Of a stretch of DNA of 64,000 nucleotides, positions 1 through 64,000 are shown one piece after another (the stretch's first letter is position 1; each line of letters opens with the position of its first letter). The position numbers and the translations under genes are program-made. The DNA lies in contig NZ_JASGEL010000091.1 of assembly GCF_047606385.1 (NCBI RefSeq), forward strand, positions 1,785 through 65,784, given 5' to 3'. This DNA is from Microbacterium sp. Its GTDB lineage: Bacteria; Actinomycetota; Actinomycetes; Actinomycetales; Microbacteriaceae. The notes under the pieces were generated by a model. It had not been told where the DNA came from, did no database searches, and saw only the letters and a list, made by a program, of their open reading frames with translations.

Positions 1-13
1 GGTCGCGGTGCCG

Positions 14-844
14 TCAGTACTCATACGGGTCCGACGGCTCGTCGATCGGCGTGACGAGCGAGGCGAGGATCTCGAGCGTGCCGTCGTCGCCCGTACGCAC
101 GGTTCCCGAGATGGTCACCCATTGGCCGGCGCCGAGGCCCGCGGCGTCGGCGGCGACCGTGACGGTGGCGGGCTGCGCGTCGATCACGCAGTGCGTGATC
201 ACGAGCCGCGTGAGCGAGAAGTCGCCCGACCCGGCCTGGCTGACGAAGCCGGTGAGGGTCACCGCGTCCCCCTCGAACGCGTCCGGGTTGGTGGCCGTGG
301 CGAACACGCTGGCCCAGTCGCCGACGCCGAACGACGCGGTGTCGCCGGTCGTCGCCAGCGTGATCGCGTCGGAGCCGGAGAACAGCGGCGCGGCGCCGGT
401 GTCGCGGGACGCCGCGAGCTGCGCCGACAGCGACGCCGCGGGCAGCACGAGCATGCCAAGCACGATGCCCGAGGCGAGCACGCCGCCGGTGGCGACGGCC
501 ACGCGGGCGACGGCGCTCGGCGCGTGTCCGTCTCCGTGAAGATGCCCGGCATCATGCCCTGTTGCGACATCCTGACGGAGACGAACCTGTTCGTCGCGGT
601 GCGGCGCGTGCGGCACCGGAGCGTGGTCGTGGCCGTGATCCGCCTCGGCGCCCAGCGGCAGCGCGAAGCTCAGCAGCGTGCCCACGAGCGCGACGACCGC
701 CATCAGCACGGCGAACCATGCGGCATCCGGGTTGATGTACAGGCCGATCCGGCCGGTGACGGCGAGCGCGACCGTGACGGCGGCGAGGCAGGCGGCCAGG
801 CCCACGCCCAGCCAGCGGGTGAGGAGGCTCTGCGATCTAGACAA
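14..844 (-). CDS. TIGR03943/DUF1980-family membrane protein with His-rich loop (partner of the adjacent permease)
   Basis: 276-aa ORF with N-terminal TM helices, a His-rich segment (DHGHDHAPVPHAPH, GHDAGHLHGDGH) and a soluble C-terminal domain. It overlaps the upstream permease gene by 8 nt and is the last gene of the zinc module. Confidence 0.7.
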   Translation of the reverse strand: MSRSQSLLTRWLGVGLAACLAAVTVALAVTGRIGLYINPDAAWFAVLMAVVALVGTLLSFALPLGAEADHGHDHAPVPHAPHRDEQVRLRQDVATGHDAGHLHGDGHAPSAVARVAVATGGVLASGIVLGMLVLPAASLSAQLAASRDTGAAPLFSGSDAITLATTGDTASFGVGDWASVFATATNPDAFEGDAVTLTGFVSQAGSGDFSLTRLVITHCVIDAQPATVTVAADAAGLGAGQWVTISGTVRTGDDGTLEILASLVTPIDEPSDPYEY

Positions 845-1868
845 GCAGGTTCACCGCCGTCCCGAGCGCGAACGAGAACAGCAGCACCACCACGACCATG
901 CCGGCGATGGTGCGGGCGGTGAACGTGGTGCGCAGCAGGGCGATCATCTTGACGTCGACCAGGGGCCCCGTCACCAGGAACGCGGCGATCGACCCGGACG
1001 TGAACGTCGAGGCGAACGAGAGCGCGAAGAAGGCGTCGACGTTGGAGCAGATCGAGACGACCATCGCGAGCGCCATCATCGCGACGATCGACAGCACCGG
1101 GTTCGATCCGATGGCCAGCAGCGCATCGCGGGGCACGACCACCTGCACCGCTCCGGCCAGCGCCGCGCCGATCACGAGCGCCGGCATCACCGCCCGGAAC
1201 TCGACGACGAGCTGGGCGAGGCTGCGCCGCCATCTGCCGCCGCGCTCCGGGGCGACCAGTTCGCAGGCGTCCCGGAACCGCTCGGTGAGCAGGCCGTCGG
1301 GGTCGGGATGCCGGCTGTACAGCCAGCCGAGCAGGTTGGCGACCGCGTAGCCGCCGAGCAGGCGCGCGACGAGGATGCCGTCGGAGAACCCGAACGCCTG
1401 ATGGGTCGTGATGATGACGATCGGGTTCACGATCGGCGCGGCGATGAGGAACGTGAGCGTCTCGGGCACCGTGAAACCGCGCATCAGCAGGCCGCGGGCG
1501 AACGGCACGTTGCCGCATTCGCAGACGGGCACGATCATGCCGAGCAGGGACAGCACGGCCCGGCGGGCCCAGGCGCGGCGCGGCATCCATCGTTCGATCG
1601 TCCCGGCCGGCACCCACACCTGCACGACGATGGAGAGGACCACGCCGAGCACGACGAACGGCAGCGACTCGATCAGGACGCTGAGGGCGAGGGTGATGCC
1701 GTCCTGGAGCTGGTCGGGCAGCGAGCCCGGCACGAGCTGCGGGACGAGGGCTGCGACCCCGAGCAGCACGACGAGCGCCAGGACGCCGAGGCCGAGGCCG
1801 GCGGCGGCTCCCGCGCCCCGGACCGGCACCTTCGCGGTCTTGGGGACGTAGCGGGTCGGGGCGGACAC
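837..1868 (-). CDS. UPF0718/DUF318 (YraQ-type) permease, putative metal transporter
   Basis: 343-aa multi-pass membrane ORF with a VCECGN motif, typical of the permeases that pair with TIGR03943 genes. It starts 3 nt after the zur stop. Confidence 0.75.
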   Translation of the reverse strand: MSAPTRYVPKTAKVPVRGAGAAAGLGLGVLALVVLLGVAALVPQLVPGSLPDQLQDGITLALSVLIESLPFVVLGVVLSIVVQVWVPAGTIERWMPRRAWARRAVLSLLGMIVPVCECGNVPFARGLLMRGFTVPETLTFLIAAPIVNPIVIITTHQAFGFSDGILVARLLGGYAVANLLGWLYSRHPDPDGLLTERFRDACELVAPERGGRWRRSLAQLVVEFRAVMPALVIGAALAGAVQVVVPRDALLAIGSNPVLSIVAMMALAMVVSICSNVDAFFALSFASTFTSGSIAAFLVTGPLVDVKMIALLRTTFTARTIAGMVVVVLLFSFALGTAVNLLV

Positions 1869-1871
1869 GCC

Positions 1872-2267
1872 TCAGGCCTGCGCCTTCGCGCACGGCGTGC
1901 ACAGCCCGAAGATGTCGACGACGTGCTCGGCCTGCGTGAAGCCGTGGCGTGTGGCGGTGCGCTGCGCCCACGCCTCGACCTCGGAGGCCTCGATCTCGAC
2001 CGTGAGCCCGCAGTTGCGGCAGATCAGATGGTGATGGTGATGCGCGCTCTCGCATGCGCGGAAGAGGTTCTCCCCGTCGGGGCTCTGCAGCGAGTCGGCC
2101 GAGCCGTCCGTGGTGAGGGAGGACAGCGCGCGGTAGACGGTCGCGAGGCCGATGCCGGTGTCGGCCTCGCGCAGCCGGGCGTAGAGCGTCTGCGCGCTCA
2201 CGAAGCCGCGAGCCGAGGCGAGCTCCTCGCGGACGCGCTCGCGCTGCCAGGTGTTGCGCTGAGCCAT
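1872..2267 (-). CDS. zur: Fur-family zinc uptake regulator
   Basis: 131 aa. Winged-helix N-terminus (GLATVYRAL), a HHHHH-LIC-x2-C site and a C-terminal C-x2-C site. It is embedded in the znu operon. Confidence 0.85.
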   Translation of the reverse strand: MAQRNTWQRERVREELASARGFVSAQTLYARLREADTGIGLATVYRALSSLTTDGSADSLQSPDGENLFRACESAHHHHHLICRNCGLTVEIEASEVEAWAQRTATRHGFTQAEHVVDIFGLCTPCAKAQA

Positions 2268-2313
2268 GGCCGGAAGTTTACCGGCGCGGCGCTGGGCGCG
2301 GCCCGGACGCCGG

Positions 2314-3174
2314 CTATGCGTCGCGGGCGGCGCGGTCGCGACGGGCGCCCACGAAACGGCACACGACGTAGATCAGGAACGAGATGGTCGTGATGTAGGG
2401 GCTCACCGGCAGGGTGCCGGCGACGGCGAGCAGGATGCCGCCGACCGCGGACACGACGCCGAACAGCGCCGCGAGCAGCGGCACGGCCAGCGGCCCGGTC
2501 GACACGCGCATCGCGGCGGCGGCGGGCGTCACCAGCAGCGCCATCACCAGCAGCGCGCCGATGATGTGCACGGCGACGGCGACGACGAGGCCGAGCAGCA
2601 GCATGAACGCGAACGAGACGGCGCGGGTCGGCACGCCGCGCGCGGCAGCCGACTGCGGGTCGAGGGAGTCGAACCGCAACGGCCGCCAGATGAGCAGCAG
2701 CCCCACGAGCACGAGCACGCCGATGACGATCAGCACGCCCAGCTGGCTGCTCTGCACCGACACGATCTGCCCCGTCAGCAGGCTGAAGCGGTTCGCGCTG
2801 CGACCGTTGTACAACGAGAGGAACAGGATGCCGAGGCCGAGCCCGAACGGCATGAGCACGCCGATGATCGAGTTCCGGTCACGGGCGCGGGCGCCCAGCC
2901 AGCCGATGAGGCCCGCCGCGATCAACGAGCCGACGAGCGAGCCGGTGACCACATCCACCCCGAACAGCAGCGCCGCGGCCGCGCCCGCGAAGGACATCTC
3001 GCTGATCCCGTGCACGGCGAACGCCATGTCCCGCTGCATGACGAACACGCCGATGAGGCCGCCGACGATGCCGAGAACGGCGCCGGCCCACACCGAGTTC
3101 TGCACGAGGGCCAGCACCGCCCCGTACTGCGAGGCCCCGCCGAAGAGCGCGTCGCCGATGTCCGACCAGTTCAC
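2314..3174 (-). CDS. znuB: Metal (zinc) ABC transporter permease, ABC-3 family
   Basis: 286 aa with about 8 TM helices and a ZnuB/MntB/TroC-like pattern. It overlaps the ATPase gene by 4 nt. Confidence 0.85.
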   Translation of the reverse strand: MNWSDIGDALFGGASQYGAVLALVQNSVWAGAVLGIVGGLIGVFVMQRDMAFAVHGISEMSFAGAAAALLFGVDVVTGSLVGSLIAAGLIGWLGARARDRNSIIGVLMPFGLGLGILFLSLYNGRSANRFSLLTGQIVSVQSSQLGVLIVIGVLVLVGLLLIWRPLRFDSLDPQSAAARGVPTRAVSFAFMLLLGLVVAVAVHIIGALLVMALLVTPAAAAMRVSTGPLAVPLLAALFGVVSAVGGILLAVAGTLPVSPYITTISFLIYVVCRFVGARRDRAARDA

Positions 3175-3998
3175 AGCCGAGGCTCCCTCGGCGGCCGGTC
3201 GTGGTGGTGGTGGCTCTCCTCGGCATCCGGAGCGCCGACCACCACCAGGCGATCGCCCGCGCGCAGCACGAACACCGGCGCGCCGTACAGGTCGGTCAGG
3301 GTACGCGAGTCGAGCACCTCGTCGGGAGTGCCGAGGGTGAACCTGCCCCCCGCCAGGTACAGGATGCGGTCGACCGCCCCGAGGACCGGGTTGATGTCAT
3401 GCGTCACCAGCAGCACGCCCGCCCCGCGCTCACGACGGTGACGATCGATGAGCCCGACGACGGCCTGCTGGTTGGCCAGGTCCAGGCTGGTCAGCGGCTC
3501 GTCGCACAGCAGCAGCCGGGGGTCGTCGGCGAGCGCCTGGCCGACGCGCAGCCGCTGCTGCTCGCCGCCGGAGAGCACGCCCACCGGCCGGTCGGCGAAG
3601 TCGCGCGCGCCGACCGCGTCGATCAGCGCGTCGACGCGGTCCCGCTCCCCCCGCCGCGGGAGCGGGAGGCCGAAGCGGTGCCCGTCGACGCCGAGCGTCA
3701 CGAGGTCGCGGCCCCGCAGCGCGGCGTAGCGGGGCATCGGCCGCTGCTGCGGGATGTAGCCGATGCGACGGTTGCCGGCCCTGCGCACGGGCTCGCCGAG
3801 CGCCTCGATGCTGCCGGAGCTCAGCCGCTCCAGGCCCAGGATGGCCCGCAGCAGCGTGGTCTTGCCCGCGCCGCTGGGGCCGAGCACGGCGATCAGCTCG
3901 CCGGGCGCGACCTCCAGGTCCAGGCCGCTCCACAGCTCGTGCCCGTTGCGACGAAGCGCGGCGGACGTGATGCGCAGCGGCGGCCCGCCCGCGCTCAC
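3171..3998 (-). CDS. znuC: Metal (zinc) ABC transporter ATP-binding protein
   Basis: Walker A GPSGAGKTT, signature LSGGEQQR, Walker B LLLCDEP. I place the start at GTG 3998 (GTGA overlap with the znuA stop) rather than at the longest-ORF start 4043. Confidence 0.85.
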   Translation of the reverse strand: MSAGGPPLRITSAALRRNGHELWSGLDLEVAPGELIAVLGPSGAGKTTLLRAILGLERLSSGSIEALGEPVRRAGNRRIGYIPQQRPMPRYAALRGRDLVTLGVDGHRFGLPLPRRGERDRVDALIDAVGARDFADRPVGVLSGGEQQRLRVGQALADDPRLLLCDEPLTSLDLANQQAVVGLIDRHRRERGAGVLLVTHDINPVLGAVDRILYLAGGRFTLGTPDEVLDSRTLTDLYGAPVFVLRAGDRLVVVGAPDAEESHHHHDRPPREPRL

Positions 3999-4981
3999 GA
4001 ATCGAGCGCGGCGGCGAGCGCGGATACGTTCTGCTGCATCCACTCAATGTAGGTCAATCCGTCCGGAAGCGTCTCCGACACCTCCAGCACGGGCACACCG
4101 GCCGCGTCGGCCGTGTCGATGAGCTGCGTCGTCTCGGCGCCGCCGGTCTGCGAGTTCGCGAACAGCACGCTCACCTCGCCCGACTGCAGCAGGGTCGTCG
4201 CCTCCAGCAGCGTCGCCGCCGGCACGTCGTTGCCCTCCTCGACCGCCTCGCTGAAGTCCTCGGGCATGACGTTGACGAGACCCGCCGCTTCCACGAGGTA
4301 GCCGGGGACCGGCTCGGTGTACATGACCTCCTCGCCCTGGTGCGCGGCCGCGATCTCGTCCGTGCTCGCGGTCAGGGAGTCGAGCTGGGAGGTGAACGCG
4401 TCGAGGTTCGCCGAGAACGTCGACGCGTCGTCGGGCAGGAGGGCGCTCAGCTCGTCCGCGATGGCCTGCGCGACGCTGGCGATAGTGTCGAAGGAGTACC
4501 AGACGTGCTCGTTGAAGCCCTCGAGCTCGTCCTCGTCGTGGTCGAGCTCGGCGTGCGGATCGGACTGCAGCTCGGCGGTGGTGTCCTCGTCGGCCTGCTC
4601 GCCCTGCCACGCCGACGAGTACTCGGCGGCGACGATCACGGGGGCCTCGGATCCGCTCGCGTCGATGAGCGAGTCGATGAACGGGTCGTAGCCGCCGCCG
4701 TTCGCGACGATCAGGTCGGCGCTCTGCACGGTGAGCTGGTCGGCTGCGGTCGCCTCGAACTCGTGCGGGTCCTGCGACGCCGAGTCGATGATCGACGTCA
4801 CGGTGACGTCGTCGCCGGCGATCTCCTGCGCGATCTGGCCGTAGACGTTCGTCGAGGTGACGAGCGTGAACGTGCCGTCGGAGGCGTCGTCGGAGGCGGA
4901 GGATGCGGCGCAGCCGGCGAGGGCGAGCACGGCAGCGGCGGACACGGCGGGCAGGGCGAGAGTCATCCGGATTCGGGGCAT
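3995..4981 (-). CDS. znuA: Metal (zinc) ABC transporter substrate-binding lipoprotein
   Basis: 328 aa. Signal peptide with lipobox LAGC. Acidic/His-rich insertion (DPHAELDHDEDELEGFNEH) typical of zinc-specific cluster A-I binding proteins. Confidence 0.85.
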   Translation of the reverse strand: MPRIRMTLALPAVSAAAVLALAGCAASSASDDASDGTFTLVTSTNVYGQIAQEIAGDDVTVTSIIDSASQDPHEFEATAADQLTVQSADLIVANGGGYDPFIDSLIDASGSEAPVIVAAEYSSAWQGEQADEDTTAELQSDPHAELDHDEDELEGFNEHVWYSFDTIASVAQAIADELSALLPDDASTFSANLDAFTSQLDSLTASTDEIAAAHQGEEVMYTEPVPGYLVEAAGLVNVMPEDFSEAVEEGNDVPAATLLEATTLLQSGEVSVLFANSQTGGAETTQLIDTADAAGVPVLEVSETLPDGLTYIEWMQQNVSALAAALDS

Positions 4982-4999
4982 GCTCCTACCGTAACGCTA

Positions 5000-5016
5000 T
5001 TGAGAATCGTTCTCAA
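5000..5016. promoter_or_regulatory. Candidate Zur box
   Basis: TTGAGAATCGTTCTCAA has perfect 7-bp inverted arms (TTGAGAA/TTCTCAA) around a 3-nt centre. It ends 18 nt upstream of the znuA ATG and resembles the actinobacterial Zur operator TGAAAAT-N-ATTTTCA type. Confidence 0.6.
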
Positions 5017-5057
5017 ACTGAGGACCGGTCGCTGCCACCGAGCCCCCTCACGCCGCC

Positions 5058-6446
5058 TCAGTCCAGCAGCAGCGCCGGCTCCTCCAGCACGGATGCGACG
5101 TCCGCCACGAACCGGCTCACGCCGTCGCCGTCGATCACGCGGTGGTCGAACGAGCCCGACACCGTCGTGACCCAGCGGGGCCGCACCTCGCCGTCGACCA
5201 CCCACGGCTTCTGCCGGATCGCGCCCATCGCGATGATCCCGGACTCGCCGGGATTGATGATCGGGGTCCCGGCATCCATCCCGAACACGCCGATGTTGGT
5301 GATCGTGATGGTGCCGCCCTGCTGGTCGGCCGGCGAGGTCTTGCCGGCCCGCGCGGTGAGGGTGAGGTTCTCCAGCGCCCTGGCGAGCTCGCGCGTGTTG
5401 AGGCTCTGCGCCTCCTTGATGTTCGGCACGAGCAGGCCCCGCGGGGTGGCGGCCGCGATGCCGAGGTTCACGAAGTGGCGCACGCGGATCTCGGCACTGC
5501 CGTCCTCCTTGTCGACCCACGCCGAGTTGATCATCGGCGTGCGCCGCACCGCCCAGATCACGGCGCGGGCCATGATCAGCAGCGGCGAGACCTTGACGTC
5601 GGCGAAGTCCGGCGAGGCCTTCAGGCGCTTGACGAGCTCCATGGTGCGGGTGGCGTCGACATCCGTCCACACCGACACGTGCGGGGCGCTGTAGGCCGAG
5701 CCGACCATCGCGCTCGCGGTGGCCTTGCGCACGCCCTTGACCGGGATGGTCTCCTCCCGCTCGCCGGCGGGGGCCGGTGCCGCTCGCGGCGGCGTGGGCG
5801 CCTGCGCGGGTGGCGGAGCGACGGACGCCGCGACCGGGATGGTCTCCTCGCGCACCTCGGGCCACTCCGGCGTCTGCAGGTTGCGGAACACCTGCGCCTG
5901 AGACGCGTGGGTGACCACGTCCTCGCGGGTGACCTCGCCGTTCGCACCGGTGGGGGTGACCTCGGCCAGGTCGACGCCGAGGTCGCGGGCGAGCTTGCGG
6001 ATCGGGGGCTTGGCGACCACGACCCCGGACGCCGCGGGCTTCGCCGGGGCGTGGGCGCCTCGGCCGGGCTTGCGGCGCGAGCTGACGTGGCCGGCGGCAC
6101 CGTAGCCGACCAGCACCGAGCCGGAGCCCTCGTCCGCGGTCTCCTCGGGCACGGCGTGCTCGGCGGCCGGATGGTCGGCGGGAAGCGGGGCGTCGGCGGT
6201 GGCGCCGGCATCCGCGATCGTGACGATCGCCGCCCCTACGTCGACGGTCGTGCCCTCGGCGACGAGCAGCTCGCCGACGGTGCCGGCGAACGGGGACGGC
6301 AGCTCGACGAGGGACTTGGCGGTCTCGATCTCGACGATGACGTCGTTGACGGCGACCGTGTCGCCGGGCGCGACGCGCCACTGCACGATCTCGGCCTCGG
6401 TGAGGCCCTCGCCGACGTCCGGCAGGTGGAAGGTCTGGCTCGTCAT
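5058..6446 (-). CDS. bkdC: 2-oxoacid dehydrogenase E2 (dihydrolipoamide acyltransferase), branched-chain type
   Basis: 462 aa. Lipoyl domain ([15 protein letters not shown]), Ala/Pro linkers, subunit-binding domain ([14 protein letters not shown]) and a catalytic domain with DHRVIDG. Confidence 0.9.
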
Positions 6447-6560
6447 GCGGGCTTCCTTTCAGCGGCGGACTGTCCACGACTCAGGCGATTCCGGCCTGCC
6501 ACGCCGTCGACGGCGGCCATCGGACCGATTCTGCCTGAGTTATGCGCAGCCATGGCGGGT

Positions 6561-7544
6561 TCAGTAGGCCAGGGCCCGGTCGACGGCCTCGAGGATGCGG
6601 TCGGCATCCGGCAGGTAGAGGCCCTCGAGCTTCGCGGGCGGGAAGGGCACGTCGAAGCCGGAGACGCGGAGCACGGGCGCCTCGAGCGCGTAGAACGCCT
6701 GCTCGGCGACGGTCGCGGCGATCTCGGAGCCCAACGAGGTGAACCCCGGCGCCTCCTGCGCGTAGACCATGCGGCCGGTACGGCGCACCGACTCGAGGAT
6801 CGGACCGTAGTCGACCGGCGAGAGCGAGCGCAGGTCGACGACCTCGGCCGAGACGCCCTCCCCCTCGGCGAGGGCGGCCGCCTGCAGCAGCGTCGCGACC
6901 ATGGCGCCGTGACCGACGAGGGTCACGTCGGTGCCGCGACGCACGACCCGTGAGGCGTGCAGCGGCAGCGCCCGCTGGGCCAGGTCGACCTCGCCCTTGG
7001 GCCAGTAGCGGCTCTTCGGCTCGAAGAAGATCACCGGATCGTCGCTGGCGATCGCGTCCTGGATCATCCAGTACGCGTCGTTCGGCGTCGAGGGGCTGAC
7101 CACGCGCAGCCCCGGCGTGTGGGTGAAGTACGCCTCCGGACTCTCCTGGTGGTGTTCGATCGCCCCGATGTGGCCGCCGTAGGGGATGCGGATGACGACC
7201 GGCATCCGCAGGGCGCCCTCGTGCCGGTTGGTGATCTTGGCCAGCTGCGAGGTGATCTGGTCGAATCCCGGGTAGACGAAGCCGTCGAACTGGATCTCGC
7301 ACACCGGCCGGAAGCCGGCCATGGCGAGACCGATCGCGGTGCCGATGATGCCCGACTCCGCCAGGGGGGTGTCGATCACGCGGCGCGGGCCGAACTCGGC
7401 CTGCAGGTCCTCGGTGATGCGGAACACGCCGCCGAGCGGCCCGATGTCCTCGCCCATCAGCACGACGTGGTCGTCGTCGGTCATGGCCTGCCGCAGCCCG
7501 GCGTTCAGCGCCTTGCTCAGCGGCATCGTCTCGAGTTCGCTCAT
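6561..7544 (-). CDS. bkdB: 2-oxoacid dehydrogenase E1 component beta subunit
   Basis: 327 aa with transketolase-like pyrimidine-binding and C-terminal domains (VVLMGEDIG, TPLAESGIIGTAIG). Purine-rich RBS GGGGGAGGGG upstream. Confidence 0.9.
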   Translation of the reverse strand: MSELETMPLSKALNAGLRQAMTDDDHVVLMGEDIGPLGGVFRITEDLQAEFGPRRVIDTPLAESGIIGTAIGLAMAGFRPVCEIQFDGFVYPGFDQITSQLAKITNRHEGALRMPVVIRIPYGGHIGAIEHHQESPEAYFTHTPGLRVVSPSTPNDAYWMIQDAIASDDPVIFFEPKSRYWPKGEVDLAQRALPLHASRVVRRGTDVTLVGHGAMVATLLQAAALAEGEGVSAEVVDLRSLSPVDYGPILESVRRTGRMVYAQEAPGFTSLGSEIAATVAEQAFYALEAPVLRVSGFDVPFPPAKLEGLYLPDADRILEAVDRALAY

Positions 7545-7564
7545 TCGGCGCCCCTCCCCCGAGC

Positions 7565-7639
7565 ATGTCCCAGTTCGGCGCGGTATAGGAGGCTCATACC
7601 GCGCCGAACTGGGACATCAACCGCGCCGAACTGGGACAT
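7565..7639. repeat. Triplicated 20-22-nt repeat (one inverted pair plus one extra direct copy) in the bkdA-bkdB intergenic region
   Basis: ATGTCCCAGTTCGGCGCGGTAT (7565-7586) is the perfect reverse complement of 7596-7617, with a 9-nt loop AGGAGGCTC. ACCGCGCCGAACTGGGACAT is repeated directly at 7598-7617 and 7620-7639. Confidence 0.9.
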
Positions 7640-7641
7640 GG

Positions 7642-8802
7642 TCATGCCTGGTCCTCCTCGTACGAGGCCTCGTAGGCGGCGAGCCACTCGCGCTGGGCGT
7701 CCATCAGCGGATGCGGCTCGCTGTACACGTGCGCGAACATGCTGTCGGGCTCGATGCCGCCCAGCGCCACCGTGCGGATGCGGGTGTCCTCCGCGACCGC
7801 GTCGGCCTCGGCGGCCACGTCGGCGAAGAACGCCTCGCTCGCACCGCGGGAGAGGAGGTACGCCCTCATGCGCGCGATCGGGTCGCGGCGCGACCACGCC
7901 TCCTCCTCGTCGCCGGTGCGATACTTCGTGGGGTCGTCGCTGGTGGTGTGAGCGCCCATGCGGTAGGTTATCGCCTCGATCGCGCGGGGGCCGAGGCCCG
8001 CCCGCGCCTCGTCGAGCGCCCGCCGCGTGACAGCGTAGCTGGCCAGCACGTCGTTGCCGTCGACCTGCACGCTCGGCATCCCGTACCCCTCCCCCCGGCG
8101 GTAGAGCGGAGCGGGGGACTGGGTGCGCACCGGCACCGAGATGGCCCACTGGTTGTTCTGCAGGAAGAACACCTCGGGGGTCTGGAAGCTCGCGGCGAAC
8201 ACCATCGACTCGTGCACGTCGCCCTGGCTGGAGGCGCCGTCGCCGTAGTAGACGATGACGGCCTCGTCGCGCTGCGGGTCGCCCTGCCCGCTCTTGCCGT
8301 CGAAGGCGAGACCCATCGCGAACCCGGTGGCGTGCAGCGTCTGCGAGCCCAGCACGAGCGTGTAGATGTGCACGTTGCCGTTCTCGGGGTCGAAGGGGTT
8401 CCACCCGCCGTGGGTGAGGCCCTTCATCACCCGGATGATGTCGACCGGATCGACGCCGCGGATCGTGCAGACGACGTGCTCGCGATAGGACGGGAAGATG
8501 TGGTCCTGCGGGCGCGCCGCCCGGGCGGATCCGACCTGCGCCGCCTCCTGCCCGAGGCTCGGCGGCCAGAGCGCGAGCTGACCCTGGCGCTGCAGGTTGG
8601 TCGCCTGCCGGTCGAAGGCCCGGATGACGATCATGTCGCGGTAGAACGTCTCGAGGTCGGCGTCGCCGAGCGCCGCGATCGCCTCCAGATAGGGCTCGGC
8701 GGCCGGCGTCGGGGCGAACGTGCCGTCGGCGGCGAGCACCCTCGCCACGCTCGGATCGTCGGCGGGCACCAGGTCGCAGGGAACCGAGTCGTCGGTGGTC
8801 AC
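7642..8802 (-). CDS. bkdA: 2-oxoacid dehydrogenase E1 component alpha subunit (TPP-dependent)
   Basis: 386 aa with TPP-binding motif YYGDGASSQGDVHES...LQNNQWAIS. It starts 5 nt after the aminotransferase stop. Confidence 0.9.
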   Translation of the reverse strand: MTTDDSVPCDLVPADDPSVARVLAADGTFAPTPAAEPYLEAIAALGDADLETFYRDMIVIRAFDRQATNLQRQGQLALWPPSLGQEAAQVGSARAARPQDHIFPSYREHVVCTIRGVDPVDIIRVMKGLTHGGWNPFDPENGNVHIYTLVLGSQTLHATGFAMGLAFDGKSGQGDPQRDEAVIVYYGDGASSQGDVHESMVFAASFQTPEVFFLQNNQWAISVPVRTQSPAPLYRRGEGYGMPSVQVDGNDVLASYAVTRRALDEARAGLGPRAIEAITYRMGAHTTSDDPTKYRTGDEEEAWSRRDPIARMRAYLLSRGASEAFFADVAAEADAVAEDTRIRTVALGGIEPDSMFAHVYSEPHPLMDAQREWLAAYEASYEEDQA

Positions 8803-8807
8803 GGGTT

Positions 8808-9911
8808 CTACCGTAGCCGCCGCCCCCGGTGCCCCTCTGGAAGGGTGTCGACAATGGATGCCGCGATCCGTAGGACCTCATCCACAGATTCCGCTTCGCC
8901 GACCGTGACGCGGATGCCGTCTCCCGCGAACGCGCGGACAATGACGTTCCCCGCCTCGAAGGCGGCCGCGGCCTCGAGCGTCTGCGCGCCCGTCGCCAGC
9001 CAGACGAAGTTGCCCTGGGCCTCCGGCACGTCCCATCCCGCCTCCCGCAGGCCGGCCGCGAGGCGGTCACGCCGGTCGGCGATCACGCGCACGCGCGCGC
9101 GCAGCTCGTCCTCGGCGTCCAGGCTCGCCAGCGCCGCTTCCTCCGCCTGCGCGGTCACCGACAGCGGGATGGCGGTGGCCCGGGCGGCGTCCAGCACGCG
9201 CCGATGCCCGATCGCATAGCCGACGCGGAGACCTGCGAGCCCGTACGCCTTCGAGAAGGTGCGCAGCGCCACGACGTTCGGGCGGACGATGCCGAGCTCG
9301 CGCAGCCCGTCCACCGCATCCGGAGCGGTGACGAACTCGGCGTAGGCCTCGTCCAGGATGATCAGGACGTCGCCGGGCACCGCCTGGACGAAGTCGTCGA
9401 ACTCCCGCTGCGTGACCACCGGACCCGTCGGGTTGTTCGGGCTGCAGACGACGATCACCCGGGTGCGGTCGGTGACGGCGGCCGCCATCGCCGGCAGGTC
9501 GTGCCGGCCGTCCGCGGTCAGCGGCACCTCGACCCGCTCGGCGCCCGAGACCACCACCATGCTGGGGTAGGCCTCGAACGAGCGCCAGGCGTAGATCACC
9601 TCGTCGCCGGCACCGGCCGCCGCCTGCACCAGCTGATAGAGCAGGGCGACGCTGCCGGCACCGATGTGCACCTCGTCAGGCGCGACCCCGTAGCGCGCGG
9701 CGAGGCGATCGCGCAGCCTGGCAGCTGTCGCGTCCGGGTACCTGTTGACGTCGACGCGGGAGCGCAGCACCTCCGCGACGTGCGGCAGCGGGTCGAACGG
9801 GTTCTCGTTGCTCGACAGCTTGAAGGCGTCGGCCGCGGCCTGCTTCCCCTGCCGATACGGCGGGAGCCCCGCGATCTCGGGACGGATGCGGACGGGGGTC
9901 GGCTCGGTCAC
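8808..9911 (-). CDS. Class I/II (HisC/Pat-like) aminotransferase
   Basis: 367 aa with [12 protein letters not shown] and SPNNPTG motifs and a [14 protein letters not shown] pyridoxal-lysine region. Confidence 0.85.
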
Positions 9912-9992
9912 CCGACGAGTCTACGAGCAGGTCGTTCTCCCGGGCCGGCGGTCCCGAGTGACATCCGCGCCCAGACGCGAGAGAGTTGCCGC

Positions 9993-10394
9993 ATGGGCTT
10001 CCTCATCCGTGTCGTGGTCAACGCGTTCGCCATCTGGGTCGTCACGCTCCTCCCGGCCCTCGGCGTCAGCGTGATCGCGTTCCCCCCGGGCGGCGATCTG
10101 CAGCTGGTGATCTCGCTGCTCGTGATCGCCGCGATCTTCGCGATCGTGAACACCATCGTCGGCACCGTGCTGAAGGTGCTGACCTTCCTGCTGTACGTCC
10201 TCACGCTGGGGCTGTTCTCGCTCGTGGTCAACGGGTTCCTGCTGTGGCTGACCGCGTGGATCACCGGGTTCTGGAGCTGGGGCCTGCGCGTCGAGGACTT
10301 CTGGTGGGGCGTGCTCGCGGCCCTGCTGATCACGATCATCAACTGGGTCTTCGGGCTCATCCTGCGCCCTCGTCGCGCGGATCGGGAACGCTGA
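9993..10394 (+). CDS. Phage-holin-4_2 family (PF04020-like) small membrane protein
   Basis: The start is the internal ATG at 9993 (MGFLIRVVVNAFAIWVV...). 133 aa with 4 TM helices. The longer ORF from 9204 is antisense to the aminotransferase gene. Confidence 0.7.
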   Translation: MGFLIRVVVNAFAIWVVTLLPALGVSVIAFPPGGDLQLVISLLVIAAIFAIVNTIVGTVLKVLTFLLYVLTLGLFSLVVNGFLLWLTAWITGFWSWGLRVEDFWWGVLAALLITIINWVFGLILRPRRADRER

Positions 10395-11730
10395 GCAGCT
10401 CCGGCACGGGCGACGCCTGCGGCGACGGGGAGGGCGTCGGCACCGGGTCGGGCGCGAACTGGTAGACGGTCGCCGCCCCGGCCGCCTGCAGCGCCGCGAG
10501 CCGGGCGACCAGCGCGGCGGCACGCGGGTCGCCGGACCCGTCGACGAGGGATGCCGTGGCCAGGTACGCCTCGGCATGGTGCGCCTCGAGCGTGAGGTCG
10601 CCGAGACCGGGCAGTGTCGAGACCGTGCGCTCGGCGACGAAGCCGCCCTCCGCGCCGATCGGCTGCGCGAAGCCGCCGCCGGCGAGCGACGCGACCGGGT
10701 CGTCCCGGTGGCGCAGCTCGACGACGAACGTGCCCTCGCCGGGGTCGAACGAGGTGGGCGACCCGGCCGTGACGAGCACCTGGGTGTCGTACGTGCCGTC
10801 GGCGGCGAGCGCGTCGACGATCATCCCGCCCTGCGAGTAGCCGAACGCGTAGAGGTCGTCGCCGGGCTCGGCGCCGGCCGCCGCGAGCGCGGCACGCACG
10901 GCGTCGAGCGAGGCGGCGTCCTCACCGGTGAACAGGTGCGCGTTCGAGGTCATGTTCCAGGCCTCCGCCGGGTCCGTCAGCGACTTCGTGCCGGTCACGT
11001 ACACCGCGAACGCCCGGCCGCCGCCGGGAAGGTCGTACCGTTCGACGCGCACCCTCGACGAGCCCTCCGACGGGATGCGTCCCAGGGCGTCGACGAGCGT
11101 CGAGGGCGCCGTCGCCGCCGCGGTCGGCGCCACCTGGCGCACCCTGACGGCGGTCGATGTCGTGGCCGCCGTCGCCGCGCTCGCCCAGCCGCGTCCGAGT
11201 CCGCTGCCGGCGAGCTGTGCGAGGCCGCCGCCCGCCGCGATCGCGAACGGCACGAGCAGCAGCGGGGAGACCGTCGCGAGCGCGAACAGTCTGGCCGGCA
11301 CCAGCTCGTCCCTTCGGTCTCGGCCGGCCAGCGCCGTCGCCGCCGGCCCGCTCGCCTCGGGATGCCGCTGCCGCAGCCGCGCGATCTGCGCATCGATCGC
11401 GGCCGCGTCGACGCCGCCGGCGATCGCGGCGTCACGGGCGACCAGCAGCTCGACCAGGTCGTATGCCGCGGCAGCGGTGCGCAGACGCTGAGCCATCGCC
11501 TGTGCGTCGACCGCGAGCGCCTCGACATCGGCGGACAGGCGCGCCGCTCGCACGCCGGTCCCGAGCCCGACCGCGGCGAGGCACGCCAGTCCGGCACGGA
11601 CGCGGTCGAGGTCGGAGCCGGCCTGCACGAAGCGGTGGCTCACCCGATCAAGTGCGGTCGCGACCTCGCGCAGGGCGTCGGCGTCCACCGCGATCGCGCC
11701 GCCGGACGAGATCGTGAACCCGTCGCTCAT
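10357..11730 (-). CDS. Membrane-anchored alpha/beta-hydrolase (lipase-like GYSQGG) with long helical N-terminal domain
   Basis: The start is taken at MSDGFTISSGG (ATG 11730, ATGA overlap with the upstream small ORF). About 190 aa of Ala/Leu-rich helical region, one TM segment (LFALATVSPLLLVPFAIAAGG), a hydrolase domain with the nucleophile elbow GYSQGG, and a Pro-rich tail. Confidence 0.6.
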   Translation of the reverse strand: MSDGFTISSGGAIAVDADALREVATALDRVSHRFVQAGSDLDRVRAGLACLAAVGLGTGVRAARLSADVEALAVDAQAMAQRLRTAAAAYDLVELLVARDAAIAGGVDAAAIDAQIARLRQRHPEASGPAATALAGRDRRDELVPARLFALATVSPLLLVPFAIAAGGGLAQLAGSGLGRGWASAATAATTSTAVRVRQVAPTAAATAPSTLVDALGRIPSEGSSRVRVERYDLPGGGRAFAVYVTGTKSLTDPAEAWNMTSNAHLFTGEDAASLDAVRAALAAAGAEPGDDLYAFGYSQGGMIVDALAADGTYDTQVLVTAGSPTSFDPGEGTFVVELRHRDDPVASLAGGGFAQPIGAEGGFVAERTVSTLPGLGDLTLEAHHAEAYLATASLVDGSGDPRAAALVARLAALQAAGAATVYQFAPDPVPTPSPSPQASPVPELLSVPDPRDEGAG

Positions 11731-11984
11731 CCGGCCGGTCCGGTCGCCGCGCTGCGCGCCGCCGCGACCTCGGCGCGCAGCAGCGCGGCCTGCGCCCGGC
11801 ACAGGTCCAGACGTGCATGCCACTCCGCGAGGGCCAGCCGGAACGCCGTGGCCGCAGGCGAGACCCACGCGGTCTGCTCATCCAGCTCCGTCGCGGCCAC
11901 GCGGGCCAGGTCGAGGTGGGCGACGACGTCCCCCACGGCCGTCTCGGCCGGCGCCAGGGCGGCGAGCGCCGCCGCATCCGTCAT
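11727..11984 (-). CDS. Small helical protein (85 aa), weakly WXG100-like
   Basis: MTDAAALAAL... has a central AWVSPAATAF...AEW segment reminiscent of the WXG hairpin. Its stop overlaps the start of the hydrolase gene. An alternative ATG lies at 11993. Confidence 0.4.
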   Translation of the reverse strand: MTDAAALAALAPAETAVGDVVAHLDLARVAATELDEQTAWVSPAATAFRLALAEWHARLDLCRAQAALLRAEVAAARSAATGPAG

Positions 11985-12106
11985 CCACCGCATCCGCCGA
12001 TCATGCGTGGACGGCGCGCTCCGCGCGGCGCGCCGCCCGCGTCGGTGCACAACGCGCTTCCCGATTGCGGCTGTGCAGAACCGGACGATGCGGACACAAT
12101 GGGGGA

Positions 12107-12610
12107 GTGTCCGAGCTCGCACCGTTCCGTGTCGTGTTCGTGTGCACCGGCAACATCTGCCGCTCCCCGATGGCCGAGATCGTGTTCCGCCGTGTCGCCG
12201 AGTCGCGGCGGATGGGGGACCGCGTCGTCGCGACCAGCGCCGGCACCGGCGACTGGCATGTCGGCGAGCACGCCGACGCCCGCACCGTGAGCGCGCTCGC
12301 CGCGCACGGCTACGACGGGACCGCCCATCGCGCACGCCAGTTCGAGCAGAGCGAGTTCTCCCGCAGCGACCTCGTGGTCGCGCTCGACCGGTCGCACGAG
12401 CGGATCCTGCGGCAATGGGCGCCGACCGAGGCGGATGCCGACAAGGTCGTGCTGCTGCGCTCCTTCGACCCGGCCGCGGCCGATCAGCTCGATGTCCCCG
12501 ACCCCTACTACGCCGGTCCCGAGATGTTCGACGAGGTGCTCGGTATGATCGAAGACGCGAGCCGGGCGCTCTTCCGGCAACTCGAACCCGCCATCCGCTC
12601 CGCGGTGTAG
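12107..12610 (+). CDS. Low-molecular-weight protein-tyrosine phosphatase
   Basis: P-loop VCTGNICRSP (C-X5-R-S) and a DPYY motif. GTG start at 12107, in frame with the ORF-track entry 11714..12610. Confidence 0.85.
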   Translation: MSELAPFRVVFVCTGNICRSPMAEIVFRRVAESRRMGDRVVATSAGTGDWHVGEHADARTVSALAAHGYDGTAHRARQFEQSEFSRSDLVVALDRSHERILRQWAPTEADADKVVLLRSFDPAAADQLDVPDPYYAGPEMFDEVLGMIEDASRALFRQLEPAIRSAV

Positions 12611-12640
12611 CAAGCGCTTGGCCGCATCCGACGGAGTACC

Positions 12641-14020
12641 GTGACGTCCTTCCCCGCGCAGCCGCTCAGCCCTCTCGACGGACGCTACCGCGCCGCGGTC
12701 GCCGGTCTCGGCGACTACCTCTCCGAGGCGGGCCTGAACCGCGCCCGCGTGGAGGTCGAGGTCGAGTGGCTCATCGCCCTCACCGATCGTCGCGTGTTCG
12801 GCGCCGAGGCGCTGACGGAAGCCGACAAGCAACGCCTGCGCGCGCTGTACCTCGACTTCGGCCAGGCCGAGATCGACTGGCTCGCCGAACGCGAGGCCGT
12901 CACCCGGCACGACGTGAAGGCCGTCGAGTACCTGGTGCGCGACCGCCTGTCGCAGCTCGGACTCGACACCGTCGCCGAGCTCACCCACTTCGCGTGCACG
13001 AGCGAGGACATCAACTCCACCGCGTACGCGCTGACCGTCAAGCGCGCGGTGCTCGACGTGTGGCTGCCGAAGCTGCTCGACGTCATCGCGAAGCTGCGCG
13101 GGCTCGCCGCCGAGCACAGCGACGCCCCGATGCTCGCCCGCACCCACGGGCAGCCCGCGACGCCCACGACCATGGGCAAGGAGATCGCCGTCTTCGCCTG
13201 GCGGCTGGAGCGCGTCGCGGCGCAGGTCGCGGCATCCGACTTCCTCGCGAAGTTCTCCGGCGCGACGGGCACCTGGTCGGCGCATCTGGCCGCCGACCCC
13301 GACCTGGACTGGATCGAGATCTCGCAGACGTTCATCGAAGGGCTGGGCCTGGGCTTCAACGAGCTGACCACCCAGATCGAGTCGCACGACTGGCAGGTCG
13401 AGCTCTACGACCGGGCACGGCACGCCGGCGGCATCCTGCACAACCTCGCCACCGACATCTGGACCTACATCTCGCTCGGCTACTTCTCGCAGATCCCCGT
13501 CGCGGGCGCGACCGGGTCGTCGACCATGCCGCACAAGATCAACCCGATCCGCTTCGAGAACGCCGAGGCCAACCTCGAGATCGCGGGCGGCCTGTTCACG
13601 ACCCTGGCCTCGACGCTGGTCACCTCCCGCCTGCAGCGCGACCTCACCGACTCGACGACCCAGCGCAACATCGGCGTCGCGTTCGGGCACTCGCTGCTGG
13701 CGCTGGACAACCTGCTGCGGGGCCTGAGCGAGATCTCGCTGGCACGCGAGGTGCTGCTGGGCGACCTCGACCGCAACTGGGAGGTGCTCGCCGAGGCGAT
13801 CCAGACGGTGGTGCGGGCCGAGGTCGTCGCGGGCCGATCGACGATCACCGATCCTTATGCCTTGCTGAAGGATCTCACCCGCGGGCGCCGCGTGGGAGCG
13901 CCCGAGCTCGCCGAGTTCGTCTCCGGGCTCGACATCGGGGATGCCGCGAAGCAGCGCCTGCTGGCGCTGACCCCCGCGACGTACACGGGCCTGGCCGAGG
14001 ACCTGGTCGCCGAGGCCTGA
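12641..14020 (+). CDS. purB: Adenylosuccinate lyase
   Basis: 459 aa of the fumarate-lyase superfamily with signature GSSTMPHKINP and a typical PurB N-terminus (LSPLDGRY). Confidence 0.92.
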   Translation: MTSFPAQPLSPLDGRYRAAVAGLGDYLSEAGLNRARVEVEVEWLIALTDRRVFGAEALTEADKQRLRALYLDFGQAEIDWLAEREAVTRHDVKAVEYLVRDRLSQLGLDTVAELTHFACTSEDINSTAYALTVKRAVLDVWLPKLLDVIAKLRGLAAEHSDAPMLARTHGQPATPTTMGKEIAVFAWRLERVAAQVAASDFLAKFSGATGTWSAHLAADPDLDWIEISQTFIEGLGLGFNELTTQIESHDWQVELYDRARHAGGILHNLATDIWTYISLGYFSQIPVAGATGSSTMPHKINPIRFENAEANLEIAGGLFTTLASTLVTSRLQRDLTDSTTQRNIGVAFGHSLLALDNLLRGLSEISLAREVLLGDLDRNWEVLAEAIQTVVRAEVVAGRSTITDPYALLKDLTRGRRVGAPELAEFVSGLDIGDAAKQRLLALTPATYTGLAEDLVAEA

Positions 14021-14044
14021 GGCGCCCCGTCGGCGGCGCGCCTC
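14019..14044 (+). terminator. Weak stem-loop immediately after purB
   Basis: GAGGCGC-N12-GCGCCTC is a 7-bp stem overlapping the purB stop. There is no U-tract. Confidence 0.3.
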
Positions 14045-14202
14045 GGCGCCCCGGTCCGGCGTGGATCCGCGGGCCGCGGCTCGTGCCCGGCGCGAAAGAC
14101 AGGACGAGCGCCGCGACACGCCGCGAACGGGGCGAGTTCGGCGGTGATCGGTCGAGACGTCCTGAGTTCTGCGCCCCGGTGGGGCCGGTGGGGCAGCCGG
14201 TC

Positions 14203-14607
14203 TCAGGATGCCGCGGGGGCGTCGCCCTCGGCGGGGTCGTCACCGTCGGCAGGGTCGTCCCCCTCGGCGGGGTCGGGCGCCGCGGGGAGATCACCGGATG
14301 CCTCGGCCCCGGCGTCCGGTGCGGGCTTCGTCTCGGGGATCAGGACCGGGTGGTCGTGCCGCTCCACGACCTGAGCCGGATCGATCGCCAGCACGAGCAG
14401 GGCGATCACCACGACCACCACGATGAAGGTGATGCCCGCGATCACCAGCGCCATGGTCAGCGCCTGCTGGATCTCGTCGGCGGGGAGCCGCTCGAAACCG
14501 CCCATCGACAGGAAGGTCACGGCGCCGGCGAAGACCGCGGCGATGAAGGCGAGCCCGAGCAGCTGCGCCGGGCGCATCAGATCGCGCCGCGTCGGCTTGT
14601 CGGTCAT
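14203..14607 (-). CDS. Small two-TM membrane protein with acidic repeat tail
   Basis: Internal ATG at 14607 (MTDKPTRRDL...), 134 aa, two TM helices, and a C-terminal (DPAEGD)x3 tail. It overlaps the upstream membrane-protein gene by 4 nt. Confidence 0.55.
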   Translation of the reverse strand: MTDKPTRRDLMRPAQLLGLAFIAAVFAGAVTFLSMGGFERLPADEIQQALTMALVIAGITFIVVVVVIALLVLAIDPAQVVERHDHPVLIPETKPAPDAGAEASGDLPAAPDPAEGDDPADGDDPAEGDAPAAS

Positions 14608-15251
14608 GCCCGTCCGTCCTCGACGCCCGAGACGTCGGCGACCGGCTGGCGTCGCGGCGAGAACGCGGCGATCGCGAGGTACACGGCGACGATGGCCGCA
14701 TAGCCGCCGAAGATGCCGACCGCGATCGCGATGCCGGTGAGCGTGAAGCTCTCGCCGGCCTCGGCGATGTAGTAGTTCAGGGCGTAGCCGCTCGGCACCG
14801 CGAGCGTGCCCAACGCGAGCAGCACGCCGAAGACGCCGACGGTGAGCGCGTCGCGGGCCTCGCTGCGAGCCGCCGACCGCGGCGCGGCGGCGACCATCGC
14901 GCGCCAGCCGGCGATGCCCTCGATCAGGCCGGTGAGCAGCGCCCAGGCGACCACGAGCACGAAGAACATCTCGGTCGACCGCAGTGTCGGCAGCCCCCCG
15001 ATCATGCCGGCCACGATCGAGATCACGCCGAGCGCGATCGGCGCGGCGCGCGCCCCGGCCGGCGTGGCGAGCCAGGCGCCCAACGCCAGCACGAGTCCGG
15101 TCGCGATCGCGTAACCGCTGAACACGGCGAGTCCGAGCGACGCAGAGTGGTCCGAGGAGAACGTCACCATCGCCGCCGCGATGGCCGCGAACACCGCACG
15201 CGCCAACTGCACATGACGCACCTCGAAGGCGCGGGCGGGAGCGTGGGGCAC
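14604..15251 (-). CDS. Multi-pass membrane protein (DUF308/HdeD-like)
   Basis: 215 aa with about 6 hydrophobic helices and no enzymatic motif. Confidence 0.5.
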   Translation of the reverse strand: MPHAPARAFEVRHVQLARAVFAAIAAAMVTFSSDHSASLGLAVFSGYAIATGLVLALGAWLATPAGARAAPIALGVISIVAGMIGGLPTLRSTEMFFVLVVAWALLTGLIEGIAGWRAMVAAAPRSAARSEARDALTVGVFGVLLALGTLAVPSGYALNYYIAEAGESFTLTGIAIAVGIFGGYAAIVAVYLAIAAFSPRRQPVADVSGVEDGRA

Positions 15252-15332
15252 GGCGGATTCCTGGCTGACGGACGGGATGCGTCCAGTCTAGAACTCCCGC
15301 ACCTGCGGGTTCGCTGCGGGCGGGCCCCCGGA

Positions 15333-15347
15333 TACCCCGGCGGGGTA
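15333..15347. promoter_or_regulatory. Candidate CsoR-type (copper-sensing repressor) operator
   Basis: TACCCCGGCGGGGTA has perfect 6-bp arms TACCCC/GGGGTA. It lies 10 nt upstream of the ATG of the HMA-domain gene and matches the known CsoR operator pattern ATACCC-N-GGGTAT. Confidence 0.5.
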
Positions 15348-15357
15348 CGCTGAAGGC

Positions 15358-15687
15358 ATGGCTCTGCAACGAATCGACCTCGGGCTGCGCGATGTCACCG
15401 CCGACGCCGGGTGCTGCGGCGGCGACGCATGCGGATGGCAGCCGACAACCGCCGCCTCGGCGGGCGACGCCCCCGTGACAACCGAGCTGCGGGTCGACGG
15501 CATGACGTGTGCGCACTGCGTCCGCGCCGTCGCCGACGAGCTCGCGCGGGTCGACGGCGTCGACGCGGTCGAGGTGGACCTCGTCCCGGAGGGGGTGTCC
15601 CGGGTGCACGTCCGCTCCGCCACGACGCTCGACGCCTCCGCCCTCGCCGCGGCGATCGCGGAGGCCGGCTACACGCTGCGCGCCTGA
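15358..15687 (+). CDS. Heavy-metal-associated (CopZ-like) metallochaperone with Cys-rich N-terminal extension
   Basis: 109 aa. HMA fold with GMTCAHC, preceded by about 40 aa containing CCGGDAC. RBS GAAGG. Confidence 0.8.
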   Translation: MALQRIDLGLRDVTADAGCCGGDACGWQPTTAASAGDAPVTTELRVDGMTCAHCVRAVADELARVDGVDAVEVDLVPEGVSRVHVRSATTLDASALAAAIAEAGYTLRA

Positions 15688-15712
15688 TCGGGCGCGCCGA
15701 CCACGGCGGGCC

Positions 15713-16108
15713 CTACGACTCCAGCACGGCGGCGAGTCGGTCCAGGTCGGCCCGCACGACGTCGGCATCCCCCGCGAACGCCTCGTCGCTCACGCCCGGC
15801 AGCCGGTAGAGCGTGAACACGACCTCGCTCCCGTCGCCGTTGCGCAGCACCCGCAGCGGGTTGTGCACGACCGTGCCGTCCGGCAGCATCACGTCGTGGT
15901 CGAGGATGCCGGCATCCACCGGCCCCGTGAAGGCGACCTGCACCTCGCCCATCGGGGAGTCCGTCACCCAGCGGTCGCCGACGCGGCGGATGCCCGTGCT
16001 CAGCCCCGCCGCCCACCGCGGCAGGTTCGCGGGGTCGCCCGCGAAGGCCGCCACCTCGACAGGCGGGCGGGCGATTGAGCGCGAGATGTGCAGCGCGGGC
16101 CAGGTCAT
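15713..16108 (-). CDS. SRPBCC-family (polyketide cyclase/START-like) protein
   Basis: 131 aa whose length and pattern (ISRSIARPPVEV...ANLPRW) are typical of SRPBCC ligand-binding proteins. Confidence 0.65.
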   Translation of the reverse strand: MTWPALHISRSIARPPVEVAAFAGDPANLPRWAAGLSTGIRRVGDRWVTDSPMGEVQVAFTGPVDAGILDHDVMLPDGTVVHNPLRVLRNGDGSEVVFTLYRLPGVSDEAFAGDADVVRADLDRLAAVLES

Positions 16109-16131
16109 GCCGGCACTCTACGCGCCGGGGC

Positions 16132-16219
16132 GTGTCATAACTCCGCCTGGTGGTCGCTTCGGCCGATGGACGCCCGCGTCTTCACGGCCGCCGGCCTCGC
16201 CGAGGCGGAGTTATGACAC
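16132..16219. repeat. MITE/REP-like element with 17-bp terminal inverted repeats, copy 1 (88 bp)
   Basis: GTGTCATAACTCCGCCT at 16132-16148 is the reverse complement of AGGCGGAGTTATGACAC at 16203-16219. It is intergenic, between the SRPBCC and HupE genes. Confidence 0.85.
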
Positions 16220-16252
16220 GCGCGCCGCCGGCTACGCGGTGGCCGCCCGGGC

Positions 16253-17587
16253 TCAGCCGCCCGAGCCGACGCGCGACGTTTCGGGCAGGTCCGCCGGCGC
16301 GGGCGGAGCGGCGGCGTCGCGCCTAGCGCCGCGGCGCGCCAGCACGGCCGCGCAGGCGATCCAGAGCGCGGCGACGAGCCACGGCGACGCCGCTCCGATC
16401 GAGTCGGCGGCGGTCCCGAGCGGGTTCGTCATCCCGAGCCGGTCGACGAGCCACCCGACCGCGGCGAGCCCCGTCACCACGGCGGCGGTGACGCGCAGCG
16501 GCGCATAGCCGCGGGTGCGCGCGAGCACGACCAGCGGCGGAAGCACGAGCAGCACGACGAACAGCTGCATCAGTTCGATGCCGATGTTGAACCCCAGCAG
16601 GCTGAGCACGAGCGGCCACCCGGACAGGTCGAGCGCGGCGAGCGTCGTCGAGAATGCCATGCCGTGCACCAGGCCGAACGCTCCCGCGACGATCGGCTCC
16701 CTGCCGGGGAAGAGGGGGCGGATCGCGTGCAGCGCGGCGACGAGGATGCTGACCGCGATCAGCGCCTCGACCGGCTGCTGCGGCACCGGCAGTCCGAGCG
16801 CGCCGAGCGCGAGGGTCAGCGAGTGTCCGGCGGTGAAGGCGATCGTGATCGCGGTGATCCGTCGCACGGCGCGCCGCGGTGGCGCGACGCCGCGCCACCG
16901 GCCACGGATCGCGAGCAGCGGCGCGGGCAGCAGCAGGGTCAGCAGGAACAGCTGGTGGTCCGTCCCCTCCGCGATGTGGGAGATGCCCAGCGTCACCATG
17001 CCGACGAATCCCTGCCACGGGCTGCCGTCGTCCAGGTCGATGTGCAGCGTCGGGATGGTGCCGGTGACCGTGTCCACCGTGATCGTGCCCAGGTCCCGCG
17101 CCGAGTCCGTCTCGCCGGCCGCCCAGTCGCTGTGCAGGGTGACGTAGATATCGGCGGTGATCACCCGGTGGATGATCGCGTCGTAGGCGAGCGTGAAGTC
17201 GCGGAGGTCGGACGCATCCGGCGGGGTCAGCGTGGCGGTGGCGGTCACGGCGGGGAACACCCCGGTGCCCCATTGCTCGGTGTCGGACGCCGCGACGTCG
17301 GCCACGACGACCTGCCACGCCCCCGCGGCGCCGGTCACGGCGACGTGCGCGGTCAGGTAGTCGGCCACGGCGGCCGCCGTCGCGGCATCCATCTGGCCCT
17401 CGACGAGCGTGATGCCGCTCGCGGTGCCGAGGTCGGCGGAGGGCAGCGTGAGCGTGGCGGTGATGTCCTTCTCGTGCACGTCGAGCTCGATCGTGGTGGC
17501 GGGCACGACATGCGCGGCGGCGGGCGCCGCGAGGCCGGCCGTGATCGCGGCCACCGCCGCGAGCACGGCCGGCAGCAGGCGTCTCAT
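16253..17587 (-). CDS. HupE/UreJ-family metal (Ni/Co-type) transporter fused to a secreted N-terminal domain
   Basis: 444 aa. Signal peptide, about 190-aa extracytoplasmic domain, then HupE/UreJ TM core with GISHIAEGTDHQLFLL and GLVHGMAF motifs. Confidence 0.75.
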   Translation of the reverse strand: MRRLLPAVLAAVAAITAGLAAPAAAHVVPATTIELDVHEKDITATLTLPSADLGTASGITLVEGQMDAATAAAVADYLTAHVAVTGAAGAWQVVVADVAASDTEQWGTGVFPAVTATATLTPPDASDLRDFTLAYDAIIHRVITADIYVTLHSDWAAGETDSARDLGTITVDTVTGTIPTLHIDLDDGSPWQGFVGMVTLGISHIAEGTDHQLFLLTLLLPAPLLAIRGRWRGVAPPRRAVRRITAITIAFTAGHSLTLALGALGLPVPQQPVEALIAVSILVAALHAIRPLFPGREPIVAGAFGLVHGMAFSTTLAALDLSGWPLVLSLLGFNIGIELMQLFVVLLVLPPLVVLARTRGYAPLRVTAAVVTGLAAVGWLVDRLGMTNPLGTAADSIGAASPWLVAALWIACAAVLARRGARRDAAAPPAPADLPETSRVGSGG

Positions 17588-17588
17588 C

Positions 17589-18734
17589 TCAGCCGGTCAG
17601 CCCGCCGTAGTCGGTGTTCTTGTCGCGCCACACCGCGTGCGGGTGGGCGCCGGAGAGCACCACGCCGTTCTGCATCGAGAACTCGATCCACACCGACGGT
17701 CCGTCGATGCGGATGTAGTCGCCGGTCTCGCTCATCGCGGTCGTGCCCGAGTACGCCACGTACGTGTCGTCGAGCTCGCTCTCGTACTGGGCGAGGATGG
17801 TCGCGGCATCCGCGTCGTCGATGTCGTCCACGTAGGTGTTGATCGCCGCCAGCAGCAGCGCCTGCTGGTCGTCTGTCAGATCGGACCCCTCGACCCCTTC
17901 GGACGTCGTGGGGAACGCCCAGTCCTCGCCGGGACCGAGCAGGATGTCGTTGTACGAGGTCGAGAGCTCCGCCGACGCGAGCTGCGTGGCGTCGAGCGAG
18001 GTCAGCAGCGCGGCGAAGGCGGCCTGCTCCTGCTGCTCGGGCTGCACGGTCACCCCGTCCTGCTCCACGGTCGACATCGGCTCGATCCCGCGGAAGGAGG
18101 GCGTCGCACCGACGAGGGCGCCGTCGGTATAGGTGTTGGCGACGGCGAGGTGGTGGCCGCCGAACTGCAGCTCCCAGGTGCCGGAGTCGCTCGGAGTGCC
18201 CAGGTATGCGATGAAGAAGTTGCCGCGTCCGTAGTCGGACCCGCCGCCGTTCGCCTCGAGATAGTCGTCGGCCGCCCAGTGCTGCAGGATCTCGTCGAAG
18301 CCCTCGTTCGCTGCGGTGCCGGTGACACCGGCGAGCAGGTCCTCGAGCGCCGACCACTGGTCGTCGGAGAGCGAGTCCGTCTGCAGCCCGACCCGTCCCC
18401 CGCTGGTCGAGGAGTCGCCGCCGGGCCCCCCGCCCATCCCCGTCAGCAGCGCGTTCGGGAAGTTCGACCAGTCGGCCGCGTTCGCGAACGTGTAGTCCTG
18501 GGAGAGCGAGGACTTCTGGTCGTCGGACAGGGTCGCGGCGAAGGCTTCCGCCAGCGCGACGACGTCTCCGGAGGAGGACGAGGCGGACGCCGTTGAGGTG
18601 GCGGTGGCGGTGGCCGTCGCTGTCGCGGTCTCCTCCGTGGTGGCGGTGCTCGTGCAGCTCGCGAGCGCCGTGGTCAACGCGAGGGCTCCCGCGCCGGCGA
18701 GCCAGGCACGGGGTCGCAGGTTCTTGGTGTGCAT
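17589..18734 (-). CDS. DUF3500-family lipoprotein
   Basis: 381 aa. Lipobox LASC, a (TA)n/Ser-rich linker, and a DUF3500-like body (FGGHHLAV, WIEFS). Its stop is 1 nt from the HupE start. Confidence 0.7.
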   Translation of the reverse strand: MHTKNLRPRAWLAGAGALALTTALASCTSTATTEETATATATATATSTASASSSSGDVVALAEAFAATLSDDQKSSLSQDYTFANAADWSNFPNALLTGMGGGPGGDSSTSGGRVGLQTDSLSDDQWSALEDLLAGVTGTAANEGFDEILQHWAADDYLEANGGGSDYGRGNFFIAYLGTPSDSGTWELQFGGHHLAVANTYTDGALVGATPSFRGIEPMSTVEQDGVTVQPEQQEQAAFAALLTSLDATQLASAELSTSYNDILLGPGEDWAFPTTSEGVEGSDLTDDQQALLLAAINTYVDDIDDADAATILAQYESELDDTYVAYSGTTAMSETGDYIRIDGPSVWIEFSMQNGVVLSGAHPHAVWRDKNTDYGGLTG

Positions 18735-18800
18735 GCCTCAAAGCGTAGGGGAACCCTGCCGGGACCGCGACGTCCGCGGTCCGTTCGAGCGTCCGCGGAG

Positions 18801-19868
18801 CTACGCGGTGGCCGCCTCCAGCGTCGCGGGCGGCACGTGCATGGTGGCGCGTGCGCGGAAGTGCCCGATCAGCGTCAGCACGACCCCCAGCGCGACCCAG
18901 CCGATCAGCGTCCACCACTGCTGCGAGTCGTCGGCGGCCGGGAAGTAGCTCAACGACCGGATGAGCCAGTTGGAGGCGCCGGGCACGAAGAACTGCCCGA
19001 TCTGCCCCCACGGCTGCGCGAGGAACTGCCAGGGCGTCGAGGCGGCCGACAGCGGGTTCGCGAACAGCACGGTCACCACCGCGCCGATCCCGATGCCCGG
19101 CGAGCCCAGCAGCGACGCCCAGCCCACCACGAACGAGCTGGTCGCGAGCACGGAGAGGCCGATCGCCAGGGCGTTGAGCCAGAAGTCGCCCTGCAGATAC
19201 TCGAACCAGCCCTGCATGACGAGGGTGATCAGCAGTCCCGCCGTCACCGCGAAGCCGGCCAGGGCCGCGAGGCGGCGGACGGCGCCGACGACCAGCAACG
19301 ACACCAGGACGCCGCCCAGCATGCCGCCCAGCATCATCGGGAAGGATGCCGCCGCCAGTCCCGCGCCGGTGGAGTCGGTGTCCGACAGCGACACGACGGA
19401 GGTCACCGTCACCTGCGCGGTGCTCGCGTCGCCACCTGCCGCGGCGATCTGCTGCGCGAGCTGAGCCTGCAGCTGTGACGCGACGCTGGTCAGCAGCGAT
19501 GCCGCCGTGCTGCTCGCCGCCGGGGCGGTGAGCACCTCCGGCATCCCGGTGTCGGAGAAGACGATCGCACCGTACGTCTCGCGCGTCTCGATCTGCGAGA
19601 CCGCATCCTCTCGATCGTCCGCGGCCACGAAGTCGAAGGTCGTGACGCCCTGCTCGCCCAGCGCGTCCTCGAATGCGCTGACAGTCGCCTCCGGGCCGGC
19701 GATGCCGACCGGCAGGTCGTGCGCGGCGCTCGTCTTGGTAGGCCAGAGGAAGGCCAGGACGATCAGGACGACGACCAGGGAGCCGGCCGCGCCGAATGCG
19801 ACGGCGACGCCCCACTTGGTGTGCGGACGAGACGGAGCGGCGAACACGCGGACCTCCAAAAAGAACAT
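18801..19868 (-). CDS. ABC-2/YhgE-Pip-like integral membrane protein
   Basis: 355 aa with an N-terminal TM, a large extracytoplasmic loop and about 5 C-terminal TM helices. The true start may be GTG 19847. It is divergent from a TetR gene. Confidence 0.55.
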   Translation of the reverse strand: MFFLEVRVFAAPSRPHTKWGVAVAFGAAGSLVVVLIVLAFLWPTKTSAAHDLPVGIAGPEATVSAFEDALGEQGVTTFDFVAADDREDAVSQIETRETYGAIVFSDTGMPEVLTAPAASSTAASLLTSVASQLQAQLAQQIAAAGGDASTAQVTVTSVVSLSDTDSTGAGLAAASFPMMLGGMLGGVLVSLLVVGAVRRLAALAGFAVTAGLLITLVMQGWFEYLQGDFWLNALAIGLSVLATSSFVVGWASLLGSPGIGIGAVVTVLFANPLSAASTPWQFLAQPWGQIGQFFVPGASNWLIRSLSYFPAADDSQQWWTLIGWVALGVVLTLIGHFRARATMHVPPATLEAATA

Positions 19869-19915
19869 GTGATTTGTTTGCGTCGCCAGCGTAGCAGAAC
19901 GCGTATTCTTTTTGT

Positions 19916-20506
19916 ATGCCTCGACTCACGGATGCCCGGCGACGGAGCCGGCGCGACCAGATCGCGGACGCCGCGATCCGTTGCTTCGCCCGGCAGGGCT
20001 TCGCCCAGACCTCGATGGCGGACATCATCGACGAGTCGGGCCTGTCGGCGGGATCCATCTATTCGCATTTCGCCAGCAAGGCCGAGCTGGTGCGGTTCGC
20101 CTCCGCCGAGATGCTCGACTCCCGGCTGCAGGAGCTGGCGGAGCTCTTCGCCGCGCAGGCGCCCCTGACGCCCGGTCGACTCGTCGCGGTCACGCTCGAC
20201 ACGTTCCCCCCCGATCGCGAGCAGGCACAGCTGCTCCTGCAGATCTGGGCCGACCTGCCCCGTGACCCCGAGCTGGCCTCGATCGCCCGCACCAACATCG
20301 GGAAGGTGCGCGACCTGATGCGCACCGCCCTGCGGCCGTGGGCGCGCGACCAGGCAGCCGTGACGGATGCCTCCGCCACCACGATCGAGGCCGAGGTGGC
20401 GGAGGCGGTGATGGCGGCCGTGCAGGGCTACGTCGTGCGACTCGCGTTCGACCCGGATCCCGACCCCGCCGCCGTGCGCCGCGGTCTCGCCCGCGCCTTC
20501 GGCTGA
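19916..20506 (+). CDS. TetR/AcrR-family transcriptional regulator
   Basis: 196 aa with an N-terminal HTH (IADAAIRCFARQGFAQTSMADIIDESGLSAGSIYSHF). Confidence 0.85.
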   Translation: MPRLTDARRRSRRDQIADAAIRCFARQGFAQTSMADIIDESGLSAGSIYSHFASKAELVRFASAEMLDSRLQELAELFAAQAPLTPGRLVAVTLDTFPPDREQAQLLLQIWADLPRDPELASIARTNIGKVRDLMRTALRPWARDQAAVTDASATTIEAEVAEAVMAAVQGYVVRLAFDPDPDPAAVRRGLARAFG

Positions 20507-20516
20507 GGCGGCGACC

Positions 20517-20616
20517 GCGCCATAACTCCGCCTGACGGGCCGACACCGCGCGCCGCATCCGCGAGATTCCGCGACGACCCCGGACCACGCGCCCCGCCCA
20601 GGCGGAGTTATGACAC
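20517..20616. repeat. MITE/REP-like element, copy 2 (about 100 bp)
   Basis: The left end is (GCGC)CATAACTCCGCCT and the right end is AGGCGGAGTTATGACAC at 20600-20616. The interior shares GGCCGACACC...ATTCCGC with copy 3. Confidence 0.8.
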
Positions 20617-20648
20617 GCTCGGCCGCGAGCGCCGCCGCGTCCTGGAGG

Positions 20649-21515
20649 CTACCGGCCGACCCGGCAGCCGTCGTGCACCGCGCGCAGTCCGCGCAGCGCC
20701 TCGAGCACCTCGTCCGGCCGGTACATGATCTGCTCCGCTGTGGGGCGGAACGTCGCATACCCGAGCCGCGCCGCCAGGAGGTCCCGCTCGCGGTCCTTGC
20801 GCTGCTGCTCCCACGAGGCGTGGAATCCCTTGCTGTCGCACTCGACGATGAGCCAGCCGTCGAGGAGGAGGTCGACCCGGCCGACCCCGACGATCTCGAC
20901 CTGCACGTCGACGTCGTACCCTAGCGCCCGCGCCATCAGCCGCGCGAGCGTCTCCGGGCCCGACTCGGCGCGCTCGTCGACCAGGGCACGCAGCACCGCG
21001 AAACGACGAGGCAACGCCGTGAAGACCTCGCCGAGCTCGAGGAAGGTCACCAGCCCCCGATGAAGCGCGCTGTCGATCGTCGCCACGGCGTGCCGCGGCT
21101 CCTGGCAGAGCACCGCGTGGATCAGCGCGTCGACGATGCCGACGCAGGCGTTCGTCCCGTCATGCGGCCGCACGAGCGGGATCCAATGGAGTCGCCCGCC
21201 GCGCGTCTTCCGCGGCGGCAGGGGGGTGAAGCGGTCATGCGCGGACCGCAGCCGCGACGCCCCGCGATCGATGTGGACGTGCAGGCCCGTGTCGACGAAC
21301 ACGAACACGCCGAGCAGGCGCAACAGGCTGAGGCAGGTGAGACGGCCGCCGACGCGCAGCGCCCTGATGATGTCGTCCGGCACGCCGGCCCAGACGTACC
21401 TGTCACGCCGCGCGCGGATCAGGCGCCCGGTCGCGACCGCTGCGACCAGCCCGCGGCGGGTCATCCCGGAGGAGAGGAGGTCGGCGCGGCTCAGGCTCTC
21501 GTAACTCGAGTACAT
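20649..21515 (-). CDS. DUF559 (Vsr-like endonuclease fold) protein with AbiEi_4-like N-terminal domain
   Basis: Internal ATG at 21515 (MYSSYESLSRADLL...), 288 aa. The C-terminus VDLLLDGWLIVECDSKGFH...RDRERDLLAARLGY is typical of DUF559. Confidence 0.8.
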   Translation of the reverse strand: MYSSYESLSRADLLSSGMTRRGLVAAVATGRLIRARRDRYVWAGVPDDIIRALRVGGRLTCLSLLRLLGVFVFVDTGLHVHIDRGASRLRSAHDRFTPLPPRKTRGGRLHWIPLVRPHDGTNACVGIVDALIHAVLCQEPRHAVATIDSALHRGLVTFLELGEVFTALPRRFAVLRALVDERAESGPETLARLMARALGYDVDVQVEIVGVGRVDLLLDGWLIVECDSKGFHASWEQQRKDRERDLLAARLGYATFRPTAEQIMYRPDEVLEALRGLRAVHDGCRVGR

Positions 21516-21615
21516 GCCGACGACTGTCGCGACAACGGCACGGAGCCGACCACGCCGAAGCCGAAGAGGTGGACAACCCGGCGACGGCGACGGCCTGGGG
21601 AGAACCGGACGGCGC

Positions 21616-21715
21616 GTGTCATAACTCCGCCTCGGAGCTCGCGCCTGCCCGGCCGACACCCGGAATTCCGCACTCGGAGGAGACGTCGGCCGGAACGGAG
21701 GCGGAGTTATGACAC
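21616..21715. repeat. MITE/REP-like element, copy 3 (100 bp)
   Basis: GTGTCATAACTCCGCCT at 21616-21632 is the reverse complement of AGGCGGAGTTATGACAC at 21699-21715. Confidence 0.85.
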
Positions 21716-21784
21716 AGCGCACGACCACGACCCGGACCGCACCCCCGCGCCGACGTACACTGACCGGGGCGGGAGGAGACCGGC

Positions 21785-22057
21785 ATGCCCGACAACAGCG
21801 GCGACGTCGACGGCATGACCGCCGAAGAGGCGGAGCGCATCGTCCGCAACGCCGGCGCGGGCAGGCTCGACATGAGCGATCCCGAGATCCGCAAGCTCGT
21901 CGCCACCGCGCAGCGCAGCATCGCACGTCACACCCTCTGGGGGGACGTCAGCGGCACCCGGCATCGCCGATGGGTGATCGGCGGCATCCTGTTCCTGCTG
22001 CTCTGGCTGATCGGGCTGGCGGTGCCGTTCCTCTCCACCTTCGTCTGGAGCCGCTGA
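21785..22057 (+). CDS. Hypothetical small membrane protein
   Basis: 90 aa with a soluble N-terminus and a C-terminal hydrophobic hairpin (WVIGGILFLLLWLIGLAVPFL). Confidence 0.45.
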   Translation: MPDNSGDVDGMTAEEAERIVRNAGAGRLDMSDPEIRKLVATAQRSIARHTLWGDVSGTRHRRWVIGGILFLLLWLIGLAVPFLSTFVWSR

Positions 22058-22103
22058 CGTCCTCAGCCGTCGAGGTCGTCGAGGCCATCGGCGTGCTCGT
22101 GCG

Positions 22104-23321
22104 TCACGGCAGGGAGACGAGCTCCTCGTCGACGCGACGCACCGAGGCCAGTCGTCCCCGACGCACGACGCTGCGACTGCGCGCGCCGCCGGCCACCGCG
22201 GCGGCGAGCGTGGGCGCATCGAGCAGGACGAGATCGGCGACCGCGCCCATGACCGGCCCGGCTGGCGGCAGACCCAGCAGCCGGCGTCCCGCGTCGCTGA
22301 CGGCCGCGTACGCCTCCTCGATCGTCAGATGCGCGGTCATGACCAGCAGTGCCGCAGTCGTCAGATGGTCGGCGTCGCCGAGGGGGTTGATCGTGTCGCG
22401 CACGTTGTCGCCGCCGCCGGCGACGACCACCCCGTGCTCGAGCAGCCCCCGCACCGCCGTCACCCCGCGCGGGGTGGCCACCGGGCGGTCCCGCCCTTGG
22501 AGGTAGAGGTTCGTCGCAGGGCACGCGACCACGCCGACCCCGCCGGCCCGCAGCGCTCCCGCCGCCTCGGTCAGAGCCGCGGCCTCGAGCAGCCCGAGGC
22601 TCACGCAGTGGCTCGCCGTCACCGTGCCCGCGAGCGGCTCGGCCGCCACGGCACGAGCGAGCCGCACTGCGGTGAGCGAGGCCGGGTCGAGCCGCTCGTC
22701 GGCGTGGATGTCCATGCCTACGCCGCGGGCCCGGGCGATCGCGATCAGCCGGTCGACCTCGGCCGCCGGATCGGCCGCGGTGTGCGGCGACCCGCCGACC
22801 AGGTCGGCGCCGGCATCCAGCGCCGCATGCACGACCTCGTCGGGGATGTCGTTCTTGGGCAGCACCGCGATCTGCAGATCGACCGCGTCGCGGACGAGCT
22901 GCCGCACCCGCACGAGGGCGCGCACGCTGCGCAGCGGATCGGCGCTGGGGAAGATCTCGGCATGCGTGCGCACGGCCGTCACGCCGTTGGCGAGGTATCG
23001 ACGCACCAGCGCCAGCCCGCGACGCACGAAGTCGTCCTCGTCGAGCGTCGGCGCGTGCCGCTGCCAGGCGGCGATGCCCTGCAGCAGGCCGCCGTACACG
23101 GGCCCGATGTCGTCGACGACGAGCGCCTTGTCGAGGTGCGCGTGGGGCTCGACGCCGGGCGCGAGCACGAGCATGCCGGCCGCGTCGAGCTCACCGGCAG
23201 CCGGCGGGCGAGCGGATGCCGCGGCCACGTCGACCACGATGCCGTCCGCGATGCGCAAGTCGACGAGCGAGCCGTCCATGCCGCGGGCACCGCGCACGGC
23301 GGAGATCGGGTCGCCGGTCAT
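22104..23321 (-). CDS. Amidohydrolase, cytosine-deaminase-like
   Basis: Internal ATG at 23321 (MTGDPISAV...), 405 aa. Metal-binding PHAHLDK, plus MDIHADE and GGDNVRD motifs. ATGA overlap with the GntR stop. Confidence 0.8.
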   Translation of the reverse strand: MTGDPISAVRGARGMDGSLVDLRIADGIVVDVAAASARPPAAGELDAAGMLVLAPGVEPHAHLDKALVVDDIGPVYGGLLQGIAAWQRHAPTLDEDDFVRRGLALVRRYLANGVTAVRTHAEIFPSADPLRSVRALVRVRQLVRDAVDLQIAVLPKNDIPDEVVHAALDAGADLVGGSPHTAADPAAEVDRLIAIARARGVGMDIHADERLDPASLTAVRLARAVAAEPLAGTVTASHCVSLGLLEAAALTEAAGALRAGGVGVVACPATNLYLQGRDRPVATPRGVTAVRGLLEHGVVVAGGGDNVRDTINPLGDADHLTTAALLVMTAHLTIEEAYAAVSDAGRRLLGLPPAGPVMGAVADLVLLDAPTLAAAVAGGARSRSVVRRGRLASVRRVDEELVSLP

Positions 23322-23968
23322 TCCGGCCTCCTCAGCATTCGGCGCAGCACCCCGTCGACATGGGCGACGGCCGCCTCGCGCGCAGCCGTCGCATCGCCCC
23401 GGTCGAGGCCGTCGACGATCCGCGCGTGCTCGTCGTAGGCGTAGCGGCGGTTCGCCGCATCGTTCCACATGGCGCTGCGGTACAGGTGGGTGACGGTGTC
23501 GAGCCGTGCCAGCGTGCCGACCAGCGTCGGGTTGCCGGCGGCATCCCGGATCGCGGCGTGGAAGGCGATGTCGGCGAGACGGTCCTCGACCTCGTCGGCC
23601 GTTGCCGCCAGGCGCGCGCGCTGCATCTCGAGGCTCGTGTGCAGCACGGCGAGCGCGCCCGCGGAGATCCGGCCCGCCGCCAGCCCTGCGGCGAGCCCGT
23701 CGAGCTCGCGGCGCACCGCGAACGCGTCCGCGAGCTGCCCGTCGTCGATGCGCGCCACCCGGGCGCCGGCGTAGGGGGTGTGCGTCGCCACGCCCTCGGA
23801 GATCAGCTGCTGCACGGCGTCGCGCACCGGGCTGCGGCTCACGCCGAGGTCGCGGGCGAGAGCCGGCACGCTGAGGGCCTCGCCCGGCGCCAGCTGCCCG
23901 GTGAGGATGCGGCCGCGCAGGTCGAGCAGGACGTTCTCGGCCAGCAAGGGGGAAGCGGTGATGGACAT
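23318..23968 (-). CDS. GntR-family transcriptional regulator (FadR/FCD subfamily)
   Basis: 216 aa from ATG 23968 (alternative ATG at 23992). Winged HTH (LSVPALARDLGVSRSPVRDAVQQLISEGV) and an FCD C-terminal domain. Confidence 0.85.
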   Translation of the reverse strand: MSITASPLLAENVLLDLRGRILTGQLAPGEALSVPALARDLGVSRSPVRDAVQQLISEGVATHTPYAGARVARIDDGQLADAFAVRRELDGLAAGLAAGRISAGALAVLHTSLEMQRARLAATADEVEDRLADIAFHAAIRDAAGNPTLVGTLARLDTVTHLYRSAMWNDAANRRYAYDEHARIVDGLDRGDATAAREAAVAHVDGVLRRMLRRPE

Positions 23969-23978
23969 TGCATGCAAT
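23967..23978. promoter_or_regulatory. Perfect 12-bp palindrome ATTGCATGCAAT (island motif)
   Basis: It overlaps the ATG of the GntR gene. The core TTGCATGCAA is identical to the site at 50827-50836. Confidence 0.4.
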
Positions 23979-24086
23979 CGTAGGATGCTCATCGGCGCCC
24001 GCCACGGTCCTCCGCGATCTGGTAACACGATGGTTACGTGCCGGCAAAACGGGCGGCATGCGCCGGGGTTGTACTGGTTGTGCGGG

Positions 24087-24104
24087 CAGATTACATGCAA
24101 TCTG
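24087..24104. promoter_or_regulatory. Near-palindrome CAGATTACATGCAATCTG (candidate operator)
   Basis: 16/18 positions are self-complementary. It lies 63 nt upstream of the 2OG-oxygenase ATG in the divergent GntR/oxygenase region and is one mismatch from the TTGCATGCAA core. Confidence 0.4.
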
Positions 24105-24166
24105 CCGGGCGGTTCGCCGTCGCCCGATCGCGTCCGGGATTCGACGCATCCGTTCGAAGGATCACC

Positions 24167-25153
24167 ATGACCACCGCCGATGACATGCAGGAGCTGCAGA
24201 AGGAACGCCGGATGGGCGGGGAGGGCGTCGTGTCCACCCGCCGCGAGCTGCGCCGCATCGACCTCACCGACTTCGAGGACCGCTTCGACGAGATCGCCGA
24301 CCAGCTGTGGCAGGCGGCGACCGAGGTGGGGTTCTTCCAGATCGTGGGCCACGGCATCCCGCAGCAGGACGTCGACCGCGCGTTCGCGATGTCGAAGGCG
24401 CTGTTCGACCTGCCCGCCGAGGTGAAGGAGCAGTACCCGCTGCGCAAGGCGGACAACGCCGGCTACGAGTACCGCTCGCAGGTGCGGCCCTCGATCGGGG
24501 TTCCCGACCAGAAGGAGAGCTACCAGATCACGCGGCCGTTCATGGCCGACCTGTGGCCCTCCGACGCCGAGCTCGCCGGCTTCCGCGACGCCATCCTCGG
24601 CTTCGAGCACGAGTGCTGGGCGCTCGCGATGCGGCTGCTGTCGTGCTTCGCGGTGAAGCTCGGCTTCGACCGCGACTTCTTCACCCGCGCCCACGACCCG
24701 GAGCAGGACACCTATCAGAGCACGCTGCGGCTGCTGCACTACTTCGCGGTGCCCGAGGAGGCGCGCGGCACGGACGCGCCGTGGCGCGCCGGCGCCCACA
24801 CCGACTTCGACGTGCTCACGCTGCTGTTCCAGCGCGACGGTCAGGGCGGTCTGGAGGTGCTGCCCGGCAAGGAGATGGAGACCGAGGAGTGGACGGCCGT
24901 CGAGCCCACGAGCGACTCGATCACCTGCAACATCGGCGACATGCTGATGCGCTGGAGCGACGACGTGCTGCCGTCGAACTTCCACCGGGTGCGCGGGCCG
25001 CGCGCGGGCGAGAACCAGGACGCCCGCTACAGCATCGCCTACTTCGCACAGGCCAACCGGGACGTCGTGATGACGAGCCCCACCGACGCCTGGGAGCCCA
25101 TCACCGCGCGCGACTACATCCTGCAGCGCATCGCGGCGAACTACGGCGGCTAG
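24167..25153 (+). CDS. 2-oxoglutarate/Fe(II)-dependent oxygenase (isopenicillin-N-synthase-like)
   Basis: ATG 24167 with RBS GAAGGA, 328 aa. DIOX_N-like N-terminus (FFQIVGHGIP) and an H-x-D...H facial triad region (GAHTDFDVLTLLFQ...NFHRV). Confidence 0.85.
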   Translation: MTTADDMQELQKERRMGGEGVVSTRRELRRIDLTDFEDRFDEIADQLWQAATEVGFFQIVGHGIPQQDVDRAFAMSKALFDLPAEVKEQYPLRKADNAGYEYRSQVRPSIGVPDQKESYQITRPFMADLWPSDAELAGFRDAILGFEHECWALAMRLLSCFAVKLGFDRDFFTRAHDPEQDTYQSTLRLLHYFAVPEEARGTDAPWRAGAHTDFDVLTLLFQRDGQGGLEVLPGKEMETEEWTAVEPTSDSITCNIGDMLMRWSDDVLPSNFHRVRGPRAGENQDARYSIAYFAQANRDVVMTSPTDAWEPITARDYILQRIAANYGG

Positions 25154-25455
25154 GGCGTGTCCCGGCGCGGCGCGCGGCGCAGGTCGAACCACGCGTCCGC
25201 CTGCGCCCGCGCCGCGTCGGTGAGCACCGTGAACACGACGGGTCCCCGGTCCAGGTCGGCAGCGGCCTGCACGAGATAGTCCCGCAGCAGCCACACGTCG
25301 GCCGGGTCGGCGTCGTCGACGGCGACCGTGCGCCGCAGGCGGTCGGGCGTGACGTCGAGATCGGCGGCGACGGCGTCCGCGTCGCGCCCGACGAGCTCGA
25401 ACGCCCGTTGCAGCTCTGCGCGGGTCCGTTCCCGCTCCCGTGCGTTCAGCGACAT
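25150..25455 (-). CDS. DUF2316-like small protein
   Basis: 101 aa (MSLNARERERTRAELQRAF...). The assignment is from general resemblance only. Confidence 0.5.
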   Translation of the reverse strand: MSLNARERERTRAELQRAFELVGRDADAVAADLDVTPDRLRRTVAVDDADPADVWLLRDYLVQAAADLDRGPVVFTVLTDAARAQADAWFDLRRAPRRDTP

Positions 25456-25472
25456 GACACCGGCTTCGCGCG

Positions 25473-25877
25473 TCAGGCGCCGATGTTCACGAGCCAGCGG
25501 ATGCCGAAGCGGTCGATGAAGTCGCCGTAGCTGGCGCCCCAGGGGGCCTTCGCCAGCGGGGTGGTGATCTCGCCGCCGGCGCTGAGGGCGTCCCACAGCT
25601 CGGTCAGCCTCGCCTCGTCCGGCCCCGAGAGCGAGAGCGTGATGTTGCCGTTCTTGCGGAACGCGTCGAATCGTTCGTCCGCCGGCAGGTCCGAGCCCAT
25701 GAGCTCGATCTCGTCGGCGCCGAGGTAGGAGTGCATGATCGCGTCGGGGTCGGCGCCCGGCATCCCGCCGGAGCCGAAGGTCATGAACTGCGGCTCGCCG
25801 CCGAAGACGCTCGCGTAGAACGTCATCGCCTCGCGCGCGTCGCCGCTGAAGTGGAGGTAGGGGGTGAGCAGGGCCAT
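25473..25877 (-). CDS. VOC-family (glyoxalase/PhnB-like) protein
   Basis: 134 aa with a pattern typical of PhnB-like VOC proteins (MALLTPYLHFSGDAREAMTFYASVFGG...FGIRWLVN). Confidence 0.8.
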   Translation of the reverse strand: MALLTPYLHFSGDAREAMTFYASVFGGEPQFMTFGSGGMPGADPDAIMHSYLGADEIELMGSDLPADERFDAFRKNGNITLSLSGPDEARLTELWDALSAGGEITTPLAKAPWGASYGDFIDRFGIRWLVNIGA

Positions 25878-26039
25878 CGGAGTTCCTCACGTCGCCGGAC
25901 GACCGCACGGGAGGGCGATCGCGCTCAGCTTCGCGCTCGCGGGCCGGCACCACAAGCCCGCCGGCCGGATGCGCTCGGTCCGAGCATGCCGACTTCGATG
26001 AACCAGGAGCGCTCGCATGGCCGTCAGCACCTCCGGGCA

Positions 26040-26307
26040 TCGGCGTACTTCGGCGTCGCGGTCGACGGCCCGGGTCGGCAGAGCGAGCTGTTCGAGAAGA
26101 ACGTGCCCTTCCGACCGGACTGGGAGAACGTGCTCACGCCCGTGCTCGACGCCGTGCTCGGCCTCGACGGCGTGGACGCCGGCCGGGTCGCCGTCTACGG
26201 CATCAGCCAGGGCGGCTCCTGGGTCGCGCGCGGCATCTCGTTCGCTCGCATGCGGCGTCACGGCGCAGCGCATGTTCGACTGGCTCGATGAGACGCTGGG
26301 ACGCTGA
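26040..26307 (+). pseudogene. Remnant of an alpha/beta-hydrolase (FrsA/peptidase S9-like) gene
   Basis: One frame gives YFGVAVDGPGRQSELFEKNVPFRPDWENVLTPVLDAVLGLDGVDAGRVAVYGISQGG (nucleophile elbow). A second frame gives the C-terminal end TAQRMFDWLDETLGR-stop. The N-terminus and most of the cap/C-terminal domain are missing. Confidence 0.5.
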
Positions 26308-26317
26308 CGCCCGATCG

Positions 26318-26659
26318 TCACGGATGCGTCGGGTCCGCACGCCGCCTCACGTCGACGACACCGGCGAGAGGAGCGGGGACCGCCACGATCCAGCTCCTCC
26401 CGGGGATGGAGGTGCCGGCGCGCGTCACGTACTCGTCGACGGTCAGGACGTACTCGTCCCCGACGCCGGACTCGTCCAGCGTCCCCGGCACGACGACGCC
26501 GTCGCGGAACAGGACGAGGAGGTCCCCCGTGGCGATGTCCTCGGTCCCCGTGCTCAGGCGCGCGCCGGGGTAGAGATGGCTGTGCGGTGTCGACCATGCC
26601 GGCACCTCGTCGTTCCCACCCGCCATGGCACCCACCTTAGAGGGCTCCACGGAGGTCAT
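26318..26659 (-). CDS. Hypothetical protein (113 aa)
   Basis: The ATG at 26659 overlaps the stop of the AKR gene (ATGA). No recognisable motif. Confidence 0.4.
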   Translation of the reverse strand: MTSVEPSKVGAMAGGNDEVPAWSTPHSHLYPGARLSTGTEDIATGDLLVLFRDGVVVPGTLDESGVGDEYVLTVDEYVTRAGTSIPGRSWIVAVPAPLAGVVDVRRRADPTHP

Positions 26660-27600
26660 CTCCCGCTGGCGTCGTCGAGTCGACCGATGTCGTCCGCGGT
26701 CAGCTCCAGCCGGACGGCGTCGAAGATCACGCCGAGCTGATCCGGCACCCGCGCGCTGCTGACCGGCGCCGCCACGGTGGGCTTGGCCAGGAGCCATGCG
26801 AGGGACACCGCCCCCGGAGCCGTGTCGTGCGCGGCGGCGACCTCGTCGAGCGCGGCGAGCACGCGTCGGCCCCGATCGGTGGCGAGATAGGCGTAGCCCG
26901 TCTCCGCCCGCGGTCCGGTCACCGTCACCCCGTCCCGATATTTCCCGGTGAGGAAGCCGCGCGCCATGGCGTTGTACGGCAGCACGGCCAGCCCGTGCTC
27001 GGCGGCCAAGGTCTCATAGGTGTCTTCGAAGCCGCGCTCGACCAGGTTGTAGAGCGTCTGCAGCGCCACCGGCCGGTAGAGGCCTTCCTCGTCGGCCGCG
27101 CGTATCCAGGCGCGGATGCGGTCCGGAGCCATGTTCGAGACGGCGGGGTATCGGATCCTGCCTTCGTCGACCAGGGCGCTGAACGTCTCCGCGACGTCCT
27201 CGATGGGCACCAGCGGGTCATCGTCGTGCACGTAGTAGAGATCGACGTAGTCGGTCTGCAGCCGGCGGAGCGAGCCCTCGAGCGCCGCGCGCACGGTGGC
27301 GGGGGCCAGGCCCTTGTACCGCGGGTGGTTGCCCGCCTTCGTCGCGATGACGAGGTCCTCCCGGTTCCCGTGGGCCCTCAGCCAGGTGCCGATGACCGTC
27401 TCCGACTCGCCGCCGGCGTGCCCGTCGACCCATGCCGAGTAGGAGTCGGCGGTGTCGACGAAGTTGCCGCCGAGACCGACGTAGCGATCGAGGACCGCGT
27501 GGCTGGTGGCTTCGTCGGACGTCCAGCCGAAGGTGTTGCCGCCCAGGTTGACCGGGAAGACGCGGAGATCGCTGGCTCCCAGCGTGGATCGCTCAGCCAC
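26656..27600 (-). CDS. Aldo/keto reductase
   Basis: 314 aa with an AKR pattern (FVDTADSYS, LVIATK, YYVHDDDP, VLPYNAMARGFLTGKY). Confidence 0.9.
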   Translation of the reverse strand: MAERSTLGASDLRVFPVNLGGNTFGWTSDEATSHAVLDRYVGLGGNFVDTADSYSAWVDGHAGGESETVIGTWLRAHGNREDLVIATKAGNHPRYKGLAPATVRAALEGSLRRLQTDYVDLYYVHDDDPLVPIEDVAETFSALVDEGRIRYPAVSNMAPDRIRAWIRAADEEGLYRPVALQTLYNLVERGFEDTYETLAAEHGLAVLPYNAMARGFLTGKYRDGVTVTGPRAETGYAYLATDRGRRVLAALDEVAAAHDTAPGAVSLAWLLAKPTVAAPVSSARVPDQLGVIFDAVRLELTADDIGRLDDASGR

Positions 27601-27638
27601 TGCCGTTCCTCACTTCTCCCTCTCGACGACCCCGGTCG

Positions 27639-28787
27639 TCAGCGCGCGGTGGACGCCAGCGGGCCGGCCGTGTCCCGGTTCGCGAAGCGGTCGGGCCGGA
27701 AGCCCTCGAGGTCCGCCGCCTGACCGCCGAGGTCGTCCGCGATCAGGCTCGCGAGCGCAGGCGCCAACGTCACGGCGTTGTGGGTGACGGCGAAGTAGAT
27801 GCCCGGCGCCTGCGCGGACTCCCCCACCACGGGCAGTCCGCCCTGCGGGATCGCGCGAACCCCGGAACGGGTGCCCTCCACGGGGATGTCCGCCAGTGCC
27901 GGCACGATCGCACGCGCACGGCGCAGGGCCTCCGTGACCAGCGGGTCGTCGATGGCGAGGTGGCGCACCTGCTCCGACTGGGTGAGCTGGTCCGTGCCGA
28001 TCATGAGGCGGCCGCCGCCGTCGGGTCGCAGCGAGACCCCCGGGGCGAGCACGACGCGGTCGAGCGAGACCGGCGCCGGCGCCGTGACCGTCTGGTTCCC
28101 CGGCACGCTCTCGATCGGGATGTCGAGCCCGACACCGCGCGCGAGCGCCTGCGCTCCGGAGCCGGCCGCGAGCACGACGCGGTCGGCGTCGATCCGGACG
28201 CCGTCCTCGAGCAGCACCGCGGGGCGATCGCCGGCGATGAGCCGCGCCACGCGGCCGCGCAGATATCTGGAGTCATGCCGGTTGGCCGCCCGATCGAGCA
28301 GGGCGTTGACGAGGGGGACGACGTAGGCGTGGCCGCCCTGCCGCACCACGAAGACGCTGTCCACGCGCTCGGTGTCGAGACGCAGGTCCGGTTCGATCGC
28401 GCGCAGACCGTCGACCGAGAGCTCGTCGACGGTCACGTCCCATCCGCGCAGCTCGGCGACCGCGCCTCGCAGGTCGGCGACGCGCGTGGCGTCGTCCCGG
28501 TCCGCCCAGTGGATGCTGCCGTGGAACGTCGCCCAGTCGCCGCCGGTCTCGCTCAGCAGCCGCTGATATTCGTCCATCGCCCGGACGTGGAGGTCGAAGA
28601 CGGCCCGGGGTCCCTTGTCGAAGGCGTTGATCCAGCCGAACGCCGCCTTGCTGGTGCCGCCCGCGGGGTACGTCTCGTCCACGAGCGTGACGCGCGCGCC
28701 GCTCTCGGCGAGACGGAGCGCGACGCAGGTGCCCATGACTCCGGCCCCCACGACGACCACATGCGCGCCGGTCAGTTTTCGGGACAT
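27639..28787 (-). CDS. FAD-dependent oxidoreductase (DAO family, D-amino-acid/glycine-oxidase-like)
   Basis: Start at ATG 28787 (RBS GGAG). Dinucleotide fold VVVVGAGVMGTCVALRLAESG. 382 aa. Confidence 0.85.
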   Translation of the reverse strand: MSRKLTGAHVVVVGAGVMGTCVALRLAESGARVTLVDETYPAGGTSKAAFGWINAFDKGPRAVFDLHVRAMDEYQRLLSETGGDWATFHGSIHWADRDDATRVADLRGAVAELRGWDVTVDELSVDGLRAIEPDLRLDTERVDSVFVVRQGGHAYVVPLVNALLDRAANRHDSRYLRGRVARLIAGDRPAVLLEDGVRIDADRVVLAAGSGAQALARGVGLDIPIESVPGNQTVTAPAPVSLDRVVLAPGVSLRPDGGGRLMIGTDQLTQSEQVRHLAIDDPLVTEALRRARAIVPALADIPVEGTRSGVRAIPQGGLPVVGESAQAPGIYFAVTHNAVTLAPALASLIADDLGGQAADLEGFRPDRFANRDTAGPLASTAR

Positions 28788-28852
28788 GGTGAACTCCGCT
28801 TCCGCCGGTGACAAGGGATGGCAGGTTTTAGGCTACCAACTTGTCGGCGAGA

Positions 28853-28874
28853 TTGCATAGTTCTTTGTGTGCAA
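28853..28874. promoter_or_regulatory. Split island motif TTGCA-N12-TGCAA
   Basis: TTGCATAGTTCTTTGTGTGCAA lies 66 nt upstream of the DAO-family gene start. It is preceded by CAACTTGTCGGC (28837-28848), which resembles GAACTTGTCCGC at 42148-42159. Confidence 0.3.
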
Positions 28875-28906
28875 AGCAGTGCAGAGGCCTCATCCGGCGT
28901 CCGGAT

Positions 28907-29581
28907 CTACCCTGCGGCGCGCCCCGGGGGGAACGCCCGCGCGATGATCGCCAGCGAGAACTCGACGTGCTCCCGCGCGCACTCGCCCGCCCGGTCGACG
29001 TCTCCCGCCAGGATCGCGTCCAGGGTCTCCGCGTGCTGCTCCGCGGACAGCTGGATGTCTGCCGGCGAGTAGAGCATCGCGACCCGGCTGTTGAAGTGGT
29101 AGACCTCGTTGTTGGCCAGGAGCTGCTCGATGCGGGGGTTGTTCGCCGCCCTCACGACGAGACGGTGGAACTGACTGTTCGCCTTCATCCGCGCATCGGC
29201 GGTCAGGTCCGTCGCGGTCGCGCTCTCACGGAAGGCCTCGAGCTCCGCCTTCTGCTCATCGGTGCCACGCGTGGCCGCGAGACGGGCGGCGTACGACTCG
29301 AGCGCCGCACGCACCTCGTAGACCTGCGTGATCTCGTCGTACGCATGCTCGTGCACGACCCATCGGCGGCGGCGGGACTCGATGAGGCCGTCGGCGGCCA
29401 GCCGCTGCAGGGACTCCCGCACCGGCGTCCGGCTCACCTGCAGCCGCTCGGCGATGTCGGCCTCGACGAGGGCCTCGTTCGGGCGCAACGCTCCGTTGAG
29501 GATGTTCTCGCGAAGCTGCCGGTAGACGAAGTCCGTCCGCTTCACGGCGCCCACGCGGCTGTCGACCGCATCCGTCGTCAC
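28907..29581 (-). CDS. GntR-family transcriptional regulator (FCD subfamily)
   Basis: 224 aa. HTH (LVEADIAERLQVSRTPVRESLQRLAADGLI) and an FCD domain. GTG start at 29581 with no obvious RBS, so the transcript may be leaderless. Confidence 0.85.
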   Translation of the reverse strand: MTTDAVDSRVGAVKRTDFVYRQLRENILNGALRPNEALVEADIAERLQVSRTPVRESLQRLAADGLIESRRRRWVVHEHAYDEITQVYEVRAALESYAARLAATRGTDEQKAELEAFRESATATDLTADARMKANSQFHRLVVRAANNPRIEQLLANNEVYHFNSRVAMLYSPADIQLSAEQHAETLDAILAGDVDRAGECAREHVEFSLAIIARAFPPGRAAG

Positions 29582-29598
29582 GGTAACACCAACTCATG

Positions 29599-29609
29599 TT
29601 GCATGCTAA
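29599..29609. promoter_or_regulatory. Island motif TTGCATGCTAA upstream of GntR gene
   Basis: It lies 18 nt upstream of the GntR start. It is flanked by the 11-mer CACGGTAACAC (29579-29589), which is also present at 49868-49878. Confidence 0.4.
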
Positions 29610-29696
29610 CGAGAATACAGAATCACCCCCGACGCCCGTCGGTCGACGTCGAAGTCCGTCATGCGGGCGCGCCGGTGACGCTGCGAGCCGACGGGG

Positions 29697-30578
29697 TCAC
29701 CCCCGCCGGCGAGCCCGGAGGACGTCGATCACTCGCGAGTCGTCCCTGCGGCCCAGACCGGCGTCGCTTCCCTCGCGGAACAGCGCACGCGCGGTCGACG
29801 CCAGCGGTGTAATCGACTCGGCGTCCTCGACGGCGCCGGTGACGAGCCCCAGGTCCTTGACGAAGATGTCGATCGCGCTGCGGACCTCGTCGCCCTCCGC
29901 GGCGACCATGCGGCGGCCGCGGTCGTCGAGCATGAACGAGGCGGCCGCGCCGTGTCGGATCACCTCGTACGTCGCCGCGGGATCCAGCCCGAGCGTCTCG
30001 GCATAGGCGAGCGCCTCCGCCGCGGCCGCGATGTGGACGCCGCAGAGGAGCTGGTTGACGAGCTTGACCTTCTGCCCCACGCCCGGGGCGTCCCCCACGA
30101 TCGAGACCGTGCTCGCCATCGTGCTCAGCAACGGCTCGATCACGGCGAGCGCCTCCGGCGCCCCGCTGACCATGGCCAGCAGGTCCCCGCTGCCGGCGCG
30201 GGCGACGCCGCCGGACACCGGCGCGTCCACGACCGAGACCCCCGCCTGCTCGAGGCGCGAGGCGATGGCCTCCACGGCGGCGGGGCCCACCGTGGACATG
30301 ATCATCACCGTGCTGCCCGGCGCGAGGGATCCGGCCGCGCCGTCCGGTCCGAACAGGACGGAATCCGCCTGATCCGGCGTCGCGACCATCACCACGAGCA
30401 CGTCGGCGCCTTCCGCGACCGCCGCGCTGCCGGCCCCCGCGCCGACGCCCTGAGCCGCGACATCCGTCACGGACCGCGGGTTGACGTCGAACGCCGTCAC
30501 CTCGAAGCCCGCGCGCACGAGGCGCACCGCCATCGGCGCACCCATGGCGCCCAACCCGATCCATCCGACCCTCGTCAT
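29697..30578 (-). CDS. NAD(P)-dependent beta-hydroxyacid dehydrogenase (HIBADH/LtnD-like)
   Basis: 293 aa with Rossmann motif VGWIGLGAMGAPMA and a 6PGDH-type NAD-binding domain plus C-terminal helical domain. Strong RBS GAGGAGGA. Confidence 0.85.
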   Translation of the reverse strand: MTRVGWIGLGAMGAPMAVRLVRAGFEVTAFDVNPRSVTDVAAQGVGAGAGSAAVAEGADVLVVMVATPDQADSVLFGPDGAAGSLAPGSTVMIMSTVGPAAVEAIASRLEQAGVSVVDAPVSGGVARAGSGDLLAMVSGAPEALAVIEPLLSTMASTVSIVGDAPGVGQKVKLVNQLLCGVHIAAAAEALAYAETLGLDPAATYEVIRHGAAASFMLDDRGRRMVAAEGDEVRSAIDIFVKDLGLVTGAVEDAESITPLASTARALFREGSDAGLGRRDDSRVIDVLRARRRG

Positions 30579-30591
30579 TCGTTCCTCCTCG

Positions 30592-32046
30592 TCATGCGGA
30601 CTGCTCGTTCAACGCGGTGACGACCTCGAGCAGGCTCGACTCGTCGCCGACGTTTCCCGGGAAGATGATGAACGGCACCCCGCGGGCGAGGTCGGCCGAG
30701 TCCGAGGGGATCATGACCGACACCCCGGGCCGCAGCTGGCCGAGCAGCGCCGCGCGCCGGATGCCGAGGCCCCGCACCGCGACGTCATGCGAGGTGATGC
30801 CGCCTTTGGCCACGACCCAGCCGGGGCGAGACGCCAGCACTCCCTGGACGACGGCGACCAGCGCCGTCGACACGGCCTGGGCGATCGCCAGGCTCTCCTC
30901 CGGCCCTGCGCCGTCGACGCGGCGACGGCTGGTGTACACCATGACGTCGGACGAGCGCAGCGCGTCCCGCACCCGCTCGACGGTGCGCCGCACGTGCGCG
31001 TCGCGCGTGCCCGGGTCCAGCAGCGGTGCGACGTCGAACTCGATGTCCGCCGCCCGGCCGGCCTGCCGCACCCGATCCAGCTGCCGGCCGGTCATGGCCA
31101 CATGGGATCCGGCGATGATCAGGCCGGGCCGCCGCGGCCGGCCTGCCGGCCAGATCTCCGCCGCGGTGACCAGGGCTCGCGGCTCGCTGCCGATCAGTGC
31201 GGCGACGAAGGAGGGCCCGGTGCGCATGAGGAAGCGCCGGCCGCCCTCCTGCGCACGGAGGATCCCCAGCATCGCGACCTCGTAGTCCGCGTCCTCGATG
31301 CCGTCGAGGACGACGAACCTGCCGTCGGCGACGTCGGCGAGCATCCGGGCGACCCGGTCCGGACCGCCCTCGCGGATGTCCGTCAGGGTCACGGCCGAGA
31401 TGTCGTCCCGCCGCACCGTTCCGCCGCTCTTCTCGACGATGAAGTCGCGCAGATCGGAGGACGCGTACCCGAAGGTCGCGTCGCGGGCGAACTCGGTGTC
31501 CGCGACCGGGACGTACTCCCCGGCCACCTTCGCCCAGTGCACCGACCCCGCGGTGACCCGCCCTGCGGCGAACAGCGCCGGCGCGACGATCACGCCGTCG
31601 TATCCGCGACCGAGGACCTCACGGCGGGCGTCGTCGAGCGCGCGCACCTCGTCGAGGATGTGCCCGCGCAACGTCGAGTCGCTGCGGCTCACCATGTCGA
31701 GCTCGAAGCCCTCGCGCTCCGATATCCGCAGCAGGTCCCGGGCGACCGTCGCCGTCAGCTCGACGGCGTCCGCGCGCTGCATGCCGCGCGTGTTCGTCAG
31801 GACGAAGGTCGCGCCGTCCGCCCGGCCGAGCGCGGAGGCGTACACGGCGGGGTCGAGGGCGGTCACGATCTCGACGTCGTGCACGGACTGCGATCCGGTG
31901 GGATCGTCGTCCAGCACGACCGTGCGGCCCCCGGACCGGCGACGTGCCCGGCGGATCGTCTCGCGTGCGCCCTCGACGCGCAGCGGCGGCGGGCACCCCT
32001 CCAGGCCCGGGACCGCGCCCGGGACCGCCGGCGTGGCGCTGCTCAT
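30592..32046 (-). CDS. Four-carbon acid-sugar kinase family protein (DUF1537, OtnK/DtnK-like)
   Basis: Internal ATG at 32046 (MSSATPAV...), 484 aa. N-terminal VLDDDPTGSQ and C-terminal KGGITS motifs are typical of DUF1537 kinases. ATGA overlap with the upstream regulator stop. Confidence 0.8.
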   Translation of the reverse strand: MSSATPAVPGAVPGLEGCPPPLRVEGARETIRRARRRSGGRTVVLDDDPTGSQSVHDVEIVTALDPAVYASALGRADGATFVLTNTRGMQRADAVELTATVARDLLRISEREGFELDMVSRSDSTLRGHILDEVRALDDARREVLGRGYDGVIVAPALFAAGRVTAGSVHWAKVAGEYVPVADTEFARDATFGYASSDLRDFIVEKSGGTVRRDDISAVTLTDIREGGPDRVARMLADVADGRFVVLDGIEDADYEVAMLGILRAQEGGRRFLMRTGPSFVAALIGSEPRALVTAAEIWPAGRPRRPGLIIAGSHVAMTGRQLDRVRQAGRAADIEFDVAPLLDPGTRDAHVRRTVERVRDALRSSDVMVYTSRRRVDGAGPEESLAIAQAVSTALVAVVQGVLASRPGWVVAKGGITSHDVAVRGLGIRRAALLGQLRPGVSVMIPSDSADLARGVPFIIFPGNVGDESSLLEVVTALNEQSA

Positions 32047-33812
32047 GCGAGGCCGGAGCGGCGGCGCGATCCGTCGACGGTGGGAAGCAGGTCCAGCGCC
32101 ATGGTCACCCTGGTCAGGTCGCGATAGGAGTGCAGGTCCAGTCCGGTGAGCTCGGCGATGCGCTCCAGGCGCTTGTGCAGCGTGTTGGCGTGGATGTTGA
32201 GGTCCTCCGACGTGGCGTTGATGTGGCCGTCGTGGTCGACGAAGGAGCGGAGCGTGCGGACCATGTCGGACTTGCGGCGCTCGTCGTAGTCGGCCACCGC
32301 CCCGAGGACGGACGTCACGAAGGCCTGCATCTGATCCGCGGACATCGAGCCGGTCACCTCGACGAACGATCCGAAGTCGGAGTAGAAGGCCAGCGGCGAC
32401 GCACCGGTGGCCAACGCGGAGGCGAGGCGCGCCTCGCGGGCTCCGCGCACGACCTGGCCGAGCCCGTAGATCGAGGAGCTGACCGCGAGCTGCTCGGCGT
32501 CCGGGTGGGCGTTGAGCACCGCCGTCGCGGACTCCACCGGGACCGACCCGCCGCGCAGCAGGAGCAGCAGGTCCTGGCCGTCCGCGACCGCGCTCAGCAC
32601 GTTCCAGCCGTATGCCGCGAAGCCGCGGGCACGCCGGCTCATCCTCACGGCCGACTCGGGGGTGGGGGTGCGCATGACGGCGACCGTCATCACGGACTCG
32701 TCGGCGACGCCGAGCAGCCCGGCGAACTCCTTGATCTGCGCGCGGTTGAGCGTGCCGTGCGCCAGTGCGAGCAGCATGGTCGGAAGCGCGAGCGTGGTCA
32801 GCGCGGAATCGGTGCGCGTGGCCTGCAGGTGACCGCCGATGACCAGGGCCGCCTGACGGGCGACCACGTGGTCGAACCGGCTCTCGTCGTCGAGCACGGG
32901 GGCGATCAGCACGTACCCCAGATGGGAGCCGCTGCCCGCGCCGTCGATCGGCACGACCGTGCATCGCCCGTCGCCGGCGGCATCCCCCCGACCGTCGGCC
33001 AGCGCCACCGACGTGTCCCGCAGCGCCGGCACCGAGGCCGGGTCGGCGTGGAGGGCCAGCTCGTTCCCCTCGGCGTCGATCACGAGCACCGACCGCTTCA
33101 GCACGCCGGAGGCGATCCGCGCGACCTGGGTCGGCGTCGTCGGCGACCCCTCGGACAGCAGCTGGATCATGTTCGACTGGGCGACGTACACGTTCTGCAG
33201 CTGGGAGTTGTCGGCCTGCAGCCGGCCTTGCACGTCCTCCAGTGCGCGGCGGAGCTCCTCGCCCTTCTCCGCCTGGACGGCCGTCGCCATGCCGATCGCG
33301 GCGAGACGGCACGTCAGCGACACCAGCTCCTCGTAGTCGCGCAGCTCGTCGTGCGGCGTGTGCCACGAGCAGGTCATCACGCCCACGACCGACGCGTCGC
33401 GGGTGATCGGGCTGTAGTAGACCGACTTCACGCCGGCCTTGCTGAGCAGCTTGTACGTCAGCGACCTGCGGTCGTACTCGTCGATGTCGAGGAAGATCGG
33501 CTTCCCGGTGGTGAACACCTCGACGGACGGGTCGAGTCTGCCGCGCACCTTGTTCGACAGGGTCGCGTCGCCGAGCTCCAGCTCCTCGGTGTGGGGATGC
33601 GGGCCGGCCTGCCCGGCCGGGACCAGCCGCGTGTCCCGGAGGACACGGATGTTGACCTCGTAGCAGTCCAGGTACTCCTTGACGTAGACGCAGATCTGCT
33701 CGAGCGTCGCGGTCAGCGAGCGGAAGCCGCTGACGTCGAGCGCCGACTCCGCGACGTGGAACAGGCCTTGGACCATCTCGAGACTCGACGATGACGTCGT
33801 CTTCACAGGCAT
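32043..33812 (-). CDS. PucR/CdaR-family transcriptional regulator with N-terminal GAF-like domain
   Basis: Start at ATG 33812 (RBS GGAGAG). The C-terminal PucR HTH is NATSEDLNIHANTLHKRLERIAELTG. The N-terminal ~170 aa are GAF-like. Confidence 0.75.
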   Translation of the reverse strand: MPVKTTSSSSLEMVQGLFHVAESALDVSGFRSLTATLEQICVYVKEYLDCYEVNIRVLRDTRLVPAGQAGPHPHTEELELGDATLSNKVRGRLDPSVEVFTTGKPIFLDIDEYDRRSLTYKLLSKAGVKSVYYSPITRDASVVGVMTCSWHTPHDELRDYEELVSLTCRLAAIGMATAVQAEKGEELRRALEDVQGRLQADNSQLQNVYVAQSNMIQLLSEGSPTTPTQVARIASGVLKRSVLVIDAEGNELALHADPASVPALRDTSVALADGRGDAAGDGRCTVVPIDGAGSGSHLGYVLIAPVLDDESRFDHVVARQAALVIGGHLQATRTDSALTTLALPTMLLALAHGTLNRAQIKEFAGLLGVADESVMTVAVMRTPTPESAVRMSRRARGFAAYGWNVLSAVADGQDLLLLLRGGSVPVESATAVLNAHPDAEQLAVSSSIYGLGQVVRGAREARLASALATGASPLAFYSDFGSFVEVTGSMSADQMQAFVTSVLGAVADYDERRKSDMVRTLRSFVDHDGHINATSEDLNIHANTLHKRLERIAELTGLDLHSYRDLTRVTMALDLLPTVDGSRRRSGLA

Positions 33813-33835
33813 GTGCGCTCTCCGCATCTTCCGAA

Positions 33836-34351
33836 TCAGTACTGGGGGACCTGGAGCGGGTACATCGCCCGCTGGTAGTACGCGAGCGGGACCTCGTCGA
33901 ACTCGTCCTGACCCGCCGCCACGACCTCGGCGAAGAACAGGCCGTGCGTGCCGCGCCGCTCCACGTCGACCACCCGGCAGTCCATCCACGCCGCCGCGCC
34001 CTGAATGATGGGGGAACCCGTCAGCCGTGGGCTGTGGTCGACGCGTTCGAACCGCTGCTGGTGCGACATCCCGGGGGTGGCGAACAGCTCGGCGATCCAG
34101 CGGTGCGAGCCGGCGAGGATGTTCGCCGCGTAGACGCCGCTGTCGAGCACCTCCTGGTACCCGCGGTTCTTCATGTTGAGGCAGATCAGCACCGTGGCCG
34201 GCGCGAACGTGATCGAGGTGAACGAGTTGATGGTCATGCCCACCGGACCCTCCGCGCCCTTCGTGGTGGCGACCACGACGCCCGTCACGAGTCGGGACAT
34301 GGCCGCCCTGAGGTCGCCCGGCGGGACCTGCGACGACGCCGGCTGAGACAT
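33836..34351 (-). CDS. Flavin reductase (HpaC/NADH:FMN oxidoreductase family)
   Basis: 171 aa with a pattern typical of flavin reductase-like domains (LRAAMSRLVTGVVVATT...GMTINSFTSI). Its start overlaps the monooxygenase stop by 1 nt. Confidence 0.85.
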   Translation of the reverse strand: MSQPASSQVPPGDLRAAMSRLVTGVVVATTKGAEGPVGMTINSFTSITFAPATVLICLNMKNRGYQEVLDSGVYAANILAGSHRWIAELFATPGMSHQQRFERVDHSPRLTGSPIIQGAAAWMDCRVVDVERRGTHGLFFAEVVAAGQDEFDEVPLAYYQRAMYPLQVPQY

Positions 34352-35586
34352 CAGCTCGCGAAGGTGATCGGAGGGGCCTCGCGGCGCATCGCCCAGGCGC
34401 CCGCCTGCTGCACCTTGACCTCCATCACGTCGGTGAGCGCGAAGGTGCGCGCATCGCGCCAGAACCGGTCGTACGCGTACTTCCGCGAGCTGGCCTGGCC
34501 GCCCAGGAACTTCGGCAGCTCGGCCGCGAACCCGGTCGTCGCCTCGTAGGCGGAGATCTTCGCCTGGATGCCGGCGATCGAGACGGCCCCGCGCTGGTCC
34601 GCCTGCGGGTCGCGCCGGAAGGCGAGCCCCTTCTGCATCGCGATCTCCAGCGCGGCCTCGGCGGCCGTCAGGCGCGCCTGGTGCAGACCGAGCTGATATT
34701 TGATGGACGTGTCCTCGAAGATCCCCGGGTAGGTCGGATTGGTCTGGAGATAGTCGCGGAGCGCGTCCATCGCACCCAGCCCGATGCCGAGCAGGACGGC
34801 GCTGGTGAAGTACTGGGAGAAGATGCCGGCGAGGTCGACGGGGTTCGGCGCGGCGGATGCGGCGGCGTTCGAGCCGGCCCAGTGGTATCCGTCGGGCACG
34901 AACACGTCGTTGAAGGTGATCGATCCGCTGCTCGTGGCGCGCTGCCCCATGTTGTCCCAATCGTGGTTGAGCTGGACGCCGTCCCAGGAGAGGTCGATGA
35001 GCACCTCATGGCCGCCGCCGGTCTTCACCGACTCGAAGCCCTCCATCAGACCGATCGTGCTGGCATAGGAGGCGCCGGCGGACCCGGTGGCGAAGTACTT
35101 CGTGCCGTTGATGACGACGCCGCCGTCCACCTTGCGGATCGGGACGCGATAGTCCCCGCGAGCGCCGCGCTCGGCCACCGGGCTGCAGATCAGGGCGCCC
35201 TCGTCCCGCACGCGCCTGATGACCTCCTGCCGGGCCTCGGCGCCGAGCTTGCTGTTCGCGCCGGTGAGCGTCACGGACTTGCGCCGCGTCAGCTCGTACA
35301 CCTGGGCGGTCGAGCCGTCGCCGGCCGCGATGTTCTTCACGACGTGGAACATCGTGAGCGTGTCGTCGTACATGTCCTCCGAGGCCTGGCCGCCCGCGGA
35401 CCTCGTGAGCGAGAGATCGTGCAACGGAGACCGGGCGATCAGGCGCATGTTCTCGTGCGGGAACGTGGCCTCGCGGTCGACCTCGGCGGCCGTCGTGGCG
35501 AACTTCTCACGGAGCTCGGCGGCGGCGTCGACGTACTCCTGGCGGAGGGCGGTATCGCTGGACGGGGTGGGCACGGGATCCTCCAT
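34351..35586 (-). CDS. Acyl-CoA-dehydrogenase-fold flavin-dependent monooxygenase (group D, two-component)
   Basis: 411 aa with three-domain ACAD architecture, paired with a flavin reductase. No CoA-thioester catalytic-base context is evident. Confidence 0.75.
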   Translation of the reverse strand: MEDPVPTPSSDTALRQEYVDAAAELREKFATTAAEVDREATFPHENMRLIARSPLHDLSLTRSAGGQASEDMYDDTLTMFHVVKNIAAGDGSTAQVYELTRRKSVTLTGANSKLGAEARQEVIRRVRDEGALICSPVAERGARGDYRVPIRKVDGGVVINGTKYFATGSAGASYASTIGLMEGFESVKTGGGHEVLIDLSWDGVQLNHDWDNMGQRATSSGSITFNDVFVPDGYHWAGSNAAASAAPNPVDLAGIFSQYFTSAVLLGIGLGAMDALRDYLQTNPTYPGIFEDTSIKYQLGLHQARLTAAEAALEIAMQKGLAFRRDPQADQRGAVSIAGIQAKISAYEATTGFAAELPKFLGGQASSRKYAYDRFWRDARTFALTDVMEVKVQQAGAWAMRREAPPITFAS

Positions 35587-35675
35587 TACGCGTCACCAGG
35601 GATGATGAACGACTTCGTATGCAACGCTACACACCAAGGCCGGGACGCGAAACAGTGGAAACACCACTTCTCGTC

Positions 35676-36917
35676 TCATCCGGGTGTGGCCGGTCCACAC
35701 CGCTTGCGGCTTCGCAGCACGGCGGCGGCGATGGCGCACGTGACGACCAGCGGGATCCCGCCCGACAGCGCCATCCCCCACCGCGCGCCGAGCTGCTCCA
35801 CGATCAGACCGAGGATCGGGCCGCCGAAGGCCTGCCCGCCGGAGGCGATCACGATGTAGAGCGACATCACGCGGCCCCGCATCGCCAGGCTCGACGACGT
35901 CTGCACCATCGTGTTGGAGGCCGTCCACATCAGGATGTTGCACGCCGCCGAGGCCGCGATCAGCGCGACGAACAGCCACTGCGAGGGAGCGAAGGCGGCC
36001 AGCAGCTTGAAGCCCATGAATCCCACGGTGGCGCTGTAGACCGTGCGCAGGCGCACCCCCTGCCGCGCCAGCGACAGCAGCGCCCCCACGAGCGCGCCCA
36101 CGCCGAGGGCGGACGTGTACAGCCCGTAACCCGTGGCGCCGGTGTCGAAGACGCGTTCCGCGACGCTGGTCAGCAGCACCGGCCAGTTGATGCCGATCAG
36201 CGAGACGACGAACAGGACGGCGAAGGTGAGCCGGATGGACCGGTTGCGGATGCAGTAGACGAGCGCCTCACGGATCTGCCCCCGCCCCGCTCCCTCGCCG
36301 ACGGGGATCCGGGGGGACGAGGTCCGCACGAGTGCGAGCGTGACGATGTCGACCGCCGCGAGCGCAGCGGCGGACAGGAACGCCCAGCGGTCGCCGATCA
36401 CGAGCAGGACGCCGCCGACGGCGGGACCGATCATCTGCGCCAGCTGCGAGATCGTGGCGTTCAGGCTGATCGCGTTCGGAAGCACCGCCGGATGGGCGAT
36501 CTCCGCCACCAGCACCTGGCGCGCGGGCAGGTCGACGAGCGCGAGCAGCCCGGTGACCGCGACGGCCGCGAAGATCGCCCCCGTGCTGAGGAGCCCGGCG
36601 AAGGCGAGCAACGCCAGCAGCGCGGCGACGGCAGCAGCCGTCGTCTGCGTGACCAGCAGGATCACTCGCGCGGAGTTGCGGTCGACGACCAGGCCGCCCC
36701 ACATGCCGAGGAACAGGGCAGGGCCGAACTGGAAGAGCACGAGCGCGCCCACGACCGCTGCGTCGCCGGTGAGCTGCAGGACGGTCCAGTCCTGCGCGAT
36801 GCGCTGGATCCAGATGGCCATGGCGGCGGCGAGCTGCCCCGCGATGAAGACCCGGTAGGTGGGGATGCGCAGCGCGCCGATCGGGTCTCGGCGCCGCGGG
36901 GAGTCAGAGGTCGTCAC
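35676..36917 (-). CDS. MFS transporter
   Basis: 413 aa with about 12 TM helices. GTG start. Confidence 0.85.
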   Translation of the reverse strand: MTTSDSPRRRDPIGALRIPTYRVFIAGQLAAAMAIWIQRIAQDWTVLQLTGDAAVVGALVLFQFGPALFLGMWGGLVVDRNSARVILLVTQTTAAAVAALLALLAFAGLLSTGAIFAAVAVTGLLALVDLPARQVLVAEIAHPAVLPNAISLNATISQLAQMIGPAVGGVLLVIGDRWAFLSAAALAAVDIVTLALVRTSSPRIPVGEGAGRGQIREALVYCIRNRSIRLTFAVLFVVSLIGINWPVLLTSVAERVFDTGATGYGLYTSALGVGALVGALLSLARQGVRLRTVYSATVGFMGFKLLAAFAPSQWLFVALIAASAACNILMWTASNTMVQTSSSLAMRGRVMSLYIVIASGGQAFGGPILGLIVEQLGARWGMALSGGIPLVVTCAIAAAVLRSRKRCGPATPG

Positions 36918-36957
36918 GGGGAATGCTCACGGTGGATCGGTGGTCGACGGACGCGGA

Positions 36958-36999
36958 GAGGCCGGGACCGGCGCGTCCACACGCTCCGGCCCCGGCCTC
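36958..36999 (-). terminator. Strong GC-rich stem-loop between the ABC binding-protein gene and the MFS gene
   Basis: GAGGCCGGGaCCGG...CCGGcCCCGGCCTC forms a 14-bp stem with one mismatch. The 14-nt loop has a nested GCGT/ACGC stem. It starts 7 nt after the SBP stop and has no U-tract, which is common in high-GC actinobacteria. Confidence 0.45.
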
Positions 37000-37005
37000 G
37001 ACCTG

Positions 37006-38559
37006 CTAGTTCACGGTGATGTCGTCGAAATAGATCCGCTCATCCAGCACGGGCGTGAAGTTCACCCGGTCGGAGACCCCGTAGGCATCGGGCTGCTGGT
37101 ACAGGAACACCGCCGGTCGATCCTCCGAGATGATCGACCAGATCTGCTCGTAGTCCGCCTGCCGCTGGGTGTCGTCCATCTCGGACGCCGCTGCCGTGAT
37201 CAGCGCGTCGACCTCGGGATTCTCGTAGTCGAGCCGACCCACGTTCGCGCTGTTGCCGCCCTGGAACCACGGGACGTCGCTGCTCGAGTCCAGGATCGGG
37301 TCCCCGAGCGCGATCAGCAGACCCTCCTGATTGGTCTTGTTGCTGAACGCGTCCAGATACGCCGTCCCGCTGAGCGTGTCCAGCTGCACGTCGAACCCGA
37401 CGGCGTCGAGCTCGCTCACGATCAGCTGGGCGACCTGGGTGTCCAGGAGGTAACGGTCCGAAGGCGCGGTGATGTGGATCGTGATCGGCTGGCCGCCGCC
37501 GACCTCCTGGACGAGCTCCTTGGCACGGTCCTGGTCGTACACCGAGGTGTTCAGGAGGTCCGGGTTGGCCCCGAAGACGCCCTCCACCGCGCGCTCACGC
37601 AGCGTGGTCGCCTCGCCCTTGAACAGGGTGCTCGTGATCAGGTCCTTGTCGATCGCGAGGTCGATCGCCTCCCGCACGCGCGAGTCCGCGGTGACCCAAG
37701 GGTCGTTCGTGCGCAGGGCGAGCAGCATCACGCGCGTGCTCGGGCCGAGCACGGTCTGCGCGGTGCCGTCGTCGTCGAGCCGATCCCAGTCGGTCGGATC
37801 GACGTCCGTGACGATGTCCGCGCCGCCCGTCAGCAGCTCGCTCACACGCGTCGAGGCCTCGGGGATGGTCCGCACCACCACCTGTGCCCACTTCGGCGTG
37901 TCACCGAAGTAGTTCGACGACGGGCTCAGCGTGATGTGATCGTCCCGCACCCACTCGTCGATCTTGTAGGGACCGGACCCGACGGGGCTCTGGAGGTAGG
38001 CGTCCATCCCCTCGTCCGCGATCAGCTGCTGCGGCAGGATGGAGCCGCCGACCGAGGCGAGCACGCGGAGCATCGTCGGCATCGCGGCCTTCGTCTTGAT
38101 CTCGATCGTGTCGCCGTCCGCGGTCACGGACTCGATGCCGCTGAAGAACGAGTACTGCGTCAGGGTCTGGTCGGTCGCGACGCGCATCAGGGAGTAGACG
38201 ACGTCGTCGCCCGTGAGCGCGCTGCCGTCGGAGAACTTCACGTCGTCTCGCAGCGTGAAGTCCCAGGTGAGGTCGTCCACCTGCTCCCAGTCGGTCGCCA
38301 GGTCGCCGACCGGGTCCAGGGTCTCCGGGTCCAAGGTCACGAGCCTGCTGTAGATGTTGCGGTCGATCCGCTCGCCGTTGATGCTGGGCACCGCGCCCGG
38401 GTCGAGCGTGGTCGTGTCAGCGCTCTGCGCGATGACGAGCTTGCTGTAGTCGCCGGTCTCCGTGCTCGAGCCCACGCCCGCGCAGCCTGCGAGGGCGAGG
38501 GCGGCGGCCACGCCCGCCGCGACGAGCGCGATGCCTCGCCGAGGATGCTTCTTTACCAT
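37006..38559 (-). CDS. ABC transporter substrate-binding lipoprotein, family 5 (peptide/nickel/opine type)
   Basis: 517 aa with lipobox LAGC and an SBP_bac_5 pattern. Confidence 0.9.
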   Translation of the reverse strand: MVKKHPRRGIALVAAGVAAALALAGCAGVGSSTETGDYSKLVIAQSADTTTLDPGAVPSINGERIDRNIYSRLVTLDPETLDPVGDLATDWEQVDDLTWDFTLRDDVKFSDGSALTGDDVVYSLMRVATDQTLTQYSFFSGIESVTADGDTIEIKTKAAMPTMLRVLASVGGSILPQQLIADEGMDAYLQSPVGSGPYKIDEWVRDDHITLSPSSNYFGDTPKWAQVVVRTIPEASTRVSELLTGGADIVTDVDPTDWDRLDDDGTAQTVLGPSTRVMLLALRTNDPWVTADSRVREAIDLAIDKDLITSTLFKGEATTLRERAVEGVFGANPDLLNTSVYDQDRAKELVQEVGGGQPITIHITAPSDRYLLDTQVAQLIVSELDAVGFDVQLDTLSGTAYLDAFSNKTNQEGLLIALGDPILDSSSDVPWFQGGNSANVGRLDYENPEVDALITAAASEMDDTQRQADYEQIWSIISEDRPAVFLYQQPDAYGVSDRVNFTPVLDERIYFDDITVN

Positions 38560-39464
38560 TTCTTTCTTCTCCAGGTTCTTCTTGATGCAGGAACGACACG
38601 AACCGCCTCCGAGATGGCGGCGAGGACTTCGGTACGAGGGGGAACACCTCCTTCACCGGGGACGAGGGTGAAAGGCACGATGTCGCGACTGATCTCCACG
38701 AGCTTCTTCGTGTAGTCGGTCGCGGGGTTCTGGAGGACCACGCCGGCGGGACCGTGCTCGACGACCTTTCCGAGGTTCATGACGACCACGTCGTCGCTGA
38801 TCCGCTCGACCGCGTTCAGCCCGTGGGCGATGAACACGATCGAGAGCCCGAGCCGCTCCTTCAGGTCGATGAGCAGCGCCAGGATCTGCGCCTGGATCGA
38901 GACGTCGAGCGCCGAGACCGCCTCGTCGCACACCAGCACCTTCGGGTTCATCGCCAGCGCGCGCGCGATCGCGATCCGCTGGCGCTGGCCGCCGGAGAAC
39001 TGGTGCGGGTACTTCTCCAACGCCGAGGCGGGCAGCCCCACCATCTCGAGCAGCGAGACGCACCGCTGCACGAAGTCCTGGCTGCGGTCGAAGCGCTCGT
39101 GCCGCAGCGGCTCCCGGAGCAGCGCCTTCACCCTCATCCGCGGGTTCAGCGACGAATAGGGGTCCTGGAAGACCACCTGGATCGCGCGCAGCGCCCGCTG
39201 CGAGGACCGCTTGGCGTGCAGATCGACCGCCGCGCCGTCGAACAGCATCGTTCCCGCGTCGGGAGTCTCCAGTCCCATGATGATGTTGGCGAGCGTGGAC
39301 TTCCCCGACCCGGACTCGCCGATGATCCCGAGCACCTTCCCCCGCCGCAGCACCACGTCGACGTCGTCGAGCGCACGCACCGGCACGCGCTGGAGCCGGT
39401 TCCGCACGTAGAAGGTCTTCACGATGCCCGTCATCTGCAGGATCGGCTGGCTCTCGTCCATCAC
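38553..39464 (-). CDS. ABC transporter ATP-binding protein (DppF/OppF-like)
   Basis: Walker A GESGSGKST, signature FSGGQRQR, Walker B VLVCDEAVSALD, and an oligopeptide-type C-terminal extension. Confidence 0.9.
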   Translation of the reverse strand: MMDESQPILQMTGIVKTFYVRNRLQRVPVRALDDVDVVLRRGKVLGIIGESGSGKSTLANIIMGLETPDAGTMLFDGAAVDLHAKRSSQRALRAIQVVFQDPYSSLNPRMRVKALLREPLRHERFDRSQDFVQRCVSLLEMVGLPASALEKYPHQFSGGQRQRIAIARALAMNPKVLVCDEAVSALDVSIQAQILALLIDLKERLGLSIVFIAHGLNAVERISDDVVVMNLGKVVEHGPAGVVLQNPATDYTKKLVEISRDIVPFTLVPGEGGVPPRTEVLAAISEAVRVVPASRRTWRRKKW

Positions 39465-40285
39465 CGGCCCTCCTCGTCCTCGAGCACCAGGGTCCGGGCC
39501 GTCGCGAGCGACGACGCCGCCAGCAGGCGTCGGGTGTATTCGTGCTGCGGGGCGCGCAGGACGGTGGCCGTCGACCCCTCCTCGACAACCTGCCCGCGGT
39601 ACATGACGATCACCCGCTGGGCGAGCCGGGCGACGACGCCGAGGTCGTGGGTCACGAACAGCAGCGCCGTCCCCCGCCGGTGGGTGAGGTCGAACATCAT
39701 CCGCAGCACCTGGTACTCGATGGTCACGTCCAGCGCCGTGGTCGGCTCGTCGGCGATGAGCAGGCGGGGCGACTTGACCATCGCCATCGCGATCATCGCG
39801 CGCTGGCGCATGCCGCCCGACAGCTCGTGCGGGATCGCGCGGGCGACCCGTTCCGGGTCGCGGATGCCGACCTCGTGGAGGATGTCGAGCACGTCGCGCT
39901 GGCTCACCGAGGTCCCGCCCTCGCGAATCTGCCGGCTGATCGGCATCAGCGGGTTCAGCGCGGTCAACGGCTCCTGGTAGACGATGGAGAGGTCGGTCCG
40001 CAGCACCCGGCGGCGCTTCTGCGCCGACATGCGGACCATGCTCACGCCGTCCCAGCGGATGTCGCCCCCGCTCACGCGCAGCCCCGGGTCGAGCAGGCCC
40101 AGGATGGAGAAGCAGGTCAGGCTCTTGCCCGAGCCCGACTCGCCGACGATGGCGACGCGGTCTCCGGCGTCCATGCTGAACGACACGTTCCGCACGATCG
40201 GCGTGTCCGGCGCATCGACGGTCGAGACGCAGAGGTCGTCCACGACCAGCAACGGTGATGTGGAATCGGTCGTCATCTGCGCCAC
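39461..40285 (-). CDS. ABC transporter ATP-binding protein (DppD/OppD-like)
   Basis: Walker A GESGSGKS, signature LSGGMRQR, Walker B LLIADEPTTALD. Confidence 0.9.
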   Translation of the reverse strand: MAQMTTDSTSPLLVVDDLCVSTVDAPDTPIVRNVSFSMDAGDRVAIVGESGSGKSLTCFSILGLLDPGLRVSGGDIRWDGVSMVRMSAQKRRRVLRTDLSIVYQEPLTALNPLMPISRQIREGGTSVSQRDVLDILHEVGIRDPERVARAIPHELSGGMRQRAMIAMAMVKSPRLLIADEPTTALDVTIEYQVLRMMFDLTHRRGTALLFVTHDLGVVARLAQRVIVMYRGQVVEEGSTATVLRAPQHEYTRRLLAASSLATARTLVLEDEEGR

Positions 40286-40286
40286 C

Positions 40287-41165
40287 TCACAGCGTCGTCT
40301 TCAGTCGAGGGTCGAGCACCGCCCGCAGCCAGTCGCCGACGAACAGCACGCAGACGACGGTGAACGTGATGCACAGGCCGGGGAAGGTGCTCAGCCACCA
40401 CGCGGTCGCCAGGTAGTCGCGTCCGTCAGACAGCATCAGGCCCCAGGAGATGTCCGGCGGCTGGATGCCGACACCGAGGAAGCTCAGCGACGACTCCGTC
40501 ACGATCAGGGTCGCCACGCTCAGCGTCGAGAGCACGACGAAGGTCGGCACGACGTTGGGCAGGATGTGCCGGACCATGATGTACACGTGGCTCGACCCGA
40601 ACGTCCGGGCCGCCTTGATGAACAGGCGCTCGCGGATCTCGAGCACCTCGTTCCTGATCTGCCGCGCATAGATCACCCAACTGGTCAGGCCGAGCACGAT
40701 GATGAGGGTGAGCAGTCCGGGACTCAGGATCGCGAGCACGGCGAGGATCAGCAGGATCGCCGGGATCGAGAGGAGCGCGTCGACGATCCGCATGAGGATC
40801 GCGTCGACGGCTCCGCCGAAGTAGCCCGCGACGATCCCGACCACCAGGCCGATGGCTCCCGACACGACGACGCCGAGCGCGCCCACGACGATCGAGACCT
40901 GCGAGCCGACCATGAGACGAGAGAGGATGTCGCGCCCGAGCTCGTCCGTCCCGAGCAGGTGCCAGCTCGGGCTGGTCGTGAACGGCGGCAGCAGCGCCTG
41001 CACGGGGTCGACGGCCGTCGGGTCGTACGGCGCGATCACCCGGGCGAGCGCCGCGGTCGCGCAGACGATCAACAGGACGACGATGCTCACGCGTGCCGGC
41101 CATGTCATGGACGCGAGCAGCGTGCCCTTGCGCACCACAGGCGCCGAGATGTCCTGTGTGCTCAT
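40287..41165 (-). CDS. ABC transporter permease (DppC-like)
   Basis: 292 aa with 6 TM helices and a BPD_transp_1 EAA-type loop. Confidence 0.9.
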   Translation of the reverse strand: MSTQDISAPVVRKGTLLASMTWPARVSIVVLLIVCATAALARVIAPYDPTAVDPVQALLPPFTTSPSWHLLGTDELGRDILSRLMVGSQVSIVVGALGVVVSGAIGLVVGIVAGYFGGAVDAILMRIVDALLSIPAILLILAVLAILSPGLLTLIIVLGLTSWVIYARQIRNEVLEIRERLFIKAARTFGSSHVYIMVRHILPNVVPTFVVLSTLSVATLIVTESSLSFLGVGIQPPDISWGLMLSDGRDYLATAWWLSTFPGLCITFTVVCVLFVGDWLRAVLDPRLKTTL

Positions 41166-41178
41166 GACCGCGCCTCGC

Positions 41179-42099
41179 TCATCCCTTGACCCCGATCCGG
41201 CGGTCGGCGAGCCGGAACACGACGTCGCCGACGATGTTGACGAGGATGACCATCACCGCGATGACGAAGACACTCGCCTGCACCACCGGCAGGTCCCGGT
41301 TCGACACGGAGTTGACCAGGAGCAGGCCCATGCCCGGCCAGGCGAAGACGGTCTCGGTGACGATGACCCCGCCGAGCAGGCTCGTGAACAGCAGCAGGAT
41401 GATGCTGACGACCGGGACGAAGGCGTTGCGCAGTGCGTGCCCGTACAGGATGACGGCCTCGGGCAGTCCCTTCCCGCGTGCCGTGCGGATGTAGTCCTTG
41501 TTCAGCTCTTCGATGACGCTGGAACGGACGAGCATCATGATCTCCGCGGCCAGGGCGATCGCGATCGACACCGAGGGCAGGATCAGGCTCTGCCAGCTGC
41601 CCGACCCGGAGACGGGGACCAGCCGCAGGGTGACCGCGAACAGGAGGATGAGCATGATCCCCAGCCAGAACGTCGGCATCGCCTTGCCGAAGACCGCGAC
41701 CGAGGAGAGGACCGTGTCGATCTTCTTGCCGCGGTTGACCGCGAGATACACGCCCGAGGGCACGGACAGGACGATCGCGACGACGATTCCCCACACCGCG
41801 AGCGTGAGCGTGACCGGCAGGCGATCGAGGACGAGTCCCAGCGCCGGCTGGTTGTAGCGGTACGAGACACCGAAATCGCCCTGGATCGCGTGCCAGATGT
41901 AGTCGAGGTACTGCACGTACAGCGGCCGGTCCAGGCCGAGGGAGTGCCGCAGGGCCTCGACCTGCTCGGGCGTCGCATGATCGCCCAGCAGGCTCGCGAC
42001 CGGGTCGCCGGCGACGTAAACCAGCAGGAAGACGAGCGTCACGATGATGAACAGCACCGGGACGGCCTCGAGGACCCGCCGGATCACGTATCTCAGCAT
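41179..42099 (-). CDS. ABC transporter permease (DppB-like)
   Basis: 306 aa with the N-terminus MLRYVIRRVLEAVPVLF typical of DppB/OppB. Confidence 0.9.
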   Translation of the reverse strand: MLRYVIRRVLEAVPVLFIIVTLVFLLVYVAGDPVASLLGDHATPEQVEALRHSLGLDRPLYVQYLDYIWHAIQGDFGVSYRYNQPALGLVLDRLPVTLTLAVWGIVVAIVLSVPSGVYLAVNRGKKIDTVLSSVAVFGKAMPTFWLGIMLILLFAVTLRLVPVSGSGSWQSLILPSVSIAIALAAEIMMLVRSSVIEELNKDYIRTARGKGLPEAVILYGHALRNAFVPVVSIILLLFTSLLGGVIVTETVFAWPGMGLLLVNSVSNRDLPVVQASVFVIAVMVILVNIVGDVVFRLADRRIGVKG

Positions 42100-42139
42100 C
42101 TGATGGTCACCCGCTCTCTCATCGCTTCAGCGTACCAGC

Positions 42140-42159
42140 TTGCATGCGAACTTGTCCGC
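42140..42159. promoter_or_regulatory. Conserved 20-nt operator-like module TTGCATGCGAACTTGTCCGC
   Basis: 18/20 identical to 49892-49911. It lies 41 nt upstream of the dppB-like start. On the coding (minus) strand it is followed after 5 nt by the -10-like TACGCT. It abuts the AT palindrome AAAAATTTTT (42160-42169). Confidence 0.45.
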
Positions 42160-42200
42160 AAAAATTTTTCTCAAGTTTCCCGGCCCGTCGGGGACGCGCG

Positions 42201-43316
42201 TCAGCCGAATCGAGCGGGGGCGAGCGCTGTGTCGTCCAGCATCTGATGGCGCCCGAGCATGCGCGCCACGAGGATCTCCGCCGCCGGCAGCGCGTGCATG
42301 AAGCCGTGATGACCGAGTCCGGTGGCCACGTACAGCCCGTCCGTGCCGGGGACGGCGCCGACGATGCCGATGTCGTCCGGGGATGCCGCGCGGTGACCCC
42401 ATTCCGACACGAACACCTGGTCCGCGCGCAGCCCGGGCAGCCGGTGGGTCAACAGGCCGACGGTCCGCTCGGGCTCGGACGCGTCGAAGAACACCGCATC
42501 CTCGCGGTCGGCTCCGCCGATGATCAGCCCCCGCCGGCTCGACACGAAGTACCCGCGCGTGCCCATGTCGAAGACGAGCGGGAGGCGGACGGGCAGGCCG
42601 TGCTGCGGAGCGGTCAGGAAGATCTGCCCCCGCTGGTTCCGGATCGGCGGCACCCACCCGGCCGGCGACAGGGCCGGGATGCTGCCCATGCCGGCGGCGA
42701 CCACGACGGCGTCCGCTGCGATGCCGCCCTCGGCGGCCGTGACTCCCCGCGCGCGTTCGTGGCGGACGTCGACGGCGACGTCGCGACCCTCCACGATGTC
42801 GACGCCATGGCGCTCGCACAGGTCGAGGAGCGACTGCAGGACGGCGGCGGGCGATGCCGTGCCGTCGTGGGCGGTGTACCAGCCGCCGCGGACCCCGTCC
42901 ATGCGCATGCCCGGCACGACCGACTCCAGATCGGCACCCGTCAGCCGCTCGATGGAGCCGCCACCGCCGCGCACGACCTCGGCGATCGACGCCCGCAGCT
43001 CGTCGTGCGCCGGCTCGGTGCTCAGGTAGAGATAGCCGTTCGCCTGGAAGTCGCTTCGCACGTCGTCGCGATCCCGCCACTCGGCCATGATCTGCAGCAT
43101 CCGCAGCGTGAGGGCGACGTTCACCGGCTGCGCGAACTGCGAGCGGATCCCGCCGCCGCCCAGCAGCGATACACCGCCGCCCGGCTGATACCGATCGACG
43201 ACGCAGACCCGCTCGACGCCGGACTCGCGCAGCTGCACCGCCGTGGCCAGACCCATGACGCCGCCGCCGACGATCACGACGTCGTAGCCGCCTCGCGTGT
43301 CCGCGCGCTCAGTCAT
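42201..43316 (-). CDS. FAD-dependent oxidoreductase (DAO family, sarcosine-oxidase-beta-like)
   Basis: 371 aa with dinucleotide fold DVVIVGGGVMGLATAVQL. It overlaps the hyuB stop by 8 nt. Confidence 0.85.
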   Translation of the reverse strand: MTERADTRGGYDVVIVGGGVMGLATAVQLRESGVERVCVVDRYQPGGGVSLLGGGGIRSQFAQPVNVALTLRMLQIMAEWRDRDDVRSDFQANGYLYLSTEPAHDELRASIAEVVRGGGGSIERLTGADLESVVPGMRMDGVRGGWYTAHDGTASPAAVLQSLLDLCERHGVDIVEGRDVAVDVRHERARGVTAAEGGIAADAVVVAAGMGSIPALSPAGWVPPIRNQRGQIFLTAPQHGLPVRLPLVFDMGTRGYFVSSRRGLIIGGADREDAVFFDASEPERTVGLLTHRLPGLRADQVFVSEWGHRAASPDDIGIVGAVPGTDGLYVATGLGHHGFMHALPAAEILVARMLGRHQMLDDTALAPARFG

Positions 43317-45300
43317 GGCTCATCCCGGAGAACGCGTGCTCCACCATCTGCACCGTGATGACGGTCTCGCCGGTGGCGGTCAGCACCGTGTTCAGCCGCT
43401 CCAGCACCCGCTGGTTGACGGTCTCGCGGACGACGTGCGGGTACGCCCGCAGCTCGGTGACGAGCCGGCGTTCCGCACCGGCGCCCCACCGCGCGTCGTG
43501 CGCCTCCCGCCCGGCGCCGTAGCTGAACCCCGGCTCTCCGTCGGCCGAGCCCGGTGTCGCGCGGCGGCCGCGCTCGGCGGCGGTCGCGTCGTCGTCCACG
43601 ACGCCGGCGTCGTCGACGACGACGCCGTACTGCTCCCGGGCCTGCCTCGCGTCGAGCAGGCCCGCGTCGACGTCGGCCGCGACCAGGTGCGCAGGCCGGT
43701 CCTGCGGACGCCCGATGGCGCCGCCCGTCGGCGTGCGGAAGCTGATCGTGTCGCCGTAGCCGAGCGGCACCAGGTCCACCCGCCCGATTGCCTGTTCCCG
43801 CTCGGTGCCCGCGTTGAGGACGACGTCGCCGCGAGCGCCCGGGGCGCCGCCCGCCACTCCCCACGGCTGGAAGTGGAAGCGCTCGAGACCACGGGTCGCG
43901 ACCTCCACGCCGTCCTGCAGCGAACGCATCCGGAACTCGACGCCGACGCCGCCGCGATGCTCGCCTGGCGCGGAGGAGCCCGGAAGCAGGCCGTACTCCT
44001 CGACGAGGATGGGCATCTCCGCCTCGAGCACCTCGTTCGGGACGTTCGCCAGGTGGCCCCCGCCGCCGAACGTGGATCCGTCGACGCCGTCCAGGTGGGG
44101 ACGCGCCCCGGAGCCGCCGAGGAACGGCTGCGCCACCGCCACCTTCTGCGTGCCGGTGTGCTCGTCCATCGCGGCCACCAGCACGATCGCGGCGGAGCCG
44201 GGCCCCGCGGTGGGGAACAGGTCGGGCATGGCCTGGACGAGACAGCCGAGGATGCAGTCGTGGACGCGCATCGCGGTCGCGTAGCGCGCGCCGCACGCCG
44301 CCTCGGGCCCGGGGTGCAGGAGCGTGCCCTCGGGCGCCCGGAAGTGGATCGACCGCACCATTCCCGAGTTGTAGGGGATCGTCGGCTCCATCGTGCGCAG
44401 CCAGTTCCGGATCGGGACCGTGACCTGGTAGTGCACGGGGTGGCCGTAGGTCGGCAGGTTCAGCGCGGCGCGCACCTCGACGTCCGTGCCCTCGAAGTCC
44501 AGGTAGAGGTCGGAGCCGCGGGACTCGAGCGTGCACTCGATGCGGACCGGACGCGCGCCCGGGGCGTCGCGCTCCATGTAGTCGACGAAGCGATAGACGC
44601 CGTCGGGGATCCGCGAGAGCAGGTCCCTCGCGCGGTGCTCCGCGAGGTCCATCACGTCGCCGATCCCCTGCCGCACCGCCTCGGCGCCGTAGCGATCGAC
44701 GACCTCCAGGATCCGCTGCTCGCCGCGGTTGAGACCGGCGATCTGGGCCTGGATGTCGCCCCAGAACGGCTCGGGGATGCGGGAGTTGAGCTTGATGATG
44801 TCCCTGACCGCCGTGTTGAGCACGCCGCCTTCGTACAGCCGCACGGGCGGGATCCGCAGGCCCTCGTGGTAGATGTCGCGGCTGGACATCGCGATGCTGC
44901 CCGGCACGACACCGCCGACGTCTGACGAGTGGATGAAGGACATCGCGTAGCCCACGACCTCGTCCTCGACGAAGATCGCCTTCCACAGGAAGACGTCGGG
45001 GAGGTGGGTGGCGAGCCCCCCGGTCGAGAACGGGTCGTTGGCGATGCCGACGTCGCCCGGCCGGTAGGGCGCGAGCGCCTCGATCGCCTTCATCGTCGGC
45101 AGTCCCACCATCGAGTTGTCGGCGCGGTCCGTGGCGGTGGCGAAGACCTCGCCGTCGGGCGCGACCAGTGCGCACCCGAAGTCCGCGGTCTCCTTGATGT
45201 AGACCGTGAACGCCGTCTGCAGGACGACCGCGGTCATCTCTTCGGCGATCGACTTGAACCGGTTCTTCAGGATCTCGGTCTGGACGGCCTTGGTGGTCAC
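43309..45300 (-). CDS. hyuB: Hydantoinase B/oxoprolinase-family protein
   Basis: 663 aa with a typical HyuB N-terminus (EILKNRFKSIAEEMTAVVLQTAFTVYIKETADFGCAL). Confidence 0.9.
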   Translation of the reverse strand: MTTKAVQTEILKNRFKSIAEEMTAVVLQTAFTVYIKETADFGCALVAPDGEVFATATDRADNSMVGLPTMKAIEALAPYRPGDVGIANDPFSTGGLATHLPDVFLWKAIFVEDEVVGYAMSFIHSSDVGGVVPGSIAMSSRDIYHEGLRIPPVRLYEGGVLNTAVRDIIKLNSRIPEPFWGDIQAQIAGLNRGEQRILEVVDRYGAEAVRQGIGDVMDLAEHRARDLLSRIPDGVYRFVDYMERDAPGARPVRIECTLESRGSDLYLDFEGTDVEVRAALNLPTYGHPVHYQVTVPIRNWLRTMEPTIPYNSGMVRSIHFRAPEGTLLHPGPEAACGARYATAMRVHDCILGCLVQAMPDLFPTAGPGSAAIVLVAAMDEHTGTQKVAVAQPFLGGSGARPHLDGVDGSTFGGGGHLANVPNEVLEAEMPILVEEYGLLPGSSAPGEHRGGVGVEFRMRSLQDGVEVATRGLERFHFQPWGVAGGAPGARGDVVLNAGTEREQAIGRVDLVPLGYGDTISFRTPTGGAIGRPQDRPAHLVAADVDAGLLDARQAREQYGVVVDDAGVVDDDATAAERGRRATPGSADGEPGFSYGAGREAHDARWGAGAERRLVTELRAYPHVVRETVNQRVLERLNTVLTATGETVITVQMVEHAFSGMSHD

Positions 45301-47342
45301 GCGTCATCCCTCGCTTTCGCGACAATGTTCAACTCGGAGTCGATCACGACCGAGAAGGTCGGCGGCACGAAGATCGTCGTGTCGTCGGATTCGATGACCG
45401 CCGGCCCGCAGAACGCGTCCTGCGGGGCGAGCAGCGATCGCTCGTAGATCGCGGCGACGACGATCTCGCCGTGATAGGCGACCGGACGCCGGGTCGGCTC
45501 GGCGCTGCGCTGCCCGTCGGCGTCCACGCGGCGGGAGACGACCGGCACGGCGTTCGGCGCCACGAGCGTCACCTGGGCGGCGACGATCTCCACCGCCGCG
45601 TCTTCGTCGGCGATGCCGTATGCCCTGCGGTAGTCGCGGTGGAAGGCCTCGACCACCTCCGACACCCGGGTGGTGCCGCCGCTCTCCAGCCGCGGCAGAT
45701 CCACGTCCACCGTGAACGTCTGGCCGACGTAGCGCACCTCGGCTTTGCGGAGATAGTGGGCGTCCGCGTTCGGCGAGAGCCGGAACCACTCGCGAGCAGC
45801 CGCCTCGAGCTCGCCGAAGACCTCCTCGAGGGCGTCGTCGGAGACCGTGCGCGCCTCGACGTTGAGGCTGCGGACGACATCGTGCCGGAAGTCCGCCACC
45901 AACCCGCCCTGCGCGCACAGCGTGCCGGGCCGGTTGGGGATGATCACCTTGTCGAAGCCGATGACCTCGGCCACGAGCATGGCCATCGTCGGGCCCGCCC
46001 CGCCGTAGGCGAACAGGGCGTAGTCGGACGCCGACAGCCCGCGCAGCGCCAGCAGCGGCACGAGCTGGGCGTGCATGTTCGCGATGGCGATGTCGAGGAT
46101 GGCGCTGGACACCGATGGCACGTCGAGATCGAGCTCGTCGCCGATCGTGGAGAGCGCCGACTCCGCCGCGGCCGGCGAGAGCTCGAGCCGGCCGTCGAGG
46201 AAGCGACGAGGATTCACGATGCCGGCGACGAGGAGGGCGTCGGTGACCGTCGCCTGGGTGCCGCCGCGCCGATAGCAGGCGGGACCGGGCGTCGATCCCG
46301 CGCTCGCCGGGCCGACCTGGAGGTTCCCGCCGGGCCCGACGGTCGCGATCGAACCGCCGCCGGCGCCGATCGCGGAGATGTCCACCGTCGGGAGGATGAG
46401 CGGAAGCGCCCCGATGCGGGCCTCCGTCGAGTACGGGATCTCGCCGTCGATGATCGACACGTCCGCGCTGGTGCCGCCGATGTCGAGCGTGACGATGCGC
46501 GACTCGCCGGCGAGCCTCGCGATGTGCGTCGCCGCCGTCACGCCGGCGGCGGGACCGGACAGCAGCATGTGGACGGGGTTGTCCTTCGCCGCCTCCACAC
46601 CCATCAGCCCGCCGTTCGAGCGCGTCGTCAGGATCGGCGCCTGGATGCCCAGTTCCCGCATCCCCTCACGGAGAGCCGTGAAATACGTCCGCATCCGATC
46701 GCCGACGTACGCGTTCATCACCGTGATCAGGCCGCGTTCGTACTCGCGCTGCACGGGCCAGACGCTGCTGGAGACGCTGACGAACAGGTCCGGATACGTG
46801 CTCTCGATGATCTCGCGGACCGCGTCCTCGTGCCGCGGGTCGCGGTAGGAGTGCATCAGGCACACGGCGATCGCCTGGACGCCTGCGGCATGCAGCGACG
46901 CGACCTGCCGGAGCACCTCTTCCTCGTCGACCGGCCGCAGCTCGTCCCCGGAGGCGAGCAGGCGCGCGCTGATCTCCCGCACCAGACGGCGCGGCACGAG
47001 GAGGGGCTGCTTGACCGAGAACAGGTCCGACGGGTTCTCCAGTTTGAGCCGCGCCATCTCCAGCATGTCCGCGAAGCCGCTGCTGACGATCAGGCCCGTC
47101 GCCGCGCCGCCGCGCTCGATCAGCGTGTTGAGCGCCAGGGTCGTGCCGTGGGCGAAGTAGACGACCTCGGCGGCGTCCACGCCGTGGTCGCGCAGGAGGG
47201 TCCGCAGACCGTCGAGAACGCCCTCGGCGGGATCGTCGGGGGTGGTGAAGACCTTGAAGGCGATCACCTCGCCGGAGGCATCGTCGATCGCTGCGAGATC
47301 GGTGAACGTCCCACCGATGTCGACGCCGACACGTATGGGCAT
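45297..47342 (-). CDS. hyuA: Hydantoinase A/oxoprolinase-family protein (ATP-binding subunit)
   Basis: 681 aa with an ASKHA-type N-terminus (VGVDIGGTFTDL). 4-nt overlap with hyuB. Confidence 0.9.
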   Translation of the reverse strand: MPIRVGVDIGGTFTDLAAIDDASGEVIAFKVFTTPDDPAEGVLDGLRTLLRDHGVDAAEVVYFAHGTTLALNTLIERGGAATGLIVSSGFADMLEMARLKLENPSDLFSVKQPLLVPRRLVREISARLLASGDELRPVDEEEVLRQVASLHAAGVQAIAVCLMHSYRDPRHEDAVREIIESTYPDLFVSVSSSVWPVQREYERGLITVMNAYVGDRMRTYFTALREGMRELGIQAPILTTRSNGGLMGVEAAKDNPVHMLLSGPAAGVTAATHIARLAGESRIVTLDIGGTSADVSIIDGEIPYSTEARIGALPLILPTVDISAIGAGGGSIATVGPGGNLQVGPASAGSTPGPACYRRGGTQATVTDALLVAGIVNPRRFLDGRLELSPAAAESALSTIGDELDLDVPSVSSAILDIAIANMHAQLVPLLALRGLSASDYALFAYGGAGPTMAMLVAEVIGFDKVIIPNRPGTLCAQGGLVADFRHDVVRSLNVEARTVSDDALEEVFGELEAAAREWFRLSPNADAHYLRKAEVRYVGQTFTVDVDLPRLESGGTTRVSEVVEAFHRDYRRAYGIADEDAAVEIVAAQVTLVAPNAVPVVSRRVDADGQRSAEPTRRPVAYHGEIVVAAIYERSLLAPQDAFCGPAVIESDDTTIFVPPTFSVVIDSELNIVAKARDDA

Positions 47343-47378
47343 GCGAGGCCTTTCTGATAGCTGGAGGAGTGGTTCTCG

Positions 47379-47966
47379 TCAGACCGCCCAGGCGGCTGCC
47401 GCCTCGGGCTGGCAGCGAGGATCGCCGCCTTCGCCGCCGCGGTAGTCCGCGACCTGGCCGTCGATGACGTAGCCGGTGTCGGTGGTCATGCTCCGACACC
47501 ACTCCGGCGAGACGCACGAGCGGGCTCCGTACGATTCGACGGCGGCCATGATGACGGGCAGGCCGGCTCGCACCTCGGCCGCGCTCCGCTCGGGGTCGGC
47601 GAGCCGGACGCCGGCGGTCTCGGCCATCGCGGTGATGTCCTCGAGCTGCCTCGCCGCCCAGCCGTGGGGATCGGCGTTCAGCGCGTCGTCGAAGTTCCCG
47701 TACTCCGGCTCCATCCCCGGGAACCGGGGGTGGAAGTGCGCCGACCTGCCGTTGCCCTTCGGCAGTCCGACGGTGTCGAAGAGGTCCGCGCGCCAGAAGA
47801 TCCCGTCGATGAGGATCGGCTGGGCGACCGAGCGGCTCCCGCGCATCACGATCGGCGTGACGGTGCGCAGGTCGATGCGCGCCCCGTGCTCTTCATGACC
47901 GGTGCCGACCTCGTACCAGTGCCGGACCATGACGACGACCTCGGAGAAGTGGAACAGCGTTTGCAT
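47379..47966 (-). CDS. Hypothetical protein (195 aa), no family recognised
   Basis: I prefer ATG 47966 (MQTLFHF..., RBS GGAGG 9 nt upstream) over 47981. It ends 36 nt before hyuA. Real-protein composition, with His/Cys-containing segments (HWYEVGTGHEEH, HFHPRFPG, C-x5-C). Confidence 0.5.
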   Translation of the reverse strand: MQTLFHFSEVVVMVRHWYEVGTGHEEHGARIDLRTVTPIVMRGSRSVAQPILIDGIFWRADLFDTVGLPKGNGRSAHFHPRFPGMEPEYGNFDDALNADPHGWAARQLEDITAMAETAGVRLADPERSAAEVRAGLPVIMAAVESYGARSCVSPEWCRSMTTDTGYVIDGQVADYRGGEGGDPRCQPEAAAAWAV

Positions 47967-48041
47967 TTCTCGAACCTCCATTTCGGGCGCGTGCGTGCCC
48001 TGTGTTCTTCCTTGGGCGACGGCTGGCCTGATGGCGGGCCG

Positions 48042-49817
48042 TCAATAGACGGGTCGGACGACCTCGCCGGACTCGGGGACGTCCCATGCCGAGACGGGCG
48101 GGAGCTGGTCGATGACGTGAGGCACCCGGATGCTCAGGAATGTCGGCCCCTGCCGGTCGCGCGCCGCCCGGAGCTCGATCTCCAGCTCGTCGAGGGTGCG
48201 GACGTCCGCTCCCGGCACGCCGCATGCCTCCGCCACCTTCACGGCGTCGATCGCGCCGGGGGTCACCCCGAAATAGCGCTGGCCCATGTACAGGTGCTGG
48301 AGCATCTTTATCCAACCGTAGCTCGCGTTGTCGAACTCGATGAACAGCACCGGCAGCTGATACCGGGCCGCGGTCTCCAGCTCGCCGCAGGCCATCGCGA
48401 AACTGCCGTCGGCGGTGAAGCAGACCACGCGGCCTCCGGTGCCGATGGCGGCCCCCATGGCGGCCGGGATCGCATATCCCATCGCGCCGTGTCCTCGCGG
48501 CAGCACCACCGTGCGGCCCGGCTTGTCGAGCTCCCAGAACGAGGCGAGGTACGGCGTCGGCGTTCCCGGGTCGCCCACGGCGACGACCTCGGAGCCGAAC
48601 ACCGCCTGCACGCGCGTGACGACGTCGGCCGGCGAGAGCTTGCCGGCCTCGGTCGAGGTCGGGACGCCGGCCTCCTTCCAGGCGCGCCTCGCGGCGGCCA
48701 CCTCCGCGACGACCGCGTCGCGGTCCACGGCGAGGTCTACGCCCTCGAGCGCGTCGAGGAGCTGGCGGAGCACGGTGCGGCTGTCTCCGACGACCGCCAG
48801 GGAGCCCGGATAGTTCCTCCCGGCGCGGGTGGCGTCGATGTCGATGTGGATCACGGTCACGTCCGGTTCCCGGCGCGGCGCCCGCCAGCTGTCGGTGTTG
48901 GTCGCGTTCGCGCGCGTTCCGACGAAGATCACGGTGTCCGCGGATGCGACGTAGTCGAACGCGTAGCGGCGGGCGCCGTTGTTGCCGACCACGCCGAGCG
49001 AGTAGGGATCGTCGTCGGCGATCACGCCTTTGCCGTGGATGCTCGTGGCCACCGGGGCGCCGACACGCTCGGCGAGGGCCCGCAGCTCGGCGGCGGCGGA
49101 CGAGGTGTGCACGCCGGAGCCGGCGACGATCGCGGGTCGCTTCGCGCGGGCGATCGCCGCGACCGCGGCCTGCACGACATCGGTGGCCGCGGCGGGCCGC
49201 TCGGCGGGAAGGTCTTCGACCGAGGGAATGGCGGCGTCGGTCAGCTCGTCGCGGGCGATGGTGTGGTCGAGCACGTCCTCGGGGAAGATCAGCACCACCG
49301 GGGCGGGGCGACCCGTCGTCGCGGCGCGCAGCGCGTCGGCGACCGCCGCGGGGATGTCCGCCGGCCGTTCCACCACCCGCGAGAACTTGGTCACGGCGCT
49401 GAAGAGCTTCACCTGGTCGATCTCGGTGAGAGCCCCGGAGCCGCGGCTGGCCGTATGGATGTCCGAGGTGATGAGCAGGACGGGAATCCCCGCCGCGTAC
49501 GACTCTCCCATCGAGCCGACCGCATAGCTGCACCCGCCACCGCTGGAGACCTCCGCGACGCCCACGCGACCCGTCGTGCGCGAATAGGCGTCGGCCATCG
49601 CGAGCGCGTGACGCTCGTCTCGGGTGAGCACGTGGACGATGTCGTCGCGGTGGTCGTTCAACGCGTCGTAGAACACGACCCCGGTGTCGCCGGGAAGGCC
49701 GAAGATCTCCTTGACCCCCGCCGAGACCAGCGTCTCCACGAGCAGATCGGCGCCTCGCACCTGTCCGTCGCTCTCGGTCGTGCGCCGCTCTGCCGGTGCC
49801 GTCACTGTCACATCCAC
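48042..49817 (-). CDS. Thiamine-pyrophosphate-dependent enzyme (acetolactate-synthase-like)
   Basis: 591 aa with an N-terminal Pyr domain (GVKEIFGLPGD) and a C-terminal PP domain with TADGSFAM...N. GTG start with RBS GAGGAG. Confidence 0.9.
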   Translation of the reverse strand: MDVTVTAPAERRTTESDGQVRGADLLVETLVSAGVKEIFGLPGDTGVVFYDALNDHRDDIVHVLTRDERHALAMADAYSRTTGRVGVAEVSSGGGCSYAVGSMGESYAAGIPVLLITSDIHTASRGSGALTEIDQVKLFSAVTKFSRVVERPADIPAAVADALRAATTGRPAPVVLIFPEDVLDHTIARDELTDAAIPSVEDLPAERPAAATDVVQAAVAAIARAKRPAIVAGSGVHTSSAAAELRALAERVGAPVATSIHGKGVIADDDPYSLGVVGNNGARRYAFDYVASADTVIFVGTRANATNTDSWRAPRREPDVTVIHIDIDATRAGRNYPGSLAVVGDSRTVLRQLLDALEGVDLAVDRDAVVAEVAAARRAWKEAGVPTSTEAGKLSPADVVTRVQAVFGSEVVAVGDPGTPTPYLASFWELDKPGRTVVLPRGHGAMGYAIPAAMGAAIGTGGRVVCFTADGSFAMACGELETAARYQLPVLFIEFDNASYGWIKMLQHLYMGQRYFGVTPGAIDAVKVAEACGVPGADVRTLDELEIELRAARDRQGPTFLSIRVPHVIDQLPPVSAWDVPESGEVVRPVY

Positions 49818-49891
49818 GTCTCAGCGTCTCCTCGTCGGCCGGTGGTGCGTCCGATCGACGCGCTGTCCACGGTAACACATTGTAGACCACT

Positions 49892-49911
49892 TTGCATGCG
49901 AAGTTGTGCGC
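49892..49911. promoter_or_regulatory. Conserved 20-nt operator-like module TTGCATGCGAAGTTGTGCGC
   Basis: 18/20 identical to 42140-42159. On the minus strand it is followed after 7 nt by the -10-like TACAAT (49884-49879) and then by GTGTTACCGTG (49878-49868). It lies 75 nt upstream of the TPP-enzyme start. Confidence 0.45.
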
Positions 49912-49946
49912 GGATCTGTGCCGCCGAGCATGGCGCGGCCCTGCGC

Positions 49947-50747
49947 TCAGACCGGCCCGTCGCCCGGCACGGTCCGGGCCGGCGGAGCGCCCCAGTACGC
50001 ACGCACGAGATTGGCGTAGAGCGCGACGTAGTCCTCTTTCGAGGGCACGTCCACGAGCGTCTCCGGGCAGAGATAGCCGCTGTAGGAGTCCGCGCGCAGG
50101 AGTGCCATGAGCTCGTCGTAGGGGAAGTCGCTCGCGAGATCGTGCAGGTCGATGTGACGCAGATAGGGCCTGATCCGCTGATAGGTGGAGGCGATGCTGC
50201 CTCCCACGAGGTCGCGGTGGTCGCTGTTGTAGTGCAGTCCCAGATTCGGCCGATCGGCCAGGCGCAGGATCTCGAGGGCGAAGTGCCAATTGTTGATCTC
50301 GCCGTGCATCTCCAGCAGCAGCTCGATGCCCACCGAGGCCGCCTCGTCGGCGAGACGCTGGAGGCTCTGCGCGATGCCGGCCAGCGTGATGTCGCGGTCG
50401 ACGCCCGGATGCAGGTCGTTCCCGCAGACCCGCACCATGGGCGATGCGATGTCGTGGGCCAGCTCGATGTGCCGGATGGCGTTGTCCTCGGCCTTCGTGC
50501 GCTGCGCCGGGTCGGGACTGTCGAACCGGGCGCCCGAGCGCACGCACGCCGCCTCGAGGTAGGCGTCCTGGATCTTGTCACGGATCGCACGGCGCTCCTG
50601 TGCGCTGCGCTCGATCTCCACGCCGTGGGCGTTTCCGTACTCGCATCGGAAGTCGAGGCCGGCGAACCCCCGCCGGCGCGCGATGTCGATCATCTCGTCG
50701 AGAGTCCAGCTCTTGCCCAGGCCGTAGGACAGCAGTGAGAGCCTCAT
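49947..50747 (-). CDS. Sugar-phosphate isomerase/epimerase (xylose-isomerase-like TIM barrel)
   Basis: Start at ATG 50747 (RBS GAAGGAG), 266 aa, AP_endonuc_2-type pattern. Confidence 0.85.
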   Translation of the reverse strand: MRLSLLSYGLGKSWTLDEMIDIARRRGFAGLDFRCEYGNAHGVEIERSAQERRAIRDKIQDAYLEAACVRSGARFDSPDPAQRTKAEDNAIRHIELAHDIASPMVRVCGNDLHPGVDRDITLAGIAQSLQRLADEAASVGIELLLEMHGEINNWHFALEILRLADRPNLGLHYNSDHRDLVGGSIASTYQRIRPYLRHIDLHDLASDFPYDELMALLRADSYSGYLCPETLVDVPSKEDYVALYANLVRAYWGAPPARTVPGDGPV

Positions 50748-50826
50748 GATTGCTCCTTCATTCGATGGGTCGAGGCATGCGCTGGCGGACGCGCTCGGCG
50801 CTGCCGGAGGTCGCATGCTCATTACT

Positions 50827-50836
50827 TGCATGCAAA
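50827..50836. promoter_or_regulatory. Perfect palindrome TTGCATGCAA (island motif)
   Basis: It lies 80 nt upstream of the TIM-barrel gene start. Two more GCATGC hexamers occur within 60 bp (50814-50819 and 50775-50780). Confidence 0.4.
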
Positions 50837-50903
50837 AAAGCATACAGAAAGTGACGATCGGAGGTCGCGGAATGCCGGTCCGCCGCAGCGACCCGGCGTT
50901 CGA

Positions 50904-53900
50904 TCAGCGCGCCGCGGGATGGGGAGAGTACGCCGCCGCGCTCGCCATGCCCCCGAACACGCGCACCGCGACATCGAGCGTCGTCCAGCCCGGCGGCGTC
51001 GCACGGGAGATCTCCCGCAGCGTCGTGCGGGCGCGTGACACCCGGGATCGGTGGGACTCCTCCCATCGCGCGATGAGCGCGTCGATGTCGTCGGTGTGGT
51101 CCGCTCCGAGCAGCACGTCGACGCAGACCGCTTTGACGGCCCGGTAGATGTCGCCTCGCAGCAGCAGCCTCGCCTGCGTGTCCCATCGCTCCCGCTGCGG
51201 GAGGGCGGACACGGCGGTGAGGAGATGGTCGACCTGGAGGTGGGCGTTGATCCGGTAGTAGAGGCGCGCGACCCGTTCGCGGTCGACGCCGGTCAGGGCG
51301 GCGACGTCGATCACGTCGAGCAGGCAGAACCGGTGCAGCAGCGTCATCACCTCGCGTGCCTGCGCCACGGTCGCGCCCTGGTCGACGACCTCCCGCATCC
51401 GCTGCTCGACGATCTCCGCGTCCGCACCGCCGAGCAGGTGCGGCACGAGCCGGCTCATCGACCGGATGCCGTCGCGGTACCGCTCGGTCTCCGCCGCCAT
51501 GTCGACCGGTTGCGGTCGCTGCGCGAGAAGCCACCTCGTGGCGCGTTCGAGCAGACGCCGCACCTCGCGCGTGAACGCGTCGGAGACCCGCGTGTTCGCG
51601 GCGAACCGGATGCCTGCGAGCAGGCGCGGGACGTCGAACACGCTGTGCGCCGCGACGTAGGCCCGCACGATGTCAGGCGTCGAGGCCCCGCTGGCCTCGG
51701 CGATGCGGAAGACGAAGGCCACCCCGCCGGTGTCGACGAGCTCGTTGGTGAGCGCGGTCGCGAGGATCTCCCGCCGGAGTGGATGGCGAGCGAGCTCGAC
51801 CGGGAAGCGACGTCGCAGCTCGGACGGGAAGTAGGCCTGCAGCCGGGGCAGGAGCTCGTCGGCATCGAGCACATCGGATGAGAGCAGGTCTGCTTTGAGG
51901 GACAGCTTGACGTGCGCCGCGAGGGCCGCCAGCTCCGGCGAGGTGAGGCCGGCACCCCGCTCGAGGCGCTGCTGGATGTCCTCGTCGTCCGGGAGGGCCT
52001 CGAGCGTCCGATTCAGGATGCCGCGCGCCTCGAGGTCGCCGATGAGGCGGCCGTGGGTGTCCATGAGCTCAGCGGCCTGAGCCCGCGTGGTGCCGAGCAG
52101 CTCGTTCTGCGCGCGGTTCTCCGCCAGCACGAGCTCGACCACGTCGGGCGTCATGTCGGCGAGCAGCCGATCGCGAGCCGGCGCATCGAGGCCTCCTCGC
52201 GCGACCGCCGAGTCCAGCAGGATCTTGATGTTGACCTCGTGATCGGAGCAGTCGACGCCGGCGGAGTTGTCCCACGCGTCGCTGTTGACCCCGTGCCCCG
52301 CCTGGGCGAGCTCGATCCGGGCGCGCGGGGTGATGCCGAGGTTCCCGCCCTCGACGACGACCCGCGCCCGCACCTCGCCGGCGTCGATCCTGAGGTCGTC
52401 GTTGGACTTGTCGTGGACGTCCAGGGACGTCTCGGCCTGCGCCTTCACGAACGTGCCGATGCCGCCGTTCCACAGCAGGTCGACGGGCGCGCGCAGGATC
52501 GCCCTGATCAGCTCGCGCGACGAGAGCGACGACGCCCCGGCCAGTCCGAGCGCCTCGGCCGCCTCGGCGGAGATCGGGATGGACTTCGCCGTCCTCGGCC
52601 AGACGCCGCCTCCCGCGCTGATCGAGGCGCGGTCGTAGTCGGCCCAGCTCGATCGCGGCAGGTGGAACAGGCGGACCCGCTCCGCGTGGGACCGCGCCGG
52701 ATCCGGCGCCGGGTCGAGGAAGATGTGGCGGTGGTCGAACGCGGCGACCAGCCGGATCCGTGAGCTGAGCAGCATGCCGTTGCCGAAGACGTCGCCGCCC
52801 ATGTCACCGATTCCGACGGCAGTGAGCGGATCCGTGTCGGCGTCCATGCCGCGTTCCCGGAAATGTCGCCGCGCGCTCTCCCATGCGCCTTTCGCCGTGA
52901 TCCCGATGGCCTTGTGGTCGTAGCCGACCGACCCGCCGGAGGCGAAGGCGTCGCCGAGCCAGAAGCCCCGCGCCGCGGCCACGTCGTTCGCGACGTCGGA
53001 GAAGCCCGCCGTGCCGCGGTCTGCGGCGACGACCAGGTAGGAGTCGGACCCGTCGCGGCAGACCACGCGGGCAGGCGGGACCACGCTCGCCTGGGCCGAG
53101 TCGAGGTTGTCGGTCACGCCGAGCAGCGCCGAGACGAAGATGCGATAGCAGTCCGCGCCCTCACCGCGTTTGGCGATGAAGACGCCCTTCGCGCCGGCGG
53201 GCACGATGATCGCGTTCTTGACCATCTGGGTGCGCACCAGGCCCAGCACCTCGGTGCGATAGTCGTCGATCCGGTCGGACCATCGCAGGCCGCCGCGCGC
53301 CACCCGTGAGAAGCGCAGATGGGTGCCCTCCACATCGGGGCCGTAGACGAACGTCTCGAAGAGCGGACGCGGTTCGGGCAGCTCCGGGATGCCGCCGGAG
53401 TCGAGCTTGACCGTGATCACCGGCCCCGGCGAGCCGTCGTCGGCGACCCGGAAGAAGTCGGTGCGCACCGTGCTCAGCACGAGCGAGAGGAACGCGCGGA
53501 GGATCCGGTCGTCGTCGATCCCGGGGACGCCTTCGATGTCCGCCCTGATCCGGTCCTCGGTCTCGGCCGCCGCGACGGCGTCGATGCGATCCGGGTCGAG
53601 AAGGCTCCCGAAGAGGCGGACGAGCCGGCGCGTGACGCCGTCGTGGCGCTCCAGCACGCGCACGACCTGGGCGGAGGAGAACGGAAGCCCGGCCTGCTTG
53701 AGGAACCGCGCGTAGACGCGCAGCAGCGCCGCCTCCCGCCAGCGCAGCCCCAGCCTGGGCACGAGGACGTTGAACGGATCAGCCTCCGCGCGGCCCGACC
53801 ACACGGCCCGGAACGCGTCGACGACGACGTCCTCCTGGTCCGCCCGCGGCGCCGCCTCGGTGCGGATGCGGAACTCGTACGACCATGCCGCGGCGCCGGC

Positions 53901-54092
53901 GGCGGTGAGGTGGGCGGTCGGCCGCTCGTCCAGCACGACGAAGCCGAGGCTGTGCAGCACCGGAAGCACGTCGCTCAAGGCGGCCGGCTCCCCGCACACG
54001 AGGAGGGTGAACACGCCGGCGGCGATGTCCAGCCGGGCGTCCATCTCGCCCGGTCGCAACGACTCCAGGCGTGACATCACGTGCGTGCCCAT
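50904..54092 (-). CDS. gdh: NAD-specific glutamate dehydrogenase, large (Bac_GDH) family, short form
   Basis: Bac_GDH family pattern across the ORF, with a catalytic core around GGLRWSDR...VPAGAKG...VAADRGTA...GDMGGDVFGNG. I prefer ATG 54092 (RBS GAGGGGAG). The longest ORF starts at GTG 54137, only 4 nt after the proC stop. Confidence 0.85.
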   Translation of the reverse strand: MGTHVMSRLESLRPGEMDARLDIAAGVFTLLVCGEPAALSDVLPVLHSLGFVVLDERPTAHLTAAGAAAWSYEFRIRTEAAPRADQEDVVVDAFRAVWSGRAEADPFNVLVPRLGLRWREAALLRVYARFLKQAGLPFSSAQVVRVLERHDGVTRRLVRLFGSLLDPDRIDAVAAAETEDRIRADIEGVPGIDDDRILRAFLSLVLSTVRTDFFRVADDGSPGPVITVKLDSGGIPELPEPRPLFETFVYGPDVEGTHLRFSRVARGGLRWSDRIDDYRTEVLGLVRTQMVKNAIIVPAGAKGVFIAKRGEGADCYRIFVSALLGVTDNLDSAQASVVPPARVVCRDGSDSYLVVAADRGTAGFSDVANDVAAARGFWLGDAFASGGSVGYDHKAIGITAKGAWESARRHFRERGMDADTDPLTAVGIGDMGGDVFGNGMLLSSRIRLVAAFDHRHIFLDPAPDPARSHAERVRLFHLPRSSWADYDRASISAGGGVWPRTAKSIPISAEAAEALGLAGASSLSSRELIRAILRAPVDLLWNGGIGTFVKAQAETSLDVHDKSNDDLRIDAGEVRARVVVEGGNLGITPRARIELAQAGHGVNSDAWDNSAGVDCSDHEVNIKILLDSAVARGGLDAPARDRLLADMTPDVVELVLAENRAQNELLGTTRAQAAELMDTHGRLIGDLEARGILNRTLEALPDDEDIQQRLERGAGLTSPELAALAAHVKLSLKADLLSSDVLDADELLPRLQAYFPSELRRRFPVELARHPLRREILATALTNELVDTGGVAFVFRIAEASGASTPDIVRAYVAAHSVFDVPRLLAGIRFAANTRVSDAFTREVRRLLERATRWLLAQRPQPVDMAAETERYRDGIRSMSRLVPHLLGGADAEIVEQRMREVVDQGATVAQAREVMTLLHRFCLLDVIDVAALTGVDRERVARLYYRINAHLQVDHLLTAVSALPQRERWDTQARLLLRGDIYRAVKAVCVDVLLGADHTDDIDALIARWEESHRSRVSRARTTLREISRATPPGWTTLDVAVRVFGGMASAAAYSPHPAAR

Positions 54093-54141
54093 GCGTCGGC
54101 TCCCCTCATCGTGCACCGCGAACCCGGTGGGGATCACGCCG

Positions 54142-55002
54142 TCAGCTGCCGGCCAGCTCGTGCGCGCGTTCGACCGCGGCGACGGTCGCGGCGTCCACGA
54201 TGTCGCCGAGCCCGCGGGTCGCGAACACGTCCAGCGCGGCCTGCGTCGTGCCGCCCGGGCTCGTGACCTGCTCGCGCAACGCGGCCGGGTCGCTGCCGGT
54301 CGTCTCCATCAGCGCGATCGCCCCGCGGAACGTGCCGACGACGAGGAGGCGCGCGGTGTCCGCGTCGAATCCTCGCTCCCGGGCTGCGGCGATCAACGCC
54401 TCGATGAAGAGGAAGACGTATGCCGGGCCCGAGCCGGAGATGCTGGTCAGCGGGTCCAGCATCTCCTCGGGCACGGCCACCGCGGTGCCGATCGTCGCGC
54501 ACAGCGTCATCGCGACCCGGACGTGCGACGGGCGGGCACGCGAGCCCGCGGCGACGCCGGTGACGGCCTGCCCGACGCGTGCCGGCGAGTTGGGCATCAC
54601 CCTCACGACGGCGACACGGTCGGGAAGGCGGGACTCGATGGCCGAGGTCGGCACGCCGGCGGCGATGCTGATCAGGACGGTGTCGGGCCCGAGCGAGGGC
54701 CGGATCTGGTCCAGCAGCTCCGCCATCTGGTGCGGCTTGACGGCCGCGATGACGACGCGAGCCCCGTCGACGGCGCGGGCGTTGGCGTCCGGGTCGGTCG
54801 CACCGTCGTAGCCGGTGACGCCGGTCGCCCGCGACAGCTCGGCGATGCGGTCGGGCCAGCTGTCGGCGATGCGGATGCCGCCCTCGATGTCGAGATCGGA
54901 GTCCAGCAGTCCCTGCAGGATGGCACCGCCCATCGCCCCCACGCCCAGGATCGCGACCGGACCGAGCGGCTCGCCCGGTGTCGGCATGTCGGCGTCGCTC
55001 AT
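54142..55002 (-). CDS. proC: Pyrroline-5-carboxylate reductase
   Basis: 286 aa with Rossmann motif VAILGVGAMGGAIL and a ProC C-terminal dimerisation domain (VTSPGGTTQAAL). Confidence 0.85.
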   Translation of the reverse strand: MSDADMPTPGEPLGPVAILGVGAMGGAILQGLLDSDLDIEGGIRIADSWPDRIAELSRATGVTGYDGATDPDANARAVDGARVVIAAVKPHQMAELLDQIRPSLGPDTVLISIAAGVPTSAIESRLPDRVAVVRVMPNSPARVGQAVTGVAAGSRARPSHVRVAMTLCATIGTAVAVPEEMLDPLTSISGSGPAYVFLFIEALIAAARERGFDADTARLLVVGTFRGAIALMETTGSDPAALREQVTSPGGTTQAALDVFATRGLGDIVDAATVAAVERAHELAGS

Positions 55003-55039
55003 GATTTCCTCCTCCGTCCGCGGCGGTCGCGGCAGCCCG

Positions 55040-58000
55040 TCAGATGATCCCCGCCGACAGCGTCGTGGGGTTGCCGAACCGGTGGTTCGTGATCGAGATC
55101 GCCTGCTCCCGCAGGAACGGGAGCAGCTCGACGCGACCGGCGTCCGTCACCGCGTGCCCCCACACGGCGATGTCGGGCGAGCCGCCGAGATCCTCGGCCA
55201 CGGTCGCCGCGTCCGCACCGACCAGACGGACGCGATGCGACACGGCTCCCCGCGCGGCCAGTCGCCGCGTCCACGTGCCGGCGCTCTCGTGGCGGACCTC
55301 GACGCCCGTGGCGGCGAGCGCCCGTCGGACGGCCTCCGGCAGCGGGGTCTCCGAGGAGACCGTCAGCGGGGAGCCGCTGCGCAGACCCGCGGCGAGGACG
55401 CGAAGGCCGTCGACGAGAGGGGCGTCGGCGATGCGCACGTCCACGGGCACCGGGCGGTACCGGAACAGGTTCCGCTCCACTCCGAGGCCGGTCACATCGA
55501 CGCACCGGCCGAACTCCTCGTCCCAGGCTCGCTGGTCGGAGGCGGCCGCGTACGCGAGCCGGGTGCGCTCGTCCGCGGTGACGACCGAGCGCGCCGCTGC
55601 CAGCAGCTCCGCGACCGCGCCCTCGGTGGGGGCCGCTCCGCTGCGCACCTCTGCCGGCAGCCAGTCGCCCAGCCCGAACAGGTAGTTCGGGCCGCCCGCC
55701 TTCGCGCCCGCGCCGACCGCCGAGCGCTTCCAGCCGCCGAACGGCTGACGCTGCACGATCGCGCCGGTGATGCCGCGGTTGACGTACAGGTTCCCGGCCT
55801 CGACCCGCGCCAGCCACGTCTCGAGCTCCGCCGGGTCCTGCGTCTGCAGCCCGGCCGTCAGCCCGTAGTCCACCGCGTTCTGCAGTCGGATCGCCTCGTC
55901 CAGGTCCGTGGCGCGCATGATGCCGAGCACCGGCCCGAAGAACTCGGTGAGGTGGAAGTACGAGCCGGGCTTGACGCCGGTCTTCACCCCGGGGGACCAC
56001 AGCCGCCCGCTGTCGTCGAGCCGTCTGGGCTCCAGCAGCCACCGCTCGCCGGGTTCGAGGCGGGTGAGCGCGTCGAGCAGCTTGCCGGCTGCGGGCTCGA
56101 TGATCGGGCCCATCTGGCTCGTCGGGTCGTCGGGGTAGCCCACACGCAGCGACCGGGCGGCGTCCAGGACCTGCCGGGTGAACCGCTCCGAGTCGGCGAC
56201 CGAGCCGACCAGGATCGCGAGCGAGGCGGCGGAGCACTTCTGACCGGCGTGCCCGAAAGCGCTCTTGACGAGGTCGGATGCCGCGAGATCGAGGTCCGCG
56301 GACGGCGTGACGATGATCGCGTTCTTGCCGCTGGTCTCCGCCAGCAGCGGCAGGTCCTTGCGGAAGGAACGGAACAGCTCCGCGGTCTCGTAGGCGCCGG
56401 TGAGGATGACGCGGTCGACCAGCCGGCTCGCGATCAGATGAGCGCCCAGGTCATGCGACTGCAGGTCGATGAGGGCCAACAGGTCGCGGGGGACCCCCGC
56501 GTCCCACAGCGCCTGGACCATGACGGCACCGCACCGCTGCGTGAGCCTCGCCGGCTTGATGACGACGGCGGAGCCGGAGGCGAGGGCGGCCAGCACCCCG
56601 CCCGCGGGGATCGCGAGCGGGAAGTTCCACGGCGGTGTGACGACCGTGAGCTTCGAGGGGACGAACCGGGCGCCGTCGATCGCGTCGAGGTCCTTGGCGC
56701 GCTCGGCGTAGTAGTGCGCGAAGTCGACGGCCTCGCTGACCTCGGGATCGCCCTCGGCGATCGTCTTCCCGGCCTCGGCCGCCATCACTTCGAGCAGCTC
56801 CGTTCGCCGAGCGGCGAGCATCTCGCCTGCCCGGTGGAGGACCGCCGCCCGCTCGGCGCCCGGCTGGGCGACCCAGGTCGCCGCGGCGGCGACGGCGCGC
56901 TGCAGCACCGCATCCACGTCCGCGGCGTCGTCGATGCGCGCGGCGACGATGGTGTCGACGCCCAGCACGGACTCGGTGGAACGCTCGAGGATGCGCCGAC
57001 CCCACTCCCGGTTCGCCGCGAGCGAGGGGTCGGTGTCGGGCTCGTTGCGGAAGCCGCTCGCCTCGCCGGTCGGCTGAGACGTCTCGCGGGCACGGTCCTG
57101 CGTGCGGTTGGGCGCCGGGACGCTGCCGGCGCTCGCGGTCAGCTCCGCCAGCGAGCGCTCGAAGCGCCCGCGCTCGCGGTCGAAGAGATCGCGGCTGGCC
57201 GAGAGCTCGAACACGGCCGACATGAAGTTCTCCTGGCTGGCGTTCTCCTCGAGACGGCGCACCAGGTAGGCGATCGCGACGTCGAACTCGGCCGGGTCGA
57301 CGACCGGGGTGTAGAGCAGCAGGCGGCCGACGTCCTTGCGGACGGCCTCGGCCTGGCCCGTGGCCATTCCGAGCAGCATCTCGAACTCGACATCGTCCGT
57401 CACCCCGCGCGCCTTCGCGGTCAGCCACGCGTACGCGATGTCGAACAGGTTGTGGCCCGCGACGCCGAGCCGCACCGCGTCCAGCCGCTCCGGTGTCATC
57501 GACCAGTCCAGCACCCGCTTGTAGTTGGTGTCCGACTCCTGCTTGCTCGAGTAGGTCGCGAGCGGCCACCCGTGGACGGCCGCGTCCACGCCCTCCATCG
57601 CGAGGTTGGCGCCCTTGACCACCCGCACCTTGATCGGCGCGCCGCCCGCCGATCGCCGCTCGCGGGCCCAGTCCTGAAGCCGCTGCATCGCGCCCAGCGC
57701 GTCGGGCAGATACGCCTGGAGCACGATCCCCGCCTCGAGCTGCGCGAACTGGGGCTGATCGAGCATCCTCGTGAACACCGCGATCGTCAGGTCGAGATCG
57801 CGGTACTCCTCCATGTCCAGGTTGATGAACTTGGCCGTGCCCCGTGCGGTTCCGCGAGCCGCCAGCTCGTAGAGCGGGGTCAGCTCGGTCACGATGTCGG
57901 CGACAGCCTCGTCGAACGACCACATCGAGAGCTGGCTGACGACGCTCGAGACCTTGATCGACACGTAGTCGACGTCGGGACGGGCGAGGAAGGCGTAGGT

Positions 58001-58486
58001 GCCTTCGAGGCGACGACGCGCCTCGCGTTCGCCCAGCACGGCCTCGCCGAGCAGATTCAGGTTGAGACGGTTGCCGCTCGTGCGGAGCCGGGCGATCGCC
58101 GGCCCGAGCTTCGAGGGCGTGGCATCGAGCACCAGGTGGCCGACCATCGCGCGCAGCACCCGCCTGGCGATGGGGACGACGAGGGCAGGAGCCTTCGAGG
58201 CCACGAGGCCGCCGAGGTTGATCGCGCCGCGCAGGTACCAGGGAAGGAACGTGGGGGTGATCGCTGCGAGCTCGGCGAGCTTCCGGCCGGCGACACGCAG
58301 ATCCTCGGGGCGCATGACCCCGTCGACGAAGCCGACGGTGAAGTCGAGCCCGTTGGGGTCCTTGAGCACCTCGGCGAGGCGTTGCGCGGCGCTGTCCACG
58401 GGATACCGCGTGCTGTCCTCGAGCCAGCGGCGGACGAGCAGATCGATGTCTCGCGCGGTCGGCGTCGAGAGGTCGGCAACGGTCAT
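55040..58486 (-). CDS. putA: Bifunctional proline dehydrogenase / L-glutamate-gamma-semialdehyde dehydrogenase
   Basis: 1148 aa with an N-terminal PRODH barrel and a C-terminal aldehyde dehydrogenase domain (FGHAGQKCSAAS, EFFGPVL). RBS GGAG. Confidence 0.92.
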   Translation of the reverse strand: MTVADLSTPTARDIDLLVRRWLEDSTRYPVDSAAQRLAEVLKDPNGLDFTVGFVDGVMRPEDLRVAGRKLAELAAITPTFLPWYLRGAINLGGLVASKAPALVVPIARRVLRAMVGHLVLDATPSKLGPAIARLRTSGNRLNLNLLGEAVLGEREARRRLEGTYAFLARPDVDYVSIKVSSVVSQLSMWSFDEAVADIVTELTPLYELAARGTARGTAKFINLDMEEYRDLDLTIAVFTRMLDQPQFAQLEAGIVLQAYLPDALGAMQRLQDWARERRSAGGAPIKVRVVKGANLAMEGVDAAVHGWPLATYSSKQESDTNYKRVLDWSMTPERLDAVRLGVAGHNLFDIAYAWLTAKARGVTDDVEFEMLLGMATGQAEAVRKDVGRLLLYTPVVDPAEFDVAIAYLVRRLEENASQENFMSAVFELSASRDLFDRERGRFERSLAELTASAGSVPAPNRTQDRARETSQPTGEASGFRNEPDTDPSLAANREWGRRILERSTESVLGVDTIVAARIDDAADVDAVLQRAVAAAATWVAQPGAERAAVLHRAGEMLAARRTELLEVMAAEAGKTIAEGDPEVSEAVDFAHYYAERAKDLDAIDGARFVPSKLTVVTPPWNFPLAIPAGGVLAALASGSAVVIKPARLTQRCGAVMVQALWDAGVPRDLLALIDLQSHDLGAHLIASRLVDRVILTGAYETAELFRSFRKDLPLLAETSGKNAIIVTPSADLDLAASDLVKSAFGHAGQKCSAASLAILVGSVADSERFTRQVLDAARSLRVGYPDDPTSQMGPIIEPAAGKLLDALTRLEPGERWLLEPRRLDDSGRLWSPGVKTGVKPGSYFHLTEFFGPVLGIMRATDLDEAIRLQNAVDYGLTAGLQTQDPAELETWLARVEAGNLYVNRGITGAIVQRQPFGGWKRSAVGAGAKAGGPNYLFGLGDWLPAEVRSGAAPTEGAVAELLAAARSVVTADERTRLAYAAASDQRAWDEEFGRCVDVTGLGVERNLFRYRPVPVDVRIADAPLVDGLRVLAAGLRSGSPLTVSSETPLPEAVRRALAATGVEVRHESAGTWTRRLAARGAVSHRVRLVGADAATVAEDLGGSPDIAVWGHAVTDAGRVELLPFLREQAISITNHRFGNPTTLSAGII

Positions 58487-58552
58487 GAGAAGTACTCCGA
58501 GGTCAGAGCGGGCTGTGCGACGGGTGCGTCAGAAGCTATGCTCCGGTGTGCG

Positions 58553-58576
58553 AACCGTTGTGTCTATCAAACGGTT
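58553..58576. promoter_or_regulatory. Candidate LysR-type binding site
   Basis: AACCGTT-N10-AACGGTT is a 7-bp inverted repeat in the divergent putA/LysR intergenic region. It ends 30 nt upstream of the LysR ATG. Confidence 0.3.
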
Positions 58577-58606
58577 GCAGCAGCAATAGATCACTCATGC
58601 TTAACA

Positions 58607-59530
58607 ATGGAGCTCGCGGTGCTGGACACCCGTCGCCTTCGCGTCCTCGTGGAGCTGAGCCGTCGCGGCACGCTCAGCGCCGTCGCCGACGCGCTCTCGT
58701 ACAGTCGCGCCGCCGTGTCGCAGCAGCTGAGCGCGCTCGAGAAGGAGGTCGGCGCCCGGTTGCTCGTGCCGGCCGGCCGGGGCGTGCACCTGACGCCGCA
58801 GGCGGAGATCCTCGTGGCTCACGCCGTCGACGTCCTCGATCGGCTCGAGAACGCGGAGGTGGCCGTCTCGCAGTCCCTGGGGGCCGCAGTGGGGACGATC
58901 CGCGTGGCGGCCCTGCAGTCGACGATGCACGCCGTGATCCCGGATGCGCTGGCGATCCTCGCCGCCGAGCAGCCGGCGCTTCGGGTGGAGGTCGTCGAGT
59001 ACGAGCCCGAGCACGGCCTGGCGGCCGTGCTGGCGCGAGAGGTCGATCTCGCGATCGCGGAGCAGTACCCGGGGCGCGCCCGCCGGCCGCGCCTCGATCT
59101 GGACCTCGTCCCGCTCGCCGCGGATCCGATCTCGCTCGCGCTCGCTCCGGGCTCGCCCGTCTTCGACGATCCGGTCGAGACGCTGCTGTCGACGCGGGAT
59201 CGCCCATGGGTGCTCGAGCCGCAGGGGACGGTGACGCGCGAATGGGCCGAGCAGCTGTGCCGGGCGGCGGGCTTCGAGCCCGACGTGCGGTTCGAGACCG
59301 CCGACCTCACCGCCCACGCCAAGCTGATCGCCACCGGCCACGCCGTCGGCATCCTTCCGGAGATGCTGTCGACGCAGGTGGCCCCCACGCTGCTGCTGTC
59401 GGCTCTTCCGGGGGCTCCGGTCCGCGACGTCTTCTCGTCCGCGCGGCTGTCCTCCGCTCAGGCACCCGCGATCCAGGCTTTTCGTGATGCGCTCTCACGG
59501 AGCGCGTCACGTCCCGGGCAGGCTCGATGA
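58607..59530 (+). CDS. LysR-family transcriptional regulator
   Basis: ATG 58607, 307 aa. HTH (LRVLVELSRRGTLSAVADALSYSRAAVSQQLSALEKEVG) and a LysR substrate-binding domain. The rest of the 1571-aa track ORF is antisense to putA. Confidence 0.85.
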   Translation: MELAVLDTRRLRVLVELSRRGTLSAVADALSYSRAAVSQQLSALEKEVGARLLVPAGRGVHLTPQAEILVAHAVDVLDRLENAEVAVSQSLGAAVGTIRVAALQSTMHAVIPDALAILAAEQPALRVEVVEYEPEHGLAAVLAREVDLAIAEQYPGRARRPRLDLDLVPLAADPISLALAPGSPVFDDPVETLLSTRDRPWVLEPQGTVTREWAEQLCRAAGFEPDVRFETADLTAHAKLIATGHAVGILPEMLSTQVAPTLLLSALPGAPVRDVFSSARLSSAQAPAIQAFRDALSRSASRPGQAR

Positions 59531-59612
59531 CCGGTCCGCGCGGCGCTCGGAGCGACGCGATGAGGTGCTCGCCACGGCTCGCCGGCGGAGCGCGCGCCCG
59601 CACTGCGACGAT

Positions 59613-60554
59613 CTACGGTCGGGGAAGCGCGTCGTCGGCCCCCAGGAGGATGCGGAGCCCGTCCCGGTAGGTGGTCACCTCGAACTCGGGGAACCGGGCG
59701 GCGAACTTCGCGGAGTCGAACCGGTTGTCGTGCGCGTACCGGGGCAGCAGCTCCCTCAGCTCCCGCGCCGCCATGGAGAAGAGGCCGGCCGTCTCCCATA
59801 CCCATCGGGGGATCACGATGTCGCCGACGGGACGGCCGAGCTCCGCCCCGGCCAGCGCGACGAGCTCGCGGTACGTGAGCCGGTCGTCGCAGACCGGGAG
59901 GTGCCAGGTCTGCCCGAAGGCATCGGGCGCGTTGCCGAGGGCGGCCAGCGCACGGCTCGCGTCGGGTGTCCAGATGAGCGTGCGCAGCCGGTCGTCGCGC
60001 ACCGGGACGAGGGGTCTCCTGCCGGCTTTCAGGCGATCGATGACGAGGGCGTTGGTGAAGCTCTGCGTCCGCCCCGGGCCGTAGAACTCCGGCGCCCGGG
60101 CGATGAGGACCGGGATCTCGCCGCGCGCCATCTCGTCGAGCACCATCGACGCCATCGCCGCGCGGACCCTCCCCTTTCGCCCGACCGGTGCGAAGGGGGT
60201 GTCCTCGGTCTGGACCCGGTCGTCCTGCGGATACATGTAGGTGTTGTCGAAGTATGCGAACCTCGCGCCGGCGGCGCGGGTCGCCTCGAGCGCATTCCGG
60301 AGCATCGTGGGGAACTGCGCCTCCCACAGCGCGGTGTCCGCCGGCAGCCCCGCCGTGAAGTAGACGACGTCGCTGCCCGCGACGGCCGCGGCGGTCTGCG
60401 CGGCGTCGAGCAGATCGGCGCGCGCGAGGGTGTCGGAGTCATTGATCGTGCGCGGGTTGCGACTCACCAGGCGGAGATCGGATGTGTGAGCGCGGCTCAG
60501 CTCCCGCGCGAGCTCGACCGCGATCTGACCGTTGGCTCCCAGTATCGTCTGCAC
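59613..60554 (-). CDS. NAD(P)-binding SDR-type (NmrA/epimerase-like) oxidoreductase
   Basis: 313 aa with Rossmann motif ILGANGQIA. GTG start. Confidence 0.75.
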   Translation of the reverse strand: MQTILGANGQIAVELARELSRAHTSDLRLVSRNPRTINDSDTLARADLLDAAQTAAAVAGSDVVYFTAGLPADTALWEAQFPTMLRNALEATRAAGARFAYFDNTYMYPQDDRVQTEDTPFAPVGRKGRVRAAMASMVLDEMARGEIPVLIARAPEFYGPGRTQSFTNALVIDRLKAGRRPLVPVRDDRLRTLIWTPDASRALAALGNAPDAFGQTWHLPVCDDRLTYRELVALAGAELGRPVGDIVIPRWVWETAGLFSMAARELRELLPRYAHDNRFDSAKFAARFPEFEVTTYRDGLRILLGADDALPRP

Positions 60555-60578
60555 GCTGTCCCTCGATCCCCGGTGCGG

Positions 60579-60599
60579 TATGTTTGCACTGCTTACATA
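60579..60599. promoter_or_regulatory. Candidate TetR operator (21-bp near-palindrome)
   Basis: In TATGTTTGCACTGCTTACATA, 8 of 10 arm positions are complementary. It lies in the 67-bp divergent region between the SDR and TetR genes. Confidence 0.4.
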
Positions 60600-60621
60600 A
60601 GGGTAAGAGGGGTTGTGAGCA

Positions 60622-61224
60622 GTGTCAACTTCAGGGAAGAGCTACCATCACGGCGACCTGCGCGCCGCGTTGCTGACGGAGGCGATGCGGATGGTGGAGG
60701 CCGGCGAGGCCTTCTCGCTGCGAGCGGTCGCGCGGGAAGCCGGCGTCTCGCCGACGGCGCCGTATCGGCATTTCACGGACCGCGACGCACTCGAGTCCGC
60801 GCTGGCCGCCCAGGGCCTGCGCGACCTGCTCTCCGACCTCACCGAGGGACGCCCGCCGGTGGTGACGCCGGAGGACCTGACGGAGATCGCGGTCGCCTAC
60901 GTCGACTTCGCGCTCCGACGTCCCGAGCTGTTCCGCCTGATGTTCACCAACGCCTGCGACGAGCAGAACGAAGAGCGCGCGCGGGCAGCCGGGCAGATCC
61001 ATGAGCTGCTGGGCCGCGCCATGCTCGGAGTGTTCCCGGATGCGGACGCCGAGGCCATGGCCTCGGCGGGCTGGGCCCTCGCGCACGGCCTGGCCTGCCT
61101 GTACCTGGACGGCAAGCTCCTCGCGGCATCGCGTGCGGACGTCGCCGTCCACGTCCGCCGCGCGTTCGCCGCGATCCTCACCGCCCGCCCGAGCGCAGTC
61201 CAGCCGGGATCGTCCTCGTCCTGA
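60622..61224 (+). CDS. TetR/AcrR-family transcriptional regulator
   Basis: 200 aa with a GTG start and the N-terminus YHHGDLRAALL...FSLRAVAREAGVSPTAPYRHF. Confidence 0.85.
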   Translation: MSTSGKSYHHGDLRAALLTEAMRMVEAGEAFSLRAVAREAGVSPTAPYRHFTDRDALESALAAQGLRDLLSDLTEGRPPVVTPEDLTEIAVAYVDFALRRPELFRLMFTNACDEQNEERARAAGQIHELLGRAMLGVFPDADAEAMASAGWALAHGLACLYLDGKLLAASRADVAVHVRRAFAAILTARPSAVQPGSSSS

Positions 61225-61230
61225 CCGCGG

Positions 61231-62115
61231 TCAGGGCTCGTCGATGACGACGTCGAAGAAGGCGTCGCGGGGCTGGTCGGGATCGGGGCCGCCCCGCATC
61301 CCGGTGTCGAGTCCGTCGATGCGTGCCACCTCCCCGGCGTCCAGCACGAAGTCGAACACGTCGATGTTCGCCGCGATGCGCTCCGGGTTCACGGACTTCG
61401 GGATCACCGAGCGGCCCTGCTGGATCCCCCATCGCAGCATGACCTGCGCCGGGGTCCTGCCGTGCGCGGCGGCGATCTCGGCGATCGTCGGATCGTCCAT
61501 CACGCTGTGCGTGCCGTCGCCCCAGCCCGGGTAGAAGGTGATCCCGCCGATCGGCGACCACGCCTGGGTCAGGATGCCGTGCGCCGCGTCCGCCGCCTGC
61601 ACGTCCGGCTGGGCGAAGTAGGGATGCACCTCGACCTGGTTGACGGCGGGCACGACATCGGTCTCGGCGAGGAGCGCGTCGAGGTGGTGGGGCATGAAGT
61701 TGCTCACGCCGATCGACCGCACGCGGCCCTCGGCGAGGAGGGTCTCCAGCGCCCGGTATGCCGCGATCGTCGTGTCGAAGCGGGTGGGAGCCGGCTGATG
61801 CAGGATCAGCAGGTCGAGCGTGTCGACGCCGAGCTTCCCCGTCGCCTTCTCGAAGGCGTGCAGCGTCTTGTCGTACCCGTAGTCGCTGACCCACACCTTC
61901 GTCTCCAGGAACACGTCGCCGCGCGGGATGCCGAAGCGTCGCAAGCCCTCGCCGACCTGGCGTTCGTTGCGGTACGCGGCGGCGGTGTCGATGTGGCGGT
62001 AGCCGATGCGCAGCGCGGCATCGACGGCTGCGGCCGTCTCCTCGGGCGGGCTCTGGAACACGCCGAGGCCGAGGGCGGGGAGGGTGACGCCGTTGTTCAG
62101 GGTGAGGTCGATCAT
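61231..62115 (-). CDS. Aldo/keto reductase (DkgA-like)
   Basis: 294 aa with LGLGVF, YRHIDTAAAYRNE and LETKVW motifs. Confidence 0.9.
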   Translation of the reverse strand: MIDLTLNNGVTLPALGLGVFQSPPEETAAAVDAALRIGYRHIDTAAAYRNERQVGEGLRRFGIPRGDVFLETKVWVSDYGYDKTLHAFEKATGKLGVDTLDLLILHQPAPTRFDTTIAAYRALETLLAEGRVRSIGVSNFMPHHLDALLAETDVVPAVNQVEVHPYFAQPDVQAADAAHGILTQAWSPIGGITFYPGWGDGTHSVMDDPTIAEIAAAHGRTPAQVMLRWGIQQGRSVIPKSVNPERIAANIDVFDFVLDAGEVARIDGLDTGMRGGPDPDQPRDAFFDVVIDEP

Positions 62116-62239
62116 GATCGTGGATCCTTCCGGTCGTGCGGAGTCGCATCCTCCAGCAGACGCCCGCCGTCGTCGTCTCGGCAGTCACCGGTATCCCCGG
62201 TACTGGCAGACCCTCCCTCACGATGACCGGGCGGCGTAG

Positions 62240-64000
<1,761 letters not shown>

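Follow-up and report, generated by a model that had tools for sequence, protein, structure and literature searches.

Exact copies of the octamer TTGCATGC precede several transcription units of a catabolic gene cluster in a metagenome-assembled genome of Microbacterium sp., which raises the question of whether the motif is an operator, which protein would read it, and whether it joins the whole cluster into one regulon, as a sequence-only reading had proposed. The window analyzed here is the whole stretch of 64 kb around this cluster, with a GC content of about 0.71. The sites are non-random, intergenic and conserved beside orthologous regulators, and they show two patterns that differ in flanks and in variable positions. 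The motif is probably the operator of FadR-like (FCD-domain) GntR repressors, with two repressor-operator systems in the cluster sharing the octamer; from the site patterns we infer binding, the pairing of proteins with sites, repression rather than activation, and the effector. Control of this type is common in bacteria; the present example was previously undescribed.

Gene content of the cluster

Genes were called from GC3 frame analysis and Pfam, and almost all genes of the island are located on the minus strand. At one end, an amidohydrolase gene (22104..23321, minus strand; Pfam Amidohydro_3/1) overlaps by 4 bp with the gene for GntR-C (23318..23968, minus strand), an FCD-type GntR regulator of 216 aa (Pfam GntR and FCD), with which it is taken as co-transcribed; the same layout is found in L013, L014 and L016. 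Divergent from GntR-C lies a gene for a 2OG-Fe(II) oxygenase of 328 aa (24167..25153, plus strand; Pfam DIOX_N and 2OG-FeII_Oxy). Its start ATG at 24167 is preceded by GAAGGA, and the resulting length agrees with that of the orthologues (328-336 aa).

The second FCD-type regulator, GntR-I (28907..29581, minus strand; 224 aa, GTG start at 29581), was also recognized by Pfam, as were the genes downstream of it, encoding a DAO-family FAD oxidoreductase (27639..28814, minus strand) and an aldo-keto reductase (AKR; 26656..27600, minus strand). L021, a Streptosporangium cluster, likewise has a DAO gene after its second I-type GntR. Further along the cluster are a GAF-PucR protein (32043..33989), an ACAD/SfnB-like monooxygenase gene (34351..35586, minus strand) and an MFS transporter (35676..36917, minus strand). 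A plus-strand monooxygenase called earlier at 35619 is a shadow ORF of this MFS transporter.

A Dpp/Opp-type ABC transporter unit (37006..42099, minus strand; Pfam) comprises two permeases, two ATPases and a family-5 solute-binding protein, and the same components occur in L021. The adjacent catabolic unit (42201..49817, minus strand; Pfam, NCBIfam) encodes a TPP enzyme, a 200-aa protein of unknown family, hydantoinase A, hydantoinase B and a DAO-family oxidoreductase, and this TPP/hydantoinase/DAO unit is syntenic in L021. The last gene, for a xylose-isomerase-like TIM-barrel protein of 266 aa (49947..50747, minus strand; Pfam AP_endonuc_2), belongs to a rare family: among 5.8 billion proteins, just 20 homologues reach E<=1e-30. 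The cluster as a whole comprises this family member, the TPP enzyme, hydantoinase A/B, DAO oxidases and the Dpp-type transporter. The GC content gave no sign of a foreign island.

Occurrence of the octamer

Both strands of the window hold exact TTGCATGC at five sites, 23968, 29599, 42140, 49892 and 50826, in line with the count reported before, the last copy being shifted by one base from the earlier 50827. The five sites correspond to seven strand matches, as two of them are the perfect palindrome TTGCATGCAA, as previously described. Chance expectation in the window is 0.62, and at least seven matches were reached in 0 of 100 shuffles. With up to one mismatch, TTGCATGCAA occurs at six sites, including TTACATGCAA at 24091 (0.31 expected). 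The bare hexamer GCATGC was found 31 times, more often than the approximately 20 copies counted before, against 28.6 expected; since this is close to expectation, the hexamer is uninformative, as had been argued.

All five octamer sites are non-coding by the gene calls of the window and each lies upstream of a minus-strand unit, which bears out the claim that every copy is intergenic or overlaps a start codon. The longest ORF of the TIM-barrel gene encloses the copy at 50826, but the gene really begins at ATG 50747, which has the Shine-Dalgarno sequence AAGGAG and is confirmed by an orthologue with an N-terminus beginning there. In an 8-mer count made without a prior model over 3.1 kb of strict intergenic DNA, GCATGCAA ranked first and was present in five separate regions. 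A scan with a position weight matrix (PWM) at a score of at least 11 gave seven matches in the window, all non-coding; the matrix was derived from the sites themselves, so that only the two extra weak matches (28861, 35611) add information. Outside the cluster (outside 23.9-50.9 kb), 35 kb of the window contain no copy of TTGCATGC, and the motif is absent from the other intergenic regions of the window and from the unrelated actinobacterial loci L003, L009 and L010. A sigma-70 consensus scan of the operator-bearing regions found no promoter, and overlap of operators with core promoters was judged by eye from start-codon distances. The data support TTGCATGC as a true cis-acting regulatory motif in the promoter regions of catabolic units.

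Two classes of sites and their conservation

The C-type sites, with the class consensus ATTrCATGyAAT, are two copies (23967 and 24090) spaced by 123 bp within the divergent region that separates the GntR-C/amidohydrolase unit from the 2OG oxygenase. The putative operator O1, ATTGCATGCAAT (23967..23978), overlaps with its last bases the GntR-C ATG (23968-23966), and a TANNNT-like TACGAT is found just upstream of it on the minus strand. O2, ATTACATGCAAT (24090..24101), lies inside CAGATTACATGCAATCTG, 66 nt upstream of the oxygenase ATG 24167. Two palindromes are kept in the orthologous divergent regions of L013, L014 and L016 (92%, 64% and 59% GntR identity). O1 recurs in L013 as the identical 12-mer in the same place and in L014 and L016 as variants; the counterparts of O2 are ATTGCATGTAAT (L013), ATTACATGTAAT (L014) and ATTACATGCTAT (L016), with diverging flanks. 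In Gordonia (L107; 50% GntR identity) the operon leader has four nTACATGTAn copies. GntR-C orthologues, at 50-92% identity, are always found beside a 2OG oxygenase, and the three-gene module stands alone, free of I-type genes, in L013-L018 and L107, with palindrome copies of its own (flanking DNA of 10-20 kb in L014 and L016-L018).

The I-type sites have the class consensus yTTGCATGCrAA and comprise four strong (29599, 42140, 49892, 50826) and two weak sites (28865, 35615). Ahead of GntR-I, TTGCATGCTA with a phased GAATAC at +12 (29599..29618) stops 18 nt before the GTG start. The site GCGTAC-N6-GCATGC (TTGCATGCGA; 42130..42149) lies 40 nt upstream of the permease start 42099, and GTAGAC-N6-GCATGC (again TTGCATGCGA; 49882..49901) 75 nt upstream of the TPP enzyme start 49817. 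The fourth, TTGCATGCAA with GCATAC at +12 plus another GCATGC at 50813 (50826..50845), is located 79 nt upstream of ATG 50747. The weak sites rest on the PWM made from the strong sites. One, GCATAG-N6-GTGTGC with the 10-mer TTGTGTGCAA at 28865 (28855..28874; PWM 13.5), has a 12-bp-phased partner, is placed between the GntR-I stop and the DAO gene start (28814), and is the degenerate TTGCA-N12-TGCAA that had been noticed before. The other, the candidate TCGTATGCAA (35615..35624; PWM 11.5), is without a phased partner 29 nt upstream of the monooxygenase gene; the half-site reported there earlier does precede a real ACAD-like gene, although on the minus and not on the plus strand. L052, L053 and L060 have the identical 10-mer a short distance downstream of their GntR homologues.

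The classes differ in which inner base is free: position 3 varies (G/A) and C4 is kept in the C-type, whereas G3 is kept and position 4 varies (C/T) in the I-type. They also differ in phasing. Among 16 sites, 11 have GYATRC at five or more of six positions at +12 and seven at -12; other offsets give 0-1 of 16 sites, except for three at +24, the second multiple of 12. The C-type sites are without 12-bp-phased partners.

I-type sites accompany GntR-I homologues in other genomes. In L019 a 69% GntR-I orthologue is followed directly by the TIM-barrel orthologue and preceded by TTTTGCATGCGAAG, and L020 (60%) has TTGCATGCAA in flanks near-identical to those of site 42140, the extended forms being ACAAGTTCGCATGCAAGCTGGTACGC here and ACAATCTTGCATGCAAACTGGTACGC there. 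L021 has CTTTGCATGCAAAG between an I-type GntR and the operon head. Perfect TTGCATGCAA lies 66-268 bp ahead of the GntR match in the metagenomic homologues L054, L055 and L057/L065, against about 0.003 such matches expected by a base-composition estimate, and close variants occur in L059, L064, L066, L033 and L067. L026 (54%) has a degenerate site only, and no site was found in L025. In the closest metagenomic relatives (50-55%, L027-L042) there is no motif within 330 bp upstream, but in most of them this stretch is coding sequence of an upstream gene, so these loci are uninformative rather than contradictory. As a specificity control, the motif is absent from L024, where a comparable TPP/TIM/DAO module comes with an unrelated GntR (30% identity). 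These comparisons bear out one of the checks proposed earlier, conservation of the motif ahead of orthologous units in related genomes, for the C-type in L013, L014, L016 and L107 and for the I-type in L019-L021.

Candidate regulators and their relatives

That the sites arose by chance or from base composition, or that they are a generic promoter element such as a -35-like TTGCAT, is scarcely credible. Intergenic DNA of the window is AT-richer than coding DNA (0.54-0.65 GC), which favors AT-containing words, and TTGCAT resembles TTGACA; yet the shuffles did not reach the count, the other intergenic regions of the window and the unrelated actinobacterial loci lack the motif, both dyad halves are conserved across genomes and the partner hexamers are strictly 12-bp-phased. 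About as improbable is the GAF-PucR protein as the reader. It is a DNA-binding regulator encoded inside the cluster, but its own upstream region (33990-34350) contains no site, and L019, L020, L021 and many metagenomic loci have the motif and a GntR-I homologue but no PucR. Moreover, a perfect palindrome of 10-12 bp with G3/C8 matches a solved FCD-GntR complex (PMC7797058). From the three regulators named before as candidates, the two FCD-type GntR proteins are retained as likely readers.

That either GntR-C or GntR-I alone occupies every one of the seven or eight sites, with joint control of the region from 22 to 51 kb, is unlikely, even though TTGCATGC or a one-base variant is common to all sites, TTGCATGCAA fits both class consensus sequences, and the recognition helices are nearly the same (VSRSPVRD and VSRTPVRE, sharing SR(T/S)PVR), which could permit cross-binding. 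By flanks and variable positions the sites fall into two clear-cut classes, each following one of the two orthologue groups. The GntR-C module, carrying two sites of its own, stands alone in its loci, I-type sites occur in L019-L021 and L054-L067 in loci with no C-type GntR, and the phased partners are an I-type property. No strong site is found in the middle of the cluster, which holds PucR, a four-carbon-acid kinase, a 3-HIBDH-like gene and the MFS transporter. Of the proposed island-wide regulon, control by FCD-type GntR proteins thus persists, but as two operator classes meeting only at TTGCATGC. A few FCD regulators can activate, for example FadR on fabA, and the sites at 49892 and 50826, located 75-80 nt ahead of start codons, could lie upstream of promoters. 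Class I/II activation by the GntR proteins is nevertheless improbable, because O1 overlaps the start codon of GntR-C itself, the sites at 29599 and 42140 end close to theirs, and the closest characterized relative, Atu1419, represses through palindromes that cover -10 or sit between -35 and -10 (PMC7797058).

Under the preferred reading of two repressor-operator systems, GntR-C is the predicted autorepressor and reader of the C-type operators, recognizing ATTrCATGyAAT as a 12-bp palindrome. Since O1 lies over the GntR-C start codon and presumed promoter, the protein would repress its own gene and both flanking units. GntR-I is predicted to repress its own gene and to act at the I-type sites, and would read yTTGCATGCrAA ahead of four co-directional units at strong sites (gntR-I, the ABC transporter, the TPP/hydantoinase/DAO unit and the TIM-barrel gene) and ahead of the DAO/AKR pair and the monooxygenase at weak ones. 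The one or two weaker GYATRC hexamers usually found exactly 12 bp from an I-type site suggest several dimers side by side. By analogy with characterized FCD regulators, each dimer would place one winged helix-turn-helix on each half-site with a conserved Arg contacting G3, would block transcription from a position over or just upstream of the core promoter, and would be released when a pathway metabolite binds in the FCD domain. Conceivable but doubtful is a more elaborate scheme, in which GntR-I-type regulators form higher-order oligomers on a strictly 12-bp-phased array of 2-3 palindromic GYATRC hexamers, an architecture undescribed for FCD regulators, and cross-talk of the two paralogous GntR proteins intersecting at TTGCATGCAA provides layered control of a rare catabolic cluster for a nitrogen-containing substrate.

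An anonymous motif is thereby turned into two testable regulator-operator assignments, which define the approximately 20 genes of this uncharacterized Microbacterium cluster that are likely co-regulated. As the effector of an FCD protein is usually a pathway intermediate, the assignments also offer a way toward the substrate. Homologous clusters in Streptosporangium, Gordonia, Protaetiibacter and many soil metagenomes can be annotated with the same two operator models (ATTrCATGyAAT, and yTTGCATGCrAA with its partners at 12 bp). The understanding of GntR regulation is unchanged by these operators.

Both regulators pass the Pfam cut-offs for the GntR wHTH (PF00392) and FCD (PF07729) domains. The putative operators are short dyads whose symmetric positions 3 and 8 hold G and C (position 3 may be A in the C-type). 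The operator lies in the regulator's own presumed promoter region beside catabolic genes and is conserved with the regulator for the C-type in the four orthologous loci named above, and it is conserved with the regulator for the I-type in L019, L020, L021, L054, L055, L057, L059, L064, L033 and L067. The FadR-subfamily operator pattern is t.GT(N0-3)AC.a, reportedly from Rigali et al. in 2002; the half-sites here, TTGC/GCAA, are 2 bp apart, and their second conserved base is C (or T), where the FadR pattern has T only. NanR of E. coli is an FCD GntR that binds tandem GGTATA repeats with several dimers cooperatively. Its array of close hexamer repeats resembles the 12-bp-phased GYATRC arrays; the NanR repeats, however, are direct and non-palindromic, whereas here each hexamer is palindromic and the central unit is far stronger than its neighbors. 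E. coli FadR (structures 1H9T and 1HW2, cited in PMC7797058) resembles the proposed systems as a dimeric, effector-released repressor with a wHTH and an alpha-helical effector domain, in which Arg/Thr/Arg of the recognition helix reads the half-sites of a short dyad, but its 7-helix C-terminal domain binds acyl-CoA and its operator TGGTnnnACCA has a 3-bp spacer.

The best solved-structure match of GntR-I is Atu1419 (PDB 6z74; E 4e-15), with low sequence similarity, as for a family relative and not an orthologue. This FCD/VanR-subgroup GntR autorepressor of Agrobacterium fabrum (PDB 6z74, 6za0) is a tetramer, is released by methylene-tetrahydrofolate and binds the 10-bp palindrome ATGTATACAT, of which G3, read by Arg45, is essential (PMC7797058). 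ATGTATACAT and TTGCATGCAA are both perfect 10-bp palindromes with G at 3 and C at 8, two palindromes lie in a divergent intergenic region in each system (190 bp apart for Atu1419, 123 bp for GntR-C), and both have degenerate secondary sites. The inner bases are GCATGC or ACATGT here and GTATAC for Atu1419, the I-type sites have close 12-bp-phased partners where Atu1419 joins distant sites by a loop, and the pathways differ. The DNA-contact residues of the recognition helix (Glu34, Arg45, Thr46 and Arg49 in Atu1419/FadR numbering, with roles taken from PMC7797058) are present in GntR-I as E40, R51, T52 and R55, matched by equal spacing rather than by structure-based alignment. GntR-C carries R45, S46 and R49, with V at position 34. 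VanR-type metal binding involves a His triad in the FCD domain; in GntR-I, H139, H183 and H205 are invariant in 22 homologues together with E40, R51, T52 and R55.

Gene map of the cluster and occurrence of the motif

Genes were called by GC3 frame analysis together with Pfam and NCBIfam, and nearly all of those between 22 and 58 kb lie on the minus strand. In order of transcription, this strand carries a 1077 aa NAD-glutamate dehydrogenase (54137..50904), a TIM-barrel protein (50747..49947, site 50826 upstream), a TPP enzyme (49817..48042, site 49892 upstream), then an unknown protein, hydantoinase A, hydantoinase B and a DAO oxidoreductase ending at 42201, followed by two permeases, two ATPases and a family-5 binding protein (42099..37006, site 42140 upstream), an MFS transporter (36917..35676), an ACAD/SfnB-like monooxygenase (35586..34351, weak site 35615 upstream), a GAF-PucR protein (33989..32043), a four-carbon-acid kinase with SBD_N and NBD_C domains (about 32040..30592), a 3-hydroxyisobutyrate-dehydrogenase-like (3-HIBDH-like) gene (30578..29697), the regulator GntR-I (29581..28907, site 29599 upstream), and a DAO (28814..27639) and an AKR (27600..26656) with a weak site at 28865 upstream. 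A glyoxalase gene is placed between the AKR gene and the plus-strand 2OG oxygenase gene (24167..25153). Sites 24090 and 23967 lie between the latter and the regulator GntR-C (23968..23318, minus), which is accompanied by an amidohydrolase (23321..22104, minus). ATG 50747 is the start codon of the TIM-barrel gene: it is served by an AAGGAG Shine-Dalgarno sequence and agrees with the N-terminus of an orthologue (85% over 46 aa); site 50826 is therefore upstream of the gene and not within it. A plus-strand monooxygenase gene at 35619, named in the sequence-only reading, is a shadow ORF of the MFS gene.

The octamer TTGCATGC occurs in the window at 23968, 29599, 42140, 49892 and 50826; the five copies reported in the sequence-only reading are thus confirmed, with the last one, given there as 50827, corrected by one base. 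These five sites yield seven strand hits, since two sites are TTGCATGCAA, a perfect palindrome; 0.62 hits are expected, and none of 100 shuffles reaches seven. With one mismatch permitted, the search with TTGCATGCAA gains site 24091. The bare hexamer GCATGC, already regarded as uninformative, is indeed at chance level (31 versus 28.6 expected). An unbiased 8-mer census of the 3.1 kb of strict intergenic DNA gave GCATGCAA as the word found in the largest number of regions. All motif sites are non-coding. Specificity was judged on the window and the fetched loci: no motif was found in the 35 kb of the window outside the cluster, nor in the unrelated actinobacterial loci L003, L009 and L010. The GC content is about 0.71 throughout the window, with no signature of a foreign island in base composition.

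Two classes of probable operator

The sites belong to two classes, C-type (consensus ATTrCATGyAAT) and I-type (yTTGCATGCrAA), with GntR-C and GntR-I as their predicted readers. In I-type sites G3 is kept and position 4 varies (C/T), in C-type sites C4 is kept and position 3 varies (G/A). TTGCATGCAA is the intersection of both consensus sequences, and for this reason the octamer had caught both classes. The initial interpretation is supported in part: FCD-type GntR proteins are the likely readers of the motif, but its split into two classes speaks against a single island-wide regulon.

Homologues of GntR-C share 92% (L013), 64% (L014), 59% (L016-L018) and 50% (Gordonia, L107) identity with it. 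The 2OG oxygenase gene adjoins the regulator gene in every one of these loci, the amidohydrolase gene is located downstream of it in L013-L018, and nothing of the rest of the island was seen where the flanking DNA reaches further (L014, L016-L018, L107). Two copies of the 12-bp palindrome are present in each of the divergent intergenic regions of L013 (ATTGCATGTAAT/ATTGCATGCAAT), L014 (ATTACATGTAAT/ATTACATGCAAA) and L016 (ATTACATGCTAT/ATTGCATGTAAT), and the sequence between the copies has diverged. The Gordonia genes run in one direction, and their operon leader contains four copies of nTACATGTAn. The window copy at 23967 overlaps the ATG of GntR-C and that at 24090 precedes the ATG of the oxygenase by 66 nt. 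Judged from these alignments, the conservation of the C-type palindrome is the phylogenetic footprint of a putatively autoregulated divergent module. A search of genome contigs with GntR-C delivered only relatives of at most 47% identity in partial segments and at most 35% over most of the protein, which were useless for footprinting.

A leader of about 50 nt between the operator copy at 24090 (O2) and the oxygenase ATG (window 24102-24166) is almost unchanged in L013 and L014 (GntR 64% identical) and contains two short hairpin-capable stems; the sequence beside it, also intergenic, has diverged. An RNA element in this leader was considered and rejected: no Rfam family matched the window at the gathering threshold, the region around 23900-24260 gave no hit even at E<=1, and the fold is no better than those of shuffled sequences.

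GntR-I shares only 32% identity with GntR-C. In L019 a 69% orthologue is directly followed by the TIM-barrel orthologue, with TTTTGCATGCGAAG in the upstream intergenic region. L020 encodes a 60% homologue; ACAATCTTGCATGCAAACTGGTACGC follows its stop codon, ahead of the next gene, and this site and the window site 42140 share an almost identical 26-mer. The syntenic cluster of Streptosporangium sp. NPDC051022 (L021) has the gene order GntR, creatinase-like, ABC ATPases, SBP5, HydA, HydB, TIM barrel, TPP enzyme, permeases, OYE-like, unknown, DAO, GntR, DAO; both GntRs are I-type (53-55%), and the one strong site, CTTTGCATGCAAAG, is at the operon head. A metagenome search with the I-type GntR alignment returned 80 loci. 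In L054, L055 and L057/L065 a perfect TTGCATGCAA precedes the GntR match by 66-268 bp, with about 0.003 perfect matches expected in the sequence searched (our own base-composition estimate); variants with one mismatch are present in L059, L064 and L066, and CTGCATGCGA or CTGTATGCAG in L033, L067 and L036. The closest metagenomic relatives (50-55%) were not scorable for the motif because mostly coding sequence lies immediately upstream.

A Protaetiibacter MAG (L026) has a degenerate site only. The Metarhizobium contig L025 was uninformative due to fragmented ORFs and the absence of a site, and L022/L023 were left aside because their TIM-barrel homologue is in a non-syntenic context. In L024 a similar TPP/TIM/DAO module is accompanied by an unrelated GntR (30%), and the motif is absent; its occurrence thus follows the clade of the regulator rather than the enzymes. 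Conservation upstream of orthologous units, a check proposed in the sequence-only reading, was observed in other genomes. A literature search revealed no relevant bacterial operator with the exact 10-mer of the motif.

Sixteen I-type sites were aligned on the central hexamer and scored for a partner GYATRC matched at five or more of six positions. The partner is found at +12 in 11 of the 16 sites and at -12 in seven; other offsets occur in none or one, except +24 (three sites). The arrangements in the window are GCGTAC-N6-GCATGC (42130), GTAGAC-N6-GCATGC (49882), GCATGC-N6-GCATAC (50828), GCATGC-N6-GAATAC (29601) and GCATAG-N6-GTGTGC (28855). C-type sites have no 12-bp-phased partners. The two-class split and the phased arrays are the only mildly unusual points of the system. 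TACGCT/TACAAT after the operator was dropped as a candidate -10 box, as its positions coincide with the phased partner hexamer.

Proposed mode of regulation

Both regulators contain GntR wHTH and FCD domains (Pfam). The best solved-structure match is PDB 7xp0 for GntR-C and Atu1419 of Agrobacterium fabrum for GntR-I. Atu1419 is an FCD autorepressor acting on the 10-bp palindrome ATGTATACAT, with two palindromes in a divergent promoter region plus degenerate secondary sites; G3 is required and read by Arg45, and a small-molecule effector releases the protein (PMC7797058). E40, R51, T52 and R55 of GntR-I do not vary among 22 homologues, and their spacing matches that of Glu34, Arg45, Thr46 and Arg49 of Atu1419; GntR-C has R45, S46 and R49. 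On the basis of the shared domains, the Atu1419 match and the contact residues, effector-released repression is proposed: GntR-C would control its own divergent module, and GntR-I four strong promoters and at most two weak ones. The sites either overlap a start codon or precede one by 18, 40, 75 or 79 nt, positions that fit promoter occlusion. Scans of all operator regions for sigma-70 consensus promoters and terminators found nothing, so that the promoter geometry assumed here is inferred. The system appears to be an FCD-GntR repressor with a palindromic operator governing a local catabolic regulon, a well known kind of which this case is uncharacterised. PucR, also listed initially as a possible cognate regulator, is not favored: no site is present upstream of its gene, and it does not co-occur with the motif elsewhere.

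Pathway, neighborhood and other repeats

NCBIfam hits to the cluster enzymes were all sub-threshold (ThiO-like oxidases, 5-guanidino-2-oxopentanoate decarboxylase-like TPP enzymes, SfnB-like and 2-oxo-tetronate isomerase-like proteins); no equivalog threshold was reached and no pathway name could be given from them. The four-carbon-acid sugar kinase and 3-HIBDH-like genes (29697-32040) lie between PucR and GntR-I, and the TIM-barrel protein (49947-50747) weakly matches 2-oxo-tetronate isomerase; together they hint at a threonate/erythronate-like module within the cluster. The TIM-barrel family is rare, with about 20 homologues at E<=1e-30 among 5.8 billion proteins, and a metagenome search with this protein found no relatives. 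Microbacterium and Streptosporangium (L021, 1-20762), members of different orders, share the hydantoinase/TIM/TPP/Dpp-transporter/DAO cluster in synteny. This synteny and the rare family suggest that the pathway is patchily distributed and may have spread horizontally. Two genes are missing from the window: one for an OYE-like FMN/FAD oxidoreductase, present in L021 and L026, and a creatinase-like one, present in L021. Immediately upstream of the cluster (50904-58486), the genes for NAD-glutamate dehydrogenase, P5C reductase and a PutA-type proline dehydrogenase/P5C dehydrogenase have no motif and set the cluster in a neighborhood of amino acid and nitrogen catabolism.

GGTAACAC is present in three copies (0.22 expected), all in operator-bearing intergenic regions (24021-24038, 29579-29589, 49868-49878), and the leaders of GntR-I and the TPP gene share CACGGTAACAC. 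Between GntR-C and the oxygenase gene the element forms GTAAC-N6-GTTAC, kept in L013, L014 and L016, which resembles an actinobacterial GlnR box, gTnAc-n6-GaAAc. It could represent the site of a second regulator or a promoter element.

The 8-mer CATAACTC occurs seven times in the window (0.14 expected), at 16130-16221, 20515-20618 and 21614-21717, with a half copy near 6531-6544. Copies pair inverted (GTGTCATAACTCCGCCT ... AGGCGGAGTTATGACAC) with 17-bp arms, separated by about 40-55 bp of GC-rich sequence that is not conserved, and may constitute a REP/MITE-like or attC-like element. Two of the repeat copies flank or overlap an ORF (20649..21926, minus) with a weak match to REase_MTES_1575.

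Follow-up and report, generated by a model that had tools for sequence, protein, structure and literature searches.

The minus-strand gene array in the 64-kb window (the whole stretch of DNA analysed) is best explained as a mosaic catabolic regulon, neither one operon nor a single known pathway, a reading to which we give slightly better than even chances. It would be an actinomycete's patchwork nutrient-degradation regulon built from recognisable modules that have one putative repressor-binding palindrome in common, and its sequence points to at least seven separate transcription units with three internal regulators.

Extent and organisation of the array

Gene detection by third-codon-position GC calling, with families assigned by Pfam and NCBIfam, recovered all 21 genes listed in the first-pass annotation on the minus strand, with the stated families and predicted domains, and agreed on the start of the TIM-barrel gene at 50747 (RBS GAAGGAG). 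The co-directional array had been said to end there, but the minus-strand run continues through the genes for a large NAD-GDH (50904-54137), P5C reductase (proC, 54142-55002) and PutA (55040-58486) and comprises 24 genes up to 58486, beyond which a LysR gene (58607-59500, plus strand) is divergently oriented. This putA-proC-gdh unit (50904..58486, minus strand, gaps of 37 and 4 nt) has the LysR gene as its own regulator and no operator according to the PWM, and is therefore placed outside the regulon as an unrelated co-directional neighbour. To the left, where 26318 had been given as the boundary, the regulon appears to reach across a plus-strand gene to 22104 and would include a second FCD-type GntR regulator (GntR2), a cytosine-deaminase-like amidohydrolase and a 2OG-Fe(II) oxygenase.

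Minus-strand genes make up 46 of the 55 genes in the window, and since strand shuffling of so minus-biased a window still yields a run of 24 genes in 3.3% of cases (P=0.03), co-directionality by itself is weak evidence. The many overlapping or short junctions described earlier were confirmed, but seven junctions are 88–156 nt long; six of these contain a promoter/operator-like element while the seventh, between the SBP and MFS genes, has a strong terminator-like hairpin instead. This 88-nt gap (MFE -48.3 kcal/mol) is the most stable per nucleotide among the short gaps, and its GC-rich hairpin with a 14-bp outer stem (36958..36999, minus strand), located right after the SBP stop codon, resembles a terminator at the end of the ABC unit.

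What was taken as a single 21-gene array thus probably consists of the TIM barrel alone (unit 1), TPP-orphan-HyuA-HyuB-DAO1 (unit 2), the Opp-type ABC importer (unit 3), the ACAD-fold monooxygenase with flavin reductase, PucR, DUF1537 kinase and LtnD-like dehydrogenase (unit 4), GntR1 (unit 5), DAO2-AKR-small ORF (unit 6) and, further left, the divergent pair GntR2-amidohydrolase / 2OG oxygenase (unit 7). As noted before, no integrase or transposase was seen in Pfam scans, and a tRNA search was equally negative; the reported lack of an obvious GC shift holds apart from a mild dip to 0.67–0.69 at 34–42 kb, compared with ~0.71–0.72 elsewhere. No enzyme of the array reached an NCBIfam equivalog cut-off, which makes every catalytic step a family-level guess.

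The shared palindrome

When analysing the promoter gaps the palindrome TTnGCATGCnAA was found in seven of them, directly upstream of a -10-like hexamer or overlapping one. Its core GCATGCAA has seven occurrences at five sites, all non-coding and all at 23.9–50.8 kb, compared with 0.11 expected from a Markov model of non-coding DNA and a maximum of two in 1000 simulations. The nine best PWM matches of the window also fall within 23.9–50.8 kb (eight in promoter gaps, the ninth intergenic after start correction), with none in the remaining 37 kb, and TTNGCATGCNAA gave no match in 165 other, unrelated loci. In terms of density, sites with at most one mismatch number 7 per 2.73 Mb in unrelated loci, 5 per 0.13 Mb in TPP-GntR loci and 5–6 in the 27-kb interval of the window.

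Two copies are situated in the 198-nt GntR2/2OG-oxygenase divergent region, the perfect palindrome ATTGCATGCAAT (23967..23978, PWM 21.0), within which the GntR2 start ATG falls, and ATTACATGCAAT (24090..24101, PWM 16.9), which is intergenic because the oxygenase start was corrected to 24167. Further copies are found 17 nt upstream of GntR1 (TTAGCATGCAAC, minus strand, 29598..29609, PWM 17.9), 28 nt upstream of the ACAD-fold gene (TTCGTATGCAAC, 35614..35625, PWM 16.6), 40 nt upstream of the first ABC permease (TTCGCATGCAAG, minus strand, 42139..42150, PWM 17.8), followed by a -10-like TACGCT, and 74 nt upstream of the TPP gene (TTCGCATGCAAA, minus strand, 49891..49902, PWM 21.5, the best), followed by a -10-like TACAAT. 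The 156-nt GDH-TIM gap contains a pair (50810..50836), TTTGCATGCAAG at 50825-50836 (PWM 19.7) and a second copy at 50810-50821 (PWM 11.6), and a weaker operator-like site, TTTGTGTGCAAA (28864..28875, PWM 14.9, eighth best in the window), lies 50 nt upstream of DAO2. A consensus promoter scan, which is uninformative at 72% GC, gave no sigma-70-type sites.

The proposed repressor, GntR1 (28907..29581, minus strand; GntR and FCD domains), lies 18.5 kb from the ALS-like TPP enzyme (48042..49817, minus strand; three TPP domains) that heads unit 2. TPP homologues in actinobacteria are 53–59% identical, and in all seven other actinobacterial loci examined an FCD/GntR regulator directly follows the TPP homologue; TPP-GntR is a conserved actinobacterial pair. 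The TPP-adjacent regulators (L169-L174 and L178) are 49–55% identical to GntR1, their orthologue. HyuAB is clustered with the pair in three of the seven loci and a DAO gene immediately precedes TPP in three of seven. A close match to the palindrome is present at the operon promoter of three of these loci, as the exact 11-mer TTCGCATGCAA upstream of TPP in Ornithinimicrobium (L170), identical to the copy in the window, and as one-mismatch versions in L171 and L174, with looser related elements in two more (L169 and L178). From this co-occurrence we infer that the palindrome is a putative operator of GntR1, and the copy 17 nt upstream of the GntR1 gene suggests autoregulation; the binder could instead be GntR2 or PucR. 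In this genome TPP and GntR1 appear to have been separated by inserted or rearranged genes, and further modules appear to have been recruited under the same operator.

That strand bias has merely brought together unrelated adjacent operons with separate substrates, the motif being a generic promoter element or a coincidence, is consistent with the high share of minus-strand genes, the three regulators within the array, the LysR regulator that the co-directional putA-proC-gdh clearly has of its own, and the independent recurrence of HyuAB+transporter, LtnD+OtnK cassettes and TPP-GntR. We consider it unlikely, as the palindrome is restricted to the 27-kb interval, is missing from the rest of the window and from the unrelated loci, and in other genera is retained alongside the regulator's orthologue. 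The putative common operator gives independent cis-regulatory evidence for co-regulation of most modules.

Modules and their relatives

HyuA (45297-47342) and HyuB (43309-45300), both minus-strand with a 4-nt overlap, have full-length Hydantoinase_A/B domains and are predicted to form a two-subunit ATP-dependent hydantoinase/lactamase; caprolactamase alpha/beta models gave 449/218 bits against cut-offs of 1000, and the best PDB match of HyuA is N-methylhydantoinase (392 bits). Enzymes of this type are ATP-dependent lactam/hydantoin hydrolases (PMC8453981, PMC6061476). Overlapping hyuB by 8 nt is DAO1 (42201..43316, minus strand; DAO 189 bits), an FAD amine oxidase resembling sarcosine-oxidase-beta and proline-dehydrogenase-beta (best PDB match 1y56_B, 83.5 bits). 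The five-gene Opp/Dpp-type ABC importer (37006..42099, minus strand, identified by Pfam) consists of two permeases (41179-42099 and 40287-41165), two ATPases (39461-40285 and 38553-39464) and an SBP_bac_5 protein (37006-38559), with junctions of 13, 1, -4 and -7 nt. Published analogues of HyuAB with an amine oxidase and an importer are nmp, caprolactamase and the Ti-plasmid aga region; for N-methylpyrrolidone metabolism the nmpA/B lactamase, nmpC amino-acid oxidase and an aldehyde dehydrogenase are listed together (PMC6987047).

Comparison was made with 85 loci, those of the nearest relatives of HyuB (33–59% identity). HyuA and HyuB are always paired in 63 of these, the remaining loci being truncated contigs, and the HyuAB+transporter module recurs independently at other loci. 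HyuB is 45–48% identical to the HyuBs of TPP-GntR clusters and 59% to that of a TPP-less cassette; it is thus not especially close to the former, which counts against the mosaic regulon. Neither the TIM barrel, the orphan, the MFS, the ACAD-fold protein nor the flavin reductase was found within 10 kb in any of the 85 loci.

An opine-like substrate is rather improbable. It would be an N-(polyhydroxyalkyl or carboxyalkyl) amino acid in lactam form, comparable to the agropinic or mannopinic acid whose use is encoded on Ti plasmids. After lactam opening by HyuAB, an FAD oxidase would split the secondary amine, releasing an amino acid along with a fragment derived from the sugar, the latter to be processed by kinase, dehydrogenase, TIM barrel and AKR. 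Such a scheme would account for amine-oxidation and acid-sugar hallmarks together, and for the SBP_bac_5 importer, and the mannityl-opine region of NC_002377, the octopine-type Ti plasmid, has genes for an FAD oxidoreductase and for HyuA-type and HyuB-type proteins, with an Opp-type ABC transporter encoded divergently from them. The resemblance is however only one of analogy (HyuA 37%, HyuB 31%, SBP 25%, and the Ti oxidoreductase does not match DAO1), and the TPP enzyme, ACAD-fold monooxygenase, deaminase-like amidohydrolase and 2OG oxygenase are without a role in it. The paper on this mannityl-opine region is cited in PMC1713258.

The amidohydrolase (405 aa, 22104..23321, minus strand; Amidohydro_3/1) is ATGA-coupled downstream of GntR2 (216 aa, 23318..23968, minus strand; GntR and FCD, 32% identical to GntR1 by BLASTP), with the RBS GAGGAGG preceding its ATG at 23321. 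With the NCBIfam cytosine deaminase model PRK07572 the amidohydrolase stays under the cut-off of 438 bits, at 196 bits. It seems to belong to the regulon though outside the coordinates first assigned to the array, and the oxygenase (24167..25153, plus strand; DIOX_N and 2OG-FeII_Oxy, RBS GAAGGA) would likewise be under the common operator. Creatinine is degraded by a deaminase, N-methylhydantoinase, a carbamoyl-amino-acid amidase and a sarcosine oxidase step. A pathway of this creatinine/N-methylhydantoin type, with a sarcosine-oxidase-like DAO after hydantoin formation, ATP-dependent hydrolysis and the amidase, would suit a cytosine/creatinine-deaminase-like amidohydrolase under the operator, the best solved relative of HyuA and those of DAO1, deposited as sarcosine oxidase or glycine oxidase. 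It is nevertheless highly improbable: no isochorismatase-type or M20-type carbamoyl-amino-acid amidase was found among the genes scanned, scores all lie far under equivalog cut-offs, the amidohydrolase is present in 0/85 HyuB loci, and TPP enzyme, acid-sugar genes and flavin monooxygenase are left unexplained.

The TPP enzyme, proposed to be a 2-oxoacid decarboxylase or carboligase, is under all NCBIfam cut-offs with BbmA and ALS as best PDB matches (~240 bits). The ACAD-fold two-component flavin monooxygenase (34351..35586, minus strand; Pfam, DszC/SfnB-like) scored 154 bits for SfnB against a cut-off of 431 and 119 bits for its best PDB match, DszC, and its plasmid relatives are all at most 31% identical. 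Its partner would be the NAD(P)H-flavin reductase (33836..34351, minus strand; Flavin_Reduct 126 bits, HsaB/RutF-like, under cut-offs). No operator was found upstream of the EntS-like MFS_3 transporter (35676..36917, minus strand; Pfam, NCBIfam) with the PWM, so its membership of the regulon is uncertain. Some ACAD-fold flavin enzymes are amine N-oxygenases. A biosynthetic cluster, in which TPP acyloin synthase, ACAD-fold N-oxygenase with reductase, 2OG oxygenase and MFS exporter yield a small secreted metabolite, could draw on this, on the solved TPP relatives BbmA and CsmA, which we take to be acyloin-forming, and on EntS-like proteins being an exporter type. This is the least probable reading, since a binding-protein-dependent importer lies at the cluster centre, FCD/GntR repressors and HyuAB+transporter cassettes typically go with catabolism, the MFS is the sole unit without operator, and no NRPS, PKS or other enzyme that would form a scaffold was found.

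The DUF1537 kinase (30592..32046, minus strand; SBD_N and NBD_C, 2-OtnK-like subfamily), assigned by the domain logic of PMC12540250, is 40–42% identical to kinases of LtnD/F_bP_aldolase cassettes (L166-L168). [quoted passage not shown] Together they probably correspond to LtnD and 2-OtnK of the three-step threonate/erythronate route that has been published. The decarboxylase of that route, 2-OtnC, is absent from the module, and the module shows no evident chemical connection to a lactam; both points also count against the mosaic regulon.

The 195-aa orphan (47379..47966, minus strand) belongs to a rare actinobacterial family (40 clusters among 5.8e9 proteins) with conserved RHW.E, EHGxR, AHFHP and two Cys. 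Its AF2 model has pLDDT 92.6, and Foldseek, PDB and Pfam searches gave neither a match nor an assignable fold or function. The gene context of its relatives varies across 80 loci, with HyuAB or TPP near none of them; the orphan is thus not regarded as a partner of these genes, for which the first-pass annotation had suggested a neighbourhood analysis.

Also on the minus strand are a GAF and PucR-HTH regulator (32043..33827; HTH_30, GAF), DAO2 (27639..28814; FAD amine/amino-acid oxidase, DAO 166 bits, weakly ThiO-like with 112 bits against a cut-off of 251), the AKR (26656..27600; Aldo_ket_red 206 bits, under all NCBIfam cut-offs) and the AP_endonuc_2 TIM barrel (49947..50747; xylose-isomerase-like, Pfam 70 bits), a monocistronic unit with just weak IolO/QuiC matches and no close PDB relative. 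The terminal 113-aa ORF (26318..26659), accepted as credible, overlaps the AKR gene by ATGA (GGGAG...ATGA junction), has GC3 0.89 in its non-overlapping part and no Pfam match.

Proposed route

The pathway had been called unassignable. No other locus was found with the full combination and none of the papers searched describes a HyuAB+TPP+GntR cluster, but the term was overstated for the modules, namely the LtnD/2-OtnK pair, HyuAB with its analogues, and the TPP-GntR pair with DAO or HyuAB. The array can indeed be divided into modules that are conserved independently of one another, but a substrate is known for just one of these, and the putative shared operator points towards their co-expression.

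For the mosaic regulon the best reading is that a lactam- or hydantoin-like compound would be imported, ring opened with ATP, its amine oxidised and a 2-oxoacid decarboxylated. The ABC system may import an N-heterocyclic compound of lactam, hydantoin or cyclic-amidine type, or an N-substituted amino acid, which the amidohydrolase and oxygenases could deaminate or hydroxylate before ATP-driven ring opening by HyuAB. The amine or amino acid set free would be oxidised by DAO1 or DAO2, giving an imine or a 2-oxo acid for decarboxylation by the TPP enzyme, and AKR, LtnD-like dehydrogenase, OtnK-like kinase and the TIM-barrel enzyme may handle aldehyde or hydroxy-acid fragments.

Gene content and extent of the minus-strand run

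With a GC content of 70–75% throughout the window, plain ORF lists are full of spurious frames, and gene calling was done on third-codon-position GC (GC3). This calling together with Pfam searches recovered, as real genes on the minus strand with their predicted domains, every gene that the first-pass annotation had listed from 50747 down to 26318. These encode an AP_endonuc_2 TIM barrel (49947–50747), an acetolactate synthase-like TPP enzyme with three domains (48042–49817), a 195-aa orphan protein without any Pfam match (47379–47966), HyuA and HyuB (43309–47342), a DAO flavoprotein (DAO1, 42201–43316), an Opp-type ABC importer consisting of two permeases, two ATPases and an SBP_bac_5 binding protein (SBP), an MFS_3 transporter, an ACAD-fold protein, a flavin reductase, a GAF+PucR regulator, a DUF1537 kinase (SBD_N+NBD_C), a HIBADH-type dehydrogenase, a GntR/FCD regulator (GntR1, 28907–29581), a second DAO (DAO2, 27639–28814) and an AKR. 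The small terminal ORF, 26318–26659 on the minus strand, is best read as a gene of 113 aa which is coupled to the AKR gene by an ATGA overlap.

The start of the TIM barrel gene at 50747, with the ribosome binding site GAAGGAG, is correct but the run does not end there; genes on the same strand go on upstream to 58486, 24 genes in total, with a large NAD-glutamate dehydrogenase, a P5C reductase and PutA before a divergent LysR gene begins. The array had hence been largely rightly described but mis-bounded. The window has 55 genes, 46 of them on the minus strand, and a 24-gene run appears in 3.3% of strand shuffles, so that co-directionality is weak evidence only.

The glutamate dehydrogenase gene (50904–54137) starts 4 nt past the stop codon of the P5C reductase gene and encodes only 1077 aa, with a partial ACT3 domain at its start and no N-terminal ACT1, ACT2, HM1 or HM2 detected; this may be its natural length or the result of truncation at the N-terminus. 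In the putA-proC(-gdh) unit (54142–58486), which is divergent from the LysR gene (58607–59500), the position of a P5C reductase beside the proline-catabolic PutA is unusual.

At the other end the run is terminated by a plus-strand coding remnant (25950–26291) with no Pfam match and good GC3 in its 3' part only, overlapping the longest ORF of a glyoxalase/3-dmu-9_3-mt-like gene (25473–25877, minus strand). This is probably what had been called a decayed hydrolase gene. Further to the left, and immediately beside the regulon, a minus-strand gene at 20652–21515 gives a weak match to REase_MTES_1575 (DUF559-related; 30.6 bits against a cut-off of 38.2), and at 16253–18734 the genes of a HupE/UreJ_2 membrane protein and a DUF3500 protein adjoin, followed by a 355-aa gene without Pfam match.

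That the array could be a mobile genomic island was considered and rejected, as no integrase or transposase Pfam domains were present among the window genes scanned, no tRNA was found in the window, and the only shift in composition is a mild dip in GC, from about 0.715 to 0.67–0.69 over 34–42 kb, where the MFS and ABC-transporter genes are located. The dip could reflect either membrane-protein composition or a more recent acquisition. A spike in AT skew (0.18) was seen at 40–42 kb, and a scan against Rfam gave no riboswitch or other RNA family.

Transcription units, predicted operator and candidate regulator

When analysing the junctions of the array two classes appeared, overlaps or gaps of at most 38 nt on the one hand and seven gaps of 88–156 nt on the other. 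Six of the larger gaps hold a putative operator, with or without a -10-like hexamer, and one holds a hairpin, which contradicts the proposal of a single polycistronic 21-gene operon. The hairpin, in the gap after the SBP gene, has a GC stem of 14 bp, is the most stable per nucleotide among the short gaps and looks like a terminator. Scans for consensus promoters and terminators gave nothing useful and are uninformative at 72% GC.

The larger gaps share the near-palindrome TTnGCATGCnAA, in several cases followed after 2–5 nt by a -10-like hexamer TAnnnT. Its exact core, GCATGCAA, occurs seven times at five sites, all non-coding and all within 23968–50836, while 0.11 occurrences are expected when the 9.9 kb of non-coding DNA in the window is modelled as a first-order Markov chain, and the maximum in 1000 simulations was 2. 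A symmetric weight matrix placed its nine best matches in the 64-kb window exclusively within 23.9–50.8 kb; upstream of the genes for the TPP enzyme (49891), the TIM barrel (50825 and 50810), the first permease (42139), the ACAD-fold protein (35614) and GntR1 (29598, 17 nt from the start), a weaker one upstream of DAO2 (28864), and a pair at 23967 and 24090, between divergent genes in a 198-nt stretch that lies beyond the array as first delimited. After the best sites the scores step down from 11.6 to at most 9.0. In the same scan of the whole window no site was found upstream of the MFS gene or of putA-proC-gdh, and the latter unit carries no copy of the palindrome. The operator pattern had no match in 165 unrelated loci, and compared with 2.7 Mb of such loci the density of near-matches is ~75-fold in this array and ~15-fold in the loci with TPP–GntR pairs described below.

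The divergent region at 23.97–24.17 kb divides a minus-strand unit from the plus-strand gene of a 2OG-Fe(II) oxygenase, with its corrected start at 24167. The minus-strand unit consists of a second FCD/GntR regulator (GntR2, 23318–23968; GntR 52 and FCD 66 bits), 32% identical to GntR1 and with a palindrome copy overlapping its start, and an ATGA-coupled gene of a cytosine-deaminase-like amidohydrolase (22104–23321; 196 bits against a cut-off of 438). With predicted operators in this region the regulon would span both strands and pass the left boundary drawn in the first-pass annotation.

GntR1 consists of a GntR winged helix (64 bits) and an FCD domain (91 bits). To address which regulator the operator belongs to, the TPP enzyme, which has many actinobacterial homologues at 53–59% identity, was followed into seven contexts, from Streptosporangium, Ornithinimicrobium, Streptomyces, Kineosporia, Actinosynnema, a Streptosporangiales MAG and one metagenomic contig. 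Every one of them has an FCD/GntR gene directly 3' of the TPP gene, and these regulators are 49–55% identical to GntR1 and only about 26–33% to GntR2. The TPP promoter in Ornithinimicrobium cavernae (L170) contains the identical 11-mer TTCGCATGCAA, then TTGCATGC; in L174 TTCGTATGCAA TG CTGCATGC is found ahead of DAO-TPP-GntR, and in L171 the palindrome TTCGCATGCGA is situated where an ABC...DAO-TPP-GntR operon begins. The operon promoters of these three loci thus hold the 11-mer exactly or with one mismatch, and L169 and L178 hold looser related elements. As the motif accompanies GntR1-type regulators and a PucR gene is absent from all seven loci, the predicted operator is assigned, by co-occurrence, to the GntR1 type.

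The partners of the TPP–GntR pair vary. In three of the seven loci (L169, L172 and L173; Streptosporangium violaceochromogenes, Kineosporia mesophila and Actinosynnema mirum) it is clustered with an ABC importer, HyuA, HyuB, a luciferase-like monooxygenase and an M20 peptidase or Amidohydro_1 protein, and in three (L171, L174 and L178) a DAO gene is located directly 5' of the TPP gene together with a transporter, two of these loci also having a racemase-like gene. The last one, L170, combines the pair with MmgE/PrpD and TctABC. Here two exact copies of the 11-mer (8464 and 9927) flank the MmgE/PrpD gene, one of them upstream of the TPP gene and the other ahead of the neighbouring transporter genes, and the GntR1-type regulator seems to control a quite different cassette. 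In L172 (1–12374) and L173 (1–12392) a common co-directional cluster of ten genes was observed, encoding an SBP_bac_8 ABC importer, HyuA, HyuB, a luciferase-like monooxygenase, an M20 peptidase, the TPP enzyme and an FCD-GntR regulator.

In the window 18.5 kb separate the gene of the TPP enzyme (start 49817) from that of GntR1 (start 29581), a stretch that houses the orphan, HyuAB, DAO1, the importer, the MFS transporter, the monooxygenase pair, PucR, the kinase and the dehydrogenase. This separation suggests that an ancestral TPP–GntR pair was split by insertion or rearrangement.

Comparison with known catabolic systems

The TPP–GntR clusters are among the systems closest to the array and are apparently uncharacterised; no paper was found on clusters of HyuAB with TPP and GntR or of HyuAB with a luciferase-like monooxygenase, including the L172/L173 type. 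Besides the TPP enzyme (54–59% identity) and GntR1 themselves, they share with the window HyuA and HyuB (41–48% identity), an ABC importer and a flavin monooxygenase in three of the seven loci, a DAO adjoining TPP in another three and related palindromes at several operon promoters. They differ in that TPP and GntR are adjacent, the importers are of SBP_bac_8 or NMT1 type instead of SBP_bac_5, the monooxygenase is luciferase-like instead of ACAD-fold, and an M20 or Amidohydro_1 hydrolase takes the place of DAO1. None of them contains the orphan, the TIM barrel, DUF1537/LtnD, PucR, AKR or the 2OG oxygenase.

HyuA (Hydantoinase_A with N and C domains; 276, 175 and 63 bits) and HyuB (Hydantoinase_B, 458 bits) are both full-length and their genes overlap by 4 nt. 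When run against equivalog models they scored 449 and 218 bits for caprolactamase, below the cut-offs of 1000, and at most 260 bits for acetophenone carboxylase (cut-offs 1250–1500); no enzyme reached an NCBIfam equivalog cut-off. Among solved structures HyuA is closest to N-methylhydantoinase (392 bits) and to a chain deposited as 5-oxoprolinase (308 bits), the TPP enzyme to BbmA and acetolactate synthases (~240 bits), the ACAD-fold protein to DszC, and DAO1 to 1y56_B, deposited as 'sarcosine oxidase', which we take to be the beta subunit of archaeal L-proline dehydrogenase. No close solved relatives were found for the TIM barrel and the DUF1537 kinase. Window proteins looked up by their exact sequence had no record. 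The best matches, in Ornithinimicrobium, Streptosporangium, Kineosporia, Streptomyces and Pseudonocardia, are only 47–59% identical, and the plasmid relatives of the ACAD-fold monooxygenase, at most 31% identical, are too distant for their contexts to inform.

Apart from the protein itself, the best HyuB match has 59% identity and no other exceeds 53%. A survey of 85 loci with the closest HyuB relatives, searched for the window proteins, revealed HyuA adjoining HyuB in 63 (the remaining contigs being truncated), ABC ATPases of several transporter types in 38–39, Opp-type permeases and SBP in 10–13, an FCD/GntR regulator in eight, a TPP enzyme in five (25–38% identity) and DAO1 in two. The TIM barrel, orphan, MFS transporter, ACAD-fold protein and flavin reductase, whose genes in the window are all at most 10 kb away from hyuB, were found in none of them. 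The amidohydrolase, the TIM barrel and the 2OG oxygenase are rejected as HyuAB partners elsewhere, being absent from all 85 loci.

ATP-dependent ring opening is established for the caprolactamase CapAB (PMC8453981, PMC6061476), and in N-methylpyrrolidone degradation the oxidase nmpC is listed as acting after nmpA/B (PMC6987047); such ATP-dependent lactamases also attract attention for the biocatalysis of lactams and nylon monomers (PMC11033972). The window resembles these systems in its two-subunit HyuA/HyuB, the overlapping genes, the FAD amine/amino-acid oxidase directly 3' and the logic of converting a lactam via an amino acid into an aldehyde or oxo-acid, and differs in the addition of the TPP enzyme and the orphan to the same operon and in the low caprolactamase scores. 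The creatinine/N-methylhydantoin pathway was also weighed; deaminase-like, HyuAB and DAO proteins are all present, but all score below cut-offs, and no carbamoyl-amino-acid amidase domain for the N-carbamoylsarcosine amidase step was detected among the window genes scanned. This pathway is unlikely.

A similar gene architecture is found in the mannityl-opine region of the octopine Ti plasmid NC_002377 (77.3–87.9 kb), where an Opp-type ABC importer adjoins genes of an FAD oxidoreductase and of HyuA- and HyuB-type proteins. Identity is only 25–44% overall (HyuA 37%, HyuB 31%, importer 25–44%), the oxidoreductase lacks homology to DAO1, the genes are plasmid-borne in a proteobacterial host, and both a TPP enzyme and a GntR1-type regulator are missing. 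Orthology with the genes of aga-type opine-lactam catabolism was therefore rejected, the architecture alone being alike. No literature linking agropinic acid to a hydantoinase was found, so that the comparison rests on the annotation of NC_002377 and on a study from 1999 (PMID 9987134), in which Lyi, Jafri and Winans reportedly described the region for mannityl-opine catabolism on Ti plasmids of the octopine type.

Relatives of the DUF1537 kinase were found on eight plasmids only. The three closest (40–42% identity; Rhodococcus, Deinococcus and Arthrobacter, L166–L168) are located in cassettes with an NAD(P) oxidoreductase, 48–53% identical to the HIBADH-type dehydrogenase of the window in two of the three, an F_bP_aldolase-type gene and an FCD regulator, and the two annotated cassettes also carry an Asp/Glu-racemase-like gene and a sugar ABC transporter. 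These cassettes represent the three-step L-threonate/D-erythronate route, which, going back to Guo et al. 2024 and described in PMC12540250 and PMC12994016, consists of LtnD, 2-OtnK and 2-OtnC, the last with an F_bP_aldolase domain. The window likewise has a DUF1537 kinase with a HIBADH-type dehydrogenase (NAD_binding_2+NAD_binding_11) directly 3', although here the pair sits behind the flavin monooxygenase and the PucR regulator in transcription. The dehydrogenase scores 280 bits for NF043037 (L-threonate dehydrogenase; cut-off 350) and the kinase 70 bits for D-threonate kinase (450) and 39 for 3-oxo-tetronate kinase (350), with no model named for 2-OtnK among its NCBIfam matches. A tblastn search with the L166 and L167 aldolases, which detects the 2-OtnC gene in L166–L168, gave nothing in the window at E ≤ 1e-4. 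At most a part of this route is present in the window. The four-step threonate pathway (LtnD, OtnI, 3-OtnK, 3-OtnC) was rejected too; an Aldolase_II domain (3-OtnC) was not present in any window gene scanned, and the TIM barrel, 18 kb from the kinase and in a separate transcription unit, has only weak matches to IolO/QuiC.

The family of the orphan is rare, with 40 clusters among 5.8e9 proteins and 181 loci in GTDB species-representative genomes; all of the 80 loci retained are from Actinomycetota. Invariant in the family are the motifs RHW.E, EHGxR and AHFHP and two Cys. In none of the 80 loci were HyuAB, TPP or TIM found near it, nor was there any conserved neighbour, and the ideas of a HyuAB subunit analogous to acetone carboxylase gamma and of a pathway marker were rejected; with a context so variable its function is probably independent of HyuAB. 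Its AlphaFold model is confident (pLDDT 92.6) but gave no match to solved structures (best E=0.66, TM<0.2), and neither a Pfam family nor a PDB profile was matched.

A probable patchwork regulon and its putative route

The array had been read as one unassignable pathway of 21 genes, which is partly right. The combination is indeed unmatched and most modules are linked by the predicted operator, but what is present is probably a GntR-controlled catabolic regulon, a patchwork of recognisable modules. Catabolic clusters with no known substrate are widespread among actinomycetes and the array itself is thus not exceptional.

From the gene families a possible order of events can be proposed. GntR1 would keep the units repressed until a pathway compound occupies its FCD domain, and the Opp-type importer would take up an N-heterocyclic or N-substituted amino-acid compound, which may be modified by the deaminase-like amidohydrolase, the 2OG oxygenase and the two-component flavin monooxygenase. 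HyuAB would then use ATP to open a lactam- or hydantoin-type ring (compare caprolactamase, PMC8453981, PMC6061476), the resulting amine or amino acid would be oxidised by DAO1 or DAO2 (compare nmpC, PMC6987047) and the 2-oxo acid decarboxylated by the TPP enzyme; the recurrent DAO–TPP adjacency supports that these two act in consecutive steps. Carbon fragments would go to the AKR, the LtnD-like and OtnK-like proteins and the TIM barrel. A more specific version, to which we give little credence, is a so far undescribed route in which lactam and acid-sugar catabolism are joined under one GntR operator; a natural N-heterocycle with a hydroxy-acid side chain would pass through HyuAB and amine oxidation, the TPP enzyme would stand in for the absent decarboxylase and act on a phosphorylated 2-oxo-acid from the LtnD-like/OtnK-like pair, and the orphan would serve the HyuAB/TPP operon as a new accessory or metal-binding protein.

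A defined operator and a candidate repressor tie seven units together and give a testable handle on the regulon, which would also be a concrete example of how a regulon grows when genes are inserted between the regulator and the gene it ancestrally controlled. The TPP/GntR pair is conserved in all seven other actinobacterial loci, and no paper was found that addresses it. If the substrate were found, functions would follow for a large uncharacterised branch of acetolactate synthase-like TPP enzymes and for a HyuAB subgroup, and possibly for the rare orphan family, which is without structural relatives.

What the first reader, a model, noticed from the sequence alone, without database searches (positions are those of the whole stretch)
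42129..49911. Two operons of the island share an 18/20-nt module placed identically next to a -10-like hexamer
TTGCATGCGAACTTGTCCGC (42140-42159, upstream of the peptide-type ABC operon) and TTGCATGCGAAGTTGTGCGC (49892-49911, upstream of the TPP-enzyme/hyuAB operon) differ at only two positions, both C/G swaps.

Read on the coding (minus) strand, both are GCGsACAAsTTCGCATGCAA. Each is followed after 5-7 nt by a TAnnnT hexamer: TACGCT at 42134-42129 and TACAAT at 49884-49879. This is the position expected for a repressor operator overlapping the -35/spacer region.

The 42-kb copy also abuts a perfect AAAAATTTTT palindrome (42160-42169), which is very unusual in ~70% GC DNA.
Basis: seen in the sequence. 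Interest (0 to 1): 0.65.

Follow-up and report, generated by a model that had tools for sequence, protein, structure and literature searches.

The report
GntR repressor operators across a catabolic island
The shared 20-base module is real and is most likely the DNA site where a GntR-family regulator encoded in the same gene island binds to switch off at least seven nearby promoters, an ordinary but neatly resolved case of local gene control.

Summary
They are the two best copies of a larger set, not an isolated pair.

- **Unit.** A 12-bp palindrome, TTYGCATGCRAA, occurs seven times in the window with at most 2 mismatches. All seven lie in the 8.6% of the window that is non-coding, all between 23.9 and 50.9 kb, and each is upstream of a gene or operon.
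- **Regulator.** Orthologues of the island's GntR/FCD regulator (28907-29581) sit beside orthologues of the TPP-enzyme, DAO, hyuAB and ABC genes in other actinobacteria. The same units, often as 12-bp tandems, lie on or just after their promoters. No PucR gene is present in those loci.
- **Precedent.** A published DNase I footprint of the Mycobacterium smegmatis GntR regulator Ms0535 covers CCTTGCATGCATTCTTGCATGCAAGG. That is two TTGCATGCA units 12 bp apart.

Best reading: tandem operators for an effector-released GntR/FCD repressor that overlap the core promoters. A second, previously unnoticed GntR/FCD paralogue (23318-23968) has its own related palindromes. Binding and transcription starts are untested. 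This is a new member of a known kind, of modest interest.

The parts
49891..49902 (.). Site T, strong unit TTTGCATGCGAA. It matches the palindrome TTYGCATGCRAA perfectly and lies upstream of the TPP-enzyme/hyuAB/DAO operon.
   Evidence: The identical 13-mer TTTGCATGCGAAG lies upstream of the closest GntR1 homologue, L102.
49903..49914 (.). Site T, weak second unit GTTGTGCGCGGA (7 of 12), exactly 12 bp from the strong unit.
   Evidence: offset +12 has the highest mean score of all offsets tested.
49879..49884 (-). TACAAT, a -10-like hexamer 6 nt downstream (in the gene's direction) of the strong unit.
   Evidence: Read from the sequence. No -35 match was found. The transcription start is not mapped.
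42139..42150 (.). Site A, strong unit CTTGCATGCGAA (1 mismatch), upstream of the peptide-type ABC transporter operon.
42151..42162 (.). Site A, weak second unit CTTGTCCGCAAA (8 of 12), 12 bp from the strong unit.
42129..42134 (-). TACGCT, a -10-like hexamer 4 nt from the strong unit.
   Evidence: Read from the sequence. The transcription start is not mapped.
42160..42169 (.). AAAAATTTTT. It overlaps the end of the weak unit and would sit at about -38 to -47 from the inferred start. Its role is unresolved; an UP-like or bent DNA element is possible.
   Evidence: It has no counterpart at site T and is not part of an RNA hairpin.
50825..50848 (.). Site X: CTTGCATGCAAA plus AAAGCATACAGA in tandem, upstream of or at the 5' end of the xylose-isomerase-like TIM-barrel gene. 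The second unit contains TATGCT on the gene strand (50844-50839). A third, 9-of-12 unit lies at 50810-50821.
29598..29621 (.). Site G: GTTGCATGCTAA plus CGAGAATACAGA in tandem, 16 nt upstream of the GntR1 start codon, an autoregulatory position. The second unit contains TATTCT on the gene strand (29617-29612).
   Evidence: Sites G and X match at 20 of 26 positions.
28852..28875 (.). Site D: ATTGCATAGTTC plus TTTGTGTGCAAA in tandem, upstream of the second DAO-family oxidoreductase / aldo-keto reductase operon.
35614..35625 (.). Site C: TTCGTATGCAAC, upstream of the acyl-CoA-dehydrogenase-like gene.
23967..23978 (.). Site O1: ATTGCATGCAAT, a perfect 12-bp palindrome overlapping the start codon of the second GntR/FCD gene. 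It is of the GntR2 type (ATTRCATGYAAT).
   Evidence: It is conserved in L095 (GntR2 92% identical) and has an equivalent in L103.
24085..24106 (.). Site O2: GGCAGATTACATGCAATCTGCC, a 22-bp palindrome on the 2OG-oxygenase side of the divergent region.
   Evidence: It is identical in L095, and L103 has CTAATTACATGTAATTAG at the same place.
28907..29581 (-). GntR1: a GntR/FCD regulator of 224 aa, the proposed binder of sites A, T, C, G, X and D.
   Evidence: Pfam GntR plus FCD. Orthologues sit beside TPP-enzyme orthologues. The DNA-contact residues E40, R51, T52 and R55 are invariant.
23318..23968 (-). GntR2: a second GntR/FCD regulator of 216 aa, 32% identical to GntR1. It is probably the binder of O1 and O2.
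42201..49817 (-). Operon downstream of site T: TPP enzyme, a 200-aa protein of unknown function, hyuA, hyuB and a DAO-family oxidoreductase.
37006..42099 (-). Operon downstream of site A: two permeases, two ATPases and a family-5 solute-binding protein.

Best explanation
The 20-nt module is a tandem operator for the island's own GntR/FCD-family regulator, GntR1 (28907-29581).

**Anatomy.**
- The unit is a 12-bp palindrome, TTYGCATGCRAA, of the size bound by one winged-helix dimer.
- At sites A and T a near-perfect unit is followed 12 bp later by a degenerate unit (TTGTsCGC...). This is why 18 of 20 bases agree.
- If the TAnnnT hexamers are the -10 elements, the strong unit is centred near -23 and the weak unit near -35.

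**Proposed mechanism (inferred).** Bound regulator would occlude RNA polymerase. An unidentified metabolite of the pathway would bind the metal-containing FCD domain and release the regulator, de-repressing the genes.

**Regulon.** GntR1-type sites also lie upstream of five other units:
- the xylose-isomerase-like gene
- gntR1 itself
- the DAO2 operon
- the acyl-CoA-dehydrogenase-like gene
- the ABC operon

Together with the TPP/hyuAB operon, these make a local regulon of six GntR1-type sites. The paralogous regulator GntR2 has its own related palindromes at 23967 and 24090.

**Shown.** The motif, its confinement to promoter DNA, the 12-bp tandem arrangement, its co-occurrence with GntR1 orthologues, and its match to a footprinted GntR operator.

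**Inferred.** Which protein binds, the sign of regulation, the transcription starts and the effector.
For: 1. **Beyond chance.** 2 matches against 0.01 expected for the 20-mer and 0 expected for the 26-mer. The 11-mer core with up to 1 mismatch gives 5 hits against 0.37 expected.
2. **Confined to promoter DNA.** With up to 2 mismatches to TTYGCATRCRAA there are 7 sites in 5.5 kb of non-coding DNA and 0 in 58.5 kb of coding DNA.
3. **Tandem units.** Offset +12 has the highest mean score of all offsets: A 8 of 12, T 7, X 7, G 6, C 6. Only 1.8% of background 12-mers reach 7.
4. **Synteny.** GntR1 orthologues (50-55% identical) are adjacent to TPP-enzyme orthologues in L009-L014, L018, L025, L049, L093 and L094. 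L093 (Streptosporangium) also carries hyuAB, the xylose-isomerase-like gene, Dpp-type ABC genes and two DAO genes.
5. **Same motif at those operon starts.**
   - L094: CACAACTTCGCATGCGAAG. This shares 15 consecutive bases with site T.
   - L093: TTTGCATGCAAA and TTCGCATGCATC.
   - L010: GCATGC, GCATCC, TTGCATACAA and GGATGC at 11-13-bp steps.
   - L014: CTCGCATACAAT plus CCGGCATGCAAG.
   - L018 and L049: CTGCATGCGAsCTTGCATACAG, directly upstream of gntR.
   - L102 (69% identical, the closest homologue): TTTGCATGCGAA plus GACGTATACTTT.
   - Sources.
6. **Repression geometry elsewhere.** In L010 the units start right after a TTGACG-17-TATGCT promoter. In L014 the -10 of TTGACG-18-TACAAT lies inside a unit.
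7. **Enrichment in the clade.** Hits with up to 1 mismatch number 11 against 4.7 expected in GntR1-clade loci, but 4 against 4.6 in more distant loci. About nine of the eleven lie in non-coding DNA or at gene 5' ends.
8. **Footprinted precedent.** The GntR/FadR-subfamily regulator Ms0535 protects CCTTGCATGCATTCTTGCATGCAAGG, 18 bp upstream of its own gene. EMSA shows one shift per unit (PMC4609117).
9. **Structural analogue.**
   - The best PDB hit is Atu1419 (6z74). It is a repressor that binds ATGTATACAT sites which overlap the -10 or lie between -10 and -35.
   - Its contact residues Glu34, Arg45, Thr46 and Arg49 align with E40, R51, T52 and R55, which are invariant in GntR1 orthologues.
   - The guanine read by Arg45 corresponds to the invariant G4/C9 of the 22 collected units.
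   - Sources.
10. **Not an RNA element.** Neither intergenic region folds better than its shuffles.
Against: - No binding, expression or transcription-start data exist for this organism. No sequencing runs were found.
- Ms0535, the only footprinted regulator with this motif, was reported as an activator.
- No -35 match accompanies the TAnnnT hexamers. The promoters are therefore inferred.
- The exact 20-mer occurs in no related genome. The 8 hits in 185,579 genomes all lie in unrelated bacteria, about the number chance would give by my own estimate.
- A second FCD regulator, GntR2, is encoded nearby with a similar palindrome. Cross-binding cannot be excluded.
- Many GntR1-clade metagenomic loci show no site. 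Most of these are short contigs or lack the operon start.
- Homology between GntR1 and Ms0535 could not be tested, because the Ms0535 sequence was not obtainable here.
Confidence: 0.7

Rival explanations
1. The same sites are bound by GntR1 (or GntR2), but the regulator acts as an activator. It would recruit RNA polymerase to promoters that lack a -35 element, as reported for Ms0535.
For: Ms0535 binds an almost identical tandem operator and was reported to activate its operon positively. Sites A and T have no recognisable -35 hexamer. The weak unit would be centred near -35, where class II activators sit.
Against: The strong unit would lie in the spacer, centred near -23. In L010 and L014 the units lie on or just after the -10 of consensus promoters that need no activator. 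Read by eye, the unit in L094 follows a TTGACA-17-CACACT promoter; the tool scan did not call that promoter. Most characterised FCD regulators of catabolic clusters, including the closest solved one, Atu1419, are repressors.
Confidence: 0.12
2. The paralogue GntR2 (23318-23968), alone or together with GntR1, is the protein that binds sites A and T.
For: GntR2 is also a GntR/FCD protein. Its start codon overlaps a perfect ATTGCATGCAAT palindrome. GntR2-clade loci carry GCATGC- or ACATGT-centred palindromes.
Against: GntR2 orthologues travel with a 2OG oxygenase and an amidohydrolase, not with the TPP, hyuAB or ABC genes. Their conserved sites read ATTRCATGYAAT. Sites A, T and C carry the TGCGAA half-site typical of GntR1-clade loci (L094, L018, L049, L102). 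Every TPP-linked locus encodes a GntR1-type regulator only.
Confidence: 0.12
3. The module is the operator of the island's PucR/GAF regulator (32043-33989).
For: The gene lies inside the island between motif-bearing promoters.
Against: No PucR homologue is present in any orthologous cluster that carries the motif. No site lies in the 360-nt non-coding stretch upstream of the PucR gene. A short 12-bp palindrome in tandem with a footprinted GntR precedent fits GntR, not the known PucR boxes (the latter from my own knowledge).
Confidence: 0.03
4. The similarity has no function. It would be chance, a remnant of a duplicated promoter segment, or an RNA-level element such as a terminator or leader.
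For: Only two copies share the full 20-mer, and that 20-mer is not found in other genomes.
Against: Chance is excluded by the shuffles. The similarity is confined to 26 nt with unrelated flanks. The unit recurs in seven promoters here and in orthologous promoters elsewhere. No RNA structure is detectable and no terminator was found.
Confidence: 0.03

Closest known systems
Ms0535 (MSMEG_0535) operator of Mycobacterium smegmatis, a GntR/FadR-subfamily, VanR-like regulator (PMC4609117)
   Same: The footprinted site CCTTGCATGCATTCTTGCATGCAAGG is two TTGCATGCA units 12 bp apart. The unit sequence and the tandem spacing match sites A, T, D, G and X. It lies 18 bp upstream of the regulator's own start codon; site G lies 16 bp upstream of gntR1. 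EMSA shows stepwise occupancy of the two units.
   Different: Ms0535 was reported as an activator with a single genomic target, an MFS permease operon. Here there are at least seven sites in front of catabolic and transport operons, and their positions suggest repression. The second unit here is degenerate rather than identical. Protein homology to Ms0535 was not tested.
Atu1419 of Agrobacterium fabrum, an FCD/VanR-type repressor with crystal structures on DNA (PDB 6z74, 6za0 and related; PMC7797058)
   Same: It is the best solved-structure match to GntR1. It binds a short palindrome, ATGTATACAT, with the same nTGyATrCAn layout. The essential guanine corresponds to the invariant G4 here. Its contact residues align with invariant residues of GntR1. 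Its operators overlap the -10 or lie between -10 and -35. It represses its own gene and neighbouring catabolic genes, and it carries a metal-containing FCD effector domain.
   Different: Its core is GTATAC rather than GCATGC. Its sites are 109-190 bp apart and are bridged by a tetramer through DNA looping, not adjacent at 12 bp. Sequence similarity is only at family level (E = 4e-15).
FadR, PdhR, LldR and DgoR-type GntR operators (TnGTnnnACnA; for example TTGTAnTACAA for DgoR, from my own knowledge)
   Same: They are dimeric winged-helix regulators that bind a short palindrome on a promoter and are released by a metabolite.
   Different: The central bases differ (GC/GC against GT/AC). More distant homologues fetched here do carry TTGTATACAA in their loci, often just upstream of the gntR gene. 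This suggests that the GCATGC core is a clade-specific variant.

Membership tests
Operator of a GntR/FCD (FadR-subfamily, VanR-like) regulator | A short palindrome of about 10-12 bp with the nTGnnnnCAn layout and an essential G/C pair three or four bases from the centre | tested here: met
   The consensus is (T/C)T(T/C)GCATGC(A/G)A(A/G). G4 and C9 are invariant in 22 units from the window, the orthologous loci and Ms0535. This corresponds to G3/C8 of the Atu1419 site.
Operator of a GntR/FCD (FadR-subfamily, VanR-like) regulator | A cognate GntR/FCD regulator gene is encoded in the same locus and carries a site in its own upstream region | tested here: met
   GntR1 (Pfam GntR plus FCD) has site G 16 nt upstream of its start. 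The same holds in L018 and L049; in L102 the site lies about 360 nt upstream.
Operator of a GntR/FCD (FadR-subfamily, VanR-like) regulator | Motif and regulator co-occur across genomes (phylogenetic footprint) | tested here: met
   Hits with up to 1 mismatch number 11 against 4.7 expected in GntR1-clade loci, and 4 against 4.6 in distant loci.
Operator of a GntR/FCD (FadR-subfamily, VanR-like) regulator | The regulator binds the site specifically, and an effector releases it | not testable with these tools
   This needs EMSA or footprinting with purified protein. Only the conserved DNA-contact residues and the invariant N135/H139/H183/H205, read here as FCD metal ligands, could be checked.
Ms0535-type tandem operator | Two TTGCATGCA units in direct succession, 12 bp apart | tested here: met
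   Offset +12 is the best-scoring offset at A, T, X, G and C, and offset -12 at D. In the Ms0535 footprint the units start at positions 3 and 15.
Ms0535-type tandem operator | The binding protein is an orthologue of Ms0535 | not tested
Ms0535-type tandem operator | Positive regulation of the target operon | tested here: inconclusive
   The positions of the sites relative to promoters favour repression (and sites A and T). There are no expression data.
PucR-family operator | Co-occurrence of the motif with a PucR-type regulator | tested here: not met
   tblastn finds no PucR homologue in any motif-bearing orthologous locus. No site lies upstream of the window's PucR gene.
Sigma-70-type core promoter at sites A and T | -35 and -10 hexamers with 16-18 nt spacing, and a mapped transcription start | tested here: inconclusive
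   The consensus scan finds no full promoter in 41000-51000. Only the TAnnnT hexamers are present, and many actinobacterial promoters lack a -35 (own knowledge). No RNA data could be found.

The most novel reading that the evidence does not exclude
Two paralogous FCD regulators, GntR1 and GntR2, have related but distinguishable palindromes: TTYGCATGCRAA and ATTRCATGYAAT. Together they would form a cross-talking two-tier circuit. That circuit would govern a 27-kb catabolic island for a still unknown nitrogen compound. The island's enzymes are a hydantoinase/caprolactamase-like HyuAB, a TPP-dependent decarboxylase-like enzyme and DAO oxidases. None of these reaches any curated family cut-off. 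The adjacent 12-bp tandem units would impose cooperative dimer-dimer binding on one DNA face. That differs from the looping tetramer of Atu1419.
Probability: 0.3. Interest if true: 0.45.

Novelty: new member of a known kind. Interest (0 to 1): 0.33.

Why it matters
It turns an anonymous sequence coincidence into a testable local regulon: one regulator, one 12-bp unit and at least seven promoters. This links genes 18 kb apart into a single pathway. It also supplies a handle, the GntR1 effector, for finding the substrate of a conserved but uncharacterised actinobacterial gene cluster (TPP enzyme, DAO, HyuAB, ABC transporter). The work further suggests that the TTGCATGCA tandem operator described once in M. 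smegmatis is used more widely by a clade of FCD regulators. Beyond that, it is ordinary bacterial transcriptional control.

Tried and rejected
- **Exact look-ups of window proteins**. The source contig is not retrievable, so orthologous regions from near-identical strains could not be aligned.
- **Public sequencing runs** for 41000-50900. None were found, so there is no evidence on transcription starts.
- **Scan of 185,579 genomes for TTGCATGCGAANTTGTNCGC**. It gave 8 hits, all in unrelated bacteria, about what chance would give by my own estimate.
- **Palindromised 16-mer weight matrix from non-window sites**. Sites X, T and A were the top hits. The AT-poor background inflated the null scores, so I dropped it in favour of plain mismatch counts.
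- **Enrichment at up to 2 mismatches over whole loci**. There was none, because that threshold is too loose outside promoter DNA.
- **Sigma-54 -12 element (TTGCA) and ARG box (TGCAT-N4-ATGCA).** I considered both from memory. Both were rejected on strand or spacing, and because Actinobacteria are not known to have sigma-54.
- **RNA structure or terminator**. None was found.
- **NCBIfam naming of the enzymes**. Nothing reaches a curated cut-off, so the pathway substrate stays unknown.
- **Gene call 22011-23438 (+).** My first gene list had this call, which is probably wrong. The real genes there are on the minus strand: GntR2, followed by an amidohydrolase-like gene.


Full report
**1. The observation**

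A search with the degenerate 20-mer and up to three mismatches returns only these two, against 0.01 expected from dinucleotide shuffles.

The similarity runs six bases further, as ACCAnnTTGCATGCGAAnTTGTnCGC. It then stops. An alignment of the two whole intergenic regions shows no other alignable stretch.

The hexamers TACGCT and TACAAT are present on the gene strand. Their distance from the module differs by 2 nt. AAAAATTTTT is at 42160-42169.

**2. Setting**

GC3-based gene calling and Pfam scans show one long run of minus-strand genes:

- PutA-like, P5C reductase and NAD-glutamate dehydrogenase
- a xylose-isomerase-like TIM-barrel gene
- site T
- TPP enzyme, a 200-aa protein of unknown function, hyuA, hyuB and a DAO oxidoreductase
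- site A
- two ABC permeases, two ATPases and a family-5 binding protein
- an MFS transporter and an acyl-CoA-dehydrogenase-like gene
- a PucR/GAF regulator
- a four-carbon-acid-kinase-like gene and an L-threonate-dehydrogenase-like gene
- GntR/FCD regulator GntR1
- a second DAO gene, an aldo-keto reductase and further genes

Both modules therefore sit in short gaps between same-strand genes (101 and 129 nt). Neither gap folds better than its shuffles as RNA. No terminator was found.

**3. It is not a pair**

The 11-mer core with one mismatch hits five places against 0.37 expected. Nearly every TTGCAT in the window is intergenic.

Read as a 12-bp palindrome, TTYGCATGCRAA, there are seven sites with at most two mismatches. 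Allowing GCATAC as well, the count is seven in 5.5 kb of non-coding DNA and none in 58.5 kb of coding DNA.

| Site | Position | Upstream of |
|---|---|---|
| O1 | 23967 | a second GntR gene, divergent from a 2OG oxygenase |
| D | 28864 | DAO2 operon |
| G | 29598 | gntR1 |
| C | 35614 | acyl-CoA-dehydrogenase-like gene |
| A | 42139 | ABC operon |
| T | 49891 | TPP/hyuAB operon |
| X | 50825 | xylose-isomerase-like gene |

**4. Why 18 of 20 bases agree**

I scored the 12-mer at every offset from each strong unit. Offset +12 has the highest mean score: A 8 of 12, T 7, X 7, G 6, C 6. Site D has its partner at -12. Only 1.8% of background 12-mers reach 7.

Sites G and X form a second look-alike pair, matching at 20 of 26 positions. 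Their second unit, ...ATACAGA, carries a TAnnnT hexamer on the gene strand (TATTCT and TATGCT).

**5. Which protein**

*No close relatives.* The TPP enzyme has no close relative in the protein database; the best hit is 58% identical. The exact 20-mer occurs in no related genome. Conservation therefore had to be sought at the level of regulator and motif.

*Synteny.* Homologues of GntR1 (50-55% identical) repeatedly share contigs with TPP-enzyme homologues. Fetching those loci confirmed the adjacency.

- Streptosporangium sp. NPDC051022 (L093) has one operon:
  - a creatinase-like gene, then ABC ATPases and a family-5 binding protein
  - hyuA, hyuB, a xylose-isomerase-like gene and the TPP enzyme
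  - permeases, then DAO, GntR and DAO
- Streptomyces sp. AJS327 (L094) and several metagenomic contigs have an ABC transporter, DAO, the TPP enzyme and GntR.
- None of these loci encodes a PucR homologue.

*Motif at the operon starts*:

- L093 has TTCGCATGCATC and the perfect TTTGCATGCAAA, 24 bp apart.
- L094 has CACAACTTCGCATGCGAAG. This shares 15 consecutive bases with site T read on the gene strand (CACAACTTCGCATGCAAAG).
- L010 has four GCATnC-type units at 11-13-bp steps.
- L014 has CTCGCATACAAT plus CCGGCATGCAAG.
- L018 and L049 have CTGCATGCGAsCTTGCATACAG directly upstream of gntR.
- L102, the closest homologue at 69% identity, has TTTGCATGCGAA plus GACGTATACTTT.

*Enrichment.* Over all clade loci, hits with at most one mismatch number 11 against 4.7 expected. 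About nine of the eleven lie in non-coding DNA or at gene 5' ends. More distant GntR loci show no excess. Several of those distant loci instead carry TTGTATACAA.

**6. Sign of regulation**

In L010 the units begin immediately after a TTGACG-17-TATGCT promoter. In L014 the -10 of a TTGACG-18-TACAAT promoter lies inside a unit. Read by eye, the unit in L094 follows TTGACA-17-CACACT; the tool scan did not call that promoter.

In the window, taking the TAnnnT hexamers as -10 elements puts the strong unit near -23 and the weak unit near -35. At G and X the units cover the -10 and the start. All of these are positions from which a bound protein blocks RNA polymerase. This geometry is inference, because no transcription start is mapped.

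**7. What is known**

*Ms0535.* A full-text search for the palindrome found one paper (PMC4609117). The M. smegmatis GntR/FadR-subfamily regulator Ms0535 protects CCTTGCATGCATTCTTGCATGCAAGG, 18 bp upstream of its own gene. Each half gives one EMSA shift. Counting bases, this is two TTGCATGCA units 12 bp apart, the same architecture as here. That study called Ms0535 an activator with a single target.

*Atu1419.* The best solved-structure match to GntR1 is Atu1419 (6z74).

- It is a repressor that binds ATGTATACAT palindromes. These overlap the -10 or lie between -10 and -35.
- Its Arg45 reads the essential guanine.
- Glu34, Arg45, Thr46 and Arg49 align with E40, R51, T52 and R55 of GntR1. These are invariant among 40 homologues.
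- N135, H139, H183 and H205 are also invariant. I read these as the FCD metal ligands.
- In 22 collected units, G4 and C9 are invariant.

**8. A second regulator**

While inspecting site O1 I found that its ATG starts a 216-aa GntR/FCD protein, GntR2 (23318-23968). It had been hidden by a long antisense ORF. It is 32% identical to GntR1.

Its homologues travel with a 2OG oxygenase and an amidohydrolase. They include:

- a Microbacterium MAG, 92% identical, which hints at the window's genus
- a 64%-identical contig
- Mycolicibacterium species, 51% identical

The divergent region keeps two palindromes of the form ATTRCATGYAAT, while the bases between them drift. Sites A, T and C carry the TGCGAA half-site typical of GntR1-clade loci. 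Every TPP-linked locus matches GntR1 far better than GntR2.

I therefore assign A, T, C, G, X and D to GntR1, and O1 and O2 to GntR2. Cross-binding is not excluded.

**9. Verdict**

This is a local regulon of at least seven tandem operators for an island-encoded GntR/FCD regulator, most likely a repressor.

It is a new member of a known kind: a GntR/FCD operator of the Ms0535-type tandem form. Three things remain open:

- the role of the A5T5 tract
- the substrate of the pathway, since no enzyme reaches an NCBIfam cut-off
- a second shared motif, GTGTTACC, described under the items noticed in passing

Noticed in passing
window 29579-29589, 49868-49878, 24022-24041: CACGGTAACAC is shared exactly by the gntR1 start region and the TPP promoter, just after TACAAT (2 matches against 0.37 expected). 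The core GGTAACAC also occurs in the gntR2 / 2OG-oxygenase divergent region. There it forms a GTAAC-N6-GTTAC inverted repeat that is fully conserved in the 92%-identical Microbacterium MAG locus L095. It may be a second regulator's site or an initiator region.
   Followed up: partly
window 23318-23968 (-): A 216-aa GntR/FCD regulator lies hidden under a long antisense ORF. My first-pass call of a + strand gene at 22011-23438 is probably wrong. By synteny with L095, L103 and L096, the gene downstream of gntR2 is a minus-strand amidohydrolase-like gene (about 22104-23321). The 2OG oxygenase probably starts near 24167, not 24038.
   Followed up: partly
window 32043-33989 (-) and 33990-34350: A PucR-type regulator with a GAF domain is preceded by about 360 nt of non-coding DNA that carries no GCATGC-type unit. 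Its targets are unknown; the motif-free PutA / P5C reductase / GDH operon is one possibility.
   Followed up: no
window 50904-58486 (-): A PutA-like proline dehydrogenase/aldehyde dehydrogenase fusion, a P5C reductase and a 1077-aa NAD-glutamate dehydrogenase form an apparent operon. No operator unit lies upstream of it (58487-58600). It seems to lie outside the GntR regulon although it is contiguous with it.
   Followed up: no
window 42201-50843; L093 1-20032: The set TPP enzyme, DAO, HyuA/HyuB, xylose-isomerase-like protein, Dpp-type ABC transporter and GntR is conserved in Streptosporangium, where a creatinase-like gene is added. None of the window proteins reaches a curated NCBIfam cut-off. 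The nearest families are caprolactamase, acetolactate synthase / 5-guanidino-2-oxopentanoate decarboxylase, and glycine oxidase. The pathway is conserved but uncharacterised.
   Followed up: partly
window 42160-42169: AAAAATTTTT is very unusual in DNA of 71% G+C. It overlaps the end of the weak operator unit and has no counterpart at site T. It could be an UP-like or bending element; its role is unexplained.
   Followed up: partly
L094 6729-6905 and 9822-10000: In Streptomyces sp. AJS327, the intergenic spacers inside the orthologous operon are filled with short tandem repeats (GGCTCAC-type and CCCGTC-type).
   Followed up: no
window 20649-21926 (-): A 425-aa protein has a weak C-terminal match to the REase_MTES_1575 / DUF559 endonuclease-like domain. 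It lies at the low-coordinate edge of the island.
   Followed up: no
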